From Diplonema japonicum (Eukaryota > Protista > Euglenozoa: Diplonemea), in assembly GCA_964019335.1 (NCBI GenBank), contig OZ025690.1:124001-188000 (forward strand): 64,000 nt of DNA, read 5' to 3'. Of the stretch, positions 1-64,000 are shown piece by piece; positions within the stretch are counted from its first letter, which is position 1, and every line of letters begins with the position of its first letter. The translations under genes were made by a program, and so were the position numbers. The notes beneath the pieces are model-generated. The model was given only the letters and a program-made list of their open reading frames with translations. It searched no databases and was not told the DNA's origin.

Positions 1-3000
1 ACGTCGGATGGATACTTCAGGTGTTTCTTGTCATGCCCTGCTCCGTTCCCACCCGCCACTGTGATCGGCTCGACGTCCTTGTCATCGACGTCCCACCGCT
101 GCACCCGGTGATTGTTCGTGTCGGCGATAAACAGGTATTTCTTCTCCTTCGCCTCTACCAAGCACAGCCCTCCGGGTTTGTTCAGCTGTCTCATTGCGGA
201 TCCAGACCCATTTCCTCCAGCCACTAGCCACCCTGAGCAGCACCCTGGTATCCATTGCAGGACTCTGTGGTTGTCTGTGTCAGCGATGTACAGGACGCCA
301 TGCGAATCGCATGCCACGCCACAAGGATAGTTCAGAATGTGCGTGGGGACGGCTTGAATCTCATTCGGGACGCTATGGCGTATGATGGACTGCTCAGCGA
401 TGTGCCGGATCTGGCCGAGTAGGATGGGGAGGTTGGTGTGCGGGAGGGTGAGGCGGCCGCCGGGGACGAGCTCCGTGGTGCGAGCATTCTTCTTCGTTTT
501 GGAAGAGACGTAGCGTAATAAGTCGATGCGGGGCGAGCCACCGAGGACTACACGGAGGATGCCGGGGGTGGGCAGCAAACGTCCATTGCACGTGACCTCC
601 ATTTCGTTGCCTTGCCGGGCCATCGTGATAACGTCTCCGATGCCAGATCCTACAGGGCGTGTGAAGAACTTCACTGTGTCGAGTTGCCCGTCGGGAGTTT
701 GAACTGTGAGAGGTGAGCTTTCCGAGTTCCCCGACACTCTGTAGGGGTCCTTCCGCGGCTTGACATGCGAAGGCAGCATGTCCTGCTCCAACCCAGAGTG
801 TACCTGCCGTGTGATCCTGGAAGTATCGGAAGCAACAGACGCGTCGTCGTCAAAGACCTCGTCCTCATGGTACGATGAGTAGTCACTTGAGTCCAGCACA
901 CCATGGCTGTACGCTTCACTGCCTTCCTCCACGTGTTCTACTTCTTGGATGTCTTGTGTGATGACTGTGTCCGTGTACACCCACTTCACATTGTCGGCCT
1001 CCATCCACACGACCTCTTTCTCGTGGGGAAACACACCTCCATGAGTGACCTCGGTCAGCATCCACCCTACGCTCTTCCCTATGCCTTTTGGAGGCCCCAC
1101 CATCCACCTCCCACTCATTGTCGTGTATATTCGAGCAGCCTCGCACACCTCGCATGCCCCGCACATGTCACCACACACAGAGTGCCACACCGGGTAGCCG
1201 TTCCTTCGTCCGAGAGGCACGTACCTGCCTTCCACAATACGTAACCGCGGAGGTACGTTTGAGACCAGAAGGTTTGGGGGTTCGACGTTGCAGCCGATTG
1301 ATCGGAAAGGGTAGTCACAAGGAAAGCCTGCCACAGGTAAGGCTTTCCAGTCGTCAGAAATGTCAGGGAACAGCTTTGGGATTGGGGAAGGCAGCAACCG
1401 TGAAAAGAGGTAGATGAGTGGGAAGTGTATTTTGAAGAGTACTCTGTGACTCACTGTCAGTGAAATTTGCTGACTGACCTTAGGAACACGGCAAGTCTTG
1501 GAGCATTGTCGTTGGCGGACCTCCCTCGTGTATGTGATGCTGGTAGGGCCTGCAGGGATCGAGAGCACTGTGACGTCGCCACATTTCAGGGAGACTGCAC
1601 CTACACTGAGCTGCGACGTCAGGTCATCGGTGGGCAGGTTGTGATCAATGGAGTTCTGGAGGCAGAGCCATCGCAGCCTGGCAAAGACGAGGGGGCGAGA
1701 CTTCCATGGGACAGTGCAAGTGCGGCCAGTGGTGCTAATGACGAGCCTCCCCTCCGAGTCGAGGCGCGCTTCGTTGATGCACTGCAGAGACTCGCCGCCG
1801 ATGCGGCACCGTAGCTGATTCCTGAAAATGTCTATCTTCACGAACTGCATGTTCTCGTCGTCGATGAACGACACCTCCTTTATCCTCCCCCCCTCGATAT
1901 CCCCCGTGCAGTGATATACTTCACTTTTCACAGATGCCACTACGAAGGCAGACAGCTCCTTGTCTCCGTCCTTCAGTTTCACAACCAGCTGCTCCTCCTC
2001 TTCGTCTGCAGGTTTCATCGTCACGCTTGTTGCGTAGCTTGAGAGCTGGGGGTATCGAGTCCCACCCCACCACCCGGGCTCTCCTGATAGTTCGTTCAAC
2101 ATCAGACCCCACTCCCTGTTCAGAACGGGCAGCGGGAGGTGATACTCATACTCGTTGAGGAGGCGAAGCTGCCGTCCTGTAAGCCGCTCCTTCCGTTCCT
2201 GTGCTGTCTTGAGCCGTCTGTATTCGTTGCAAACAGCGGCCTTGGCGTTCACCATGTGGTATGATTCGCTTTTGTTTCCAATAGATAACCGCCGGTGGCT
2301 TTCGAACACAACGCATCTGATGGCGTAGACCCACATGTTCCTGTACCAGCTCCCCACACGGGACGGGCGGGGTATCCGCTGGGAGACCCTCCGGATAGAG
2401 CGTTGAAGCGCGGTCAGGAGGCAAACGTCATTGAGGCAGTTAGGGCAAGTGCCGCAGGAGGAGCTTTTGACGCAAGGGGGCGGGGAGAGATAGGATTTTT
2501 GGATGTTGCTTCGAATGGTCCCTAGGAGGATGGTGAGATTCATTTCGAAGGCTTGTGAGTGGGTGGACACTAGCGCGCGGAAGTCGATTTCGGATAGAGA
2601 GAGGAGGTCAGGGGCCGCGTCTTCATTGTAAGAGGTGCCGGTGGAAAGGGTGAGTCCCCAGAGAAGAAGTCTCTTCCGGAACATTGCCTCGGAGGAGGGA
2701 GACTCGACAGCAGCCCAATCGCCATCGGTGCTGAAAACGGCTAAAGATTTGATATGCAACACCAGCGGAGGAGCGGTCTCGCCGGTGTGATGCGTGAAGA
2801 AGACTGTGATGTCAGTGAGTTGCATCTGTATGTTCCGGATGACGGTGTCGGTAATGCCAAGGTCCCCATTCATCGTGGAATTCAATTTCTTTTTGAGATT
2901 GAAGAAATCGTTGCAAGTATCTAAAGTCGAGAACCTTCTGCTGGCAGCTTCGTCGGCGGTTGCAGGGAACGGTCTGACGCTTTCAGCAGGCTTAGCCCGC

Positions 3001-3281
3001 ACAGTGATCCCGTTCAAAGCTATATTCCACGCGCCTGACAAAATATTGCTCATTGGCACACTGATCTGCACGCTTCTCACGGAGACTGACTGCACGCTTA
3101 CTGGGATGTTTAACTTCGCCAGCGCTTCTTCCTTGATCGAAATGTCCACGAGAGAGATCTCGCCCTTCGAGAGGTTGTACCGAAAGCTCTCAGAATCCAC
3201 GCCATTGAGGTACTTGCTCGCAACCCTTGTCACGATGGACACGATTACCTTCTTGCTTATATAGCTATACAAACCGGACAT
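1..3281 (-). CDS. Chorein-N (VPS13/ATG2-type) domain protein with NHL repeats; 3' end beyond window start
   Basis: Not in the ORF track because it is open to the edge. ATG at 3281 gives MSGLYSYISKKVIVSIVTRVASKYLNGVDSESFRYNLSKGEISLVDISIKEEALAKLNIPVSV...VPMSNIL...DTVIRNIQMQLTDITVFF (chorein-N pattern). The same frame at 1-340 reads LNYPCGVACDSHGVLYIADTDNHRVLQW...VAGGNGSGSAMRQLNKPGGL...FIADTNNHRVQRW...VAGGNGAG (NHL repeats). Confidence 0.8.
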   Translation of the reverse strand, partial: MSGLYSYISKKVIVSIVTRVASKYLNGVDSESFRYNLSKGEISLVDISIKEEALAKLNIPVSVQSVSVRSVQISVPMSNILSGAWNIALNGITVRAKPAESVRPFPATADEAASRRFSTLDTCNDFFNLKKKLNSTMNGDLGITDTVIRNIQMQLTDITVFFTHHTGETAPPLVLHIKSLAVFSTDGDWAAVESPSSEAMFRKRLLLWGLTLSTGTSYNEDAAPDLLSLSEIDFRALVSTHSQAFEMNLTILLGTIRSNIQKSYLSPPPCVKSSSCGTCPNCLNDVCLLTALQRSIRRVSQRIPRPSRVGSWYRNMWVYAIRCVVFESHRRLSIGNKSESYHMVNAKAAVCNEYRRLKTAQERKERLTGRQLRLLNEYEYHLPLPVLNREWGLMLNELSGEPGWWGGTRYPQLSSYATSVTMKPADEEEEQLVVKLKDGDKELSAFVVASVKSEVYHCTGDIEGGRIKEVSFIDDENMQFVKIDIFRNQLRCRIGGESLQCINEARLDSEGRLVISTTGRTCTVPWKSRPLVFARLRWLCLQNSIDHNLPTDDLTSQLSVGAVSLKCGDVTVLSIPAGPTSITYTREVRQRQCSKTCRVPKVSQQISLTVSHRVLFKIHFPLIYLFSRLLPSPIPKLFPDISDDWKALPVAGFPCDYPFRSIGCNVEPPNLLVSNVPPRLRIVEGRYVPLGRRNGYPVWHSVCGDMCGACEVCEAARIYTTMSGRWMVGPPKGIGKSVGWMLTEVTHGGVFPHEKEVVWMEADNVKWVYTDTVITQDIQEVEHVEEGSEAYSHGVLDSSDYSSYHEDEVFDDDASVASDTSRITRQVHSGLEQDMLPSHVKPRKDPYRVSGNSESSPLTVQTPDGQLDTVKFFTRPVGSGIGDVITMARQGNEMEVTCNGRLLPTPGILRVVLGGSPRIDLLRYVSSKTKKNARTTELVPGGRLTLPHTNLPILLGQIRHIAEQSIIRHSVPNEIQAVPTHILNYPCGVACDSHGVLYIADTDNHRVLQWIPGCCSGWLVAGGNGSGSAMRQLNKPGGLCLVEAKEKKYLFIADTNNHRVQRWDVDDKDVEPITVAGGNGAGHDKKHLKYPSD

Positions 3282-3286
3282 TCCAT
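3257..3286 (-). promoter_or_regulatory. Out-of-frame uORF (MECPVCIAI*) overlapping the chorein-N start codon
   Basis: ATG at 3286 lies 5 nt upstream of the main ATG (3281); TAA at 3257-3259. Confidence 0.4.
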
Positions 3287-3544
3287 TTTCTTCCCCCCCT
3301 TTCTTTTCCTCTTCTTCCTCTTCCTTTCTTTTCCCCCCTCCCCTCCTTACGCAAGTTTTGATTCACCCAATTCAAAGCACTGATTCACACGATTGTTTTT
3401 CTGCGGCAAAAAAAAAAAAAAAAATGCATCGTTCCATTTCTTTTTGCATATGTAAATATGCAACAAGACGGAGAATAAAAGGTTTTCAGTGTGCAGGGAC
3501 ACTGTCACCGTTCTGCTGGTGGCTGGAAAAACTCCGCTTCCCGT

Positions 3545-6418
3545 TCACACCACATCGATGTCGAACCTTCTGCGTGTTCCACAGGCGGAACAATAGCGCG
3601 CTGTGGTGTCAAAGAAGGACATCCCGCAGCCTTTGCAGCAGGAGACAGGAGGCAAGCCACTATTGTTGTTTAAGTTCCGAAAGCCTGCACTCGAGATGTT
3701 GCCTAAGTACCCTCTTTTGACAGGCGAGGCTAACCCATCCGAGCAAAAGGAATTCCACCTCGCTTGCGGCAGAACCGGCGAGTTCTGCGATGGCAACGCC
3801 TTCGCTTTATCAGCCTTCTCTTGAAAGTCGACCGTTCTGTCTTTAAGACAAGCGGGGAGAACCTCATAAAGCGTCTTTTCATCTCGAATCCCTTTCAGCC
3901 TTATCCTTCCCAATGATGTGACAATAACATTGCATATCTGTTTCCGAGATTCCGAGTTGGGGTCGAGCTGAAGCGTTTCATATGTGTCCTGCGATATGAC
4001 AATCTGCCCGCCGTTGCCGTAGCCGGAAACCCTTGCAGCGAGGTTTACAGGAGGCCCGAAATAGTCCATCCGACCGGTGCCAGGATCGGGTTTGCAAAGA
4101 GGGTTGCAACAATGAATCCCCATGCGAACTCTGACGCCTCTCCATTTGAAGCCCCTGTGCGATTCTTCGATCAGCGGTACAGCAGGGCCCCCGATTCCGA
4201 GCATGGCTGATTCTCGGATATCGTCGTCCTCTTCTTCCTCGTCTTCGTGGTCCTGTGTGGAACAGCGTACCGAGACGGGCTCAGGGGGGAACATGCGGAG
4301 GATTTCCTCGGGCCACCTTGCGAGCATTAGTAGAATCTGAGACACGAGGCACCAGTTCAAAGCGTCGATGGGGTGCGCGAATGCGATCATGAACGCGTCC
4401 CCCTCCGTTTTCACCTCGAACCCGCAGAACCTCAGCATGATCCTGCGCAGCAATTTGTTATGTATCTCAAGCGCTTCCTGCATCGCGGTGGGCTCCTGTT
4501 CCCATATCGCCGTCGACGACTGCACGTCAGTGAAGACTAAACTGATGAAACCATTTGGAGGGCCGATCGCATAGACCTCCGCGTCAGGGGGTGCAAGGCG
4601 CAAGGGAGAGAATGTCATATTTATCCGTTTTTTCAAATCAGTTCCGAGATGCTCTTCAATCTCCGGCCAGTAGTACACCGCGGCGGCGTAGTGAGAGAGG
4701 TTTCTACGGAGAAGCCACTTCCCGTCTGGGGATATGGACACCTCAAGGTTGGACATTGACTTTTCACCGTGCTCACGAATGGGGTCAAATCTGCACACTA
4801 TGTAGCAACGGCTTTTTATAAGATCACACAGGCAGACGTCGCACCAAGAAACCCCACACCGCAAGATAATCAGGTTATCGGGCCCGAAGGTTGCTGTGTA
4901 CTTCCCACCGCCACGTGAATTCAGAATATTGTAGCAAAGCCTGGAAGTCTTGTGCGGCCTGCAATCGTGCACAAGCTCTGTTTTAGATATAACAAGCTCG
5001 TGGACCTCGATGCTTTCCTCTGTAACCACGGCGACGACAGGTATTTCACTATCGGTCACGGAGACATCCTTCATGGTTGTAGATGTAACGAGGATTGGTT
5101 TCAAGTCGTGTTGATGCAGCTGGATGTTGTAAAAAGCGTGCCCCAGGTTCGGGGAGTACACAGTGACCCGTTCGATGCCGACGGTGTGCGAGAGGCAAAC
5201 GTAGTCTCCGTTGCCAACCTGTTTCATGGCGACGGGTTCGCCTTTGATCAGTTTTTTCGACAGTCTGCAGTGTCGGGTCACCCATGCCGCGTCAGATAGC
5301 CGCCCCCCGGCATTCCAAAACGAATAGTTTTGAAGCATGGTCACAACCTTCATTTCAAACCGATCAGTTTGATGCGTGAAATCCGGTTGGAGAACACCAA
5401 CCGACGGCCCCCAGTACATTGGGTACAAATCGCAGCATATATCAGACCCGACAGACCTGCTGCAGGACAGAGTTGGGTTGGGGTGTGTAACGATTTCCAA
5501 TTTGATACGCTGCACACTATCGGGCTGCGATGCACGTTTAGAGGGCTTCTTTCCACGCGACGTTTTGCGCATCTCCGGGAGGGATCCTAATATACCGGAC
5601 ACGATAGCATCATCAGGCACGCCGCGAAGAGGGGAACGGAACTCAGAAGCAGCAGCATCGCTAACGTCGTACTTCGTGTACTTGCTGACAGCCGTGAACC
5701 GGAGGATCATACCTGACTCGTCGATGAGTAGCTCTGTGTCTGCCTTTTCCACGGAAGATCTGAAACGGGCGACGTGCAGACCAGGAAATCTCTGAACCTC
5801 CACCGGCTCAACACCGCTGATGTCAACCAACACCAACCCGTCCTTCGACACCTCATATAAGTACGGGCACCCGGATTCTTTCGACTTGAAAATACGAGAA
5901 AACACATGAAAATCACCCGGAACTACATTCTGATACGCAATGTGTAGCGGAACACGTCCTTCGACAGAGGTTTGGTAGGACTTAACGGCATCTGAAATAA
6001 GCGCGGAGGGCTTGTGTTGGATGTACGTGAATGGGGTTTCCCTCTTGTTGTTCGGGAGGTATATGCAAGAGCCTTTTTTTAAGAAGAATTGGACCAGTTC
6101 GCTTTGTGTCCACTTTGCCTCGACAGACTTCATGACGTGGTGCAGTGGGGTTTCGCCATATTGGTTTCCGAGGTTCAGCGACAAAGGGCGTTTTCCAGCT
6201 AGTTTCTTCACCTCCTGGACGTTGATGGGCACTTTCATCATTTCCTCCAGAACCTCCGTGTTCCCGTAGCACTCGAGCTTCTTCTCGTCCTGATTTATCC
6301 TTGCAACGCTGCCGTCCCGTCTTATCTTCAAGGTCTCTCCAGAAGGCCTGTGTTTGTTCCACATTACCGACTGTCGCTTCTTCACACAGTACACGGCTGG
6401 TTTTTCATCTGTGGTCAT
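3545..6418 (-). CDS. Soluble class III adenylate cyclase with N-terminal ankyrin repeats and C-terminal CxxC-CxxC zinc ribbon
   Basis: 957 aa ORF. Ankyrin motifs GETPLHHV and RETPF. Cyclase motifs VFTDVQSST, EVKTEGDAFM, RVRMGIH and DYFGPPVNLAARV. C-terminal CKGC...CSAC. No obvious TM helix. Confidence 0.88.
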   Translation of the reverse strand: MTTDEKPAVYCVKKRQSVMWNKHRPSGETLKIRRDGSVARINQDEKKLECYGNTEVLEEMMKVPINVQEVKKLAGKRPLSLNLGNQYGETPLHHVMKSVEAKWTQSELVQFFLKKGSCIYLPNNKRETPFTYIQHKPSALISDAVKSYQTSVEGRVPLHIAYQNVVPGDFHVFSRIFKSKESGCPYLYEVSKDGLVLVDISGVEPVEVQRFPGLHVARFRSSVEKADTELLIDESGMILRFTAVSKYTKYDVSDAAASEFRSPLRGVPDDAIVSGILGSLPEMRKTSRGKKPSKRASQPDSVQRIKLEIVTHPNPTLSCSRSVGSDICCDLYPMYWGPSVGVLQPDFTHQTDRFEMKVVTMLQNYSFWNAGGRLSDAAWVTRHCRLSKKLIKGEPVAMKQVGNGDYVCLSHTVGIERVTVYSPNLGHAFYNIQLHQHDLKPILVTSTTMKDVSVTDSEIPVVAVVTEESIEVHELVISKTELVHDCRPHKTSRLCYNILNSRGGGKYTATFGPDNLIILRCGVSWCDVCLCDLIKSRCYIVCRFDPIREHGEKSMSNLEVSISPDGKWLLRRNLSHYAAAVYYWPEIEEHLGTDLKKRINMTFSPLRLAPPDAEVYAIGPPNGFISLVFTDVQSSTAIWEQEPTAMQEALEIHNKLLRRIMLRFCGFEVKTEGDAFMIAFAHPIDALNWCLVSQILLMLARWPEEILRMFPPEPVSVRCSTQDHEDEEEEDDDIRESAMLGIGGPAVPLIEESHRGFKWRGVRVRMGIHCCNPLCKPDPGTGRMDYFGPPVNLAARVSGYGNGGQIVISQDTYETLQLDPNSESRKQICNVIVTSLGRIRLKGIRDEKTLYEVLPACLKDRTVDFQEKADKAKALPSQNSPVLPQARWNSFCSDGLASPVKRGYLGNISSAGFRNLNNNSGLPPVSCCKGCGMSFFDTTARYCSACGTRRRFDIDVV

Positions 6419-7186
6419 CTATTTTTTTTTTTCTCTTTTTTTTTTGACATTTGATTTTTTTAAGGTGGGGGGGATAATATATAATATAAAAGAAAAGAAA
6501 CTGATAAAAAAAAGAGGGGGGGGGAAAAAGGGAGAAAAAAAAGAAACCAGAGGAACATATTGAAATGAGGGGAAAAGGAGCAGAGTTGAGGGGGAAATAA
6601 TTTTTAAAAAAAAGGGAATGGAGAGAGTGAGAGAGAGAGAGGGAACGAGAGTGGGGGGGGGGGGGGGGGGAGGGGTAAAAAATGTGTTTGTTGGGGTGTG
6701 TACTTTTTTCTTTTCCTTCTTTTCTTTTTTTGTTTTTCGTTCTCTTTTTTTTTTCTTCTTTTTTTCCCCCTTATATTATATTAGCATTCATCACCCTCCC
6801 CCCACTACCGTAAAGATTTTATATTCAATGCAAAATATGGTTAAACCCTTGGGGGAAAAAATAAAATAATACACCTGCTTATTATTTCTATTTGGACCTC
6901 GATAATGGTTCGAGATCAACAGCCGTCACCGAACAGGCACAGCATCACGTTTACCCCCTTAAACGCCTATGTTCGAAAAGCTGAGAAAACCAGGTGTCCA
7001 CAAATATGTGAATATTTTATGCTAATATTTTTTAACTTTTTTTTTTTTGATGGCGTGCCTCCCCCAAACCATATAATCTTTTTTTTAAACCAAATAAATC
7101 TACTTCCCCTCCACCCCCCACCTTTGATATGATATCCTATCCCTTCCCTCCTAACGACTCAGTTGGAATCGAAAATAAAAAATTTA

Positions 7187-8035
7187 CCTTCCATATTCGC
7201 TAAGTGACCGACCAGAACTCGCATTTTGAAGAGCTAAAAAAATTTCTAATTGCTTTTTCTAGGGCTGGAATGGATTTATTTGCGTCCGGGGCCCAATGTT
7301 CGACATATGGAATTTTTTTTTGTAATAAAGAATTTTTTGGTGATTTGCCTTACTTTGTACAAAATGAAGCAGCTCCGGTGGAAAAAACACGGCACAAGTG
7401 GGGTTCGAACCCTGATGAAAAAACCACTGCGTCGGGATTCGAACCCGCGACTCCTGGAACAAGGGGGCCTGACAGGTGAGCACGGTAACCACTCTACCAC
7501 ACAAAAATTCAAAACTCTGACCCCCCATCTTTACTCACGCATCTGGAACAGTGAGTGGAGTAGGTTCCCTTCTTTCAAATTTGACTCCCACACGCTTACG
7601 AAAGCAGAAATACCGGTACAGGCTCGTTCCTCTCCTGGTGTACCTAAGAAAAGCCGGTGAACCCGCTTCGCCTAGGTGCAGGGCCTTCGAAAATATTTTC
7701 CGCTGAACTACTGGTCAGGAAGATGCTGGCTTCTGGGATCGAACCAGTTTTCCAAGGGTTTTGAAAGGGAAAAGTGCCCAGGTTCAAAAAGTTTGGCAAA
7801 AATGGCCAAAACTCAAAATGGCGACTTCCAAGGTCATTTTGGTTGGCCCCCAAAAAACTTTTTTTGGAAAATCTTTTTTGAACTTCCTTGGAACTCACCG
7901 TTCTTTCATGTCCGACATATGGATTTTTTGAAAAAAAAAAATTCAATGAACCTTTGAGCATTTTTGACATTTTTTCCCCTATAGCCCCCTATAACCCCTT
8001 TGGGACAGGGCAGGTCACTTAGCGAATATGGAAGG
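7187..8035. mobile_element. Non-autonomous piggyBac-like DNA transposon (MITE), 849 bp
   Basis: Perfect 23-bp TIRs CCTTCCATATTCGCTAAGTGACC (7187-7209) and GGTCACTTAGCGAATATGGAAGG (8013-8035). Flanks are TTTA (7183-7186) and TTAA (8036-8039). CC...GG termini with a TTAA target are typical of piggyBac. Confidence 0.8.
7424..7506 (-). pseudogene. tRNA-derived (tRNA-Asp GTC-like) sequence inside the MITE
   Basis: A box TGGTAGAGTGG (7489-7499), CTGTCA anticodon-loop-like segment (GTC at 7471-7473), T-arm CGGG-TTCGAAT-CCCG with B box (7435-7445), then T6 (7418-7423). Acceptor and anticodon stems pair poorly and there is an insertion of about 13 nt. Confidence 0.65.
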
Positions 8036-9584
8036 TTAAAAAAAAAAAAAAAAAACGCTTCATTCCAGGATTGTGTTCGTGCAGCCCACCCTGGGGGAAC
8101 AACTCAGAATCCATTTTCTTTTTCCTTCTTCCAGTGCATGGATTTACCTGAGGGAAAGAACGACTGCATTAACACATGGATGTGAAGGGGGGGGGGGGGG
8201 GGGTGAGCTTTTTCCCCCCCTTTTTTTCTTTCTTTATTATTATCTTTTTTCCTTTTATACCTATCCAACAAAGAAGCTGGCCCGTTTGTTTGCAACAAGT
8301 CACGGGAAAAAAAAAAAAAAAAAAAAAATAACGGGGGAAAAAAGTGTTTTTTTTTAGACGCCTTTTAAAAAAAAAAAAGTTTAAAATACCCACAAAAGAA
8401 CACTCATTGCCGGATATATCGGTGTCCTTGTGCGACTCTCCATAAGTTCATGTGGGTACACAACAACCTTTATTTCCTTGAGCGGACGCAACGCAACGAG
8501 TATTCTTTTTGTTACATTTTAAAACTATTTTTCTTCTTCCTCATAAAAACATCTAAAAACTACACTCCCCCCCCCCAAAAAAATAAATTTCACTCGTGCG
8601 GTACACAAAATCAATCTTCAAACTCTACCCCCCAAAAAAAAAAAACGCTTTCATGCCACTCACGGAAACAGGAATGTAAGAAAAGAAAAAAAAAGGGGGG
8701 GGAGAGGGTAAAGAGAAAAATAGAGCGAGAGACCGCAACAAACCTATAGGGAGGGGAGAAGGGAGAAAAAAAAAAGAAAAAAAAAAGTGTTAGCAACAAC
8801 CTATCACAAAGAGAACGAAATAATAATTAAAAAAAAAGAGGAGTTTTTTTTTTTCTTTTTTTTTTTTTTTCTTTCCGTAAAGTGGACGAAAAGAGGCGGG
8901 TTCAGCCTTTTCTTTAGGAATAAAACGATGAAAACGAGGTGGAGCGCTCACCGTTAATTTCAAAAAAAATCACATGGCCAAAACTGCTTCGATGTCTTGA
9001 TGAATACGGAAACAAGTTAAAAAAATGTGTGTTATAAAGGAGGAGGAGGGGGGGGGGGGGGTGTTAATAAAATATCACTAACATTGCGGAATTGGGGGGA
9101 AAGTGTAAAAAATCAACGGTGGAAAAAAAAAAAACTGGTTCACCGCACCTGTGGCTAAATCTTTTCGGTATGCAAAAAAAAGGGGGGGGAGGGTGGGGAG
9201 GGGGGGGGAAACTATTTCCAGAAGACAAAAGGATAAAACTGTGAAGTAAAGGGTACTCGGCTTTACGTTAGTATATTAATTAGACCCACCACTTGATCTA
9301 CCCCCCTGCCTTCCTGTGACCCATTGCGCTGTTAATAAAGGCATCTGTGAAAGGGCAAAAGTGCACAATAAGAAGAAAAAAAAAAACTGACAGGAAAGAA
9401 CTTAGGGTGCGCCTCTCTCAAACAAGATGAGGAAAATAGTTAAAAAAAAAAAAAAAAAAAAGGTGTGCTCTTTTTTGCCCCTCCCCACCACCCCGCAGCA
9501 TTTTAACCTACCTACTCAGCAAGCTGAGGCGGAGTGCTGTATCCGTTTAAAACATATTCGCATTACTTTTCCCCCCTCACGTTC

Positions 9585-9618
<34 letters not shown>

Positions 9619-10444
9619 TTTGTAATTATTTGCTTCCCTGCGTTGCCCCCCACCCCTCCCCTCCCCCTTTTTCTTTTGGGGAAATTAAAAAAAAAAATAA
9701 AAGATTGACTTCGACTTTCCTTTTTTTTTTCCCGTAAAAAAAATTTCATGTCTCACCCACCCCAGCTCAATTTACACAGCCCGCTAGCTACCCTTTGCCA
9801 TCCCGTCTAAGAAAAGGAAAGGTGCGCGTTTCCAGCTATGAAAAGAGTAAAGCATGGGGAGACAGTATGGAAAAAAAAAAAAAAAAAAAAAAGAAGAGAG
9901 AAAACAACATTTCCAGTAACTTTTTTGAACAAAAAAATAATGTATTTCCAACAACTGGAGGGGGGGGGGACCCAAACTTTTTCTAAAAAAAAAAAAAGTT
10001 ACTGAAAATAACGTTTTTCCCCTTCCCCTCGCCCCCCCATAAAAAAAAACTATAGAACAGAAAAAAAAATAACTATTTATTAAATAAAAATCAGATTACC
10101 TGATTTTTACGAGGAATTTTTTTTTCACGAGTAGTTGAATTTCACGAGCGAAGCGAGTGAAATTCAAAAAAAACGAGTGAAAAAAAAAAATTCCGAGTAA
10201 AAATCTGGCTGATTTTTTATTTAATATGATATTTTATTTAATTTTTGTAAAGTTAAATGAGGAAATTTCGGACACTGTGAACCCTTTATGTTCACTTCTG
10301 CGAAATGTTCGATGTCAAGACTAAGCCTGACTGCCTGAGAAGGCGATGTCAAATTGACAGAATTCTGTAGGTTTTGTGTAATTTGTGTCGGCACTTGATC
10401 ATCGCTCTTCAGAAATTGCTGGTTTTGTGCGGGGGCTTGATCAG

Positions 10445-10598
10445 GTCTGACTTCCAGCCAAAATAGCAGGTTCCTTCATCAACAAGGTATTGTGCAAAAG
10501 AACGCCTGTATGCACGGCCAGTGTAATTTTCGGCATTTGCCAGCCTCAGGTGTGATGCTTGGTGGCCCGGAAACGTGGTAAAGCGTGTTTATGCCTCT
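10445..10598 (-). pseudogene. Tyrosine recombinase C-terminal remnant (frameshifted, internally deleted)
   Basis: RGINTL (10581-10598), then in another frame HLRLANAENYTGRAYRRSFAQYLVDEG...FGWKSD (10445-10552). This resembles the YTGHSFRR...GWKS box II region of Crypton/phage-integrase-family recombinases. Confidence 0.7.
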
Positions 10599-10724
10599 TT
10601 TGCCTCGGATGCTTGACTGTTTTTTGCCTCAGATACCTGACTGTGGTTTGGGTTGGTTGGGTTACGTCTCATATTTTGCGAGGCGATTAATGTATGTGTC
10701 GAGCGACGTTTGTAAAAGCGCAAC

Positions 10725-10810
10725 ATGCCGTAGCTCAGTGGTAGCTCAGTGGTTAGGTCGTCGCACTCGTCTCCTGGAGACGCCAGATCAAATCCTGAAC
10801 CGAACTTTTT
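10725..10810 (+). pseudogene. tRNA-like Pol III promoter remnant inside the Crypton-like element
   Basis: Tandemly duplicated A box TAGCTCAGTGG (10731-10741, 10742-10752), degenerate B box AGATCAAATCC (10785-10795), T5 at 10806-10810. Confidence 0.5.
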
Positions 10811-11119
10811 CGATAAAATCGGGGTCAAAAAAAACGGTCCCTCGGGGTTTGAACAGATGCAAAAAATGAAGACGAATACCGAAAAAGCCCGAAAATTGCT
10901 CAGAGTAAAAATCAGATTTTACCTGATTTTTACGGCACCTTTTTTAAGCCAAATTCGGCCTATTACCTGATTTTTATTCTTTTCACTTTATTTTTACTCG
11001 TGAACGGTAAAGTGATTTCTGATTTTTGTATGGCTCTTTAGGAATTTCCTCATGCAACTTTACAAAAATTAAATAAAAAGGAAAAAAAAAAAAAAAAAAA
11101 AAAAAAATACTATTTTTTT

Positions 11120-12340
11120 TTAATAAACTGTATGCACACCAATCTCATGGGGGGAGACACAAACCCTTGCGGGTTTTCTGCGAAAGTCGGTGGTTTGAGC
11201 AGCAGAGGAAGGCCGGGCCCGTTTCCGATTCGACACGCTTTTCGAGACGAGGAAAGCAAGTTTGTCAGCGACCGACTGCGGGAGAGAAGGACGGGGGATC
11301 GACACCCCATTGGCCACGAGATACCTGGCGGCTATATCCTGAAGCGACGTATTTGTGTCGACGAAATGAGGTATCTTGTACAGAGTAGAGGAGTAAACAA
11401 CCCTTGACTCCCGTGGCCTCGGCGTCCGCTTCGGCTTTTCCCCGCCAAAAATATATGAGCAGCCACCCCAAGTTATAGCACCATGCCCGCTTCGTGGTGA
11501 AGGTGCGTCGCCTTGAAATGTGACTTCCTCCCATGTTTTGGTTTCCAGGTCGAACCTCCAAAGGTCGTTGAAATACTCGGTGCAATCTGATGCATCGCCG
11601 CCGAATATGTAGAGGTGCTTACCGGTGGTCCATGACACTTGAGAATATCTTCCTTTGGGACGTGTTGCGGGATCGCTGTATAGTTCCTCCCACTTTTCTG
11701 TTTCGAAGTCAAAACACCAAAGGTCGTTGTTCCACTCGAGGCTGAAGCCGTTGTTGCGTGTCATACCTCCGAAGAGGTACGCCTTCTGCCCCAGTGTCGC
11801 TACCGTGTGGCCGCTTCTTGGAGACGGCGATGTGATGGATTTTGGTTCAACAGTTTCCCAAACACGGGATTCCAGATCGAGCGCGCAAACGTCGGATCTA
11901 CACGCGCCTCTGAAATTCGCGCCGTAGAAAATGTACATTTTTGATTTGTAAATGGCTGCAGCGTGGCCTTTTCGGCTCAGTGGTTGGTTCACTGTTGTGA
12001 CCTGTGTCCAGGTGTGGGTTCCCTTGAGGGTTAGTTCGTGTACTGCGTTCACGCACCCGCTTCCGGTGAGGCCGCCGAACGTCACCATCTTGTCGTTCCA
12101 CACTACGGCTGTTTGTGACAGGGTTTTCGGGACGATCTCGGCTCGATGGACCTCGAGCTTTTCCCAGACCCCTTTTTCAAGGTCCATGGCGTGGACATCT
12201 TCGTAGTACCTTTCTATGACCCCGCCCCCGTACACGAAGAGCTTGCCCTCGTGCACCACCATCGACATGCAGCAGCCCTTCCGTGGGTGCTCCGACCCGT
12301 CCGCTACGTCCACGCGCGTCCAAAACCCGTCTGAAACCAT
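11120..12340 (-). CDS. Kelch-repeat beta-propeller protein
   Basis: 406 aa with repeated R.GH...YxFGG...NDLW motifs; C-terminal SLQDIAARYL resembles a BC/SOCS box. Confidence 0.88.
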   Translation of the reverse strand: MVSDGFWTRVDVADGSEHPRKGCCMSMVVHEGKLFVYGGGVIERYYEDVHAMDLEKGVWEKLEVHRAEIVPKTLSQTAVVWNDKMVTFGGLTGSGCVNAVHELTLKGTHTWTQVTTVNQPLSRKGHAAAIYKSKMYIFYGANFRGACRSDVCALDLESRVWETVEPKSITSPSPRSGHTVATLGQKAYLFGGMTRNNGFSLEWNNDLWCFDFETEKWEELYSDPATRPKGRYSQVSWTTGKHLYIFGGDASDCTEYFNDLWRFDLETKTWEEVTFQGDAPSPRSGHGAITWGGCSYIFGGEKPKRTPRPRESRVVYSSTLYKIPHFVDTNTSLQDIAARYLVANGVSIPRPSLPQSVADKLAFLVSKSVSNRKRARPSSAAQTTDFRRKPARVCVSPHEIGVHTVY

Positions 12341-12614
12341 TTTTTTTTTTTTTTTTTTTTTTTTTCCTTGGGTTCTTTTTTTTTTAGAAAAGAGGCACGT
12401 TCACAGCAGGTGCACCTATAATGTGTCCCGTCGACAACCACCTCTTCAGAGTGGCGTTGTGACCATAGCTTGGAGCATCCCAGGCAGTCGCGTATTTTAT
12501 TGCGCGTGCCACGGCTGGTAGAAAAAAAAAAAAAAGAACTGCTTGCAGTGAACCGCGTTTTTCTTTTTTCCCCTTATTCTGGAGGGAAACCGAAATTCAA
12601 GAAAAGATACTAAA

Positions 12615-12650
<36 letters not shown>

Positions 12651-12861
12651 AACAAAGGAAACATATAAATTTTGTTAAGATCTAACATCTAAAGCATTAT
12701 TTTGTAGACAACAACAACACATGTTCGGGGTGGGTGGGGTGGGGGGATGGGAAAGGAGAGGTTGTGAGCGTGGTGGAGGGGGGTTAATACAGTTCGATAA
12801 AGGGGGGGGGGGGGGGGGGGGACGTTCAAAAAAAATCTAAAAGACAAAGGAAACAGCATAT

Positions 12862-14742
12862 CTAATAATACTTCTTCGACCTCTCGTGTATCTCCTGCTG
12901 GTGAGCGAGGATGGTGTAGTCCCGCTGCTCCAGCTGGTGTCGACGTGCACGGAGCTCCAGCTCCTCCTCGACGAGGGGGCGCTCCTGGTCTTCTACAAGC
13001 TTTCTTCGTTGGGTGTACGTGGCGTTCTCCGACTCTAAGGAGGCCAGAGACTGCGTTTGGATCATCAACTGGTTTCCAAATGCGTTAATAGCCTTCTCTA
13101 CTTCTGCCATGTTGCCAACACTTTCATTGTACAGCTGCATCTCTACTTCGTACTGCTGCTCCGCTTGGGCTCTGACTTCAGCCAGCCTCGTTAGCCCTGC
13201 CATCGCCTCTTGTTCAGCAGCGGTAAGTTCTGCCGTTACCATTTCGAGTCTTGTGAAGCTTTCAGCCTCGCGGGAGACATCCCTCGCAGCTTCTTGCATC
13301 AATCGCTCTGTCTCGATGGACTCGGTTTGCCACCTCCCTGCTTCTGTGTTCGTTATGTGTGTCTGGGTTTTCCCTTCGTTCATTTCGCTCTGTATGGCAG
13401 CGAACCTTTCCTCGCTGATGGTCTGCTGGTTGAGTGCGTAGGCAACGTTTTCTTTCTGCATGTCGTGGCGCTTCGCGGTCTCGTCACACTCGTCCACCTC
13501 CTTGTTCACCACCACCACCACCTCGTTGTGGCTGTCGACGCACCGCCGCATTTGCAGCTCGCATTCGGCTTGTGTTTCAGTCATCTCATGCATGTTTTGT
13601 CTGTGTGCTTCCAGTGCTGCCACCGCTGCAGCATGCCCCGCCACCGCTTCATCCACTAACTGTTCACTCCTCGTGAGCTTCGCCGTCCTCTCTGCCGTCA
13701 CCCTCGCCGCGTTCATCACGTTCTGCGCTGCTGCCTGCTCCGACGTCATGCTCACGCTCAGCTGTATTTTCGCCTCGTTCAGTCGCGTGTCGAAGTTCGC
13801 AGACTCCTCGTTGTCGCGGACCCTGAAGTACATGCTCTCTAGCAGCGCAGGGTACCTCTCTGCCATTTTCCCCCACTCGCCCCTCGACAGCATCGTGTTC
13901 CCGTTGCTGTCCGCCCTCCTGAACAGGTCCCGCAGCGTAACGGTCGACAACGGGAGCCCAAGCTGGGTGCAGACGGCCTCCCAGTCGTCAAGCGTCAGGG
14001 TCCCCGAATAGTGGTTGATGAGGTGCTCGTAGACATATATTGTCTTCTCGTCGTGAGTAACATCGGTGTGATGGAGTGCCATGCGGCTGTGAATGTGTGT
14101 AGGGATGATGGGGCGCACTGGAACAGGGTTAGGACCAGGAAGCGGCACCGAAGGGAGCGGTGCGGCAGCAGGAGACGAAGGGAAGGACGTAGGGAGAGGA
14201 ACTGCGGGGATGGCGACAGGGATCGGCACAGGTGCTGGGTCGGCAGGGCTGATGAGTGTTGGCGACGACGCAATCGGACGCGGCACGGGTGAGGGCTCCA
14301 TCCTTGTATAGGTTTGGGCAGAGAGCCCGGGAGAAGACGGCGTTATTGACGGCAGCGAAGAGCCGTGCACCAAGACGGGTTCCACCTTTGAGAACATTGG
14401 GAGGATGGGCTCTACTCGGGGGGGTAGGTCGGGCTTCTTGTACACAGGTGGGTGCACAGGTGGGGGAATCTGCTGCTGCACATCAGTCACCCATGACTCC
14501 GCTTCGAACACGTACAGCTGACACCCTTCACATGTGTCCTCGATGCTCGTCACGTTCTGCCACGTGGCATCCCTCTCGTTGTACATCTCCATGTGTGTAG
14601 TTACAAACGGCGACCCCCTCACCATCGAGAACACGCTTTCACACCTCGCCACCAGCTCCGGGAAGCTAGGAGGGTACGGAAACTCCATGACATAGTTTTT
14701 CTTCTCGCCCGCGACGTCTCCTGCTGCATGCAGCTCGTACAT
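12862..14742 (-). CDS. BILBO1-like cytoskeletal protein (N-terminal domain, Pro-rich linker, EF-hands, coiled coil)
   Basis: N-terminus MYELHAAGDVAGEKKNYVMEFPYPPSFPELVARCESVF...EGCQLYVF matches the trypanosome BILBO1 NTD pattern. EF-hand ADSNGNTMLSRGEW; long heptad coiled coil. Confidence 0.75.
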   Translation of the reverse strand: MYELHAAGDVAGEKKNYVMEFPYPPSFPELVARCESVFSMVRGSPFVTTHMEMYNERDATWQNVTSIEDTCEGCQLYVFEAESWVTDVQQQIPPPVHPPVYKKPDLPPRVEPILPMFSKVEPVLVHGSSLPSITPSSPGLSAQTYTRMEPSPVPRPIASSPTLISPADPAPVPIPVAIPAVPLPTSFPSSPAAAPLPSVPLPGPNPVPVRPIIPTHIHSRMALHHTDVTHDEKTIYVYEHLINHYSGTLTLDDWEAVCTQLGLPLSTVTLRDLFRRADSNGNTMLSRGEWGKMAERYPALLESMYFRVRDNEESANFDTRLNEAKIQLSVSMTSEQAAAQNVMNAARVTAERTAKLTRSEQLVDEAVAGHAAAVAALEAHRQNMHEMTETQAECELQMRRCVDSHNEVVVVVNKEVDECDETAKRHDMQKENVAYALNQQTISEERFAAIQSEMNEGKTQTHITNTEAGRWQTESIETERLMQEAARDVSREAESFTRLEMVTAELTAAEQEAMAGLTRLAEVRAQAEQQYEVEMQLYNESVGNMAEVEKAINAFGNQLMIQTQSLASLESENATYTQRRKLVEDQERPLVEEELELRARRHQLEQRDYTILAHQQEIHERSKKYY

Positions 14743-14890
14743 GCTTCTTCTTTTTTCTTTCTTCTCCCCCTCCCCCTCACCTCCTTTTTTTTTTTTGTTT
14801 GTTTATTTCCTGTTATTCTTGTTCGATGCTGCGAGAAAAAAAAACATAACAGAGTAAAAAAAATAAAAATAAAGATAAAAAAAAATCAAA

Positions 14891-17800
14891 TCATTCGGCT
14901 AGCAGACTGTCAGAGTTTGTGAATATGGTAAGAACTGAGGTGTTTAGTGTGCATGGGGAAGGGCTTTTGGTTGCGTGTTGCGTTGCCCGGAAAACGTCAA
15001 GGATGTCGGTGGACGATGGCGCGGTGTGCTCGGCGGGGGGGTACGCTGGTTGGAACTTGCAAGAAAAACAGTAAACAGTGCAACAGTCGACACACTGCCA
15101 ACCCTCCACAACGAACTTCTGCTTGCACTTTGCACAGGCCGCCGACAAAAAGTTCTCAGAAGGCACCATGTCATGCCCTTTACTGCACGTCGTGTCGCGT
15201 TCCTGACGCTCCTCAGGGACAGGTGACATGGCGAGATCGACGGTCTGATGCCCATCAACGGGGCATGTCACACATTCCTCACAGAAATACATATTGATAC
15301 ATAAAACGCACCGAAAAGTTCGCTCTAAGGGGTACTTCTCGCATTTCGAGCACGCGGCATGCCCCTCCCACATAACAGGATCAATGTACTTTTCCTTCTC
15401 ACCCATAAGAGTAGAGCATGTTGGGCATCTGATTGGTCCTGACGTGGAAGGCGTCAGCCACCTGCCGCATGTTCCGCATGACGATGTGGGCTTCTTGAAC
15501 AGGTTCAGTTTTAAGGACAGCACCTCATCGGTATACTCCAAGCCGCAGGCAAGCCTTTCATCTGCATTGATGAGATGGTTGCACGTTTCGCTGCCGCATT
15601 TTGTCAGCTCGACCTGTTCCTTGTTGCTGTCTCGCACGCACGCCTTGTGGCACATATGTGAGCATTGCAACTCTAAATCCGCGCCTGTCTTTTTGCAGTA
15701 TACACATAGCGACTCACAATGTGTATGGATTTTGTCGCTCAGCCCTACTATGCACATTGCGGTATCGATGCTCTGGCTTGTGCCACGGAGGGTTAGCTCG
15801 TTCTCGTTTAATGATGCTTTTTCCAGCCCTGCTGACGTTGCTACGATGTCGAGCATTGTGTGGTTGCACGCAGTGAGCTTGTTTGCAGTCGCGCTGTCAA
15901 GGGTCAAAGATTTGTCAAGGACAGGATGCGAACAGCATTCCAATGTGTTTATTCGCGCTGCTGCAATACGAACAGACTCGCCAGCCCCAGACAGTTGTAT
16001 GCTACTGGCGTCCGTGTTTCTCGCAAGGGTCGCCGTCTGTTCTTGGATCATGGCGAGCTTCATTTTCAGCCCCGCATCCTTGTCGGCTGCGATTTTTTCC
16101 GCAACCAGTTCGCCGCGCAGCTCTTTCGACACAACGGCAAGCTCATGCGCCGCGATACCCACGGCGCCTCTCCACTCTTCCGCTACTTTTAGCATGCTGC
16201 TTGATAGAATGTCCTTGATCTCCTCGCTGTTGATGACGGCGAGTACTTCTTCCACCCCTTTGCTTGCCTCGTTGATTGTGTTCTTTGTGTCAGCAAAATA
16301 CGCTGAGAGCCTCGCTACCGGATCATACTCCTTCGTACTTCGCACCACTGTCTTGGCAAGCGTCACGAGCGTCTTCAAAAGCGCGTCATCGACCAGAGCT
16401 TCCCATTTCATAGCTGTCACTCTTGAGAGTGCCACCAGCACAGGGTCTGTGCTGCTTACGAACCTCCATAGCGCGGTTCTCGGTGTGAGTATTTCGACTT
16501 GCTTGCCTTTGGGGTCTTTGGCGTCGTTGCTGACTACAAGTTTCACGAACTTGGGCTTCCCAGGCGATGGCCACCCGTACAGCGCAGAAGCGAACCACTC
16601 TTTGACAACAGTGAGGAAGACGCTGTCGCTGTTCGACAGTATGCACTCCATGGAGTGGATGTACCCAGCGTTCTTGCCACGTTGGTCCACAGTGTTGCCT
16701 TTCGCGTCGCACAAGATGTGAACTGAAGCGGGGTGCACAGTGTGTGCCCCGTGCTTGTTTTCAATAACACATGACATGTTCGACTCAACAGACTTAACAA
16801 AGCCTACAGGGGGTGTTAAGGAGGTCACCTTGCCATATGTTAACGCAGAAGACATCACCTTATCACCGACGGCAGGCTCGGGGTAGGCAATAAGCCGCCC
16901 AGAAGCTCCTAGAAGACTCGACCCTGTCGGCAATTCATATTCTATCTCTGACACTTCGTTCACCTTGCTGAGTAGCGTGCAGTTGAAGACATCCATCGCA
17001 GACCACAGACCAAGCTCCGTGCCTCTGATCTCGACGGTGTTCAGACCCGCATCCGATGTGCCCCAGCGGTCGTGCATGCGCATGGGCCGTTCTGGGTTCC
17101 AGACAGGTGCGCTCGATAACGGTATCTCGGTGCTGACTCTTGTTGACGTGTTGGTGTTGATGGACTTCCTGAGGTACTCATCCCACGCACGCTCTTCTGC
17201 ATTGCACTCCAAACGCAAGCACAGGCCATCGATGAACAATTTGAGCCTGTTGACGTACGGGGAGATCCCAGATGCGAGCAAGCCAGCAGACGAAAGTTGT
17301 AATGATAAATTGCAGTGCTGCTTGATTTGCGGGAGGAGCGTGGCGAGGCACCAAGCGTGCTTCGGGGGGACGAACAGCAGCCGGCGTTGTTGAGTAAGCC
17401 GTTGTTTAAGAAGCGCAGCGGCTTGCTCACATTGGCTACGCGTCCCTGTGAATCCAAGCCACATGCTGCTGGATGCCTGGCTTAACGACGGCAGCTTGCG
17501 GAGGAGAGATATGTTCCCGAACCACGTGGTGGACTTGAAGGACACCACGCACGCCGCCCCGCAGAGCGTGGTCACCTCGCCAACCTCCTTGCCCCCGTTG
17601 TGCGCGCGGAACATCACCAAATCTTTTACCTTTAAAAGGTCGACCCCCTCGCCCTTGGTGGAGCACTCATTGAACAGAGAAAACTTTTTGAAAACAGGGC
17701 TGTACTCCGTCAGCGTCCAGGATTTTCGTGGCGTTTCCTCTTCCTGGTACACGGCCCACTGAAGAGTGCTCGAAAGATGAGACTCTTGAGCAAGTGTGGC

Positions 17801-18616
17801 ACCGGTTTCCGCAGAAATATCATCAAGGATCCACCGGGGTGTGTTTGGGAAGAGTTTTGTTGTGCACAATGAAGATGGGGTTAACATTGTGGATGCTAGA
17901 CCGCAGACGACCAAGGACGACCCATGCGGTGCAACGAGGGTGTCTGGATACCTGAGAAGCACTGCTGTAAGAGCGGCACGGAGCTGAGCAGGATCAGATG
18001 TTTCGAATGGATTGGGCAAGGTGTTTATCTTCCCCACGGCAGTCCGCAGCGCGGCTCTTAAGACACCCACAGGAACCTTTTTAGAAGTCGGTTGGAACCC
18101 CACTGTTCTCCGCAGACCGCTGTAAGCACCGTCGCTTTGTATCGATACCACGCAGGATGGAACAGCTACGAATCCGTTTGCTCCTTTAACTATTGAAATA
18201 CTGCTTGCAGATATCATTGATTTTGTAGTTGGGGGGTGGTAAGGGAACCCATATGTAGCGTTAGAGCCGGAAATGGTTCCTGTCAGTCCTGGGAGGTGGT
18301 CTTGGATATCGTTCTCCGATAGCAAGACGGGGTCAATCGTTACGTTGATTTCGCTACACGTGCTGTGCGGTGTAAGCTTGCGCCGTTTTGCTGTGGGGGT
18401 GCTTTCCTTGGTTGGTCGTTCTTCCAGCATCACCACCTTACCACAACCGGCAGCTTCACACTGCGCCGTCACCCACTCCGTCACCCACCCACAGGTCACA
18501 ACAGCCTCGGGTACTTCAATCATCACCCGGTTCACTTCTTCTTCCTTTTCATTCGCCTTCCCTGCCGTGAAATCCAACTCATACCCCGACTCTTTTCTCC
18601 AGAATTTGTAGTCCAT
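14891..18616 (-). CDS. Large hypothetical protein with C-terminal RING-like, ZZ-like and other Cys/His zinc fingers (possible E3 ligase)
   Basis: 1241 aa ORF. CVYC...CSHMCHKAC...C...C (RING-like), CSKC...RCVLC..YFCEEC (ZZ-like), KH-like segments (GTRSQCEQA, LRGTSQSID). Confidence 0.7.
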   Translation of the reverse strand: MDYKFWRKESGYELDFTAGKANEKEEEVNRVMIEVPEAVVTCGWVTEWVTAQCEAAGCGKVVMLEERPTKESTPTAKRRKLTPHSTCSEINVTIDPVLLSENDIQDHLPGLTGTISGSNATYGFPYHPPTTKSMISASSISIVKGANGFVAVPSCVVSIQSDGAYSGLRRTVGFQPTSKKVPVGVLRAALRTAVGKINTLPNPFETSDPAQLRAALTAVLLRYPDTLVAPHGSSLVVCGLASTMLTPSSLCTTKLFPNTPRWILDDISAETGATLAQESHLSSTLQWAVYQEEETPRKSWTLTEYSPVFKKFSLFNECSTKGEGVDLLKVKDLVMFRAHNGGKEVGEVTTLCGAACVVSFKSTTWFGNISLLRKLPSLSQASSSMWLGFTGTRSQCEQAAALLKQRLTQQRRLLFVPPKHAWCLATLLPQIKQHCNLSLQLSSAGLLASGISPYVNRLKLFIDGLCLRLECNAEERAWDEYLRKSINTNTSTRVSTEIPLSSAPVWNPERPMRMHDRWGTSDAGLNTVEIRGTELGLWSAMDVFNCTLLSKVNEVSEIEYELPTGSSLLGASGRLIAYPEPAVGDKVMSSALTYGKVTSLTPPVGFVKSVESNMSCVIENKHGAHTVHPASVHILCDAKGNTVDQRGKNAGYIHSMECILSNSDSVFLTVVKEWFASALYGWPSPGKPKFVKLVVSNDAKDPKGKQVEILTPRTALWRFVSSTDPVLVALSRVTAMKWEALVDDALLKTLVTLAKTVVRSTKEYDPVARLSAYFADTKNTINEASKGVEEVLAVINSEEIKDILSSSMLKVAEEWRGAVGIAAHELAVVSKELRGELVAEKIAADKDAGLKMKLAMIQEQTATLARNTDASSIQLSGAGESVRIAAARINTLECCSHPVLDKSLTLDSATANKLTACNHTMLDIVATSAGLEKASLNENELTLRGTSQSIDTAMCIVGLSDKIHTHCESLCVYCKKTGADLELQCSHMCHKACVRDSNKEQVELTKCGSETCNHLINADERLACGLEYTDEVLSLKLNLFKKPTSSCGTCGRWLTPSTSGPIRCPTCSTLMGEKEKYIDPVMWEGHAACSKCEKYPLERTFRCVLCINMYFCEECVTCPVDGHQTVDLAMSPVPEERQERDTTCSKGHDMVPSENFLSAACAKCKQKFVVEGWQCVDCCTVYCFSCKFQPAYPPAEHTAPSSTDILDVFRATQHATKSPSPCTLNTSVLTIFTNSDSLLAE

Positions 18617-18962
18617 TTTTTCTTTTTTTTTTTTTTCTTGCCCTCTTCTTCTTTTTTCCCCTTCTTTTTCTGTTGTTGTTTAGAATTGAATGAAAACCTT
18701 TTTTATAAAAAAAAAAAAGAAATGGTATATAAGAAAGGGGTGGTGGGGGGGCGTGGGGTGTTGTGTGAGAGAAAAAAAAAACTTCCCTTTCCCCCCCACC
18801 CCCGCCACCCTTCCCCTTTTTCTTTTCCTTTTTTTTTTCCTTCTTCTTTCTTCCCACGGTTTTCTTCCGTCTCTGTGTCTGTTCTCAAATATAATATAAA
18901 AACAAAAAAACCAGGGGATGGGGTGGTCATAGAGAACAATTTTTTTCTCTCTCTTTTTTTTT

Positions 18963-20063
18963 TTACCTCCTAGGCGAAGGCGAAGACTGAGAAGCAGCGA
19001 TGACAGCTGCTCGAGGGTAGAGTTTCTCAGCCTCTATCGTCGAAGAAGGGTCGAGGACCTAATGGTTATTTTTATTTAAATTATTCACCCCATTCCCCCC
19101 CCCCCCCCCCCCACTCCCTCACACCTTGATAGGGTAAGAATTCGAAATAACGAAATCCTTTTTTCCATCGAACGAGTCATGCATGATCACCACGTGACGG
19201 ATGGTCTCAACAGAGTCTGACCGTAAGAAGCGCCGCTTGACCTGAGAGCCATCTAGCATCCTGATGCTTAAGGTGGCGATGTTCTCGCCTCCTTCTGGAG
19301 GCTCTTCTCCTAGGATGTCAGCGCTGCGCTGTTTTTCCTCATACAGTTTTGCAACACGGTCCTCCTCCATCTGCCGCTCGAGGAACGCTTCCTGTTCCGC
19401 CTCAAGCCGGGCTTGTTCCGCAGCATCCCGTTCCTCTTGAAGCCGTTCCGCCTCGGCTTTTTCTCGTTCGGAATTTTCCCGGTCGATTCGTTCCGCTTCG
19501 CGTAGTGCGGCTTCCTGTTCCTCTTGGATGCGTCGGCGTGTGTCCTTCTCGAGACGGTCTGCTCTTTGGGAGATCAACAGCGAGCCTGCTGTTGACATGC
19601 AGTTTTGAAGTTGTGCTGCGAGTTTTTGAGGGGACACAGAACCGCCCTCCAACGCGGTTAGCTTTACGGCAGAAGTGTGGGAATAGATTATCCCTAGGAA
19701 TGGGAAGTTGTTTGCCTGAACCGACCAGCTTGCAAAGTAGCCTTCTTTGGTGTGAACGGACGCCGCCCATATGAGGTACTCGTCTTCAGCTACGGTGCAG
19801 AATTCTTCGCTGGCGATGGAAGTGGCGAAGAGTTCGTTGCCGTCGTGGTCCGCGCTCATGAGCAGGACGAGCAGGAATTTGTGTTCCTCCTTCGCCTTCG
19901 CAAGGCCTTCCCTGAAGCTTGCTACGAATGTCAGCCTATCCGCGTATTCTTGTTTTGCCCCGTTTTGTATTAATAGTTCCTTCGAGCCCCCCTGTACTTT
20001 CTTCCCCGTCACCAGCTCGCTCAAACCAATTATCGAAAAAACGCTTTCTGCTATTTTCAGCAT
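18963..20063 (-). CDS. UAS-coiled coil-UBX protein (FAF1/FAF2-like p97 adaptor), 2 exons
   Basis: Exons 20063-19125 and 19058-18963. Splicing completes the UBX domain: SYPIK|VLDPSSTIEAEKLYPRAAVIAASQSSPSPRR*. UAS motif KFLLVLL...YLIWA...FPFL. Confidence 0.85.
19059..19124 (-). other. GT-AG intron, 66 nt, phase 0 (UBX gene)
   Basis: GTGTGA...AATAACCATTAG; removal restores the UBX C-terminus. Confidence 0.85.
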
Positions 20064-20692
20064 TTTTTTTTTTTTTTTTTTTTTACCCGCAAACCCAAAA
20101 AAAAAAAAAAAAAAAAAAAAAAAACAATGTAAATAAGTGTTCCTTTGGTGGTGATATAAAGGGTAAAAGGAGGTGGAATAGAAAAAGAAAGCGTTTGGGA
20201 AAAAAAAAAAAAAAAGGAATAGAAGAAATACTTAAATAAATAGAGGGTGTTTCTTCTTTATTTTTTTTTCTTCTTCTTTTTCCTTTTTCCTCCCCCTGCC
20301 CCCTTCTTACTTTTTCGTTTTGGTTAAAAATTTCTCTGTTAATTTTCTGATGAGGGAAGAGGCGGTGCAATTCACTGCTTGATAGCATGCTCATATTGTT
20401 GGGGTTTTTTTCCTCCCCTTTTTTTCTTCTTCTGATTTTACATTATTTTTTATTTCTTCTTTCCCCCTATCCTTTTTGTTTAACTGGGGTAACGTTTTTT
20501 CTTTTTTTTTTTCTTTTTGTTGCAATCGTTTTGTATTAAATTAAATCATCATTAGAAAAAGTAAGTATTCTCATCACCGTTCTCGCTTTTTTATTGTTCA
20601 AACTTGGTCCCTTTTTCTTTTTTTTATACGAGAAGTGCATACCAAAAGGACTTCTCAGAGAAAAAAAAATAAAGGCTAAACTATAACTTATC

Positions 20693-22057
20693 TCAGTTCT
20701 TGATCTCAGCCATGGCCTCGTCGTAGGTCTTCATCACGATGTCCAGGCAGGTGCGCACCTCCTCCTGGGTGATCGTCAGAGGGGGGGAGAACCTGTGTTT
20801 GTGGTTAATCTTTTCGTGATATAAAACAAACCTGACAATGTGCCCGTGGGTGGGCTTTGCGAGGACACCCTGCTGCGCCATCTTGATGCACCAGTTGTAG
20901 GCGAACTTCCCACCGTCCAGCTCGGGGTCCACCTCAACAGCGTTCAGAAGACCCTTACCGCGCACCACGACGTTCTTGGTCGTGCCCCACTCATTGAGGA
21001 TGGACCTCCACTCCTCCCCGAGGGTGAAGGAGTTCTCCACCATCTTCTCGTCCACAAGGACAGAGAGGGACTCGATCGCCACGGCGGCCGCAACAGGGGA
21101 CCCACCGAAGGTGCTGCCGTGGGTTCCCGGAGTGAAGACGCTCATCACGGGGTTGTCAGCGAGGACACCAGACACCGGGTACAGCCCCCCAGAGAGTGCC
21201 TTCCCCACCACGATCACGTCCGGCTTGATCTCAGCGTAGTCGCTGCAGAAGAGCTTTCCTGTCCTCCCGAACCCGGTCTGCACCTCGTCGCTCATGAGGA
21301 GAACGTTGTGCTTCTTGCACAGGTCGTACGCCCCCTTCAGGTACCCTTCGTCAGGAACGTTCACCCCCGCCTCTCCCTGGATCGGTTCCACAAGGAACCC
21401 CGCCACCTTGTCCCCGACCTCCTCGAACACAGCCTCCAGCTCCTCCAAGCTGTTGTACGAGATAATCTTGAACCCCGGAGTGAAGGGACCGTAGTCCGCG
21501 TAGGCGTCAGGGTCCGTCGAGAACCCGATCACTGTCGTGGTTCTTCCGTGGAAGTTCTCAGCGCACACCACGATGATCGCCTCGTCCTTGGGGATCCCCT
21601 TCACCCTGTAGCCCCACTTCCTTGCCATCTTGATCGCTGCCTCGATCGCCTCCACTCCACTGTTCGCGGGGAGGATGGCGTCGTAGCCAGTCATCTCGGT
21701 GATGAACTTCGCGAACTTCGGGAAGATGTCGTTGTAGTAGGCACGCGAGGACAGGCACAGGTCGTCCAGCTGGTTCTTCATCGCTGCCACGATCCTGGGG
21801 TGGTTGTGGCCCTGGTTCGTCGCGCTGTAGGCACTCAAGAAGTCCGTGTACTCTTTCCCCTCGGGGTCCCACACCTTCGTTCCCTTCGCCTTCGCGAACA
21901 CCACAGGGAGGGGTGCGTAGTTCTTCGCCGCGAAGTCCGACTCCATCTTCATCAGCTCCTGCGAACCCTGCTTGCAGTCCCCCCTCAGGCGGGCAGCCAG
22001 GTTCGGCGCGCGCTTCGCGACCTCTGCGACTCTGCTGCGTGCTGCGGTGATGGCCAT
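20693..22057 (-). CDS. OAT: Ornithine aminotransferase copy 1 (probable mitochondrial presequence), 2 exons
   Basis: Class III aminotransferase motifs DFLSAYSA, FHGRT, EPIQGEAG, DEVQTGFGRTG and GKALSGG. Exons 22057-20832 and 20792-20693. Start inferred from identity with copy 2. Confidence 0.93.
   Translation of the reverse strand: MAITAARSRVAEVAKRAPNLAARLRGDCKQGSQELMKMESDFAAKNYAPLPVVFAKAKGTKVWDPEGKEYTDFLSAYSATNQGHNHPRIVAAMKNQLDDLCLSSRAYYNDIFPKFAKFITEMTGYDAILPANSGVEAIEAAIKMARKWGYRVKGIPKDEAIIVVCAENFHGRTTTVIGFSTDPDAYADYGPFTPGFKIISYNSLEELEAVFEEVGDKVAGFLVEPIQGEAGVNVPDEGYLKGAYDLCKKHNVLLMSDEVQTGFGRTGKLFCSDYAEIKPDVIVVGKALSGGLYPVSGVLADNPVMSVFTPGTHGSTFGGSPVAAAVAIESLSVLVDEKMVENSFTLGEEWRSILNEWGTTKNVVVRGKGLLNAVEVDPELDGGKFAYNWCIKMAQQGVLAKPTHGHIVRFVLYHEKINHKHRFSPPLTITQEEVRTCLDIVMKTYDEAMAEIKN
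20793..20831 (-). other. GT-AG intron, 39 nt, phase 2 (OAT copy 1)
   Basis: GTTTGTTTTATATCACGAAAAGATTAACCACAAACACAG; removal turns IVRFVLYHEKINHKHRFSPPL into the conserved IVRFSPPL. Confidence 0.88.
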
Positions 22058-23123
22058 GTTATTTTCTCCCCTTTTTTCCTTTTTTTCTTTCTTATTGTTC
22101 TTCCCGCCGAAGAGCCCGATGGAGAAGGGGTATTGGGCAATAGGGCAGTTGGAATGGACATGCATCACGACGGAAGCAGCTGCTGGAATACGCCAGCGAG
22201 TGTTGAAAGTATTACAACATGTGAAGATTTACAGAAACCCCCAAACGGCCATCGATAGGCACTCCTCCTGACCTTAGGAAAAGGATTTGATAAAATTCTA
22301 CGAATACGTCCCGGATTGTCAGGTAGTCTGCTCATGGTCTACAGCAAGTTCCATCGTCGTGAAGGACGCCGACTTCCTGCTAGCGTACCATCTTAGGTCT
22401 TTCAGCCACCTGAGGACGCTTCATGTATTTATTCGATTTTAGCAGCTACACTGCAGGCACAGTATGCTGCTTTCGTGGTGGAATCCTGGTGCTCTGCTCA
22501 GCCGTTTAATCGGAATGCAGGTCAATTCGCGTCACCCCTGTTTATTTACCCCTGTTTGTCAGGGCAGCTCTACTCCCACAGATGCTTCACAGTCCACCTG
22601 GGCAACTCTGGGAACTGAACCAGGGGGTTTTCTTTTTTATCGGGGTACCAAGTCTAGTCCGATTTCGCAAATGAAATACAGCATAAATAAAGGGGGGGGG
22701 GGGGTGAGGAAATGGGGGGAAATGCATAAAATACCCCCATCTACCCCCAAACCTGTTGTAGCACAACAGTTAGATTGTTATTTTTCATTTCTTCTTCCTT
22801 TGTTCCGTTAAACGAAAAGTACACGCAGAGAGGTGGTGCGAAGGTGAGTTGCAGTCAGCTGTCTTCGAGGCCATCTTTAGAATAAGTTATACGCCATCTT
22901 AAGACATGCTTCGCTACCTCCGTCTTTGGTAACCTTCTCTCTCCTGTACTTTCCGCTCATGCACGTCCAGTCTGCCAGCTAGCTTGAACCAGCTTATGAA
23001 TGGCAGTGCAACATCGTTTCTCGTTTAAAATCTTTTGTAACACCCGCTTGCCGTAAAATTATAGGTCGTTTCTTTTAAATAAATAAGGGGGAGGGGGGGG
23101 ATATTTTTTTTATTGCGTGTCGT

Positions 23124-24488
23124 TCAGTTCTTAATCTCAGCCATGGCCTCGTCGTAGGTCTTCATCACGATGTCCAAGCAGGTGCGCACCTCCTCCTGGG
23201 TGATCGTCAGAGGGGGGGAGAACCTGTGGTTGTGGTTAATCTTTTCGTGATATAAAACAAACCTGACAATGTGCCCGTGGGTGGGCTTTGCGAGGACACC
23301 CTGCTGCGCCATCTTGATGCACCAGTTGTAGGCGAACTTCCCACCGTCCAGCTCGGGGTCCACCTCAACAGCGTTCAGAAGACCCTTACCGCGCACCACG
23401 ACGTTCTTGGTCGTGCCCCACTCATTGAGGATGGACCTCCACTCCTCCCCGAGGGTGAAGGAGTTCTCCACCATCTTCTCGTCCACAAGGACAGAGAGGG
23501 ACTCGATCGCCACGGCGGCCGCAACAGGGGACCCACCGAAGGTGCTGCCGTGGGTTCCCGGAGTGAAGACGCTCATCACGGGGTTGTCAGCGAGGACACC
23601 AGACACCGGGTACAGCCCCCCAGAGAGTGCCTTCCCCACCACGATCACGTCCGGCTTGATCTCAGCGTAGTCGCTGCAGAAGAGCTTTCCTGTCCTCCCG
23701 AACCCGGTCTGCACCTCGTCGCTCATGAGGAGAACGTTGTGCTTCTTGCACAGGTCGTACGCCCCCTTCAGGTACCCTTCGTCAGGAACGTTCACCCCCG
23801 CCTCTCCCTGGATCGGTTCCACAAGGAACCCCGCCACCTTGTCCCCGACCTCCTCGAACACAGCCTCCAGCTCCTCCAAGCTGTTGTACGAGATAATCTT
23901 GAACCCCGGAGTGAAGGGACCGTAGTCCGCGTAGGCGTCAGGGTCCGTCGAGAACCCGATCACTGTCGTGGTTCTTCCGTGGAAGTTCTCAGCGCACACC
24001 ACGATGATCGCCTCGTCCTTGGGGATCCCCTTCACCCTGTAGCCCCACTTCCTTGCCATCTTGATCGCTGCCTCGATCGCCTCCACTCCACTGTTCGCGG
24101 GGAGGATGGCGTCGTAGCCAGTCATCTCGGTGATGAACTTCGCGAACTTCGGGAAGATGTCGTTGTAGTAGGCACGCGAGGACAGGCACAGGTCGTCCAG
24201 CTGGTTCTTCATCGCTGCCACGATCCTGGGGTGGTTGTGGCCCTGGTTCGTCGCGCTGTAGGCACTCAAGAAGTCCGTGTACTCTTTCCCCTCGGGGTCC
24301 CACACCTTCGTTCCCTTCGCCTTCGCGAACACCACAGGGAGGGGTGCGTAGTTCTTCGCCGCGAAGTCCGACTCCATCTTCATCAGCTCCTGCGAACCCT
24401 GCTTGCAGTCCCCCCTCAGGCGGGCAGCCAGGTTCGGCGCGCGCTTCGCGACCTCTGCGACTCTGCTGCGTGCTGCGGTGATGGCCAT
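23124..24488 (-). CDS. OAT: Ornithine aminotransferase copy 2, 2 exons
   Basis: Near-identical to copy 1 at offset 2431; exons 24488-23263 and 23223-23124. Confidence 0.93.
   Translation of the reverse strand: MAITAARSRVAEVAKRAPNLAARLRGDCKQGSQELMKMESDFAAKNYAPLPVVFAKAKGTKVWDPEGKEYTDFLSAYSATNQGHNHPRIVAAMKNQLDDLCLSSRAYYNDIFPKFAKFITEMTGYDAILPANSGVEAIEAAIKMARKWGYRVKGIPKDEAIIVVCAENFHGRTTTVIGFSTDPDAYADYGPFTPGFKIISYNSLEELEAVFEEVGDKVAGFLVEPIQGEAGVNVPDEGYLKGAYDLCKKHNVLLMSDEVQTGFGRTGKLFCSDYAEIKPDVIVVGKALSGGLYPVSGVLADNPVMSVFTPGTHGSTFGGSPVAAAVAIESLSVLVDEKMVENSFTLGEEWRSILNEWGTTKNVVVRGKGLLNAVEVDPELDGGKFAYNWCIKMAQQGVLAKPTHGHIVRFVLYHEKINHNHRFSPPLTITQEEVRTCLDIVMKTYDEAMAEIKN
23224..23262 (-). other. GT-AG intron, 39 nt (OAT copy 2)
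   Basis: Same as the copy 1 intron except for one substitution. Confidence 0.88.
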
Positions 24489-24711
24489 GTTTAGTTGCTA
24501 ATCCCTGTGGTGTGTAAAATGATGGACGGTCAAAGCAGATGATCAACTGGCAGGTGATAACAAGAACAGATGACAAGGTCGTGCACAGGCTAACATAATC
24601 TTTGAAGTAATTAAAAGGCAGCCCCCTTGCCAGCGACAGGACTCACAGAGTGGTCCGGCGGTATCAAAGGGGCTTCTGCGTGTCACTGTTCATTGCCACC
24701 TCATCTTATTT

Positions 24712-26676
24712 TCACTGCACTGCGGTCTTCTCAGCTGCGGGTTGTCGTGCTGTGGCTTCAATGGATTTACAAGCATCCCCACACTCTAAGAAGGGTGGGT
24801 AGCTTTCTCGTTCACCACACTTTATATTTTTGTGCACTCTACCACATTTACACATTATTAGAATGTCCTGGCAGCACGGAGGGCATGGTCCTGCATGGCA
24901 TGAAGTGTTGCACGGGTGGCCGCAAGGGTTGGGGACACTGCAGAGGAGGGGACAGTCGGTGCAAGGCCCGCTATGGCACTGGCGGTTGCAGAAGTGCTTG
25001 GCACAGGAAAGGGGCTTTCGGCACATGTTGCGGCAGGTGACGACGGGGACGTGGCATGGACTCAGCCAGTCGCACCAGCTATTATGGGAGGCGCACCTCT
25101 TGTTGACCATCACAGTGCATGGAGGGCAGTCTTCGAAATGGCATTTGTGGTGCGCTGGATGCCCGCATGGCCTGGGTATCCTGCACATCAACGGACACGC
25201 AGGAGGCTCCGTCCCGCAGGGGATCGGGGGTTCGATGAAAGTTGAACCACATCTGCACGACAGCTCTGTGAACCCCCCTTGCAGGCAGGGGGGGCAGCTC
25301 CCTGTGTGGCACCCAGCCTCACAACGGTGCCTTCCACAAGGTAGCTGCCTGTTGCACGGTAGCGAACAGGAATGGATGTGGCCCTTGTCAGGGCAGCACA
25401 CTGTGTTGCATGTGTGTTTCCCGCATGTTTTCTTCGCTGTGCATTTCGACATGCATGTGAACGGCAGCGTCACCGTTGCTGCTGCGGTGCTGGGCTTCTT
25501 CGCCTTTCCTCTCCCCTTCTTCCCTGTTCCAGAGAAGATGTCAAGTTCCTCCTTTTTCACGTTCTCCACGATCAGACTGACGGACGTACCGGGGGGCTTC
25601 TGCCTGTCGTCGCAACGCATTCTCACCTGCTTCCCACCGCACTTGCAGCGTATCATCGCCGGCTGCGTGCACTCACCGCATGCTCCCTCGTGGCAGGGCT
25701 TGTCGCACAGGTGGGACGAAACCCCACAGGACATCGGCTTCTTGCAGATCTGCCTGCACGTTGGGATAGGATCCGTGCACTTCACCCGTGTAGTGTCCGA
25801 GAGGGCGGCGAGAAGCGTTTTGTTGCAAGGGCACTTCGAGACTAAAGCAGGATCGCGTTCACAATCGTGGCAGTCGCCGAAGTGACAGGGAAGAGCACAC
25901 TTATGAGCACCACATTTCAGGGTCTTCCCACATAGCTCAGAACAGGAATAAGTACATGGTGTCGATGGTGTTTCAGTCTTGTCGGGGGATGCGGGGGGCG
26001 CCTTGCAAGGACGGACAGTGGACGGGATCTTTCCGCAGAAGCACGACTGTTCGAATTCTTCTTCACAAGGCGAGCAGTCACCACTGTGGCACGTGTCTTT
26101 GCAATGATGCACCCCGCATGAGAGGAGCTTGTTGCAGGTTTCTCCACAAGACCGGCCTTTGTCGGGGTCGGAACATCCAGTGTGGTAGGTGATCTTTCCG
26201 CAGAAGCAGTTTTTTGGGGGGCTTGAAAGTGTGCAAGGGGGACATGGGCCAGGGTGGCACAGCGAGCCGCAAGGGTGAGGGCAGGAGGTGCCGTTTCGCA
26301 TTCTTTCACACTTCATTCCGCACGTGTGCGGCGTGCTGTAGCCATCTCCCGCTGGTGGGTTTTTACTTTTTTTGCAAAAACAGGAATAGGTTAGTGTCGA
26401 TGGGTTTTCGGTGTACAAAGATTGGCATTTGGGGCATCTCCAAGTGCCTCCTTCAGAGCTTTGCTTCCCCCACATTTTTACACAATCTAAATGCACCACA
26501 CCATAGCACACGTCACAGCCCCAGACGGCATCTGCCGATCTGACAACTTCCACACAGACACAGCAGTCGTACTTCCCTCGTTCTAAATCTCTGCTCATTC
26601 TTTCCTTCAGTCCTAACCCATCTTCCATTGCTTCTTCTTCTTTCTGTTTTCGTAAGTGCGGTGGGATAAATGCCAT
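24712..26676 (-). CDS. NF-X1-type zinc finger protein (NFX1/NFXL1 family)
   Basis: RING/PHD CCVC...WGCDVCYGVVHLDC...WRCPKC followed by many CxxHxC...CHxGxCPPC repeats. Confidence 0.9.
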   Translation of the reverse strand: MAFIPPHLRKQKEEEAMEDGLGLKERMSRDLERGKYDCCVCVEVVRSADAVWGCDVCYGVVHLDCVKMWGKQSSEGGTWRCPKCQSLYTENPSTLTYSCFCKKSKNPPAGDGYSTPHTCGMKCERMRNGTSCPHPCGSLCHPGPCPPCTLSSPPKNCFCGKITYHTGCSDPDKGRSCGETCNKLLSCGVHHCKDTCHSGDCSPCEEEFEQSCFCGKIPSTVRPCKAPPASPDKTETPSTPCTYSCSELCGKTLKCGAHKCALPCHFGDCHDCERDPALVSKCPCNKTLLAALSDTTRVKCTDPIPTCRQICKKPMSCGVSSHLCDKPCHEGACGECTQPAMIRCKCGGKQVRMRCDDRQKPPGTSVSLIVENVKKEELDIFSGTGKKGRGKAKKPSTAAATVTLPFTCMSKCTAKKTCGKHTCNTVCCPDKGHIHSCSLPCNRQLPCGRHRCEAGCHTGSCPPCLQGGFTELSCRCGSTFIEPPIPCGTEPPACPLMCRIPRPCGHPAHHKCHFEDCPPCTVMVNKRCASHNSWCDWLSPCHVPVVTCRNMCRKPLSCAKHFCNRQCHSGPCTDCPLLCSVPNPCGHPCNTSCHAGPCPPCCQDILIMCKCGRVHKNIKCGERESYPPFLECGDACKSIEATARQPAAEKTAVQ

Positions 26677-27742
26677 GTTTGGTTTTTTTTTTTTCTTTTT
26701 TTTTTTCCTTCTCTTTCAGGGTATGGCGGGGGGGGGGGGGGGGGTGACCTAATTTTTTTTTGAACTGCTTAGTTGAGAAAAAGAAATCAAGGGAGGGGAA
26801 GATTCTCTTTTTTAAAAAAAAGGGGGTATGAAAGGGGATGGAAAAAAAAAATAAAATAAAACAAAACAGAAAATAATATCCCTGATCTGGAGAAGTTGTT
26901 TTCTATTGTCCCCCCCCCCCCCCCCGGGGCTAACACGTTTCCTTAAGTATCTGAAAAATAAGGAAACAGATACGGATACGGAAATGTTTCCCCGTTTCTT
27001 GCCAACATTGCCCTGGGGGGGGGGGGGGGGGCTGAAACAGTCTTACCTCCGATTATTCCTTGAAACACATGACACTGCACAGCTAGTGGTGACGCCTTTA
27101 CGGGATTTGATTTTTTTTTTTTTTTTTTTCAATCATCAAAAGGATTGGCAGCATTCTCATTTTCTTTTTTTTTGTTTTGACTGTTCAAAAAACCTTTGTA
27201 CATCTTCCGTGTTTTTGGGTGGTGCCTTCCTGCCTTCCTTTGGTTGTCGGGAGTCCTTTTTGTTGGGCGCCAAAAAATTCTCAATCCATTTCTTTCATCA
27301 CTTTTAGCTGGCAACGGTGCCATATTTTTTTTTTTTTTTTTTTTTTGCCCTTCTCGGCGGGAAAAAAAAAAGGGGGAAAAAGAAGGGGAGGACGAAAATT
27401 AGATAGAGTGTTTTCCTTCCCCCCTACCTTTTCCCCCAATGTAGAAAGAAACAAGGGAAAAAAAAAAATTATTTGTGACCTATGTTTTTTTCTGTTGTTT
27501 TCACACGAGTAAAAAAAAAGGGGGGGGGAGGGTAAATTAGAAACCTTTTTTTTTTTGCTCAGCACAAAGTCGCATAAGGTACGTAAAATAAATATAAAAA
27601 AAAAAGAAAAAACCAATGTTTTGAAAAAAACTACTTCCAATTCTTTTCAACAAACACAAAAAAAGAGGGACATCCTTAGTGGGACCGCCCGTGGGGGGTG
27701 TGCTAATATTCCTTTAGTTCTTTCTTTTCCTTTTCCTTTTCC

Positions 27743-27773
<31 letters not shown>

Positions 27774-28746
27774 GTTGGTCACATTATTGTCACATTCTCA
27801 TCTTTCCTCTTCCGTTCTGTTCAGGGAAAAATGGGGGAAGAACAGACTGGGGCGGTAACTGTGCCCGGGTGGTTTGCAGCTCGCATAATGCGCACGGCTC
27901 ACCAAGAAGAAAAGGGAATATAAAAAAGAATTCTCGCCAGAGTGCTTTTGGCACGCCATCGGAGTGAGAAGCACGCGCAAAACTTTCATTCTGCGAAGTT
28001 GCTTTGTGCCAGTAGTGACAGGCAGGCGAAAACCCACCCGAAGCTTTCCCCCCCCCCTTTTTTTTACATAATCGTTTTCAAAGGGTTAAGAACGGACACA
28101 TAAAAAGAAAGGGGAAAAAACGACGCCCCCACTTTGAGGACCACCCTTGACACAAAAAAAAAAGAAGAAAAACGCAAAATAAAACGAACCCGGGAACCCT
28201 ATAATCTTTTTTTTTTTTCTTTCTTCGCCCCCTTTTTCATCATTTCTCGATTTTTTTCCAGGGGACTTCAAAAAAAAAAAGTTAAGAGTTCTTTCCCTTT
28301 TTTTTTTTTTTTTTTGTGTGTCGTGTATACCTAAACCACCCCCCCCCCCCCCCCCGGAGAGAGAGAAAGAAAAAGAAAGGGAAAATTGAGAAAAAGGAGC
28401 CTCCTGTTTTGGAACGCCCGTCCTTGTCTCTACGTATCTACCGCTTTTCCCCTTTGGGTCTATTTATGTTCTGCCCGAGTCGTGTCTTCTTTTGAGATGG
28501 GGCGTCGCTTCTTCCGTTCCCTGCATGCCGCCTTCAGCTTCATGATCAGAGCTTTGATCCTGCGAGCCCTATCTTTCACCAGACCTCCCAAAGACTTGCC
28601 GGTCGTCCATTCGAAATCCAGTAAAAAAAAAGACAGCTAGAAAGGCAGATAAAAAAAACTTTTTTTGCAGGAATACAACCGCCCCCCCCCAACTCTTAAA
28701 GTGTGCTGTAGCACACCCTTCGCGTTTTGGTGTTAACCTTGCCAAT

Positions 28747-28787
<41 letters not shown>

Positions 28788-29017
28788 AAGGCTACAAAAT
28801 CATGTTACAGTGCACAGAATTTTTTTTTTCTTTTTTTTTTTTTTATTTTAAATATTCAGATCGTTAAGAATATCAGCCGTCAACACAGTCTGCTGCGCCC
28901 CGTGAGTGTAAGCTTTATAATGGTGATTATTTCAGACGTGTGTCGTGCCGTAAAAAAAACCCTTTTTTTCTTTTTTTTGGGGGGGGGTCACAACAATCAC
29001 TAAACGGGTAAAGATAG

Positions 29018-29049
29018 AAGAGGAACTGGCCGTTGACTGTACGTGCCGG
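29018..29049. repeat. Dispersed short repeat, copy 1
   Basis: AAGAGGAACTGGCCGTTGACTGTACGTGCCGG; 30/32 identical to 57191-57222. Confidence 0.75.
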
Positions 29050-29323
29050 AAGGTAGAAACCAAGAAAGTTAAGTTTCTAACGTAAAAAACACGCTGCAAA
29101 AAAAAAAAAACCGTTCCTCCCCCCCCTTTTTTTTGTTTTGTTTTCTTTTTGGGGGGAGGGGACGAAGAAGGCCTTTCCTTTTTTTTTGTTATGGTATGCT
29201 GTTGATCACGCAATTTTAAAAAAAAAAATCCACAATAAAAAAAAAAACCTTTCCTCGCCCCCACATCCCCCCCCCCCCTTTTTTTTCTTTGGAGAATTAA
29301 TATTGAACCCCCGAAAATACAAC

Positions 29324-29354
<31 letters not shown>

Positions 29355-29355
<1 letters not shown>

Positions 29356-30674
29356 CACCCGATGTTACGTCTCTTACTGGAAGGGTATGGGTCCTCATCA
29401 AGCTCCTCGGGTGCTGTGTAACAAGCTTTTTCGGTCGAATCCCAAGCGGTGATGGGCTTGTCACGAAGTGCCATACACCGGTAGTGCCTGCACACGACCC
29501 AAGGGTGGAGCAAGGCGTCCTTCGCACATAAACGATCTTCCGGCTCGTGAGCCAACGTGTTCGTCAGGAAATCCTTCGCCTGCGCGGACAACGGCGCGTC
29601 CAGATCATTGTCAGGCGGGAAAAACAATTTGGTGGCACCCGTTTGCGTGTCGACCATTTTGTTCTTCATGCTGTCCAACCCATCCGTTAAGTTACCCATG
29701 AAAGGATGCTGCCTACACAGTAAAATATACAGAACCACCCCGAGGCTGAAAATATCAACTTTTGGCAGCTGTTCGAAATTTATCGATCGCGACCCCGTGT
29801 CATCCCCCAAGGCAATGTTAATCGTTTCCAAAGCAAGGAACAAACTTGTACCAACAGGCGTAGCAACCGGTTGGTTAGGACCATCATTGCATCCTGGAAT
29901 ATCACCATACCGCCCGCCAAGGAGCCCTGGCGCGCAGAATCGAGACGACCCGAAATCGACGAGTTTAACAATGAACCGATCACCGTTTGTACCTAAAGGA
30001 AGCGTGTGGGATTCGTTTAAAATCCCGGTTGCCTTGCATTCGGTCCTGTCGTGAACCGCTTTTGGAGGCTCGATGGGACCCTGCTTCGCGGCTATTAAAA
30101 TATTTTCCGGTTTGATATCCCTATGAACAATCTGCTTCTCGGTGTGGAGGTATTTCAATGCATTCAGAACATGGGCTCCTATCTCAGATGCGTCGCGTTC
30201 CGTCACAGCGTTCGTAGCGGCGTACTGTTGTAGTGATGTTCCTCTCACGAGCTCGATGACCATGTAAATGTGGTTTTTGGTGTTGAATAAGTCGTGGAGC
30301 TTTACGCAGCCTTCGTGTGAAATTTCGGATAGAACCTCGATTTCCGTTAGTAGAGCTTTCCATTCCACGCAGTTTGCTAGGTTTCTCTCTGTACCAGGTT
30401 TGGTGACTTCTTTCAGAGCGTGGCGTTGGCCTGACTGTAGGTGTTCAACTCGGTATACCACTCCGCATGCGCCTTGGCCCAGTTTTCTTAGTCTTTTGTA
30501 TGTGTCGCCCGGGTTGCGCTCGCCGAGCAGTGCTTTGTGTTTCCCCACGAAGGCTGCGATGAAGTCGCAGAGTGCCGTCTGTTCCTTCATCTTCAGAGCC
30601 GCTTCCGGGGTGAGATCTTCTTCGGGCGGTGGTGTGTTGTGGTTTACCTTGTTGCACATCCCCAGGAACGACAT
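29355..30674 (-). CDS. Ser/Thr protein kinase (CAMK group-like)
   Basis: LGQGACGVV, ALK, HRDIKPEN, DFG, VDIFSLG, LLHPW; the APE motif is present as ALE. Confidence 0.92.
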
Positions 30675-31058
30675 TTTTTTTTTTTTTTTTTTTTTTTTGA
30701 TTCTTTTTTTTTTTTTCCTCGCGCCTCTCGCCCTGCCCCACCTCCCTCCTTTTTTTTTTTTTTTTTTTTTTTTTTATTATGTATCCCCAGGATTTGTGTG
30801 CACCCCCCTTTTTTTTCTAAACGCTTTTAACAGACCGCGAAATCAAAACTGTGGAGTGCAGTATGGTTCGTCACCCTGAGCATCTGCAATACGTTCTTCC
30901 ACTCGGGGGTGATGACCGACTGGGCAACATCGACTGGTTCAGAAGTTTTTCTCGAATAATAAAAAAAAGTGGCAACCATAAATGAAGGTTATTGAGGAAA
31001 ATGGTAAGGAGTGGGGTCAGAAAGGAGGGAGGAGGGGGTGAGGAGGCGAAAGGGGAAT

Positions 31059-31097
<39 letters not shown>

Positions 31098-31719
31098 ATC
31101 CCCTCTCTTTTCTTTCTACTTTCACTTTTCTTTTTTTTTTTTGGTTCTGTTTCTTTTTTTTTTCTTTTTATTTATTTCCTGTATTTTAGGGGGGAGGGAG
31201 GGAGGGCCACACGAAAAAAAAAAAAAAAAAAGAAGAAGAAGATACAAAAAGTTGGAGGGGAATAAAAAAAATACAAACTCTAACGCAAAGCTGTTTGAAT
31301 AAGGTTGACTACTACCCCTCCCTACCGTTTCCTTTGAGTTTTTCTACTACGAATGCTTGGGGAGACGTGGGGGTGTGGAGTGAGGTACCGTGGGAAAAAA
31401 CCGTGCTGAATAACCTGCGCTGGTGATTACCTCTCAGATATGGCCAGGTCCCTGTTGGCACCAACCACACACCTTGCTGCCCCCCAACAAAAAAAAAAAG
31501 AAATGACTGGAAAAAGAAAGACCCGAGAAACGGAATAAGAAAATATAAAAAAAAAAAAAAAAAACCAAAAGAAACAAGCCGGGGGATCGCTGTTTTTTTT
31601 TTCTTTTTTTTTTTTCTTTTTTTCTTTTCTTCTTTTGATAAATCTCGTAAGTGGGCGGTGAGGGGGGAAAAAAAAAAGCACCAAGGACGGGTATGGGAGG
31701 AGAAATCTATTTTCCTTTC

Positions 31720-31760
<41 letters not shown>

Positions 31761-32681
31761 AACCCCCCTGGACATTATGAAAAAGGTTCGTGCTTTGCGC
31801 TAGCCTTGGTCACCTCGTTCCATGCGTTGTTGTGCTGAGACTGGGACTTCTGCTAGGAACTTGTCTCTTAGGGCAAAAAAAGAAAAAAGAGGGGTAAAAA
31901 AAAAAAAAAAAAACGGAAGAAAAAAAAAAAGAAAAAAAAAAAGGGTGTCGCTTACTAAAGTTCCTGATTTTGTACTTTCTAGCGTCTGTTCATTAAATGT
32001 TGCCGTAAGAGGAAGGAAAAAAAGGGGGGAGGGGATTGAGGAAGAGAACAAGGGGGGGTTAAAGCAGTACTGAACCTAGAGGGCCGACCTAAGGGCGAAA
32101 TGGCTAAGCTTATGTCCATCCCTGCCCACTGTGGTCTACCTTAACAGGCCGCATTAGCTTTTAGTAATCTTTTTTTTTTTTTTTTTTTTTTTTCTAGAAG
32201 GCTGTGCTCAAAAAAGAAAAAAGAGAGAAAAAAACAGGAGAGGAACATCGGCCAGGGGTGAATGGAGGGGAAATAGAAGAAAGAAAGCGTCAACACCACA
32301 TATAAAGAACTCGGCCTCCCCCCCCGCTCCCCTCTTTTTTGTTCTCTTAAACCCTCTGCCAGGGTTTTAAAAAAGAGAAAAAAAAATAAAAGAGACGAAG
32401 GGCCAAAAAGAAAAAGAAAAAGAAAAAAAAAAAGAATCGTATTTTTTTTTTGTTGCTGTTGTCAAGGACAATTTCTTATTTTTTTGTCATCTTTTTTTAA
32501 AATTTTCTTTTTTTTTTTAAAGTTCTTTCTTTGCCCCCCCCCCCCCCCCCTCCCCCCCACCCCACCCCAACCCGCGTGTAAACAAAAAAATCTTTCTTTT
32601 TCTTCATTTTTTTAATTTTATTTTACTTTTGAAAAAAAAAAAAAAAAAAAAAAATACACCTTACTTTTCTTTTTCTTTTTT

Positions 32682-34983
32682 TCACGCCCCAATGACAGGC
32701 TCGGCGGAAACGGCCTTTATTTTTTTTTTTAAAAAAAACAATAAAAAAAAAAAACTCCATACCCCTTCCTTTGGAGACTGCTTGCTCTGGAAGTCCGACT
32801 TGAACATTGAGGCATCGCTCTTTTTCTTCCCGGTGACGGTCTATTGTTGGTTTTTTTTTTTTTTTTTTTTTGTTTTTTTTTCCCCCCCTCCTTACCTCAA
32901 AGACATCCCCAGGACAGAAGAAGAGCGCAGGGTCTTTAGGCTGCCCATTCTCGTGGAAAATAAGAACGAACATAGAATCAATCGCGCTCTGTTTATTAAT
33001 AAAAAAAAAAAGAATAAAAAAAAAAAAAAAAAAAAAAACCCACCCCAACAATACCTCGTACACCGACATAAACAATGATGCCAGCCCGTAGCTGAAAAGC
33101 CCAATCACAATAAGAACAAAAACACCGTTATCGACATTGGGGGCCATGTCGTCGTTCTCAAGGAATAGGTACCCGATGAACACGTTAGCAGCCACCAAGA
33201 ACAACTTCCCGATGAAAAACACAATATCGGAAACAAGCAGCAACGGTGCGAGGTACTCAATGCTCCCAAGGAGAACCGAGATCACCTTGCAGCAAGAACA
33301 CCAGAACCCAGATCCTTCAATGGCCGTCATGATGTAAGCATTGCGTGAAATGTACTGTAAGATCCTCTCGATGTACGCTAAACAACAGTCGACAAGACAC
33401 ATTATACACGCGACTGCCGTACAAGAATTCTTCAATTTCTGCGTCGCTTTCTGTACGATGAACCTTATGAACTGTAGAATGGCCACTAACAAAGATCCGG
33501 TGATCAAACAGCCAAGGTGGTACGCGAACGCCCAGAAGTACCCCTTCCCCCACGCCATGACGCACGGAATTTTTTTTTCGTCGTCGTTCACGTGGGAGTA
33601 GTACCACTGCACAGTCGCAGCCGCGATCACAAAATACCCAATAGAGCTCAACAACCCCATAGTCCACAACCACCCAAACAGGTTATAATACAACATGTTC
33701 CTCGTTGTTGTAAAATCCTTTGGAAGGGTCAGGGTCAGGTTGTACCCCACCTCATCTGCTGCAGCGTTTCCATCAACAATAACCTCGCCATCTTCTCGAA
33801 TGGTCCACACGTAGAGCGAGACGTAAACGATCCATACTAGAAGAGCGAGTGTGCTCAGCCCGGTGATGACGGGGACGAGGAGGAGAGACGGGTCTGATGT
33901 GAGGACCTTCCCGGCCTGTTGGATAATCTCGCAAGCGGCGTTGATCTTCTTGCAGAACCACACCAAGAAGCACAAAAACAGCGCCGCGCAGATCCCGAAT
34001 ATAATGCAGAATGCAAGCCACAGCTTGGCATCGTTGTCGTTGTCCTCGTTGGAGTCGTTGTCCAAACTGTCGTACTTCGTGTAGCAGAAGTATGATGCGA
34101 ACCCGAGCCCTAGCAGAATCAGGATCAAAATGGTCCAGATCAACGGCTTCAAAATCAACCTCAAAAGCAGAACGTAAATAAAAGGAAGGCACAGCGCGAT
34201 GATCCCGCAGTAAATAAGCACGATGTACGCCTCCTCGAGGTCGGAGAGGCCACGCTGAAACCAATTGGTAACACGCGTCACGCCAGGAATGTTATCATAA
34301 GCGCTCTTCAAAGAAGAGGAGATTGCCAGAGACGAGGATGACGGGATGCATCGACGGTAAACACTGTGGGAGTCGTACCAAACATTGAAAGTGTCGGGGA
34401 GGGATGAGGTGTTTGATGACCCGTAGGTGAAGACCTTGTTCAAACTGGCGTAGAGAGATGGGTCGTTCAGAACGTCTTGTGCAGTTCTGCTGTTGAAGCC
34501 GAACTGCGGGCAAGCAGAGACACACACACCTGCAGCAAGCGCACGTTCTGCGTCAAAGTTAGTCATTGACGAATCGGTCAGGTTCTCAGAGGAGTACGGG
34601 ACGGGCAGCCACAGCAATGTGTTGTCATTCCAGCTTTCGTTCTGGTAAGGGAAGTCCCCTGAGGCTTTGTTCTTGATAACTGCGTCGTTCCACCCTGATG
34701 GGGCCGAACCCTTGCCGCACCTGTTCCCCAAGTAGTCGGTCCCGTAGAGCAGCCTCAGCGGGTCGCCCTTGTCGAAGGCGACATCTGCGATGACGAACAT
34801 TCCTATCCAGAAGACAGCGAACACTAGGCACATTGGAGTGTCAGAGTTTATCACCCTTCTGCTCGGGTTCTCGAGCTTCACGCTGTCCGGAAGCCCGATG
34901 GAAGCTGGGTCCCTGTCGTCGCCCGCAAAGGTCTGCACACCCACTTCGTCTGATCCACCGCAGCATCCTCGACCTTTTCCCAT
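32682..34983 (-). CDS. Choline transporter-like protein (SLC44/CTL family), 4 exons
   Basis: GDPLRLLYGTDYLGNRCG, CVSACP, YHLGCLITGSL and NAYIMTAIEG motifs. Exons 34983-33055, 32988-32896, 32840-32763 and 32714-32682; ends ...AVSAEPVIGA*. Confidence 0.88.
32715..32762 (-). other. GT-AG intron, 48 nt, phase 0 (CTL intron 3)
   Basis: GTATGG-T-run-A-run-TAAAG; followed by an 11-codon terminal exon. Confidence 0.7.
32841..32895 (-). other. GT-AG intron, 55 nt, phase 0 (CTL intron 2)
   Basis: GTAAGG-G-run-A-run-CCAACAATAG; removal opens a 26-codon exon. Confidence 0.8.
32989..33054 (-). other. GT-AG intron, 66 nt, phase 0 (CTL intron 1)
   Basis: GTATTG...TAATAAACAG; removal gives SVYE|SAIDSMF, the conserved CTL C-terminal motif. 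Confidence 0.88.
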
Positions 34984-35008
34984 TTTCTTTTTTTTTTTTT
35001 TTACGCCG

Positions 35009-35045
<37 letters not shown>

Positions 35046-35087
35046 GGCGGCAAGGGCGTGGGGGGGGGGGGAAAAAAAAAATTGATT

Positions 35088-36416
35088 TCACGCCGTGTTT
35101 TCTTTTTTCTTCCTCCACCTGCACACGTAAAACCCATCTGTTCCATGTAAATGCGGGTACAGGGTCGCCGCGTTCGCTGTTTCCTTCTGCGTCCCGAGCA
35201 CGAAGTCGAGCGTCTTGTCGGACCAGCTTCCGTTGGCGATGGGGTCGGGTGAAAACGCTAATCCCTCGGGCGACCGTTCAAAGGCAGATGTCACCTCACC
35301 GTTCTCCTGCGGGGTCATGGTACACGTTGCGTAGGCGAGAACACCACCGGGTAAAACATGCCGCGAAGCCTTCGTTAGGATGTCAAGTTGAACAGACGGG
35401 TACGACTCGATGTCCTCCGGTGTGTATCGAAACCTGTTGTCAGTCCTTCTCCGCAGCCTTCCCAACGCGGAGCAAGGCGCGTCAACAAACACCAAATCAT
35501 ACAAACAAGTATCGGGTAAAGGGTGTGTCTTCAACACAACCTTATCTTCCAAACCGGTTTGCTTCAACCTGTTAGGAAGCTCCCTCATGGCCTCCCTGCT
35601 AATATCGGCTGCGGTGACGGAGTACTCATTGCCCAATGCTGATGCTAGCATAAGTGTTTTCCCGCCAAGACCGCAACAATAGTCTAGAATTGTTCCCTTG
35701 ATCTTTATGTCCCCTTCCACGTCACGCTTCTTTCCTTGAGAAGGGTATGGTGTTGCAGCTGCAGCTAGTAGCTGCGACCCCACGTCTTGGACCTCAACAA
35801 CGCCAGCTTGCCACATGGTGCTTCCGCGTATGTTGGCTTTTTCGTTTGTTCGGGTAATGCGTAGGCAGGGCCCGTACGGGGATACCAACGACACCATTTT
35901 GTCCAAGTAAGCTGGGACACCGTCGTTTTTGAGCGATTTTAAAATGTCTTCTTGGCACACATTCTTGTGAGGGTTCACCCGCAAGGACGTGTCTGTTGGG
36001 GTGTTGAGGAGGCTGTAGTATTTTTCCAGTGATTTAGTGTCAGGGATGACCTGTTTCTGAAGGTACCTGTGGAGCCATTCCGGTATCGAATAGTCCACGT
36101 CCAGTGGTAGTTCCGGACGGCGTCCTTGGTTCTCTTTCCGATTGTCGTAATAGGTTTTCAGTACTTTAGCGATTTCGTCTTCGGGGTACTTTGGTGGGAA
36201 CCCATGGCGTTCCTCGAGGCCTGCTAAGTGGACCAGCCTTCGCTGCATCATAGGGATTTGCAGTATTGCAGATGCTATTTCCCGCCGTTCTTCGGCGGTC
36301 GCTTTTTTGTTTTTTCGGAGGGCTTTCTTGCATGCTTCGCCTGCCGGCACACCCTCGCAAAATACCATTCTGAGCCCCTGCCGGACTGCTGCTGCTCCTG
36401 CTTCGTTTAGTTCCAT
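35088..36416 (-). CDS. NOL1/NOP2/Sun-family RNA m5C methyltransferase (RsmB-like)
   Basis: VQDVGSQL, DYCCGLGGKT, VFVDAPCS, YATCT...EN and TDGFYV motifs. Confidence 0.9.
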   Translation of the reverse strand: MELNEAGAAAVRQGLRMVFCEGVPAGEACKKALRKNKKATAEERREIASAILQIPMMQRRLVHLAGLEERHGFPPKYPEDEIAKVLKTYYDNRKENQGRRPELPLDVDYSIPEWLHRYLQKQVIPDTKSLEKYYSLLNTPTDTSLRVNPHKNVCQEDILKSLKNDGVPAYLDKMVSLVSPYGPCLRITRTNEKANIRGSTMWQAGVVEVQDVGSQLLAAAATPYPSQGKKRDVEGDIKIKGTILDYCCGLGGKTLMLASALGNEYSVTAADISREAMRELPNRLKQTGLEDKVVLKTHPLPDTCLYDLVFVDAPCSALGRLRRRTDNRFRYTPEDIESYPSVQLDILTKASRHVLPGGVLAYATCTMTPQENGEVTSAFERSPEGLAFSPDPIANGSWSDKTLDFVLGTQKETANAATLYPHLHGTDGFYVCRWRKKKENTA

Positions 36417-36855
36417 TTTTTAATTCTTTTTTCCCCCCCTTGTCCGGGCTGTGCGTCAGTGTGTGATCGGGGACTTAATATAGCTTAAGTCTTAATTCAG
36501 TGTAATGAACCAAGGTACAGCAGGACCAAGGTACGATAGCTACGTTGCAACGTCACTGCGGTAACGCCGAAAATCCACAACCATCGGGCTGAGGGGCCCG
36601 ACCACCAGGGCTCCATCTACGTAACGAGAGGGAGCGCAAGGGCGAAAGAGGAGGTATGTTAAAACAGGCAACGGGCCCATGCCACGGTACAGCGAGTACG
36701 TGCAGGCCATGAAGCACAGTGGATGATTCCAGCCTCGTCTGGAACGAATGATCCCAAAGGATGGAAGGAACCAGCGGGAAAGACGGCTCAACAAAGCACG
36801 AGAGAAAAGGAAAAAGCCCCTTAAGATGGAAGGGTCAATTTTCAGTGCATGCACT

Positions 36856-36888
<33 letters not shown>

Positions 36889-37098
36889 GAGTAAAAAAAA
36901 AAAAAATTAACAAAAGAAGATTGCTTCTCTAACAAAAAAAAAAACCCCCCCCATTCCCCTCTTTCGCAAATTGCACGCTAAACACTTTCCCCATTAGGTT
37001 ATAAAATAAAGAGAGTCTGTGGATGGGAAGGGGGCGGAAGAAAAAAAAAAACCCCCCCGTTTTTTTTTTTTTCTTCTTTTTTTTTATTAAACATTTTT

Positions 37099-37546
37099 CT
37101 ATTCCAAAGGGCTCATCATCATCCTAACAAGGTTCCCATCGCCGTCTCTAGTAACCTTTTTTTTTTTTTTTTTTTTTTTTTTTCTTATTCCCCTTCAAAT
37201 GGGATACCTGTGTGACCAAGTTTACACTGACGATTTCCTCCTTGCCAGAGCACAGCACGCACTTCAAGATGCCCATTGATAGCAACCGCCTCTCCTTCAC
37301 CCCCTCGGTGTTCACGGCAGGGATCTTGAGATCTACAGTGTGGTTGCCCGCAGAATAGTCACAGGGGCCAACTGAGCACAGCTGTATCACATGTCTTTTG
37401 TTGGTATAGTCAGCCTCATATTGTACCTCCCATGTAACATCGCTGACTCCTTTGCTGTCGAACTGAAACGTAATAACAACAGGGACATCGAAAGTGCAGT
37501 TGTTGGGTTCAATGAGACAGCTTTGGAGGTCGATGACTTCTCCCAT
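37099..37546 (-). CDS. Divergent ASF1-fold (histone chaperone-like) protein, 2 exons
   Basis: Spacing N..F..P...F....DVTWEVQY...G.H...P follows ASF1. Exons 37546-37208 and 37155-37099; ends VTQ|VTRDGDGNLVRMMMSPLE*. Confidence 0.6.
37156..37207 (-). other. GT-AG intron, 52 nt, phase 0, with A27 running into the acceptor G
   Basis: GTATCCCATTTGAAGGGGAATAAG-A27-G. Confidence 0.82.
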
Positions 37547-37780
37547 TATTTTTTATCTTTTCTTTTTTTTTCCCACCTGGTGGGGGGGGGTTTTTTTTTT
37601 CTCGGTTAAAAAATTCTACAAAAAAAACTAGTTTGGCGCTCCATTTGTTTGTGCGCACGAGCGGAATTTTACCTAATAAAATAGCTCATTACGCTGCCAT
37701 CAACTAGTTTTTAGTCTCGACAATAATATTGTTAAAACAAAAAAAAAATATGGGATTTCTTTTTTTTTTTTCAAAAATCC

Positions 37781-37811
<31 letters not shown>

Positions 37812-37958
37812 CAAATTGAATAGCCCCTTCCCTTCAAATTTCACCGTTATAATATTCCTGTACCGAAACAGGGGATGTCTTGCCCTGTGTCGGCTGCAAA
37901 GCGTTTCATGGGTATTGCTACTGGGGCGGGGTTTGGAAGAGGCGTCATGGGCACCACC

Positions 37959-38363
37959 TTAGCATGGTTCTTCACGCTTCCCACGGGCTCCGGTTCGTAG
38001 ACATCGTCGAGAATACGTTTCCGTGTTGTTTGCTTGAGTGAAACCCTTGCTGACTTCTGTTATGAGTTCCACGAGGTCCTCCCTGAAGTCCCGCAGCATC
38101 GCCTTGTCTGTTTCTGACAACGTCTGTTCGAATAAACTTGCGAAGACCTGTATTCCGTTCTTGATGGTGTCGCGAACCTTCGGAAGCAGCTGCGCAGCGT
38201 CCGACCCGTTTGCAGCACTCCGCTTGCATTTTCGTATCATAACTTGGGGCTTTATGTGGATGGCTTTGCCGTTTTTAGCTTCCCGTGTTGTTGGGATCAA
38301 CCCGAATTTTTGTACTTCTGTCCCCACTGCACCGCTTGGCTTACCTCGCTTGCAAGGATGCAC
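37959..38363 (-). other. Coding-like segment; hypothetical protein or decayed gene, structure unresolved
   Basis: Helical-looking LLPKVRDTIKNGIQVFASLFEQTLSETDKAMLRDFREDLVELITEVSKGF. No clear start; the upstream coding-like frame (to ~38570) is interrupted. Confidence 0.3.
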
Positions 38364-38684
38364 TCCACAGCGTTGCAGTGCGACAGTAGTTCGTTGACCA
38401 CGTCCTCCTCGGTTATTGTTTTTTTCTTTTTCTTCTTCCTCTATTGTGTGTCTGCTCTTCCCGTGCTTACAAGCTCAGCACTTGACACCCCCTGCTGCAT
38501 CGTCAGCCCATCCGGGACAAGCGCATTTCGGTACACGGCACACCATAAATCTCTTGTCTCCTCCTTATTGGAAGTCCGAGATGTGGAAAAGAAAGGAACA
38601 TTCCACACACCACAAGAAAAAACTTACTTACACTTTTTGTTTGTTTTTCTTTTTCTTTTTTTTTTGTTTGTTCTTTTTCCCCGT

Positions 38685-39506
38685 TCACAACAGAAAATTG
38701 CTCACAAGGCTGTTGAAGTCCTGGCTGTACTTAATGTGTATGTTGTGCTTGCCTTCTGGGAAGTAGTACGACGAGGAGTCAGGTATGTTCGCCTCGAACC
38801 AAGCCGGGTGGTTGTTCGGGACGATGGGGTCCTTGCTGCCATGGACTATGAGAGTGGGGCACTGGAGAAGGCGTGCCTCCGCTTTACAGATATCGCCGCC
38901 ATTGTCGTAGATAGACTTCATCCCATCGCAGAACGAGGACCACATGGGCTGCAGATCGCTGCCATAAAGGGGAACGTGCTTGGCCTTCATGCCTGCAGAC
39001 CAGGATTTTTCAACATTACGGGTGGCCTCGTACGCTTCGATGTCCTCAGAAGTTACAAATGAATTTCCACCAAAAACCACCAATTTTTCGATTTTTTCAG
39101 GTATCTTCGAGGCTAGAATAATGGCCGCGTTTGCTCCATCGCTCCAACCCATTAGTTTGTATTCGTCGATGCCGAGCCCTTCCATTATACCGGCGGCGTC
39201 TGCACCATCTATATGGTAGAAGTCTATAGGGAATACTCTTGAAGGCGGGCGTGACTTCCCGTAGCCCCTGGGGTCGAATGAAATCACTCTGAACCCTTCT
39301 TCAGGAAGCCCTTTCAACTGGTACATGAAGTCTGTCTCAGCAGTGCCCATCGCTCCGGGCATGCACAGCAAAGGGGGCCCGTCCTCTGGTCCACTCTCGA
39401 CCACATGGAAATCAACCCCATTCACGTTCAGGCTGTGGTACCTGAACCCGTTACCTGAGGCTTCCGTGGTGGCACGTCTTAAGCTGCGGAAGAGATTTCT
39501 TTGCAA

Positions 39507-39509
<3 letters not shown>
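38685..39509 (-). CDS. Alpha/beta hydrolase, valacyclovir hydrolase (BPHL)-like, with mitochondrial-type presequence
   Basis: PGAMGTAETDF, DPRGYGKSRPP, GWSDG nucleophile motif, HGSKDP, GKHNIH. ATG at 39509 follows A28. Confidence 0.88.
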
Positions 39510-39537
<28 letters not shown>

Positions 39538-40854
39538 CTTCCCCTCACTCTTCACAGCGTCTTTTTAAAATATGACGAAAAATAAGAAAAAAAAAATAGA
39601 GAGGAAGAAAGATGGGTAGAAAAATAAAGAAAGACGGGAGAGGGAAACGGGGAAAGGTGATTTTGAAATAAGAAAAAAGAAAAAGGGAAAGAAAAAAGAG
39701 AAAAAAAAAAAAAAAGGAAAAGGCGATGTGTTGTGGAAATGAGGATGGAGGGCGGGGGGTGTTTTTTTTTTTTTTTTTTTTTTCTATTTTTTTTAATTTT
39801 TTTATTTTTTCCTTCACACGCCTTTTTAGGGGCCTCATGCATTCACGCTCCCTTTTTTTTAGTTGTGTAGAGAAAAAAAAAAAGAGTTGAGGGAGGGTGT
39901 TTTGGCTACAGTTGAGAGACCATTCCAGCCCTTTTGGGAACGTCGTCACCCAAGGTAGGAAGGAAAGAAAAAAAAAAAAAAAAGTGTGTGGACTGGGCTA
40001 CAAGAGAAGAAACATGTGAGTCGATCGTTGAAAACAATACTAGAAAGCGACGAGAACTCAAAATATTTGGTTTTGAAGTTCTATTATTACCCCCCTCCTC
40101 CCCATTTTTTTTTTCTTGGGGGCATTCGTTATTCTAGCTTCCGGTTTTCTAGCCAGTTCCGATGTAGGGAAGAGGAAGAAGAAAGAAAGGGGGGGGGGGA
40201 AAAAAAAGAAGGGGTGGGGGGGAATCTTTATCCAGCGTTTTTTTTTGTTTTTGCTTTTTTTTGTTTTGTTTATTCATTCTTAATTCCGGGAAAAAAAAAA
40301 AGGGGATAAATAAAAAAACAATTGATTCTAAAAAAAAAAAAAAAAGAAAGAAAGAAAGAAGGAAACCAGTGCTCTCATAGGGGCTCCTGGAACACGCACG
40401 AAATGAAAAAAAACAAAAAAAGAAGAAGAATTTTCGTATGTCGTTTTTTTTTTTTTTTTTTTTTTTTTTTTTCAAATACTCAATAAGAGTTTGTTCTCGT
40501 TTGGCATTCCCATTTCTACTCGAAACGGGTGGGAAAAATTAAAATAAAAGGGGGGGTAACCTGGCGAAAATTAAAAATAATAGAAGGACGAATTTTGACT
40601 TAGCACCCACCCCCATTTATTGTGCTCCCTACCTGTATCTCTTCTTTCCTTTATTTTTGGCCCGTAGGGGGGAAAGGGAGAAAATAAACAGGGAAAATGA
40701 AGGTAAGATCTATGGTATGGAAGCAGCCAGAGGAAAGAGCAAGGAGAAAGGAAAAATTAAAAAAAAATCAGAAAGAGGTAATAATTCTAAGAAACATATA
40801 TATATATATATTTTTTTTTTCTCCCTCAAAATAATTAAAATCACATCCTTCTTC

Positions 40855-40911
<57 letters not shown>

Positions 40912-42007
40912 CACAAAAAAAAAAAAAAAAAAGAATGCCACATCTGAGTCAATGCATGCATTTTTCTTTTTTTTTTTCTTTCTTCTTTCATTGTCCTCCT
41001 TCCCGTTCTATCTAGACCTTTTTCCTTTAAAAAAAAAACTTTCCAAAGTGTACATATAATTGTAAAATTGATACGCCCCCCCCCCCCCCCCCCCAAACTC
41101 CAAAAGAAGCGTCATAACGTTTTACATAAACTTCAAGAGGGGGGGACAACTAGTAGATACAGGATCCTCTCTATCTCTCCTCGAAATCTATTAAAAACCC
41201 CCTTTTTATTTTTGTACAAAATACCCAATACCAGGTGATCCTATCAAAGAAAGAAAAAAAAGAAGACATTTAAAAAAAAAAAAAAGTAAAGGACAAATCA
41301 ATGTTAAAAGAAGAAAATAAAAAAGAAGAAGCGGAGGGGGGGGGGGCTCGTGAGTACATGACACGCATAGGTGCCACCTGGCTGGCTTTTCCCTCATTTT
41401 CTTTTTTGTTTCCCTATCGTGGAGAAGGTGGGGGGGGGGGGGGGGGGGGAGACTGCAGGGGAGAGAGGAAAGAAAAGAAAAAAAGAAGAAAAAGAAAAGG
41501 AAGGTTGAAAAGACTGGGGGGAGAAGAAAGAAAAAAAAAAAAGGAAGAAAACAAAATAGTATTTAGGAGGGTGGCATGAAGCCAGAAAAACAAACAAGTA
41601 ACCGAAGCACACAAACAACATATAAAAGGAGGCGGGATGAAAGGGGTAAAAAAAAAAAGAGGAATACCCTTCCAGAAGTATACAAAAAAAAAAGGGGATG
41701 CAGACGAGGGTGCAGATAACCCATCAGCCTATTTTTTTTTTTTTTTGTTCTTTTTCCGAACACCCCTTTTTTTTTTCTTTAGTTCCAGAAAAAGCATCAT
41801 CTAACAAAAAAAAAAGTTACCCTCTTCCCCACCCCCCTCCTTTTTTTTTCCAGGAGGAACGGAAAGGAACAGACCAAATAAAAAAAAAATATGAAAGAAG
41901 GTTTTAAACCACCAAAATAAATAAAATAGAAAAAAAAAAAATATTTTCTTCCTTCTCTTCCACCCTAATTCTCACACCAACCTCTTCTTCTTCTCCTCAT
42001 CACATCA

Positions 42008-43855
42008 TCATGGAGTTTTCGACCGATTGCTCATAACCTTGTCACACGGCGAGCCCCTTAAAGAAATGGAACGCTTGCGGTGAACACAAATTAAACCAGA
42101 CGAAGACGACGAGAATTCAGAAGGTTCAGATGAAACCTCCTCATGCCCACCATCATAAAAACCCGCAAAATTCTCGTTATGCGGGGTAACAGGCACCGGT
42201 TGTTGAAACGCAGTAGAAGACGAGATAGAATGAGAACGCGGCTTATCAAGCCCAAGCCATCCCCGACACAACCCAGTAAGAAATCCCATTGGACCATGAG
42301 AAGTTTCCTTACTGCTGTCTGTATCAAGCGATGCTATACTGCTGATATCAGCAACAGGGTGCAAGGAATAAGGCGAATGACTTTCCGGCTGAAAAACAGA
42401 CCCAAGCGTATCAATCATGGAATACAACAATTTCCCACCGAGCGCAGCACCTTGTTCAGCCAGCAACGCCCTCGTCAATGACTTCCCCTCACTCGAAGGA
42501 GGAGCACAGTACATACTCACCGCTGCGTCGACCCGTCTCAACATAGACCGAACCGCCTCGATTTGAATCAACATTTTATACGATACGGGGTCGTAATTTT
42601 CCGTTCGGAACAAATCCTGCATCTCGGAAATAATTCCATGGACCCATCCGATAGCTTCTCTGGGATGTTCCATCCCAAGCATATTGGCAGCAACGCTCGG
42701 GTTAATCTCAACACGCGACACAAACACCTGAGGGTTCCCCCACAACTGCGACAACTGTGATAGGGTCATGACGCATGGAACTGCAAGGAAGCAGAAAATC
42801 GACGGTACATCAGCCACGCCCGACAGAAAATCGATCGCTTTGCTAGCATGGTTGAACGTGTCGTTGATTAGAAGGTTCAGCCTGTCGGTAGCCTGTGCTC
42901 TTGAGCCTGGTACGGTGAATTGGCCTAAGCAGTCGAAATGATGTCCCCAAACATCTTTCGGCCAGTTTGATCCGCGCAGTGTGTCGCTGTGCTCCAGGAA
43001 CGATCGGACTGCGTTTGTCTTCTCGAGCAGCAACCCCATTTCCAATGCGTTCTTCGCGTTTAAATGCCGGTTTAAATGCTTTTCAATGAGCTTTGACACT
43101 GTCTCGAGAACCAGGCCGCCCGACACCGTGTTGTAATCCGTGTGGTCCTGCAACGAAACAATCTCTTTTTCCAAAAAACCCGCCAAACCCTCACCCCGAA
43201 CCTGCACCGCCGCTACAATTATCTTTTTAACCGCGGGGCACAGTGAATCGAGACCCGCCGTGATAAGCTTGAACTGTTTGAAAACAGCAAGGCTTGATAC
43301 GTCGCAGGGCAAAGCCGCATCACCATCTACATATGTGTAAAAGTCTCGCAGGACAGACTGTCTTGTCGGGATGGATAGGGCACGCGATCCTTCCACCTCG
43401 TCCATCATTTTCACAATGAGGTAGTGCAGGGTGAAGGAAAGCTTCAGGTCGTCTGCTTCAAGCTTGGCGACAAGCGGTGCCACATGGCTGCAATGTTCTT
43501 CAAGACACCCCGCCAGGCGTTTCAAGTAGGTGTCGTCGATGGGAGTTGACGTTTCGATCGATTCTACCTTCTTGACCTTTGGTACTGCGACCCTTATCGA
43601 CACTGCGGTGGGGGGTATGTGGTGGGAAAGTCTGAATTCGCACGGGTCGCCTGCCTCTGGTTTTCTATCGGGGTGGTTCTTGTTCGCCTTCACGCTCCTT
43701 GGATCGAACGGGAAGACCCCGTACGAGGATTCGATTTTACATTCTCCCTGCTTCACGGTAGCAACAGTTCCCCGGACTCTGCGCTGCGCCTTGACCAAGT
43801 GGAGCACTTCCTGGCTGATTCCTGCCGCCGCTGCTGATGCATTATTTCTATTCAT
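42008..43855 (-). CDS. Squalene synthase-like protein with degenerate catalytic motifs and N-terminal cold-shock/OB-like domain
   Basis: Collinear with squalene synthase: HYLIVKMMDEVEG, GGLV, MGLLLEKTNAVRSFLE, WPKDVW, IFCFLAVPCVM...NPQVF. N-terminal RGTV...AGDPCEF. Confidence 0.72.
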   Translation of the reverse strand: MNRNNASAAAAGISQEVLHLVKAQRRVRGTVATVKQGECKIESSYGVFPFDPRSVKANKNHPDRKPEAGDPCEFRLSHHIPPTAVSIRVAVPKVKKVESIETSTPIDDTYLKRLAGCLEEHCSHVAPLVAKLEADDLKLSFTLHYLIVKMMDEVEGSRALSIPTRQSVLRDFYTYVDGDAALPCDVSSLAVFKQFKLITAGLDSLCPAVKKIIVAAVQVRGEGLAGFLEKEIVSLQDHTDYNTVSGGLVLETVSKLIEKHLNRHLNAKNALEMGLLLEKTNAVRSFLEHSDTLRGSNWPKDVWGHHFDCLGQFTVPGSRAQATDRLNLLINDTFNHASKAIDFLSGVADVPSIFCFLAVPCVMTLSQLSQLWGNPQVFVSRVEINPSVAANMLGMEHPREAIGWVHGIISEMQDLFRTENYDPVSYKMLIQIEAVRSMLRRVDAAVSMYCAPPSSEGKSLTRALLAEQGAALGGKLLYSMIDTLGSVFQPESHSPYSLHPVADISSIASLDTDSSKETSHGPMGFLTGLCRGWLGLDKPRSHSISSSTAFQQPVPVTPHNENFAGFYDGGHEEVSSEPSEFSSSSSGLICVHRKRSISLRGSPCDKVMSNRSKTP

Positions 43856-44405
43856 TTTCTTTTTTTAGAAGGGAGGGGGGGGGGGGGGGGGTGTCCTTCT
43901 TCCCTTTTTTTAATGCCTGTGTGGGTGTGGGTGTCAGGAGGAAGCTCTATGGCTGAAGAAGTGGGCGCGGGGTGCAGGTGGGGGAACACAAGATGACGCT
44001 GTTAAATGCATGGAAGCAACAACGACAGTCAGAGGAAGGAATTCCAGCAGCATGCGATGACAGTATGCAGACGTCAGCGAAGCGTGGAAGGCGTTTTAAT
44101 AAAAAAAGATACACAAGTTCTTTTGGGGGGGATTGGGGTGGTGGTAAGTAATAAGGGGGAGAGGATAAGACCGAGTGAAATAAACAAAATATAAAAAAAA
44201 CCCCCCCACACATTCTTTCCTTTTCCTTTTTTTATTTTTTTTTTCACCACCCCCCTCCCATCTCCCTTTCGTTGCGCTCGGAAGAACCAACAAAAAAAAA
44301 AAAAAAAAGAAGGGAGGGACTTCACTATGATGCGGGGGAAGAAAGTTTTCAGGTCAATAGAGGTATATACTAAAAAGGAAAAAAAAGAAAATGGGGTGTG
44401 GGAAA

Positions 44406-46211
44406 TCAAATAAAATCTGTAGCAACCGAACTCCTGGACCGTGTAGGGGACGTAACCGGAGCAAACCTGGCATAGGAGGTATCGCAGCTCTGGGCCAGGG
44501 GGCTCGTCGCAGGGGAAAGAACCTGCCTTTTCCGTTCCAGCGTCTTATCCCGACAAGTTTTGCTAATCTCATACAGCGCAGCCTGTATTATAAAAAAAAA
44601 AAAAATTAAAAATACCTCAATCCCTGCCAGCCTCCCCTCAACAGCGGCGATCCTACGACTGCTCAACGCAGCCACGGTATCTATCTTTTCCGTAACAGTC
44701 TTGGTGCATTGAAACAAAAGCGCTTCAAAATCGACCGGCGGACCATTGTTAGGTGACGGGTAAGGGCAATTGACCTTACCATGCTTTGGCGAACCTGAAA
44801 GAGAAGCTGCCGGGCTCGTGGAATGAGACACCGCATCGCAAGTAGAAGGGAGAAGAGTACGAGGCATATCAATAATGGATTTTCGATGCTCGTCCAACGC
44901 AGCGAATCGCAGTGCTTCAACAAACAACATACAAAGATGATTCCTCCTCTGCCTCACCTGGTCTTCAACAAGAAGCTCTTGAAACGCCCCGGTAAGAATT
45001 GTAACCGGAAATCCCACAACTATCATCCCGGTCAACATTGTCATCCCACCAACAAGCTTTCCAACAGGTGTTACAGGTACTTGGTCACCATATCCGACAG
45101 ATGTTATTGTAACAATCGACCACCACAGTGTTTCCGGGATAGATTGAAATGCGATTCGTTCACCTGCATCAGAATAGGAAGAGTTGTCATGGCGAATCCA
45201 GTAACGGGTTTCGTGGTTGAAGCTCGACCCGCCTCGTTCGGCGTAGAACATGAATGAGGAGGTTAACGCCATAACCATGACAAGAACAAGAACGAGCCAC
45301 CATAGAAAAGGTGCTGAGCGTTTCAATGCCAGACCGAGCATGGTGAGGCAGCTCGCCTTCCCAAGCTGCAGGACCTTTACAACTCGGAACGATCGAACCA
45401 ACACTCGGACTACCCTAAGCGAAACAAGCGCTTCGCTTTCCGACACGTTCACCTCTAAAAGCGATGTGTAGTACGGTAGAATAGTAATCAGATCAACCCA
45501 CGTGCCCATGTCCGTCCACAAGTTTTTACAGGTTCTGTCGGAGTCGCCTTTCTTTACATACGTAGCGCAATACGAGAGGAATTCAACTGTAAAAATCGCA
45601 ACGCAAATTCCTTCAAGAGCCCATGTTGCTGGGTATCCCGGTTGCGAGTTGAAGTTTTGGGCTTCAGGGATGGTCTCGACCATGAGAACCACGAGAGATG
45701 TTACAATGGCAACTTGTGAAAGAATTCGGAGCGACACGGATAGAATAATTGCCCAGGTCCGGCTTCCGTTGTATCGAGAGCCTTTGAAGCCCCACATTAC
45801 CCAGACCCACTCTCGTATGGTGTCGGGTTCCAGTGTGTTGGTTAAGGCAGCGGCGTAGTTTATGTAAGCTGCTAGTTCTGACACATCTATGACACCTGAG
45901 CCGTCGGAATCGATGTCGGCGAAGACGCATTCGGAGTCTGCGAGGTCGTTAGAACGCGGGAAGAGGATTTCCCATAGCTTTCTGAAGCCGACGCGGTCGA
46001 TGTCGCCTTCGATGCAGACGCACCATCTTTCGAGCTTTAGGATTAAGTTTGCTAGTTCTACCTTGGCGTCCGTCTTGAACAGAGTCAGCCTTCGCCTTGG
46101 AGAGGAGGATGGACACTCTTCTTCAACATTGTCCACCGTCGTGCTACCTACTTCCACCATCTCCCCTACATCTTCTACAAAGGTCAGGCGTCTCTCGGTT
46201 TTCTTCGCCAT
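44406..46211 (-). CDS. Voltage-gated (Shaker-like 6TM) K+ channel with N-terminal EF-hand, 2 exons
   Basis: Pore WWSIVTITSVGYGD; S4 LRVVRVLVRSFRVVK; EF-hand DIDSDGSGVIDVSEL. Exons 46211-44616 and 44582-44406. Confidence 0.9.
   Translation of the reverse strand: MAKKTERRLTFVEDVGEMVEVGSTTVDNVEEECPSSSPRRRLTLFKTDAKVELANLILKLERWCVCIEGDIDRVGFRKLWEILFPRSNDLADSECVFADIDSDGSGVIDVSELAAYINYAAALTNTLEPDTIREWVWVMWGFKGSRYNGSRTWAIILSVSLRILSQVAIVTSLVVLMVETIPEAQNFNSQPGYPATWALEGICVAIFTVEFLSYCATYVKKGDSDRTCKNLWTDMGTWVDLITILPYYTSLLEVNVSESEALVSLRVVRVLVRSFRVVKVLQLGKASCLTMLGLALKRSAPFLWWLVLVLVMVMALTSSFMFYAERGGSSFNHETRYWIRHDNSSYSDAGERIAFQSIPETLWWSIVTITSVGYGDQVPVTPVGKLVGGMTMLTGMIVVGFPVTILTGAFQELLVEDQVRQRRNHLCMLFVEALRFAALDEHRKSIIDMPRTLLPSTCDAVSHSTSPAASLSGSPKHGKVNCPYPSPNNGPPVDFEALLFQCTKTVTEKIDTVAALSSRRIAAVEGRLAGIEVFLIFFFFIIQAALYEISKTCRDKTLERKRQVLSPATSPLAQSCDTSYARFAPVTSPTRSRSSVATDFI
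44583..44615 (-). other. GT-AG intron, 33 nt, phase 0 (K+ channel)
   Basis: GTATTTTTAA-T-run-ATAATACAG; removes VFLIFFFFIIQ from a coiled coil (LAGIE|AALYEI). Confidence 0.78.
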
Positions 46212-46231
46212 CTCGCCACTCTCCTGCGCAT
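46184..46231 (-). promoter_or_regulatory. Arg-rich out-of-frame uORF (MRRRVARWRRKPRDA*) overlapping the K+ channel start
   Basis: ATG at 46231 directly follows the A-rich leader, 20 nt upstream of the main ATG; TGA at 46184-46186. Confidence 0.4.
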
Positions 46232-46371
46232 TTTCTTTTTTTTTTTCTTTCTCACTTTTTTTTTTTCTTTTTTGGAGAAATGAGGGAGGGAATATTTAAA
46301 GAAATACAGGGGGGGAAGGGGGGGGGGGGCTTTAAAGAATTAAAAAACCCTCGTTGCTGTTTTTTTATTTA

Positions 46372-47969
46372 CTGTAAAACGAATAATGTCGGACGGAAAA
46401 ATTCTCGGACAGAAAAACTCGACGGGAAAAACTCCCGGACACCAAAAAAACCCGGACATTTTTCCGTCCGGGAGTTTTTCTGAGAAGAAGTTTTTTTACT
46501 TAAGGGGGGGTAGCAGCTCCCACCACGTTTGCCTGGAAGGGCTTTATTCCTTGTGCAGAGCCAAAATGTCACCCTGCGTGGCAGTTTGAATTTTTCTTCC
46601 CCTTTCAATGCACCAACAAACAGCACCCACGGGATCTTTAACTTCTCATAAACCCGTACTTCTTTCGTCAGATTGACCAGTTCGACTACCCAAGGCACGT
46701 TGAGCAGCTGGCTTGTGAGGGGCCCAACTTTGGTGCTGACACCCCCGGCCAGCTCACCCCCGAGAGGTGGAGGAGATAAACTCCTTACACCGGGCCAGTA
46801 CAAACCCCCGAAAGCAGCTTGGCGGCCTCTGCCTCGGTCAGAAGACGGCAGCAACAGGTTCAACAGAGCCCCCGGTTTCTTCCAGACGGAAATACTGGAC
46901 GTTGCTATTCCGCCCTACCACACCCTGGCCGCCGCGACGCCGTGATAGCTGCGTATCGCCCAATACGGGATTTAGCATCCTTCGGGGGCTGAAAGGTTTT
47001 TGCTTGAGTCGATAGGTAAACGGGCTTGGTGAGCCTATCCCAGCACAACAAATATGCACCTATGCAGAAGGGCTGCTGTGCGCCAATCCAGCCCGAATTT
47101 GGTGGGGCACTGTCCTTTTCCACTGGCTAGGCTGACAAAATTTTGCAGCAAGAAAGACAAAAGCCGCAAGCCACCTCCGGAAAGCCCGGAAACGAGAAGG
47201 ACAACGAGAAGGCACGCTGTTTCACCATGGAATTCAAGTCGATAATCGACACCCATAAAGTAAGGCCGGAATTGGTCTGGAATACGGGGTTAAAAACCAA
47301 AACAAAAAGGGGTGCTAAGGTCGTAAAAGTCCGTGGCTTGGGGGACAAAACGGGCTATAACCGAACAGCTGGCTGTTTCCTTGGCTGGATGGTTAAATAC
47401 AAAGGCAAAGCGGAAACACAACCGGCAGGGATTATCCGTGCCCCGGTCAAGCACCCGCCCACCGAATGGAGCCTAACGGCATCGCCCAATCATTGGGCTA
47501 ATTATGATACTCGGTATCTGGGTTACGGAGCTGTTTCTTCCTTTTTGCTATAAATCATCGATTCCCATGGTTTTGCCGAACGGGCCGATTCTGCTGCTTG
47601 TCGGCGACCACAACACGACCTATGCCTATGGGTTCGTAGAGTGGTTCGCAGGCGCAAACGTGCACATTGCTTTTGTCCCCCTGGGCTCACCTACATGGTT
47701 CAACCGATGGATATTGGGTTGAACGCAGCTGTAAAGCATCTATTAAGAAAGGTAGTAGGCCACACGAAGGCTCGACAAGCTGATTGCCTCAGGGGCAGCA
47801 AGGGAGGACAAAGATGGAGAAAGGGAACCCTGGGGGTTTCTTCGCGCGGTTGCCGTTTGCAGCCCAGGCCCCCTGACGGCCTTACCTAAAAAAAATTCCC
47901 GGACGGAAAAATTCCCGGACGCCAAAAAAACTCGGACATTTTTCCGTCCGGGAGTTTTTCGTTTTACAG
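46372..47969 (+). mobile_element. Decayed pogo-family (Tc1/mariner superfamily) DNA transposon
   Basis: TA target duplications (46370-46371, 47970-47971). Termini CTGTAAAACGAA / TTCGTTTTACAG. Subterminal CCCGGACGGAAAAA-type repeats. Frameshifted DDE remnants ELVWN...KRGAKVVKV, PILLLVGDH...IAFVP/PGLTYMVQPMDIGLN. Confidence 0.88.
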
Positions 47970-48404
47970 TATTTATCCCCCCCCCCCATCCCCGCAGCTA
48001 CCTTTTTTTTTCGCGTTTTTTTTTTAATGTTAGCTAGGAGAAGAAAAAAAAACCCCACACACACACACACGGAAAAAAAAAGGGGGTAAAAAAAAAAAAA
48101 AAAAACGGCTTCTTTTTTTTGTTCCTGGTGCTGTGAAATCCAATTTCTCTTTTCAAATGGCCTTCTAAGAGACATGGAACTTGAAAAATCATGTGTCGCT
48201 GGGGGGAGTTTCCCACAATAAAAACGGAGGCTAGCAGCTGTAGAGGAGCTAGAATTTTCATTTTTTTTCTTCCCTGGAGGGGGGGGATAGAAAAAAAAAA
48301 CACATCTAAAATCGATGATGCGTGGGTTTTGATCCTTAAAAAAAAAAAGAGAAAGGGGGAAAAAAAAACCCCCCCCCTTCTTTGTGGTAGCGACTTATTC
48401 AGAG

Positions 48405-48442
<38 letters not shown>

Positions 48443-48497
48443 GTAGAAAGCAACTAAACCTCAATCCTCGAAATTATGGCCCGATTTCCGTCGACTG

Positions 48498-48582
48498 TCA
48501 GAGAATCCACGAGAGCCGCAGCAGTGAGAGCCCGTGCAGGGGGCCCCGAGGGAGGGTTGCTAGTTGGACGAAGGTACAGCCA

Positions 48583-48631
<49 letters not shown>

Positions 48632-49004
48632 CACCATACTTTTCAGCCATAAAGGTAGGCTGACGCAGCACAACACACTTCCATGGGGTAATGCAGCCCA
48701 TATCTCTTTGAAACAGGACGGTTGACTGGATCCCCAGTGATTTACTCTTCGCGACAATGTCCTTCGCGGCCCGAGAGACTGCCCCGTTCATGAGTGCGAC
48801 GGCGCTGTCCAATGTTTCCAGTTTCGCGTGTACTACGGGGGCCTCCTTCCCCTTTCTGCTCAACACCACCTCGCACATCTCGAACCACGTGTTTTGCTCG
48901 TACGCTATTTTCCACCGTTTCGCGATGCGTCTTGCAAACGCCCCTGTTTCAGTGTCGCACCAGTGCAGGATCCGAGCGACCACTTCCATTGGAATCTCAT
49001 TCAT
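48498..49004 (-). CDS. Small F-box-domain protein, 2 exons
   Basis: MNEIPMEVVARILHWCD...ARRIAKRWK is an F-box pattern. Exons 49004-48635 and 48583-48498; the start is uncertain. Confidence 0.65.
48584..48634 (-). other. GT-AG intron, 51 nt, phase 1, almost pure poly(A)
   Basis: GTGAATTT-A42-G; removes a poly-Lys run in frame. Confidence 0.72.
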
Positions 49005-49860
49005 AAGGGGGGCGGGGTTATTACGGTGGGCCGTGGAGGAGGCCCCTTTTTTTTTAAATCTTATATCTTTAAAAAAAAAAAAAAAATTAAAAAAGACTAC
49101 TGTTACCCTTGTCTGGATCAACCCTTGAAGGGGCGATTGTGTAGGCTTGGGCAACACACAAAAAAAAAAAAAAAAAAAAAAAAAAAGAAGAGAGAGAGAG
49201 AGAGAGAGCATCATGAATGGATATAAAAAAAAAAAAATGGAATTCACTGTGATGGGCCGAGGACCCATCATAAAAAGAGAAAGAAGGGGGGGAAAAAATG
49301 AAAATAGCACGAAAGGAGGCGAGAGGATGGCGAAGGATGTCGTGCTGTTCGAAATCACCAGATAAAAAGAAAAGGAAAAATAATTGCTACTGATGATACT
49401 TTGGTTTCTTCTTTCTTTCATTTTTTTTTTTTTTTTTTTTTTTATGATACTTCCCCTTTCTTTTTATTCTTCCCGCTGTCACCCAAGGAAGAACACGAAA
49501 AAAAAAAAAAAGGAAAAAAAAAAAAAAAAATGCAAAAATCTGTTCTGTTAGGACGATAATATACTGTCAGTGCTGCTGACCACGTTCATCGTCAAGAAAT
49601 GTAGCGATAGTGGTTTGTGAAAAATCAAGCCACGGTACAACGAAGGGTGACAGGGAGATGGGGGAAGGGAAAGTAATAAACTAATATATTCGATTTAAAA
49701 AAAAAAAAAAGGTTCAGTAAGAAAAACAAAACGGCGCATCACGAAGCAGAGCGCACCAGGGCGCGAAAGAGAGAATAAATAATTTAAGTAGCCGTGTTCA
49801 TCTTTTTTGATTTGACACATATTTTTTTTTTTTTTAAGAAAGAAAAAAAAAAAGAAGGGA

Positions 49861-52800
49861 TCACATGTATTCTGTTGGCTTCTGTGCGTCCCTCGTTATG
49901 CTAACAGGCCTCTCCCCGCATGGCGGGAAGGGTGCACTGATTTCGTTGTGAGAGTCAGCTATGTAAGCTTCCTGTGTAAGAATTGTACAAATAAAAAAAA
50001 AAAAGAACAGAAGTTGTTTCTCCCTTCATTCATACCGCATCTTCGTCACGCAGGGCCCTCTCCCCGATGCGCATGAAGACCTGCTCCAAAGAGGTCTCGT
50101 TGATAGAGTAGTCGGTGATGCCTATATTTTTTTGTTTTTTTGTTTTTTTTATTTTTTTGTTTTATATGTTTTACACACCAATCTTCCTGTTGTCCTCCAC
50201 GAACTGGAACATTGCGGAGAGGGAGGATTCCTTCTTGAGGACCTGGTAGGTGAGCCTCTGCTGGGTGTCTTCTGTGAGGAGGGCGTTGGCCCATTTTTCA
50301 GCGATGAGCTCCTTCGCGGCCGCTTCCGCCTCCTTGTTCTTCAGCTTCACGGTGAGCTCGTAGGAGTCGCCGAGGGACTGCTTCAGCTGGGACAGGCTTC
50401 CGAGACACTGGAGCCTCCCGTCGACCATGATGGTGACGCGGTGCTGCAGGCGTGCCAGCCCCTCGATCTCCTCGAGGTGGTGCGTCGTCAGCACCACGCT
50501 GAGGTGGAGCTCCGTGATGGCCTTCTCCAGAGCGCCCCACAAGCTGCGTCGGGCCACCGGGTCCATCCCCGCCGACGGCTCGTCCAAGAAGACCACCGGT
50601 GGTCCTCCCATCAAGGCCACCGCCACCGACAGCTTCCGACGGTTCCCCCCGCTCAGGGCCTTCGCCATCTTCTTCCGATGCGGGAGGAGCCCCAAGCCCC
50701 CCAACAGCAGCTCCACGCTCGGCTGCACCTGGTGCGACGGGATCCCTCGCAGGCACGCGAACAGACGCAGGTGCTCCTCGCAAGTCATGTGGTCCAGCAG
50801 CGCGTCGAACTGCGGGCAGAACCCCAAGCTCTGCCGTGCCAGCTGCGCCTCCTCCACCACGTCGTACCCCTCCCCCGTCGCAGGGTTCTCTCCGATAAAG
50901 GCCCGTCCCTCGCTCGGGGCGAACTCCCCGCTCAGCACGCTCAGCGTCGTCGTCTTCCCCGCCCCGTTCGTCCCGAGGAACGCGAACAGCTCCCCGGACC
51001 TCACCCCGAAGCTCAGGTCCGCCACTGCCACCTTCGGCTTCGACATGTTCCCCGCAGGAGGCCACACCTTCCGAAGCCGCTGCACAGTCACGTAGTCTCC
51101 CTTCCTCCCTTTCCCCTCCAGTACCTCCTTCGCGTGCTCATCCACTGCAGCGTCTCGGTAGAAAGGCGTGTCCTTCGTCGTCCACTTCGACTCACTTGTC
51201 TTCTCGTTGAAGTAGTACGTCTTCCCCGAGAAGTCGTCCGTGCATGCCAACCACTCCCCACGGCGTTGCTGCACTGCCGACCCGTCCCGCTCAAGCTTCC
51301 CATCGTCTTCGTGATATTTCGACGACTTCTCCAACAGTGGCGTCCCCTCCAGCTCTGTGTAGTTGTTCTCCCGCCACCTGCACCGCACTAGTCTCTTTCG
51401 CAGCCAGGGCACTTCGATCAGACACGTGATGAGAAAGTAGATAGGCGCCAGCACAACCATGTACGTGAGGTCCACCGTGACTATCTCCCAGTCAAAGGCG
51501 CCAGGGGTGGTGACTGATCGACCCAAGGCATTCACAAGGTCACGCATGGAGAGGGAGATGATGCCCTCACCAAGGCAGAAGGAGGGAACAATGCGGTAGA
51601 AGTACTTCAGATACTTGTTGTAGTCCTTAGTGGAGTCGATGAAGTCGAGGATGTTGGAGGCAATGACCAAGATGAAGCCTGCGATGAAGTTGAAGATCAT
51701 GACCGCATTCTGTGCGGCAGTGTGCGAACTGAACAGGAACGACAGCAGGTATGAGTTCGCAATGGAAGAAATACCATACAACAGGAACAGAAGGAAAGAC
51801 GCCATGAAGGTCTCGAACGACCCTACGAACTCACCCCTATCGTCACCGAAGAAGACGATAAAGGCAAGGAACATGGTCCCGAGGTAGGCAAGAAGGTCGA
51901 AGGTGAACGAGCTTGCCCAGTACGCGCCCATGTGGACACCGGAAACAACCTGCACGTGTTTTGCTTTGCACTCCCGCTCCTTGACGATGAAGGACACGAA
52001 GTTTGACGGAATGAAGGTGAAGGGAATCATGATGAAGATGCCTGTGATGACCACCTGAAGGGACTCGATCACCTTCTGCTCGTAGTCACTGAAGGGCAAG
52101 GGGTGGTTCCTAGTCACGATAGTAGCATCTATGTTTGTGGTATTACGAAGCGCAGCGTTCCTGATAGCGGAGACCACAGCAGGGAAGGCATGGATGAAGC
52201 TTGCGTTGTTGAAGACAGAGGCTGTGAGTGACGTGATGCGCTCGATTCGCTGGTCCGGGAGGGCAATGCCTGCACCACGTTGCTCATTTTTGTGCCCATT
52301 GTAGTCCTCCATCATCCATTCTGACAATGTCGACCCGTTCACCACACTGCTGTTCACCTCGTTGATGTTCTGCAGCTCGTAGTCCTCAGGCCTGAAGTGA
52401 CATATGCTTGGTGCCTCGCACCCGACATCGAAGAAAGAACTCACTGGCGTAAATGGCATATTCGCCGGTCGGTCAAACACCCCTGAGTCAAGCGTCAACG
52501 AACTCTGACTCGGGGGCCCCAACCTCCCCAGAAGAAGCGCAATCAGAATGAACACCACAGGAAGCACGAACTGGAAGCACAGCGTCCTGGGATCCCTCTT
52601 AGCACAGTTGTACCTCTTCCTAATCAGCCCGAAGTACTGTTCTATGTACAGATGAATTCCTTCTTTTGCCTTGTCATGCGCACCGGCGTTCACAATGCTG
52701 TACAAGTTCCCAAAGTTGAAATCCGACGGAGCGTGTCCTTTCTCGTGCTGTACATTCTCGATATCATGGTCCACGGCTTGCACTTCCCTTGTGGCAACAA

Positions 52801-55800
52801 GGTCCTCCTCGCTGTCGGCGTTCAGTGCGATCTTCATGAAGATCTCCTCCAAGGTGGTCACGCTTACTCCGAAACCCTCGATTTTTAAGTCATCTTTCTT
52901 GTCGTCCAGCTCGTCGAACATTGCGGGGAAGGCCTTCGGGGTGCGGATGTCGTCCAAGACATCGTGCATCACTTGTTCTTCCTTTTCATCGGTTGACACT
53001 TTGAGTGCTGTGGTGATACCTTCCCGCAGGTTCGTGGGACCCTTTGAACTCGCGCTCTCGAGGAGCCTCCTCACATCAGAGCCCTCGGGGAGGTTCGAGA
53101 TGGATAGCATTGCCTGGTCGCTGGGCCTGCTGTCCATGGGGAGGCGGAGCCTGAGCTCGTTCCCGGTGCAGCTGATTCGTCCCACCTCCGCCCGCGTGAT
53201 GTGCTTGGAGACGACGCGTTCCACGGCCGCCGGGTCGCACCCCTCGCGCATCGCCACCGACATGTTGTAGCCAACCCCGAGACGCGACTTCAGGAAGAAC
53301 GAGCTCCCCCAGGAGTGGAGGCACCCCTTGTTCATGATCGCGATGCTGTCCCCGAGGAGGTCCGCCTCGTCCATGTAGTGTGTCGTCAGCACGATGACGC
53401 GGCCCCGCAGGACGTTCGGGTCTCGCAGGAGCGACCACATCGCCCGCCGCGACTCCACGTCCATCCCCGCGGTCGGCTCGTCCAAGAAGACCAGACGAGA
53501 CCCCCCGATCAGCGAGCACGCCACCGACAGCTTCCTCTTCTGGCCCCCCGACAGAACGGACGACCACGCCTTCCGCTTCTCGTACAGGTTCACCAGCCGC
53601 AACATCTGCTCGATCCTCCCCTCGCTCTTCCCGCCCTTCTTCCGGTTCCCCCACAGCACCTCATCGGGGACCCCCTTGATGCGCCCGTAGAAAGCGAGGT
53701 GCTCCTCGCACGACATGCGCGCCCACAGGATGTTGTGCTGCGGGCAGAACCCGATGTCCTCGCGGATCTTGTCCATGTCTGTCAGGATCGAGCGGCCCCA
53801 CACCTCGCAGTCCCCAGCCGTTGGAGGAAGCATCCCCGTCAACAGGTTGATCAGCGTCGTCTTCCCTGCCCCGTTGTGCCCCAGCACGCACTGGATCTGC
53901 CCCTCGTAGAAGGTCAAGGCGTCCCCTCCCGGCGACCCCTCCGGAAGCCCGTTCCCGAGGTTGTTCACTGCGATGTTCTTCGTCGACTCGTCACTCTTGA
54001 ACTCCTTCCGAAGCCCCATCACCCGCACACGCTCCCGCTGCGACAGGTCCTCCCGTGTCGCAGGGTCCATATCGGTGTCCACGTACATCGGGATCCGGCT
54101 GGGAGGCCCGACGGCCCTTCTGTTTTTTTCGGCGTCTTTGCACCAATAAGAAGGAAACAGGAAGAAGAGGGGGTGCCTCTTCACACCAAACTCGGAGGGA
54201 AGAACGAGGTCCAAGTACCAAGCAAGCGCAAGGTAGAGGATCGTATCAAACATCATCATGAACATGGAGAGGGCGTAGGAGTACTCGTCAGAGGTGAAAT
54301 CGGAAAAGCCGGATCCGATCTCAGACTCTTCGTAGTTGGTGATGAGCTCGGTGCTGTATGAGAAGGCGACGGGGCTGAAGATGGAACTCGCGACCTGGCT
54401 GGAAAGAGGGAGATTGTCAGGGAGGGCAAACTTCGGGACCACCGTGATGAACATTATAAGCGGGGCGGCGATGGCAGCGATCCTCGACTTCGAGAAGAAA
54501 ACGCTGATCAGCATGCTCATCGCAACGATCGACATCGCAAAGAGCTCAAAGATAACAAAAATCAAAACCCACGACGTGTGGCTCAAAAAGGTCGTCCCCG
54601 ATATAAACGTAATCAGAATACACGACACTGTCACAAGGATCCAGTAGGTGCAGTACCAAGAGGTGTAGAACGACATCTTCGATAAACCCATGATGAGCAT
54701 TCCCTCACGGAGACGGTGCTCCTTCTCCTCCACGATCCCGCCAACCAAACAGGACACAGGGTAAATAAACGACAAAGAAAGCACCAACGGAATAAAACCC
54801 CCCGCTCCTTGAAAAAACTCAGACGATTTATACTCCTTCGTCGGCATCGGTGTACCAATCATTTCCACATTCTCAGTAACATCATCCCCACCCGACGCAA
54901 CGGCGGTGAAATGGCTGTCGACCAACCCTTGCAATGTCATGAAACCAGATGTGACGTACTGATAGTATCGATGATCCCCGAGACCCTGCGCGAAACGGTC
55001 TTGCGTTCTGAAGGTGTAAGGTGTGGAGGTGTAGTTCATCCTGATGGTGTAATCGTATATTTTGGCGGTTCGATCAACGCGTTCCAAATTGATCAAAGCC
55101 CATGTGTTGTCGGCGCCGTCGCCTTTGATATACCCTACAGCATCGCTTTCACGTTTCCAGTTGAAAGGACATGACGGGTTGTCCCGGCGGTCGGAAATGG
55201 ACCCGTTCAGTACCGTGTCGAATAGAATGGTACGCTGGCGGAAGTGTTCGAAGATGTCCTCTAAGTCATCGCATGTTTTCGCGACAAACTCAAGATTTCC
55301 TGAATGCGTCCATGAGTTCCAGTACGATGCGGTATTGACGTTCAAATCACCCCAAAAGATTTTCACAGTTCTTTGAAGAGCAACTATTAAATCGAACGAG
55401 AAAATCGTGGATGGGATTTGCGGAGAACGGAGGAGGTCTTCGAGCCGGTTTATGTTATTGGTATTTGCAACACATAAACGTGGTGCCGTGCCCCAACCCG
55501 TAGAACCGGGTGGGGGGACGATGTCTAACAAGATTATAGCACAGCGGTGCTGGCCGCTGCAGGGTTCGATTAGCGTTTTGTTAAGCGCATCTGTTGGGGT
55601 GTCGATGAGGCAGAAATAATTCGAGTATTCCATTTCAATGTCGATTGGTTCATAGCTGTTGTAATAGTCCTTCGCGGGGTGGTCTTCTAAGTCTGAGAGG
55701 GCCCAACCTATTAGCAGTACAGCTAGGAAAAACGGGGGTTTCAGAATTTCGCAAGCGCACCCTTTTGGTCTTCTGGTTTTCAATGTCAGATTTTTTCCGA

Positions 55801-55960
55801 CAGCGAGCTTGAAATGCATCAGCCCCCTGTTCCTCACGGCGTACCCTGACAGGTCGAAACCTTCTTTCTCGTCATCATCGACATTGAACGGGACCCCCTC
55901 GCTTCCATACTTTTCCGTTTGCAGCTCGATCTCGCTTTTTTCAAATGGGTTGTTCGGCAT
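49861..55960 (-). CDS. ABCA-family full transporter copy 1 with a WW domain before NBD2, 3 exons
   Basis: GHNGAGKTT/LSGGQKRKL/FLDEPT and GTNGAGKTT/LSGGNRRKL/FLDEPS. Exons 55960-50179, 50121-50036 (ITDYSINETSLEQVF) and 49971-49861. Confidence 0.93.
49972..50035 (-). other. GT-AG intron, 64 nt, phase 0 (ABCA copy 1)
   Basis: GTATGA...CTTACACAG; followed by a 37-codon terminal exon. Confidence 0.75.
50122..50178 (-). other. GT-AG intron, 57 nt, phase 1, A-rich (ABCA copy 1)
   Basis: GTGTGTAAAAC...AAAAAAATATAG; removal restores the conserved ABCA GITDYS...TSLEQVF motif. Confidence 0.92.
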
Positions 55961-56642
55961 TTTTTCCTTTTTTTTTTTTTGTTCTCCCCCCACCCCCGCG
56001 AGAACCCACTAGGAAGTTGGATTTTTTTTTTTTTTTTTTTTTTTGATCCGACAAAAAAATAGAAAAAAAAAGAAAAAAAAATCGGAAAAAAAAAAAAAAT
56101 TAATGGGATAACAAAAAAAAATATAAAAAAAATCTCTTTTTTAAACTTTTTTCCCCCCTCAACCGTACTAAAAAACAAATGGAAAAAAAAAATGTATATT
56201 AATGGCTGTGGGGGGGAGGGGAAGAAGGGGGGTCTTTTTTTTTTTTTTTTGGTAGGATTCTATTCTCCAAAGAAAAGAACAAAAACTACAGCACAATAGG
56301 CTTTTTCTTTTTATTTACTATTATTTGTCATTACACAAGCAGGGGGAGAGGGGGGATATATTGTCTCTTAAATGACCGGGTCCTCTTGTGATGAAATCAG
56401 GCCAAGTAGTAGAAAAAGAAAAAAAAGGGGCAGTCGGGGGAAGAGCAGATAAAAAGGTACATTTTGCCTAACATCAAAGTTACATGGGAGAATATAATAA
56501 AAATGAAAACAAAAAAAGACTTTGTGACCTCCCTAGTAGTTTCTAATCAGTTCCTGGAGTAGTTGTGCTGTTCCTTCTAGACAACGGTGTGGAGTCAGCC
56601 AATGGTAGGGCTTCCCAGACTGGCTCACTGAAAAAACTTTAA

Positions 56643-56690
<48 letters not shown>

Positions 56691-56881
56691 CTTCTCTATT
56701 TTTTTTTTTCCAACAATCATGATCGAAACAAAACAAAAAACAAAAAAAATGTGTAGAAAAAAATCTTCCCCGCGAGATCCAGAGGGGAGGAGAGGGGGGG
56801 GGGGGGTAAAAAAAGTCAAAATTTCGAAAAAAAAAAAAAAGAATTACTGTAGAATCACTGTTTTTTTTTTTTTTTTTTCCC

Positions 56882-56920
<39 letters not shown>

Positions 56921-57190
56921 TACAGTAATTTATACTCACGACACATCGTAAATAAAGGTGGATTTATTGTTTACTCAATTTCGACTCAAAAAATAAAAAA
57001 AAAGGGGAAGGCGGGACAACGGCAGAGACACTCTAAACTCGACTGCTCTTCTTCCTCCCACAGATTAGAAGTATTTAAAAAATAGAGATTCTGATATAAA
57101 ATATTCAAAAGAAAAAGGGCAGTACTGGCATTTGATACAAATGCTCGTACCCCCTTTTTTTTGATAAGGGACACGTCGAGGCTCTTACAA

Positions 57191-57222
57191 AAGAGGAACT
57201 GGCCGTTGTTTGTACGTGCCGG
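57191..57222. repeat. Dispersed short repeat, copy 2
   Basis: AAGAGGAACTGGCCGTTGTTTGTACGTGCCGG; 30/32 identical to 29018-29049. Confidence 0.75.
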
Positions 57223-57396
57223 GTAAAACCTGGAGAAGTTTGTTTGTCAACCCGAAACACGTAGCCAACGTTCTTCTTTTGTTTAGATGACTCGTTCTTG
57301 CAAAAAAAAAAAAAAAAGAAGAAAAAAAAAGAGGAAACCACATAAAAAAGTAAACGAAATATAATTGTTTGACAAGTCAAAGACTTGTTCTTTTTT

Positions 57397-57432
<36 letters not shown>

Positions 57433-57955
57433 AAGAAAGAAAAAAGCGCACAAAAGCAGGAAGGAAAGGGGTGGCCATGCTGCACTCTTTTTTTTTTTTT
57501 TTTTCTCTTTTTTTTTTGCCTTCATTTAGTTGCGTTGACCGATTTTTAATACTGGGGGGACAAGGAATCTGTTCTATACCACAGTGCCGCCAGCACAAAT
57601 TTACTTTGAGCATTTCTTTTTTTTTTCTCTTTTTTTTTTTCTTTGTCCCGCTTTATGTTTTCTTTCTCGTTTTTTTTTTTTTTTTCTTTTCTTTCAGTTC
57701 CTTTTTCCTTTTTCTTTTACTCTATAACCCCTCCGACCCACCAGAGGGCAAAGCAGCAAATAAATAAATAAAAAAAATAAAAATAAAAAAAAACAGGTAA
57801 GGGGGGCAAGTAGAGGAGGAAAGATGAGGCGCGAAAAGGGAGAGAACTGTGCGATCCCTCTTTTCCAAAGGAATGAGTTTTCCTCTTCTTTACATTACAT
57901 TAACGAAGAGCGAGAAATAAATTCGAAGGGGGGGAAAAAAATGAGGGGGCACCAC

Positions 57956-60900
57956 TTAACTCAAGGGATCGCCTGCAGGGGGTGTGGGGGGGTATAGGTT
58001 TGCTGCGTCGTTGTTCTTGTAAGCTTCCTGTGTAAGAATTGTACAAATAAAAAAAAAAAAAGAACAGAAGTTGTTTCTCCCTTCATTCATACCGCATCTT
58101 CGTCACGCAGGGCCCTCTCCCCGATGCGCATGAAGACCTGCTCCAAAGAGGTCTCGTTGATAGAGTAGTCGGTGATGCCTATATTTTTTTGTTTTTTTGT
58201 TTTTTTTATTTTTTTGTTTTATATGTTTTACACACCAATCTTCCTGTTGTCCTCCACGAACTGGAACATTGCGGAGAGGGAGGATTCCTTCTTGAGGACC
58301 TGGTAGGTGAGCCTCTGCTGGGTGTCTTCTGTGAGGAGGGCGTTGGCCCATTTTTCAGCGATGAGCTCCTTCGCGGCCGCTTCCGCCTCCTTGTTCTTCA
58401 GCTTCACGGTGAGCTCGTAGGAGTCGCCGAGGGACTGCTTCAGCTGGGACAGGCTTCCGAGACACTGGAGCCTCCCGTCGACCATGATGGTGACGCGGTG
58501 CTGCAGGCGTGCCAGCCCCTCGATCTCCTCGAGGTGGTGCGTCGTCAGCACCACGCTGAGGTGGAGCTCCGTGATGGCCTTCTCCAGAGCGCCCCACAAG
58601 CTGCGTCGGGCCACCGGGTCCATCCCCGCCGACGGCTCGTCCAAGAAGACCACCGGTGGTCCTCCCATCAAGGCCACCGCCACCGACAGCTTCCGACGGT
58701 TCCCCCCGCTCAGGGCCTTCGCCATCTTCTTCCGATGCGGGAGGAGCCCCAAGCCCCCCAACAGCAGCTCCACGCTCGGCTGCACCTGGTGCGACGGGAT
58801 CCCTCGCAGGCACGCGAACAGACGCAGGTGCTCCTCGCAAGTCATGTGGTCCAGCAGCGCGTCGAACTGCGGGCAGAACCCCAAGCTCTGCCGTGCCAGC
58901 TGCGCCTCCTCCACCACGTCGTACCCCTCCCCCGTCGCAGGGTTCTCTCCGATAAAGGCCCGTCCCTCGCTCGGGGCGAACTCCCCGCTCAGCACGCTCA
59001 GCGTCGTCGTCTTCCCCGCCCCGTTCGTCCCGAGGAACGCGAACAGCTCCCCGGACCTCACCCCGAAGCTCAGGTCCGCCACTGCCACCTTCGGCTTCGA
59101 CATGTTCCCCGCAGGAGGCCACACCTTCCGAAGCCGCTGCACAGTCACGTAGTCTCCCTTCCTCCCTTTCCCCTCCAGTACCTCCTTCGCGTGCTCATCC
59201 ACTGCAGCGTCTCGGTAGAAAGGCGTGTCCTTCGTCGTCCACTTCGACTCACTTGTCTTCTCGTTGAAGTAGTAGACGTTGTGCTCGTCGTCCGTGCACA
59301 CCAGCCACTCCCCACGGCGCTTCAGGACCGAGTCGTTGTCCCGCTCAAGCTTCCCGTCGTCCTCATCGTAGACGTCATCCACGAGAGGTGTCTCCTCGTC
59401 CGCTAGCTTTACCTCGTCACCACCCCAGCGGCACTGCAAGAACCTCCTGCGCATCCAAGGCACCTCAAGGGTGCATGTAGCAAGGACAAAGATCGGCGAC
59501 ATACAAATCATGTATGTGAGGTCTACTCCTGTGACGTTCCAGTCGAAAGGGCTGGGGATGTGCGAGGTGTTGACCGCCTTCGCCACACCGATGCTTGACA
59601 GCTTGATGATGCCCTCACCAAGGCAGTACGAGGGGACAAGGCGGTATATGTATTTCAGGGTGCCGTTCGCACTCTTCGTGGAGTCGATGTAGTCGAGAAT
59701 CTGTGCAGAGATGACCAAGATGAAGCCTGCGATGAAGTTGAAGATCATGACCGCATTCTGTGCGGCAGTGTGCGAGCTGAACAGGAACGACAGCAGGTAT
59801 GAGTTCGCAATGGAGGAGATACCATACAACAGGAACAGAAGGAACGTGGCGAAGAAGCTCTCGAACGACCCGATGAACTCCTCTCTGCTGTCACCGAAGA
59901 AGACGATAAAGACAAGGAACATGGTGCAGATGTAGGCAAGAAGGTCGAAGGTGAACGAGCTTGCCCAGTACGCGCCCATGTGGACACCGGAAACAACCTG
60001 CACGTGTTTTGCTTTGCACTCCCGCTCCTTGACGATGAAGGACACGAAGTTTGACGGAATGAAAGTGAAGGGAATCATGATGAAGATGCCTGTGATCACA
60101 ACTTGGATGGAGTTAATGAGCTTTTGGGCATAGTCACTGAAAGGCAAGGGGTGGTTACGAGTGATGATCTCACCAGCGATGTGGCCGCGTCTGAGAATTG
60201 CGTTGGAGAAAGCACTAACAACACCAGGGAAGGAGTGGATGAAGGTGGCGTTGGTGAAGAGAAGACTGACGTTCCGGTCGTCACCTGACATCGTGGCCTG
60301 CGTGAAATTATCAGGGTAGGCAATGGCGCAGGGGCGCTGTGCCTTGTGGCTGTTATAGTTATCCAACATCCACTCTGACATCGTCGTCCCGTTCACCACA
60401 CTGCTATTCATGGCATGGAGGTTCTGCAGCTCGTAGTCTGTCTTGTCAAACGGGCACACCCCAGTGCAGTCCGCAAACAAGTCTGACTCCTGCTCGGACA
60501 CGTAAAGCAACTTCGCCGGTCTATCGAATAAGTTAGCACCCATCATCAAACTGGGCTGGTTCGGTGGCCCGAGCCTTCCTAACAACAGCGCAAGCAAAAT
60601 GAACACCACAGGAAGCACGAACTGGAAGCACAGCGTCCTGTGGTCTCTCTTCGCACAGTGAAACCTCTTTACAATCAGCCCGAGGTACTGCTCCATGTAC
60701 AGTTTCGTTCCCTTTTTCGACTGCTCGTCCGCCTGCTTGTCTCCCAAGATGCTGTACAGATTGCCGAAGTTGAAGTCGGTCGGTGCCTGTCCCTTCACCT
60801 GCGGTGTTTGCTGCTCTCCAGCAACAAGGTCCTCCTCGCTGTCGGCGTTCAGTGCGATCTTCATGAAGATCTCCTCCAAGGTGGTCACGCTTACTCCGAA

Positions 60901-63900
60901 GCCCTCGATCTTCAAGTTCTTTTTACTGTTATCAAGTTCGTCGAACATTGCGGGGAAGGCCTTCGGGGTGCGAATGTCGTCCAAGACATCGTGCATCACT
61001 TGTACCTCTTCTTCGTCAGGTGCCTGTCCCGCCGCCGCTGCCCCGTCCAAGGTCGTTGCTATGTACTCTCGCAGGTTCGTGGGACCCTTTGAACTCGCGC
61101 TCTCGAGGAGCCTCCTCACATCAGAGCCCTCGGGGAGGTTCGAGATGGATAGCATTGCCTGGTCGCTGGGCCTGCTGTCCATGGGGAGGCGGAGCCTGAG
61201 CTCGTTCCCGGTGCAGCTGATTCGTCCCACCTCCGCCCGCGTGATGTGCTTGGAGACGACGCGTTCCACGGCCGCCGGGTCGCACCCCTCGCGCATCGCC
61301 ACCGACATGTTGTAGCCAACCCCGAGACGCGACTTCAGGAAGAACGAGCTCCCCCAGGAGTGGAGGCACCCCTTGTTCATGATCGCGATGCTGTCCCCGA
61401 GGAGGTCCGCCTCGTCCATGTAGTGTGTCGTCAGCACGATGACGCGGCCCCGCAGGACGTTCGGGTCTCGCAGGAGCGACCACATCGCCCGCCGCGACTC
61501 CACGTCCATCCCCGCGGTCGGCTCGTCCAAGAAGACCAGACGAGACCCCCCGATCAGCGAGCACGCCACCGACAGCTTCCTCTTCTGGCCCCCCGACAGA
61601 ACGGACGACCACGCCTTCCGCTTCTCGTACAGGTTCACCAGCCGCAACATCTGCTCGATCCTCCCCTCGCTCTTCCCGCCCTTCTTCCGGTTCCCCCACA
61701 GCACCTCATCGGGGACCCCCTTGATGCGCCCGTAGAAAGCGAGGTGCTCCTCGCACGACATGCGCGCCCACAGGATGTTGTGCTGCGGGCAGAACCCGAT
61801 GTCCTCGCGGATCTTGTCCATGTCTGTCAGGATCGAGCGGCCCCACACCTCGCAGTCCCCAGCCGTTGGAGGAAGCATCCCCGTCAACAGGTTGATCAGC
61901 GTCGTCTTCCCTGCCCCGTTGTGCCCCAGCACGCACTGGATCTGCCCCTCGTAGAAGGTCAAGGCGTCCCCTCCCGGCGACCCCTCCGGAAGCCCGTTCC
62001 CGAGGTTGTTCACTGCGATGTTCTTCGTCGACTCGTCACTCTTGAACTCCTTCCGAAGCCCCATCACCCGCACACGCTCCCGCTGCGACAGGTCCTCCCG
62101 TGTCGCAGGGTCCATATCGGTGTCCACGTACATCGGGATCCGGCTGGGAGGCCCGATCGCTCTTCTGCTCTTTTCGGCGTCCTTGCGGCGCTTGTTGGTA
62201 CTCCAATAAGAAGGAAACAGGAAGAAGAAGGGGTGCCTCTTCACACCAAACTCGGAGGGAAGAACGAGGTCCAAGTACCAAGCAAGCGCAAGGTAGAGGA
62301 TAGTGTCAATGAGCATCATAAACATGGAGAGGGCGTAGGAGTACTCGTCAGAGGTGAGATCGGAGAAGCCGGATCCGATCTCAGACTGTTCGTAGTTGGT
62401 GATGAGCTCGGTGCTGTATGAGAAGGCGACGGGGCTGAGAAGTGATGTCAAAACCTCGACGTGCAAGGGCTCGTTGGCAGGGAGGGCAAACTTCGGGACC
62501 ACCGTGATGAACATGAGAAGCGGGGCGGCGATGGCAGCGATCCTCGACTTCGAGAAGAAAACGCTAATCAGCAAGCTAAGCGCCACCACCGACATCGCAA
62601 ACAGTTCGAATACAACAAAAATAAGAAGCCACGATGTGTGGTTCAAGAAGGTCAGCCCGGAGATCACCGTGATTATACTACACGACACTGTCACAAGGAT
62701 CCAGTAGGTGCAGTACCAAGAGGTGTAGAACGACATCTTCGATAAACCCATGATGAGCATTCCCTCACGGAGACGGTGCTCCTTCTCCTCCACGATCCCG
62801 CCAACCAAACAGGACACAGGGTACAAGAACGAAAGCGACAACACCAACGGGATCATACTACCAGCGTGCTGAAAAAACTCAGAAGCATGGTAAGACCATG
62901 TAGGCATCGGCACACTGAAAATAGAAGCACCACCACGAGTTGAGTCAGCTTCGATACCGGACAGCATTGTGAAATATTCGTCCAGATACGTCTGGAGGGT
63001 TATAAAGCCAGATGTCATATACTGGGTGTAACGGTGCTTCCCAAGGCCCTGCGAGAACTTGTCGACCTTTTTAAAGGTGTATGGAGTGGCGGTGTAGTTC
63101 ATCCTGATGGTGTAGTCGTAGATGTGGTTCTTTGTATCGACCTCGTGAAGAACGATGAGTGCCCATGTGTGGTCTGCTCCGTCGCCTTTGATGTAGTCGA
63201 CGGCTTCGCCTTCGGTCTTCCACATGAAGGGACACGACGGGTTGTTGCGTCTGTCTGCGATGGTGTGGTTGAAGGCCGAGTCGAACAGCAGCGAACGGGC
63301 TCTTAAGTGGTCCATGAAGCCTTCAACGTGTGAGCAGTTCTTCGCCGTGAACTCCAACGCCCCCTGGTGGATGAGCGAATGCTCGTAGCTGTCGGTGTTG
63401 TACTTCAGTTTCCCGTTAATGATCCGAGCCAGTTTCTGCGCGTACACCATCGAGTCAAAATCGGGGACCGAAATGGGTTGGTTTGTCCCGTCCAAGTTAA
63501 ACCCAGGCGGGATGGTAGGAAACGGACCCGGAGGCAGTGTAAATGGACCTGGAGGAAGGCTCAACGGACCTGGTGGTAATGTAATCCCAGGAGGCAACGT
63601 AAGCCCAGGAGGCAATGTAAGACGAGGAGGCAATGTAAGCCCAGGAGGCAACGTAATCCCAGGAGGCAATGTAAGACCTGCCGGTTTATCATCGCCAGCT
63701 TCCTGCACATTCCCATCCCTACCAGGCGGCGGCGACGGTGGCGGGTGATGATGATGATGATGGGGCACCGGTACTATTGAGCACAGTGTAGGGTATTCAC
63801 CCCAGTCCTCAGACGCTCCTGGCGGCGGTGTTATCAAGGACACGTTGTTTTCATAAGGGCAGCCTGCCGTGCAGTTTGGGTATCCGAATGATTCGTTCAC

Positions 63901-64000
63901 AGGGACGCCGACAGTGCAGATGTCTGAACGGGCAGCTTCTGTTGAGTTTATACCTGGGTTCTTCATGTAGTCGACAGCGGGGTGGAAGTCGTTGTCAGCC
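57956..64000 (-). CDS. ABCA-family full transporter copy 2 (5' end beyond window end), at least 3 exons
   Basis: The frame stays open above 63966 (ADNDFHPAVDYM, aligning with SDLEDHPAKDYY of copy 1), so the true start is outside the window. Exons >64000-58236, 58178-58093 and 58027-57956. Confidence 0.92.
58028..58092 (-). other. GT-AG intron, 65 nt (ABCA copy 2)
   Basis: Matches 49972-50035 apart from one homopolymer base. Confidence 0.75.
58179..58235 (-). other. GT-AG intron, 57 nt (ABCA copy 2)
   Basis: Matches 50122-50178. Confidence 0.92.
63502..63678 (-). repeat. Coding tandem repeat of 18-24 nt units (G[LI]TLPP / GPxxLPP)
   Basis: GLTLPP GITLPP GLTLPP RLTLPP GLTLPP GITLPP GPLSLPP GPFTLPP GPFPTIPP in ABCA copy 2 only. 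Confidence 0.9.

What the first reader, a model, noticed from the sequence alone, without database searches (positions are those of the whole stretch)
18963..58235. Micro-introns confined to the extreme 3' end of genes
Seen: 13 GT-AG introns of 33-66 nt (10 independent positions) in the UBX, OAT x2, CTL, ASF1-like, K+ channel, F-box and ABCA x2 genes. Every one lies within about 205 spliced coding nt of the stop codon (last exons 33-177 nt). The first exons are up to 5.8 kb, and I saw no introns in the 2.9-3.7 kb ORFs. Established: intron-poor eukaryotes usually keep introns near the 5' end, attributed to 3'-biased cDNA-mediated loss. Inference: this genome shows the opposite polarity. Possible causes are cis-splicing coupled to 3'-end formation, selection against internal acceptors that SL trans-splicing could hijack, or an intron-loss route that spares the 3' end. 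This is my best candidate for an undescribed system here.
Basis: partly seen in the sequence, partly recalled or inferred. Interest (0 to 1): 0.9.

Follow-up and report, generated by a model that had tools for sequence, protein, structure and literature searches.

The report
Tiny introns crowd gene 3' ends
The 13 tiny introns just before the stop codons in this stretch of the marine protist Diplonema japonicum are real, and samples from elsewhere in the genome show introns piling up towards gene ends, the reverse of the 5' pile-up usual in intron-poor eukaryotes, although they are not strictly confined there.

Summary
Observation confirmed. Nine of the ten positions are backed by RNA or homology. 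The 'F-box' intron rests on sequence signals only.

Interpretation partly supported. The window is Diplonema japonicum, whose 41-nt-median, A-rich GT-AG introns were published in 2025. Intron position was not discussed in the papers I could read. 'Confined to the extreme 3' end' fails genome-wide: Pfam-validated internal introns exist in Thi4 and 3-hydroxyacyl-CoA dehydrogenase genes, and chaperonin and HSP70 genes carry introns throughout.

Reversed polarity holds in every wider sample I could take:
- In an unrelated 200-kb stretch, 53 predicted introns fall in CDS deciles [1,1,1,3,7,3,7,9,12,9].
- Dynein heavy-chain genes run 3,100-4,650 codons unbroken. Their last 310 codons hold at least 15 micro-intron breaks, against 1-3 in the N-terminal domain.
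- ABCA paralogues and HECT versus myosin-head domains agree.

Several terminal intron positions are shared with other diplonemid genomes, so the pattern is old. The cause is unresolved. I favour weaker selection against introns near the stop.

Two other first readers of this scan noted the same polarity on other pieces of this genome.

The parts
19059..19124 (-). UBX-gene intron, 66 nt, GTGTGA..(G18)..CATTAG; the last exon is 18963-19058 (31 codons plus stop)
   Evidence: P0165 (100% identical, 344 aa) joins ...SYPIK to VLDPSS.... The UBX Pfam match is cut at the ORF end. P0166 of another species runs off at the same site.
20793..20831 (-). OAT copy 1 intron, 39 nt, in frame and stop-free, so hidden inside the ORF
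   Evidence: The same segment as in copy 2, apart from one base near the acceptor, aligns as a 13-residue insert against solved OAT-family structures. Called by my gene finder.
23224..23262 (-). OAT copy 2 intron, 39 nt, in frame
   Evidence: The 5viu_A alignment reads GHIVR[fvlyhekinhnhr]FSPPL against GNIIR-------------LAPPL.
32989..33054 (-). CTL intron 1, 66 nt, T-tract body
   Evidence: Absent from the X6 spliced contig and from transcript protein P0121. The Choline_transpo match is cut at 311/326. The position is shared with ENA genome ORF P0124.
32841..32895 (-). CTL intron 2, 55 nt, A-tract body
   Evidence: Absent from the X6 spliced contig and from P0121.
32715..32762 (-). CTL intron 3, 48 nt; the last exon is 32682-32714 (10 codons plus stop)
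   Evidence: P0121 ends ...SPKEG|AVSAEPVIGA. The X6 contig leaves the genome at 32762 with 44 letters to go.
37156..37207 (-). ASF1-like gene intron, 52 nt, A-tract body
   Evidence: The X1 contig (related organism) stops matching at 37206, which is the donor allowing for a 2-nt ambiguity, and has 119 further letters. Called by my finder. The Pfam ASF1 hit is weak, E 0.007.
44583..44615 (-). K+ channel intron, 33 nt, in frame, T-tract body
   Evidence: Orthologues P0152 and P0153 lack the 11 encoded residues. Called by my finder. Absent from the P0153 genome ORF.
48584..48634 (-).
   Evidence: Sequence signals and gene finder only. No RNA or homology support, and no Pfam F-box.
50122..50178 (-). 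ABCA copy 1, intron 1, 57 nt
   Evidence: R1_ABCA1 is cut at 64/75. Orthologue C-termini continue into the next exon. The position is shared with ENA genome ORFs P0003, P0005, P0006 and P0007.
49972..50035 (-). ABCA copy 1, intron 2, 64 nt
   Evidence: Same intron as in copy 2. Downstream of EAY this copy's last exon diverges, because the duplication ends about 10 nt after the acceptor.
58179..58235 (-). ABCA copy 2, intron 1, 57 nt
   Evidence: As for copy 1.
58028..58092 (-). ABCA copy 2, intron 2, 65 nt
   Evidence: The exon after it reads EAYKNNDAANLYPPTPPAGDPLS, matching the conserved diplonemid tail (E/Q)AY...PAPP. ENA genome ORFs P0008-P0013 and P0015 run off at this site.

Best explanation
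These are ordinary U2-type spliceosomal micro-introns of Diplonema japonicum, built as G|GTATG-like donor, 30-70 nt homopolymer- or A-rich body, and YAG acceptor. They are removed from mature mRNA.

Their placement in the last 205 coding nt is the local extreme of a polarity seen in every wider sample of this genome. Micro-intron density is highest in the last ~1 kb before the stop and falls with distance from it. Long genes therefore consist of a giant intron-free first exon plus one to three tail introns, while short genes look more evenly interrupted.

Shown here: the introns are real; the polarity holds in independent samples; several terminal positions are shared with other diplonemid genomes, so the pattern is old.

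Inferred (about 0.35-0.4): the polarity reflects position-dependent purifying selection. An intron that is sometimes retained or mis-processed costs less the closer it lies to the stop. Weak, odd-looking introns therefore persist, and new ones are tolerated, near the 3' end. Upstream, only well-signalled introns survive.
For: Reality of the introns.

Species and known intron type: 62.5-Mb genome matching the published 62.3-Mb assembly (PMC13598402); PMC12621601 gives the intron properties.

Polarity:
- Contig C1, 200 kb: 53 introns in 27 of 66 genes, deciles [1,1,1,3,7,3,7,9,12,9], KS p 5e-5, gene-level t-test p 3e-5.
- Same stretch: 0.67 introns per kb in the last 250 nt against 0.12 per kb in the first 250 nt.
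- My finder recalls implanted introns at least as well near the 5' end (80-93%) as near the 3' end (68-88%).
- Decoy splice dinucleotides give only 2-4 false short-last-exon calls against 27 real ones.
- Only 2 of 83 genes have unexplained coding sequence upstream of the predicted ATG.
- Dynein heavy chains: the N-terminal DHC_N1 domain has 1-3 breaks in 15 genes, inside ORFs of 3,142-4,648 aa. The C-terminal Dynein_C domain has at least 15 breaks with 35-70 nt gaps in 26 loci. AAA_9 and D6 are intermediate.
- About 18 ABCA paralogues are single ORFs of 1,689-1,913 aa, with breaks only beyond about 0.6 of the protein.
- HECT about 0.5-0.7 breaks per kb against myosin head about 0.16 per kb.

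Age: genome ORFs of other diplonemids run off at the ABCA-1, ABCA-2 and CTL-1 positions, and probably at the UBX position.

Selection gradient: the A content of the 3' tract falls with distance from the stop (rho -0.38, p 0.009), pyrimidine content rises (rho 0.35, p 0.02), and donor score tends to rise (rho 0.28, p 0.06). The skew is the same for homopolymer-bodied and plain introns.
Against: - The de novo sample covers 0.4% of the genome and rests on my own gene finder. Introns longer than 150 nt were not modelled.
- CCT and HSP70 genes show no clear skew. Localised positions split 4 below 0.5 against 8 above, and 7 against 7. HSP70 copies carry introns at 0.13, some 3-4 kb long.
- The window (10 of 10 within 205 nt) is far more extreme than C1 (8 of 53), so there is regional or gene-class heterogeneity that I cannot explain.
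- For the causal part, tail introns in dynein genes interrupt the conserved Dynein_C domain, and a retained intron there wastes a 4,500-residue protein. That fits a cheap-failure argument poorly.
- No intron-retention or mis-splicing rates were measured.
- The signal gradient would also arise from two intron age classes.
Confidence: 0.6

Rival explanations
1. 3'-biased intron gain. New introns enter genes preferentially in their last kilobase. Possible routes are reverse splicing plus reverse transcription primed at the poly(A) end, insertion of poly(A)-tailed retroposon stubs, or filler DNA at repaired breaks. Gain has outpaced loss in the diplonemid lineage.
For: - Density depends on distance from the stop with a scale of about 1 kb, as expected for a process anchored at the mRNA 3' end.
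- Intron bodies are 47% A, and A-runs outnumber T-runs 15 to 8.
- The K+ channel intron is absent from an orthologous genome ORF, and the CTL introns are absent from P0126's genome.
- The exon context NAG|GT is enriched.
- Sverdlov et al. 2004 inferred preferential gain in 3' portions of genes (cited in PMC3488318).
I did not test that here.
Against: - Four terminal positions are shared between diplonemid genera, so many tail introns are not recent.
- The skew is equal for introns without homopolymer bodies.
- No repeated intron family was found among 64 introns, and junction repeats are short.
- cDNA from normal spliced mRNA should delete 3' introns far more often than rare reverse-spliced RNA adds them. 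This is an inference from the classical model (PMC10639083).
Confidence: 0.25
2. Functional coupling to 3'-end formation. A last intron close to the poly(A) site helps define the terminal exon and promotes cleavage and polyadenylation in polycistronic transcripts, so tail introns are kept by positive selection.
For: - Last exons are tiny (33-177 nt).
- The CTL transcript contig ends about 10 nt after the stop, in an A-rich run, so the acceptor lies about 50 nt from the mRNA end.
- Terminal positions are conserved across genera.
- Coupling of last-intron splicing to polyadenylation is known in animals (my own knowledge).
Against: - Most genes have no intron at all: 10 of 17 in the window and 39 of 66 in C1.
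- Five of 14 dynein genes with both ends identified are single ORFs.
- The pattern is a gradient over 1-3 kb, not a peak at the last exon.
- Orthologues and paralogues lacking the intron exist (P0017, P0126).
Confidence: 0.12
3. Avoidance of spliced-leader hijack or cistron splitting. An internal cis acceptor can be mistaken for an SL-addition and polyadenylation boundary. The damage grows with the length of coding sequence downstream, so acceptors survive only near the stop.
For: - Same-strand polycistron-like arrays.
- SL trans-splicing is established in diplonemids (PMC10161547).
- Intron bodies resemble miniature intergenic spacers.
- Introns are nearly absent from the first 250 nt of the CDS.
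Against: - Introns far from the stop are the ones with pyrimidine-rich, trans-acceptor-like tracts, while tail introns are A-rich. That is the opposite of what I would expect from this idea.
- HSP70 genes keep introns at 0.13 of the protein.
- Other SL-using organisms such as nematodes show no such polarity (my own knowledge).
- No SL-joined reads at internal acceptors were examined.
Confidence: 0.08
4. Artefact. The tail introns are spurious GT..AG pairs used to extend ORFs past their true stops, or the pattern is a chance or ascertainment effect of this window.
For: Any ORF end can be extended on paper through some GT..AG pair. One of the ten positions ('F-box') has no independent support, and its donor is ambiguous.
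Against: Nine of ten positions are confirmed by transcripts, a spliced contig or homology. The polarity recurs in independent, homology-based samples on more than 20 contigs.
Confidence: 0.03

Closest known systems
Canonical micro-introns of Diplonema japonicum (Thakur et al., RNA 2025, PMC12621601)
   Same: Same species and same intron population. The paper reports 98% GT-AG, median 41 nt, (G)/GTATG donor, an A-rich tract in place of the polypyrimidine tract, and a CAG acceptor. My set gives 33-68 nt, GTATG in about 60%, CAG in 31 of 48, and 47% A in the body.
   Different: The paper's main text and discussion say nothing about where introns lie within genes. Its supplements are not held in this library. 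The positional polarity is the new element.
5'-biased intron distribution of intron-poor eukaryotes, attributed to 3'-biased reverse-transcriptase-mediated loss
   Same: A marked positional bias in a relatively intron-poor genome (about 0.8 micro-introns per gene in my sample).
   Different: The direction is reversed. The first 30% of the CDS is almost empty and the last 30% holds more than half of the introns. The classical account is summarised in PMC10639083 section 28.
[quoted passage not shown]
   Same: It proposes that new introns arise preferentially in 3' portions of genes, which would give this polarity if gain dominated.
   Different: That was an inference from comparisons among intron-rich model organisms, not a genome whose standing distribution is 3'-skewed. 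Here several tail introns are old. I could read only the citation, not the paper.
Introner or transposon-derived intron families (Micromonas and others) and the retrotransposon-tail intron noted earlier in this scan
   Same: Short introns in a genome with active retroelements; A-rich bodies.
   Different: There are no repeated sequence families among 64 introns and no clear target-site duplications.
Nonconventional introns of euglenids and hemistasiid diplonemids
   Same: Same phylum; short introns.
   Different: All introns here are GT-AG, and their ends do not pair (at most 7 of 12 complementary positions).

Membership tests
U2-type (GT-AG) spliceosomal introns | GT at the 5' end and AG at the 3' end | tested here: met
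   All 13 introns. One search tallied the acceptor over 48 strong-donor introns of window and C1 (CAG 31, AAG 9, TAG 8).
U2-type (GT-AG) spliceosomal introns | Precise removal from mature RNA | tested here: met
   CTL x3: X6 spliced contig and transcript protein P0121. UBX: P0165. Removal is inferred from homology for OAT, ABCA x2 and the K+ channel.
U2-type (GT-AG) spliceosomal introns | 5' splice site complementary to U1 (GTATG/GTAAG-like), preceded by exon G | tested here: met
   GTATG[CTGA] in 30 of 48. The exon -3..-1 is GAG, AAG or CAG in 25 of 48.
U2-type (GT-AG) spliceosomal introns | Polypyrimidine tract and branch-point motif upstream of the acceptor | tested here: not met
   For tail introns, the 3' tract of introns within 300 nt of the stop is 55% A and only 38% pyrimidine. 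The source paper finds YTRAY in only 13.9% of D. japonicum introns. This departure is a known trait of the species.
U2-type (GT-AG) spliceosomal introns | Dependence on the spliceosome | not testable with these tools
   A complete U2-type snRNP set is reported for the species (PMC12621601 abstract).
Published D. japonicum micro-intron population | Length around 41 nt, A-rich tract, CAG acceptor | tested here: met
   33-66 nt in the window. My set has median about 47 nt, 47% A in the body, and CAG in 65%.
5'-biased intron distribution typical of intron-poor genomes | Excess of introns in the first part of the CDS | tested here: not met
   C1 deciles [1,1,1,3,7,3,7,9,12,9]. Dynein N-terminal against C-terminal domains.
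Introner-like (repeated, mobile) introns | Many introns share sequence, often with target-site duplications | tested here: not met
   3 weak hits among 64 introns, from all-against-all blastn with the low-complexity filter on. In-register junction repeats are mostly 1-4 nt.
Euglenid-type nonconventional introns | Non-GT-AG borders and base-paired intron ends | tested here: not met
   All are GT-AG. End complementarity is no better than 7 of 12.

The most novel reading that the evidence does not exclude
Diplonemids have a genome-wide, evolutionarily stable reversed intron polarity, produced by a turnover mechanism that differs from classical 3'-biased cDNA-mediated loss. Candidates are a gain process anchored at the mRNA 3' end, or a loss process that spares the last kilobase and is tied to polycistronic transcription with SL trans-splicing. 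Either would make them a natural counter-example for testing how intron positions are set.
Probability: 0.3. Interest if true: 0.85.

Novelty: new variant of a known kind. Interest (0 to 1): 0.7.

Why it matters
The 5' pile-up of introns in intron-poor genomes is the main empirical support for reverse-transcriptase-mediated intron loss. A free-living eukaryote with the opposite pattern shows that the rule is not general. Here genes of up to 13.9 kb run unbroken and then carry one to three micro-introns in the last few hundred bases.

Diplonemids are also well placed for working out the cause. Six or more genomes and transcriptomes already exist for the group. Intron numbers among them range from about 10,000 to about 98,000. 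Their sister group, the kinetoplastids, has almost no introns. Gain and loss by position could therefore be reconstructed directly.

There is a practical consequence as well. Gene callers that stop at the first in-frame stop will clip the true C-termini of a substantial share of D. japonicum proteins (7 of 17 genes in this window).

Tried and rejected
- A first intron caller based on 30-codon coding scores was too noisy and missed known introns. I replaced it with a dynamic-programming gene finder.
- Allowing introns up to 400 nt merged neighbouring genes across short spacers, so calls were limited to 25-150 nt. Long introns are therefore not covered.
- Decoy splice dinucleotides as a pure null failed at first, because decoys latch onto real frame breaks. 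Only decoy calls that do not overlap real ones were used.
- The raw density of GTATG along genes shows little gradient, because Tyr-codon contexts dominate.
- A hidden in-frame candidate in the 35091-36416 gene was rejected, because the RNA contig is continuous there.
- No D. japonicum transcript protein was found for ABCA or the K+ channel.
- Aldedh and AMP-binding searches gave almost no introns and so little information.
- Rfam and tRNA scans of the window were blank.
- Literature searches for a reported 3' bias in diplonemids or other protists found nothing.
Exons were searched and compared one by one by reference.

Full report
WHAT THE WINDOW IS

All large ORFs lie on the minus strand, separated by homopolymer-rich spacers. 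The window is contig C43:124001-188000 of a 62.5-Mb, 132-contig genome. Earlier notes of this scan name it Diplonema japonicum. That fits the published 62.3-Mb assembly of strain YPF1604 (PMC13598402). It also fits a 100%-identical Trinity transcript protein in EukProt.

THE OBSERVATION

There are 10 independent positions, because the OAT and ABCA genes are tandem duplicates. Lengths are 33-66 nt, all are GT..AG, and all lie 30-201 spliced coding nt before the stop.

Independent support, gene by gene:
- CTL (choline-transporter-like). A 2,197-nt contig of run X6 lies on 34972-33055, 32986-32896 and 32839-32762 with continuous contig coordinates. Introns 1 and 2 are therefore absent from that molecule, and it leaves the genome exactly at the donor of intron 3. 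Transcript protein P0121 (710 aa) ends ...SVYE | SAIDSMFVLIFHENGQPKDPALFFCPGDVFE | TVTGKKKSDASMFKSDFQSKQSPKEG | AVSAEPVIGA. That is my four exon translations in order.
- UBX. P0165 (344 aa, 100% identical) ends ...SYPIK | VLDPSSTIEAEKLYPRAAVIAASQSSPSPRR. The UBX Pfam match stops at profile position 56 of 82, at the ORF end.
- OAT. Solved homologues align with a 13-residue gap exactly over the 39-nt in-frame segment.
- ABCA intron 1. The R1_ABCA1 domain is cut at 64 of 75 at the ORF end. Orthologues continue LG|ITDYSINETSLEQVF, which is the next exon.
- ABCA intron 2. Orthologues continue RDED(V/K)(E/Q)AY...PAPP. The exon after the acceptor in the 58-kb copy reads EAYKNNDAANLYPPTPP.
- K+ channel. 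Two orthologues lack the 11 residues encoded by the 33-nt segment.
- ASF1-like. A contig of a related organism stops matching at the donor.
- 'F-box'. Only consensus signals support this one. A better donor, GTATGG, lies 5 nt upstream, and Pfam sees no F-box.

No other intron turned up in the window's 17 genes. RNA contigs run unbroken over the 1.9-kb CTL first exon and over the neighbouring methyltransferase gene. Under uniform placement, the chance that all ten independent introns fall within 205 nt of the stop is about 8e-10.

WHAT WAS ALREADY KNOWN

Thakur et al. (RNA 2025, PMC12621601) reported 10,131 RNA-seq-supported introns in D. japonicum. They are 98% GT-AG with a median of 41 nt, a (G)/GTATG donor, an unusual A-rich tract and a CAG acceptor. 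The micro-introns are therefore not a new system.

That paper's text and discussion do not address intron position within genes. Nor do the D. papillatum genome paper and its supplements. The general literature describes a 5' bias, explained by 3'-biased reverse-transcriptase-mediated loss (PMC10639083).

IS THE POLARITY GENOME-WIDE?

I wrote a small gene finder. It scores dicodon coding potential against a third-order background. It allows GT-AG introns of 25-150 nt and uses splice-site matrices and a length prior trained on the data. On the window it recovers 11-12 of the 13 known introns.

On C1 it predicts 66 genes, all on one strand, with 53 introns in 27 of them. By decile of the CDS the counts are [1,1,1,3,7,3,7,9,12,9]. 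The mean relative position is 0.68 (KS against uniform p 5e-5; gene-level t-test p 3e-5). With strong donors only, the deciles are [0,0,0,2,4,3,6,6,11,6]. Density is 0.67, 0.67 and 0.54 per kb in the three bins covering the last 1 kb. It is 0.12, 0.24 and 0.27 per kb in the corresponding bins from the start.

Controls:
- Real introns implanted into intronless genes are recalled at least as well near the 5' end (80-93%) as near the 3' end (68-88%).
- Decoy splice dinucleotides give 2-4 false short-last-exon calls against 27 real ones.
- Only 2 of 83 genes have unexplained coding sequence upstream of the predicted start.

Pfam continuity across exons validates internal introns. Thi4 exons match profile positions 1-81 and 82-235. 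The 3-hydroxyacyl-CoA dehydrogenase exons match 3HCDH_N 1-76 and 79-161, then the C-terminal domain. Introns are therefore not confined to the extreme 3' end.

HOMOLOGY-BASED SAMPLES ACROSS THE WHOLE GENOME

These do not depend on my gene finder. The own-genome search reports matches exon by exon.

Dynein heavy chains give a test within the same genes.
- The N-terminal DHC_N1 domain (1.7 kb) is one unbroken match in 12 of 15 genes. Its ORFs run 3,142-4,648 codons.
- The C-terminal Dynein_C domain (0.93 kb) shows at least 15 breaks in 11 of 26 loci. The gaps of 35-70 nt are typical of micro-introns.
- Examples: on C16 an ORF of 4,607 codons is followed by a break about 50 codons before the end; on C24, 4,587 codons and then a break about 80 codons before the end; on C89 and C41, 4,150 and 4,012 codons followed by two breaks each.
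- Domains 1.2-3 kb from the stop are intermediate.
- Five of the 14 genes with both ends identified are intron-free single ORFs.

Other families agree. About 18 ABCA paralogues are single ORFs of 1,689-1,913 codons, with breaks only beyond about 0.6 of the protein. HECT domains, always C-terminal, have about 0.5-0.7 breaks per kb, against about 0.16 per kb for N-terminal myosin heads.

The exceptions are short, highly expressed chaperone genes. CCT genes carry introns at about 0.31-0.85 of the protein. HSP70 genes carry them at 0.13-0.80, including 3-4 kb introns at 0.13.

A density that depends on distance from the stop, with a scale of roughly 1 kb, reconciles these results. Genes of 1.6-2 kb look nearly even, while 6-14 kb genes look extreme. 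It does not fully explain why this window is more extreme than C1.

AGE

Proteins predicted as plain ORFs from other diplonemid genome assemblies in ENA deviate from the conserved sequence exactly at intron sites.
- ABCA-1 position: P0003, P0005, P0006, P0007.
- ABCA-2 position: P0008-P0013 and P0015. P0017 has neither intron.
- CTL-1 position: P0124. P0126 is continuous through all three CTL sites.
- UBX position: probably P0166.
- The K+ channel intron is absent from P0153.

Tail introns are therefore often older than the split of diplonemid genera, with continuing presence/absence turnover. The same 'giant first exon plus tail intron' layout of ABCA genes occurs in other species.

CAUSE

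This could not be settled.

Introns close to the stop have A-rich 3' tracts (55% A within 300 nt of the stop), are slightly longer, and have somewhat weaker donors. Those more than 1 kb upstream are pyrimidine-rich (59%) with stronger donors. The skew is the same for homopolymer-bodied and plain introns. There are no repeated intron families and no end pairing.

I read this as a gradient in the strength of selection on splicing quality: failure is cheaper near the stop, so weak introns persist there. I give that reading about 0.35-0.4.

The rivals are 3'-biased gain (0.25), a role in 3'-end formation (0.12), and avoidance of spliced-leader hijack (0.08). For the last, the tract composition runs against what I would expect from it. 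The dynein case, with tail introns inside a conserved domain of a very costly protein, is awkward for my preferred reading.

LIMITS

- Read laying was allowed once, on 6,000 nt, and returned contigs rather than reads.
- Spliced models were never joined for a search; exons were handled one by one by reference.
- Two other first readers of this scan recorded the same polarity on other pieces of this genome (s1-865616 and s1-864642). I treat those as leads, not as evidence.

Noticed in passing
window 37620-37730: A ~100-nt element between the ASF1-like gene and the gene upstream has summed contig depth of 10^4-10^6 in all four runs, against 10^1-10^3 for its neighbours, and many contigs break or join there. 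It looks like a very high-copy dispersed repeat with short inverted ends (AACTAGTT).
   Followed up: no
window 46360-47960: A ~1.6-kb insertion between the K+ channel gene and the 'F-box' gene is bounded by near-identical inverted repeats (CTCCCGGACGGAAAAATGTCCG...). It is probably a DNA transposon, with no clear minus-strand coding.
   Followed up: no
window 49861-50035 versus 57956-58092: The two ABCA copies are identical through the second tail intron and about 10 nt into the last exon, then diverge completely. Only the 58-kb copy keeps the conserved EAY...PP tail. The other copy has acquired a new 36-codon ending at the duplication boundary.
   Followed up: partly
window 34972-35090: The spacer between the stop of the RsmB/F-type methyltransferase gene (35088) and the CTL start codon (34983) is only 105 nt, mostly A and C runs. 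Laid pieces stop at 35090 and 34972 in X2, X5 and X6, and at 34972 in X1 (which reaches only 35223 on the other side), partly because of repeat masking.
   Followed up: no
G000 contigs C16, C24, C61, C81, C109, C9: Dynein heavy-chain genes are single open frames of 4,557-4,648 codons (up to 13.9 kb) with no intron or only a tail intron. These are among the longest intron-free first exons seen here.
   Followed up: partly
G000:C19:339683-344779, 367194-372287, 423519-428818: Three HSP70 copies carry a 3-4 kb intron after profile position 77, while two neighbouring copies (278-284 kb) have about 30-nt gaps at the same position. The same intron position therefore exists in micro and giant form among tandem paralogues.
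   Followed up: no
window 32500-38499 (run X1): Run X1, labelled as a different organism, carries contigs 95-99% identical to the coding parts, with mostly transition-type differences. A close relative or strain with RNA data exists and could serve for comparing intron presence and absence.
   Followed up: no
C1:100001-300000 (L009-L028) and window: The A content of the 20 nt before the acceptor falls with distance from the stop, while pyrimidine content and donor score rise. Intron phase is strongly skewed to phase 0 (34 of 53).
   Followed up: partly
Both its gene model and its name are uncertain.
   Followed up: partly
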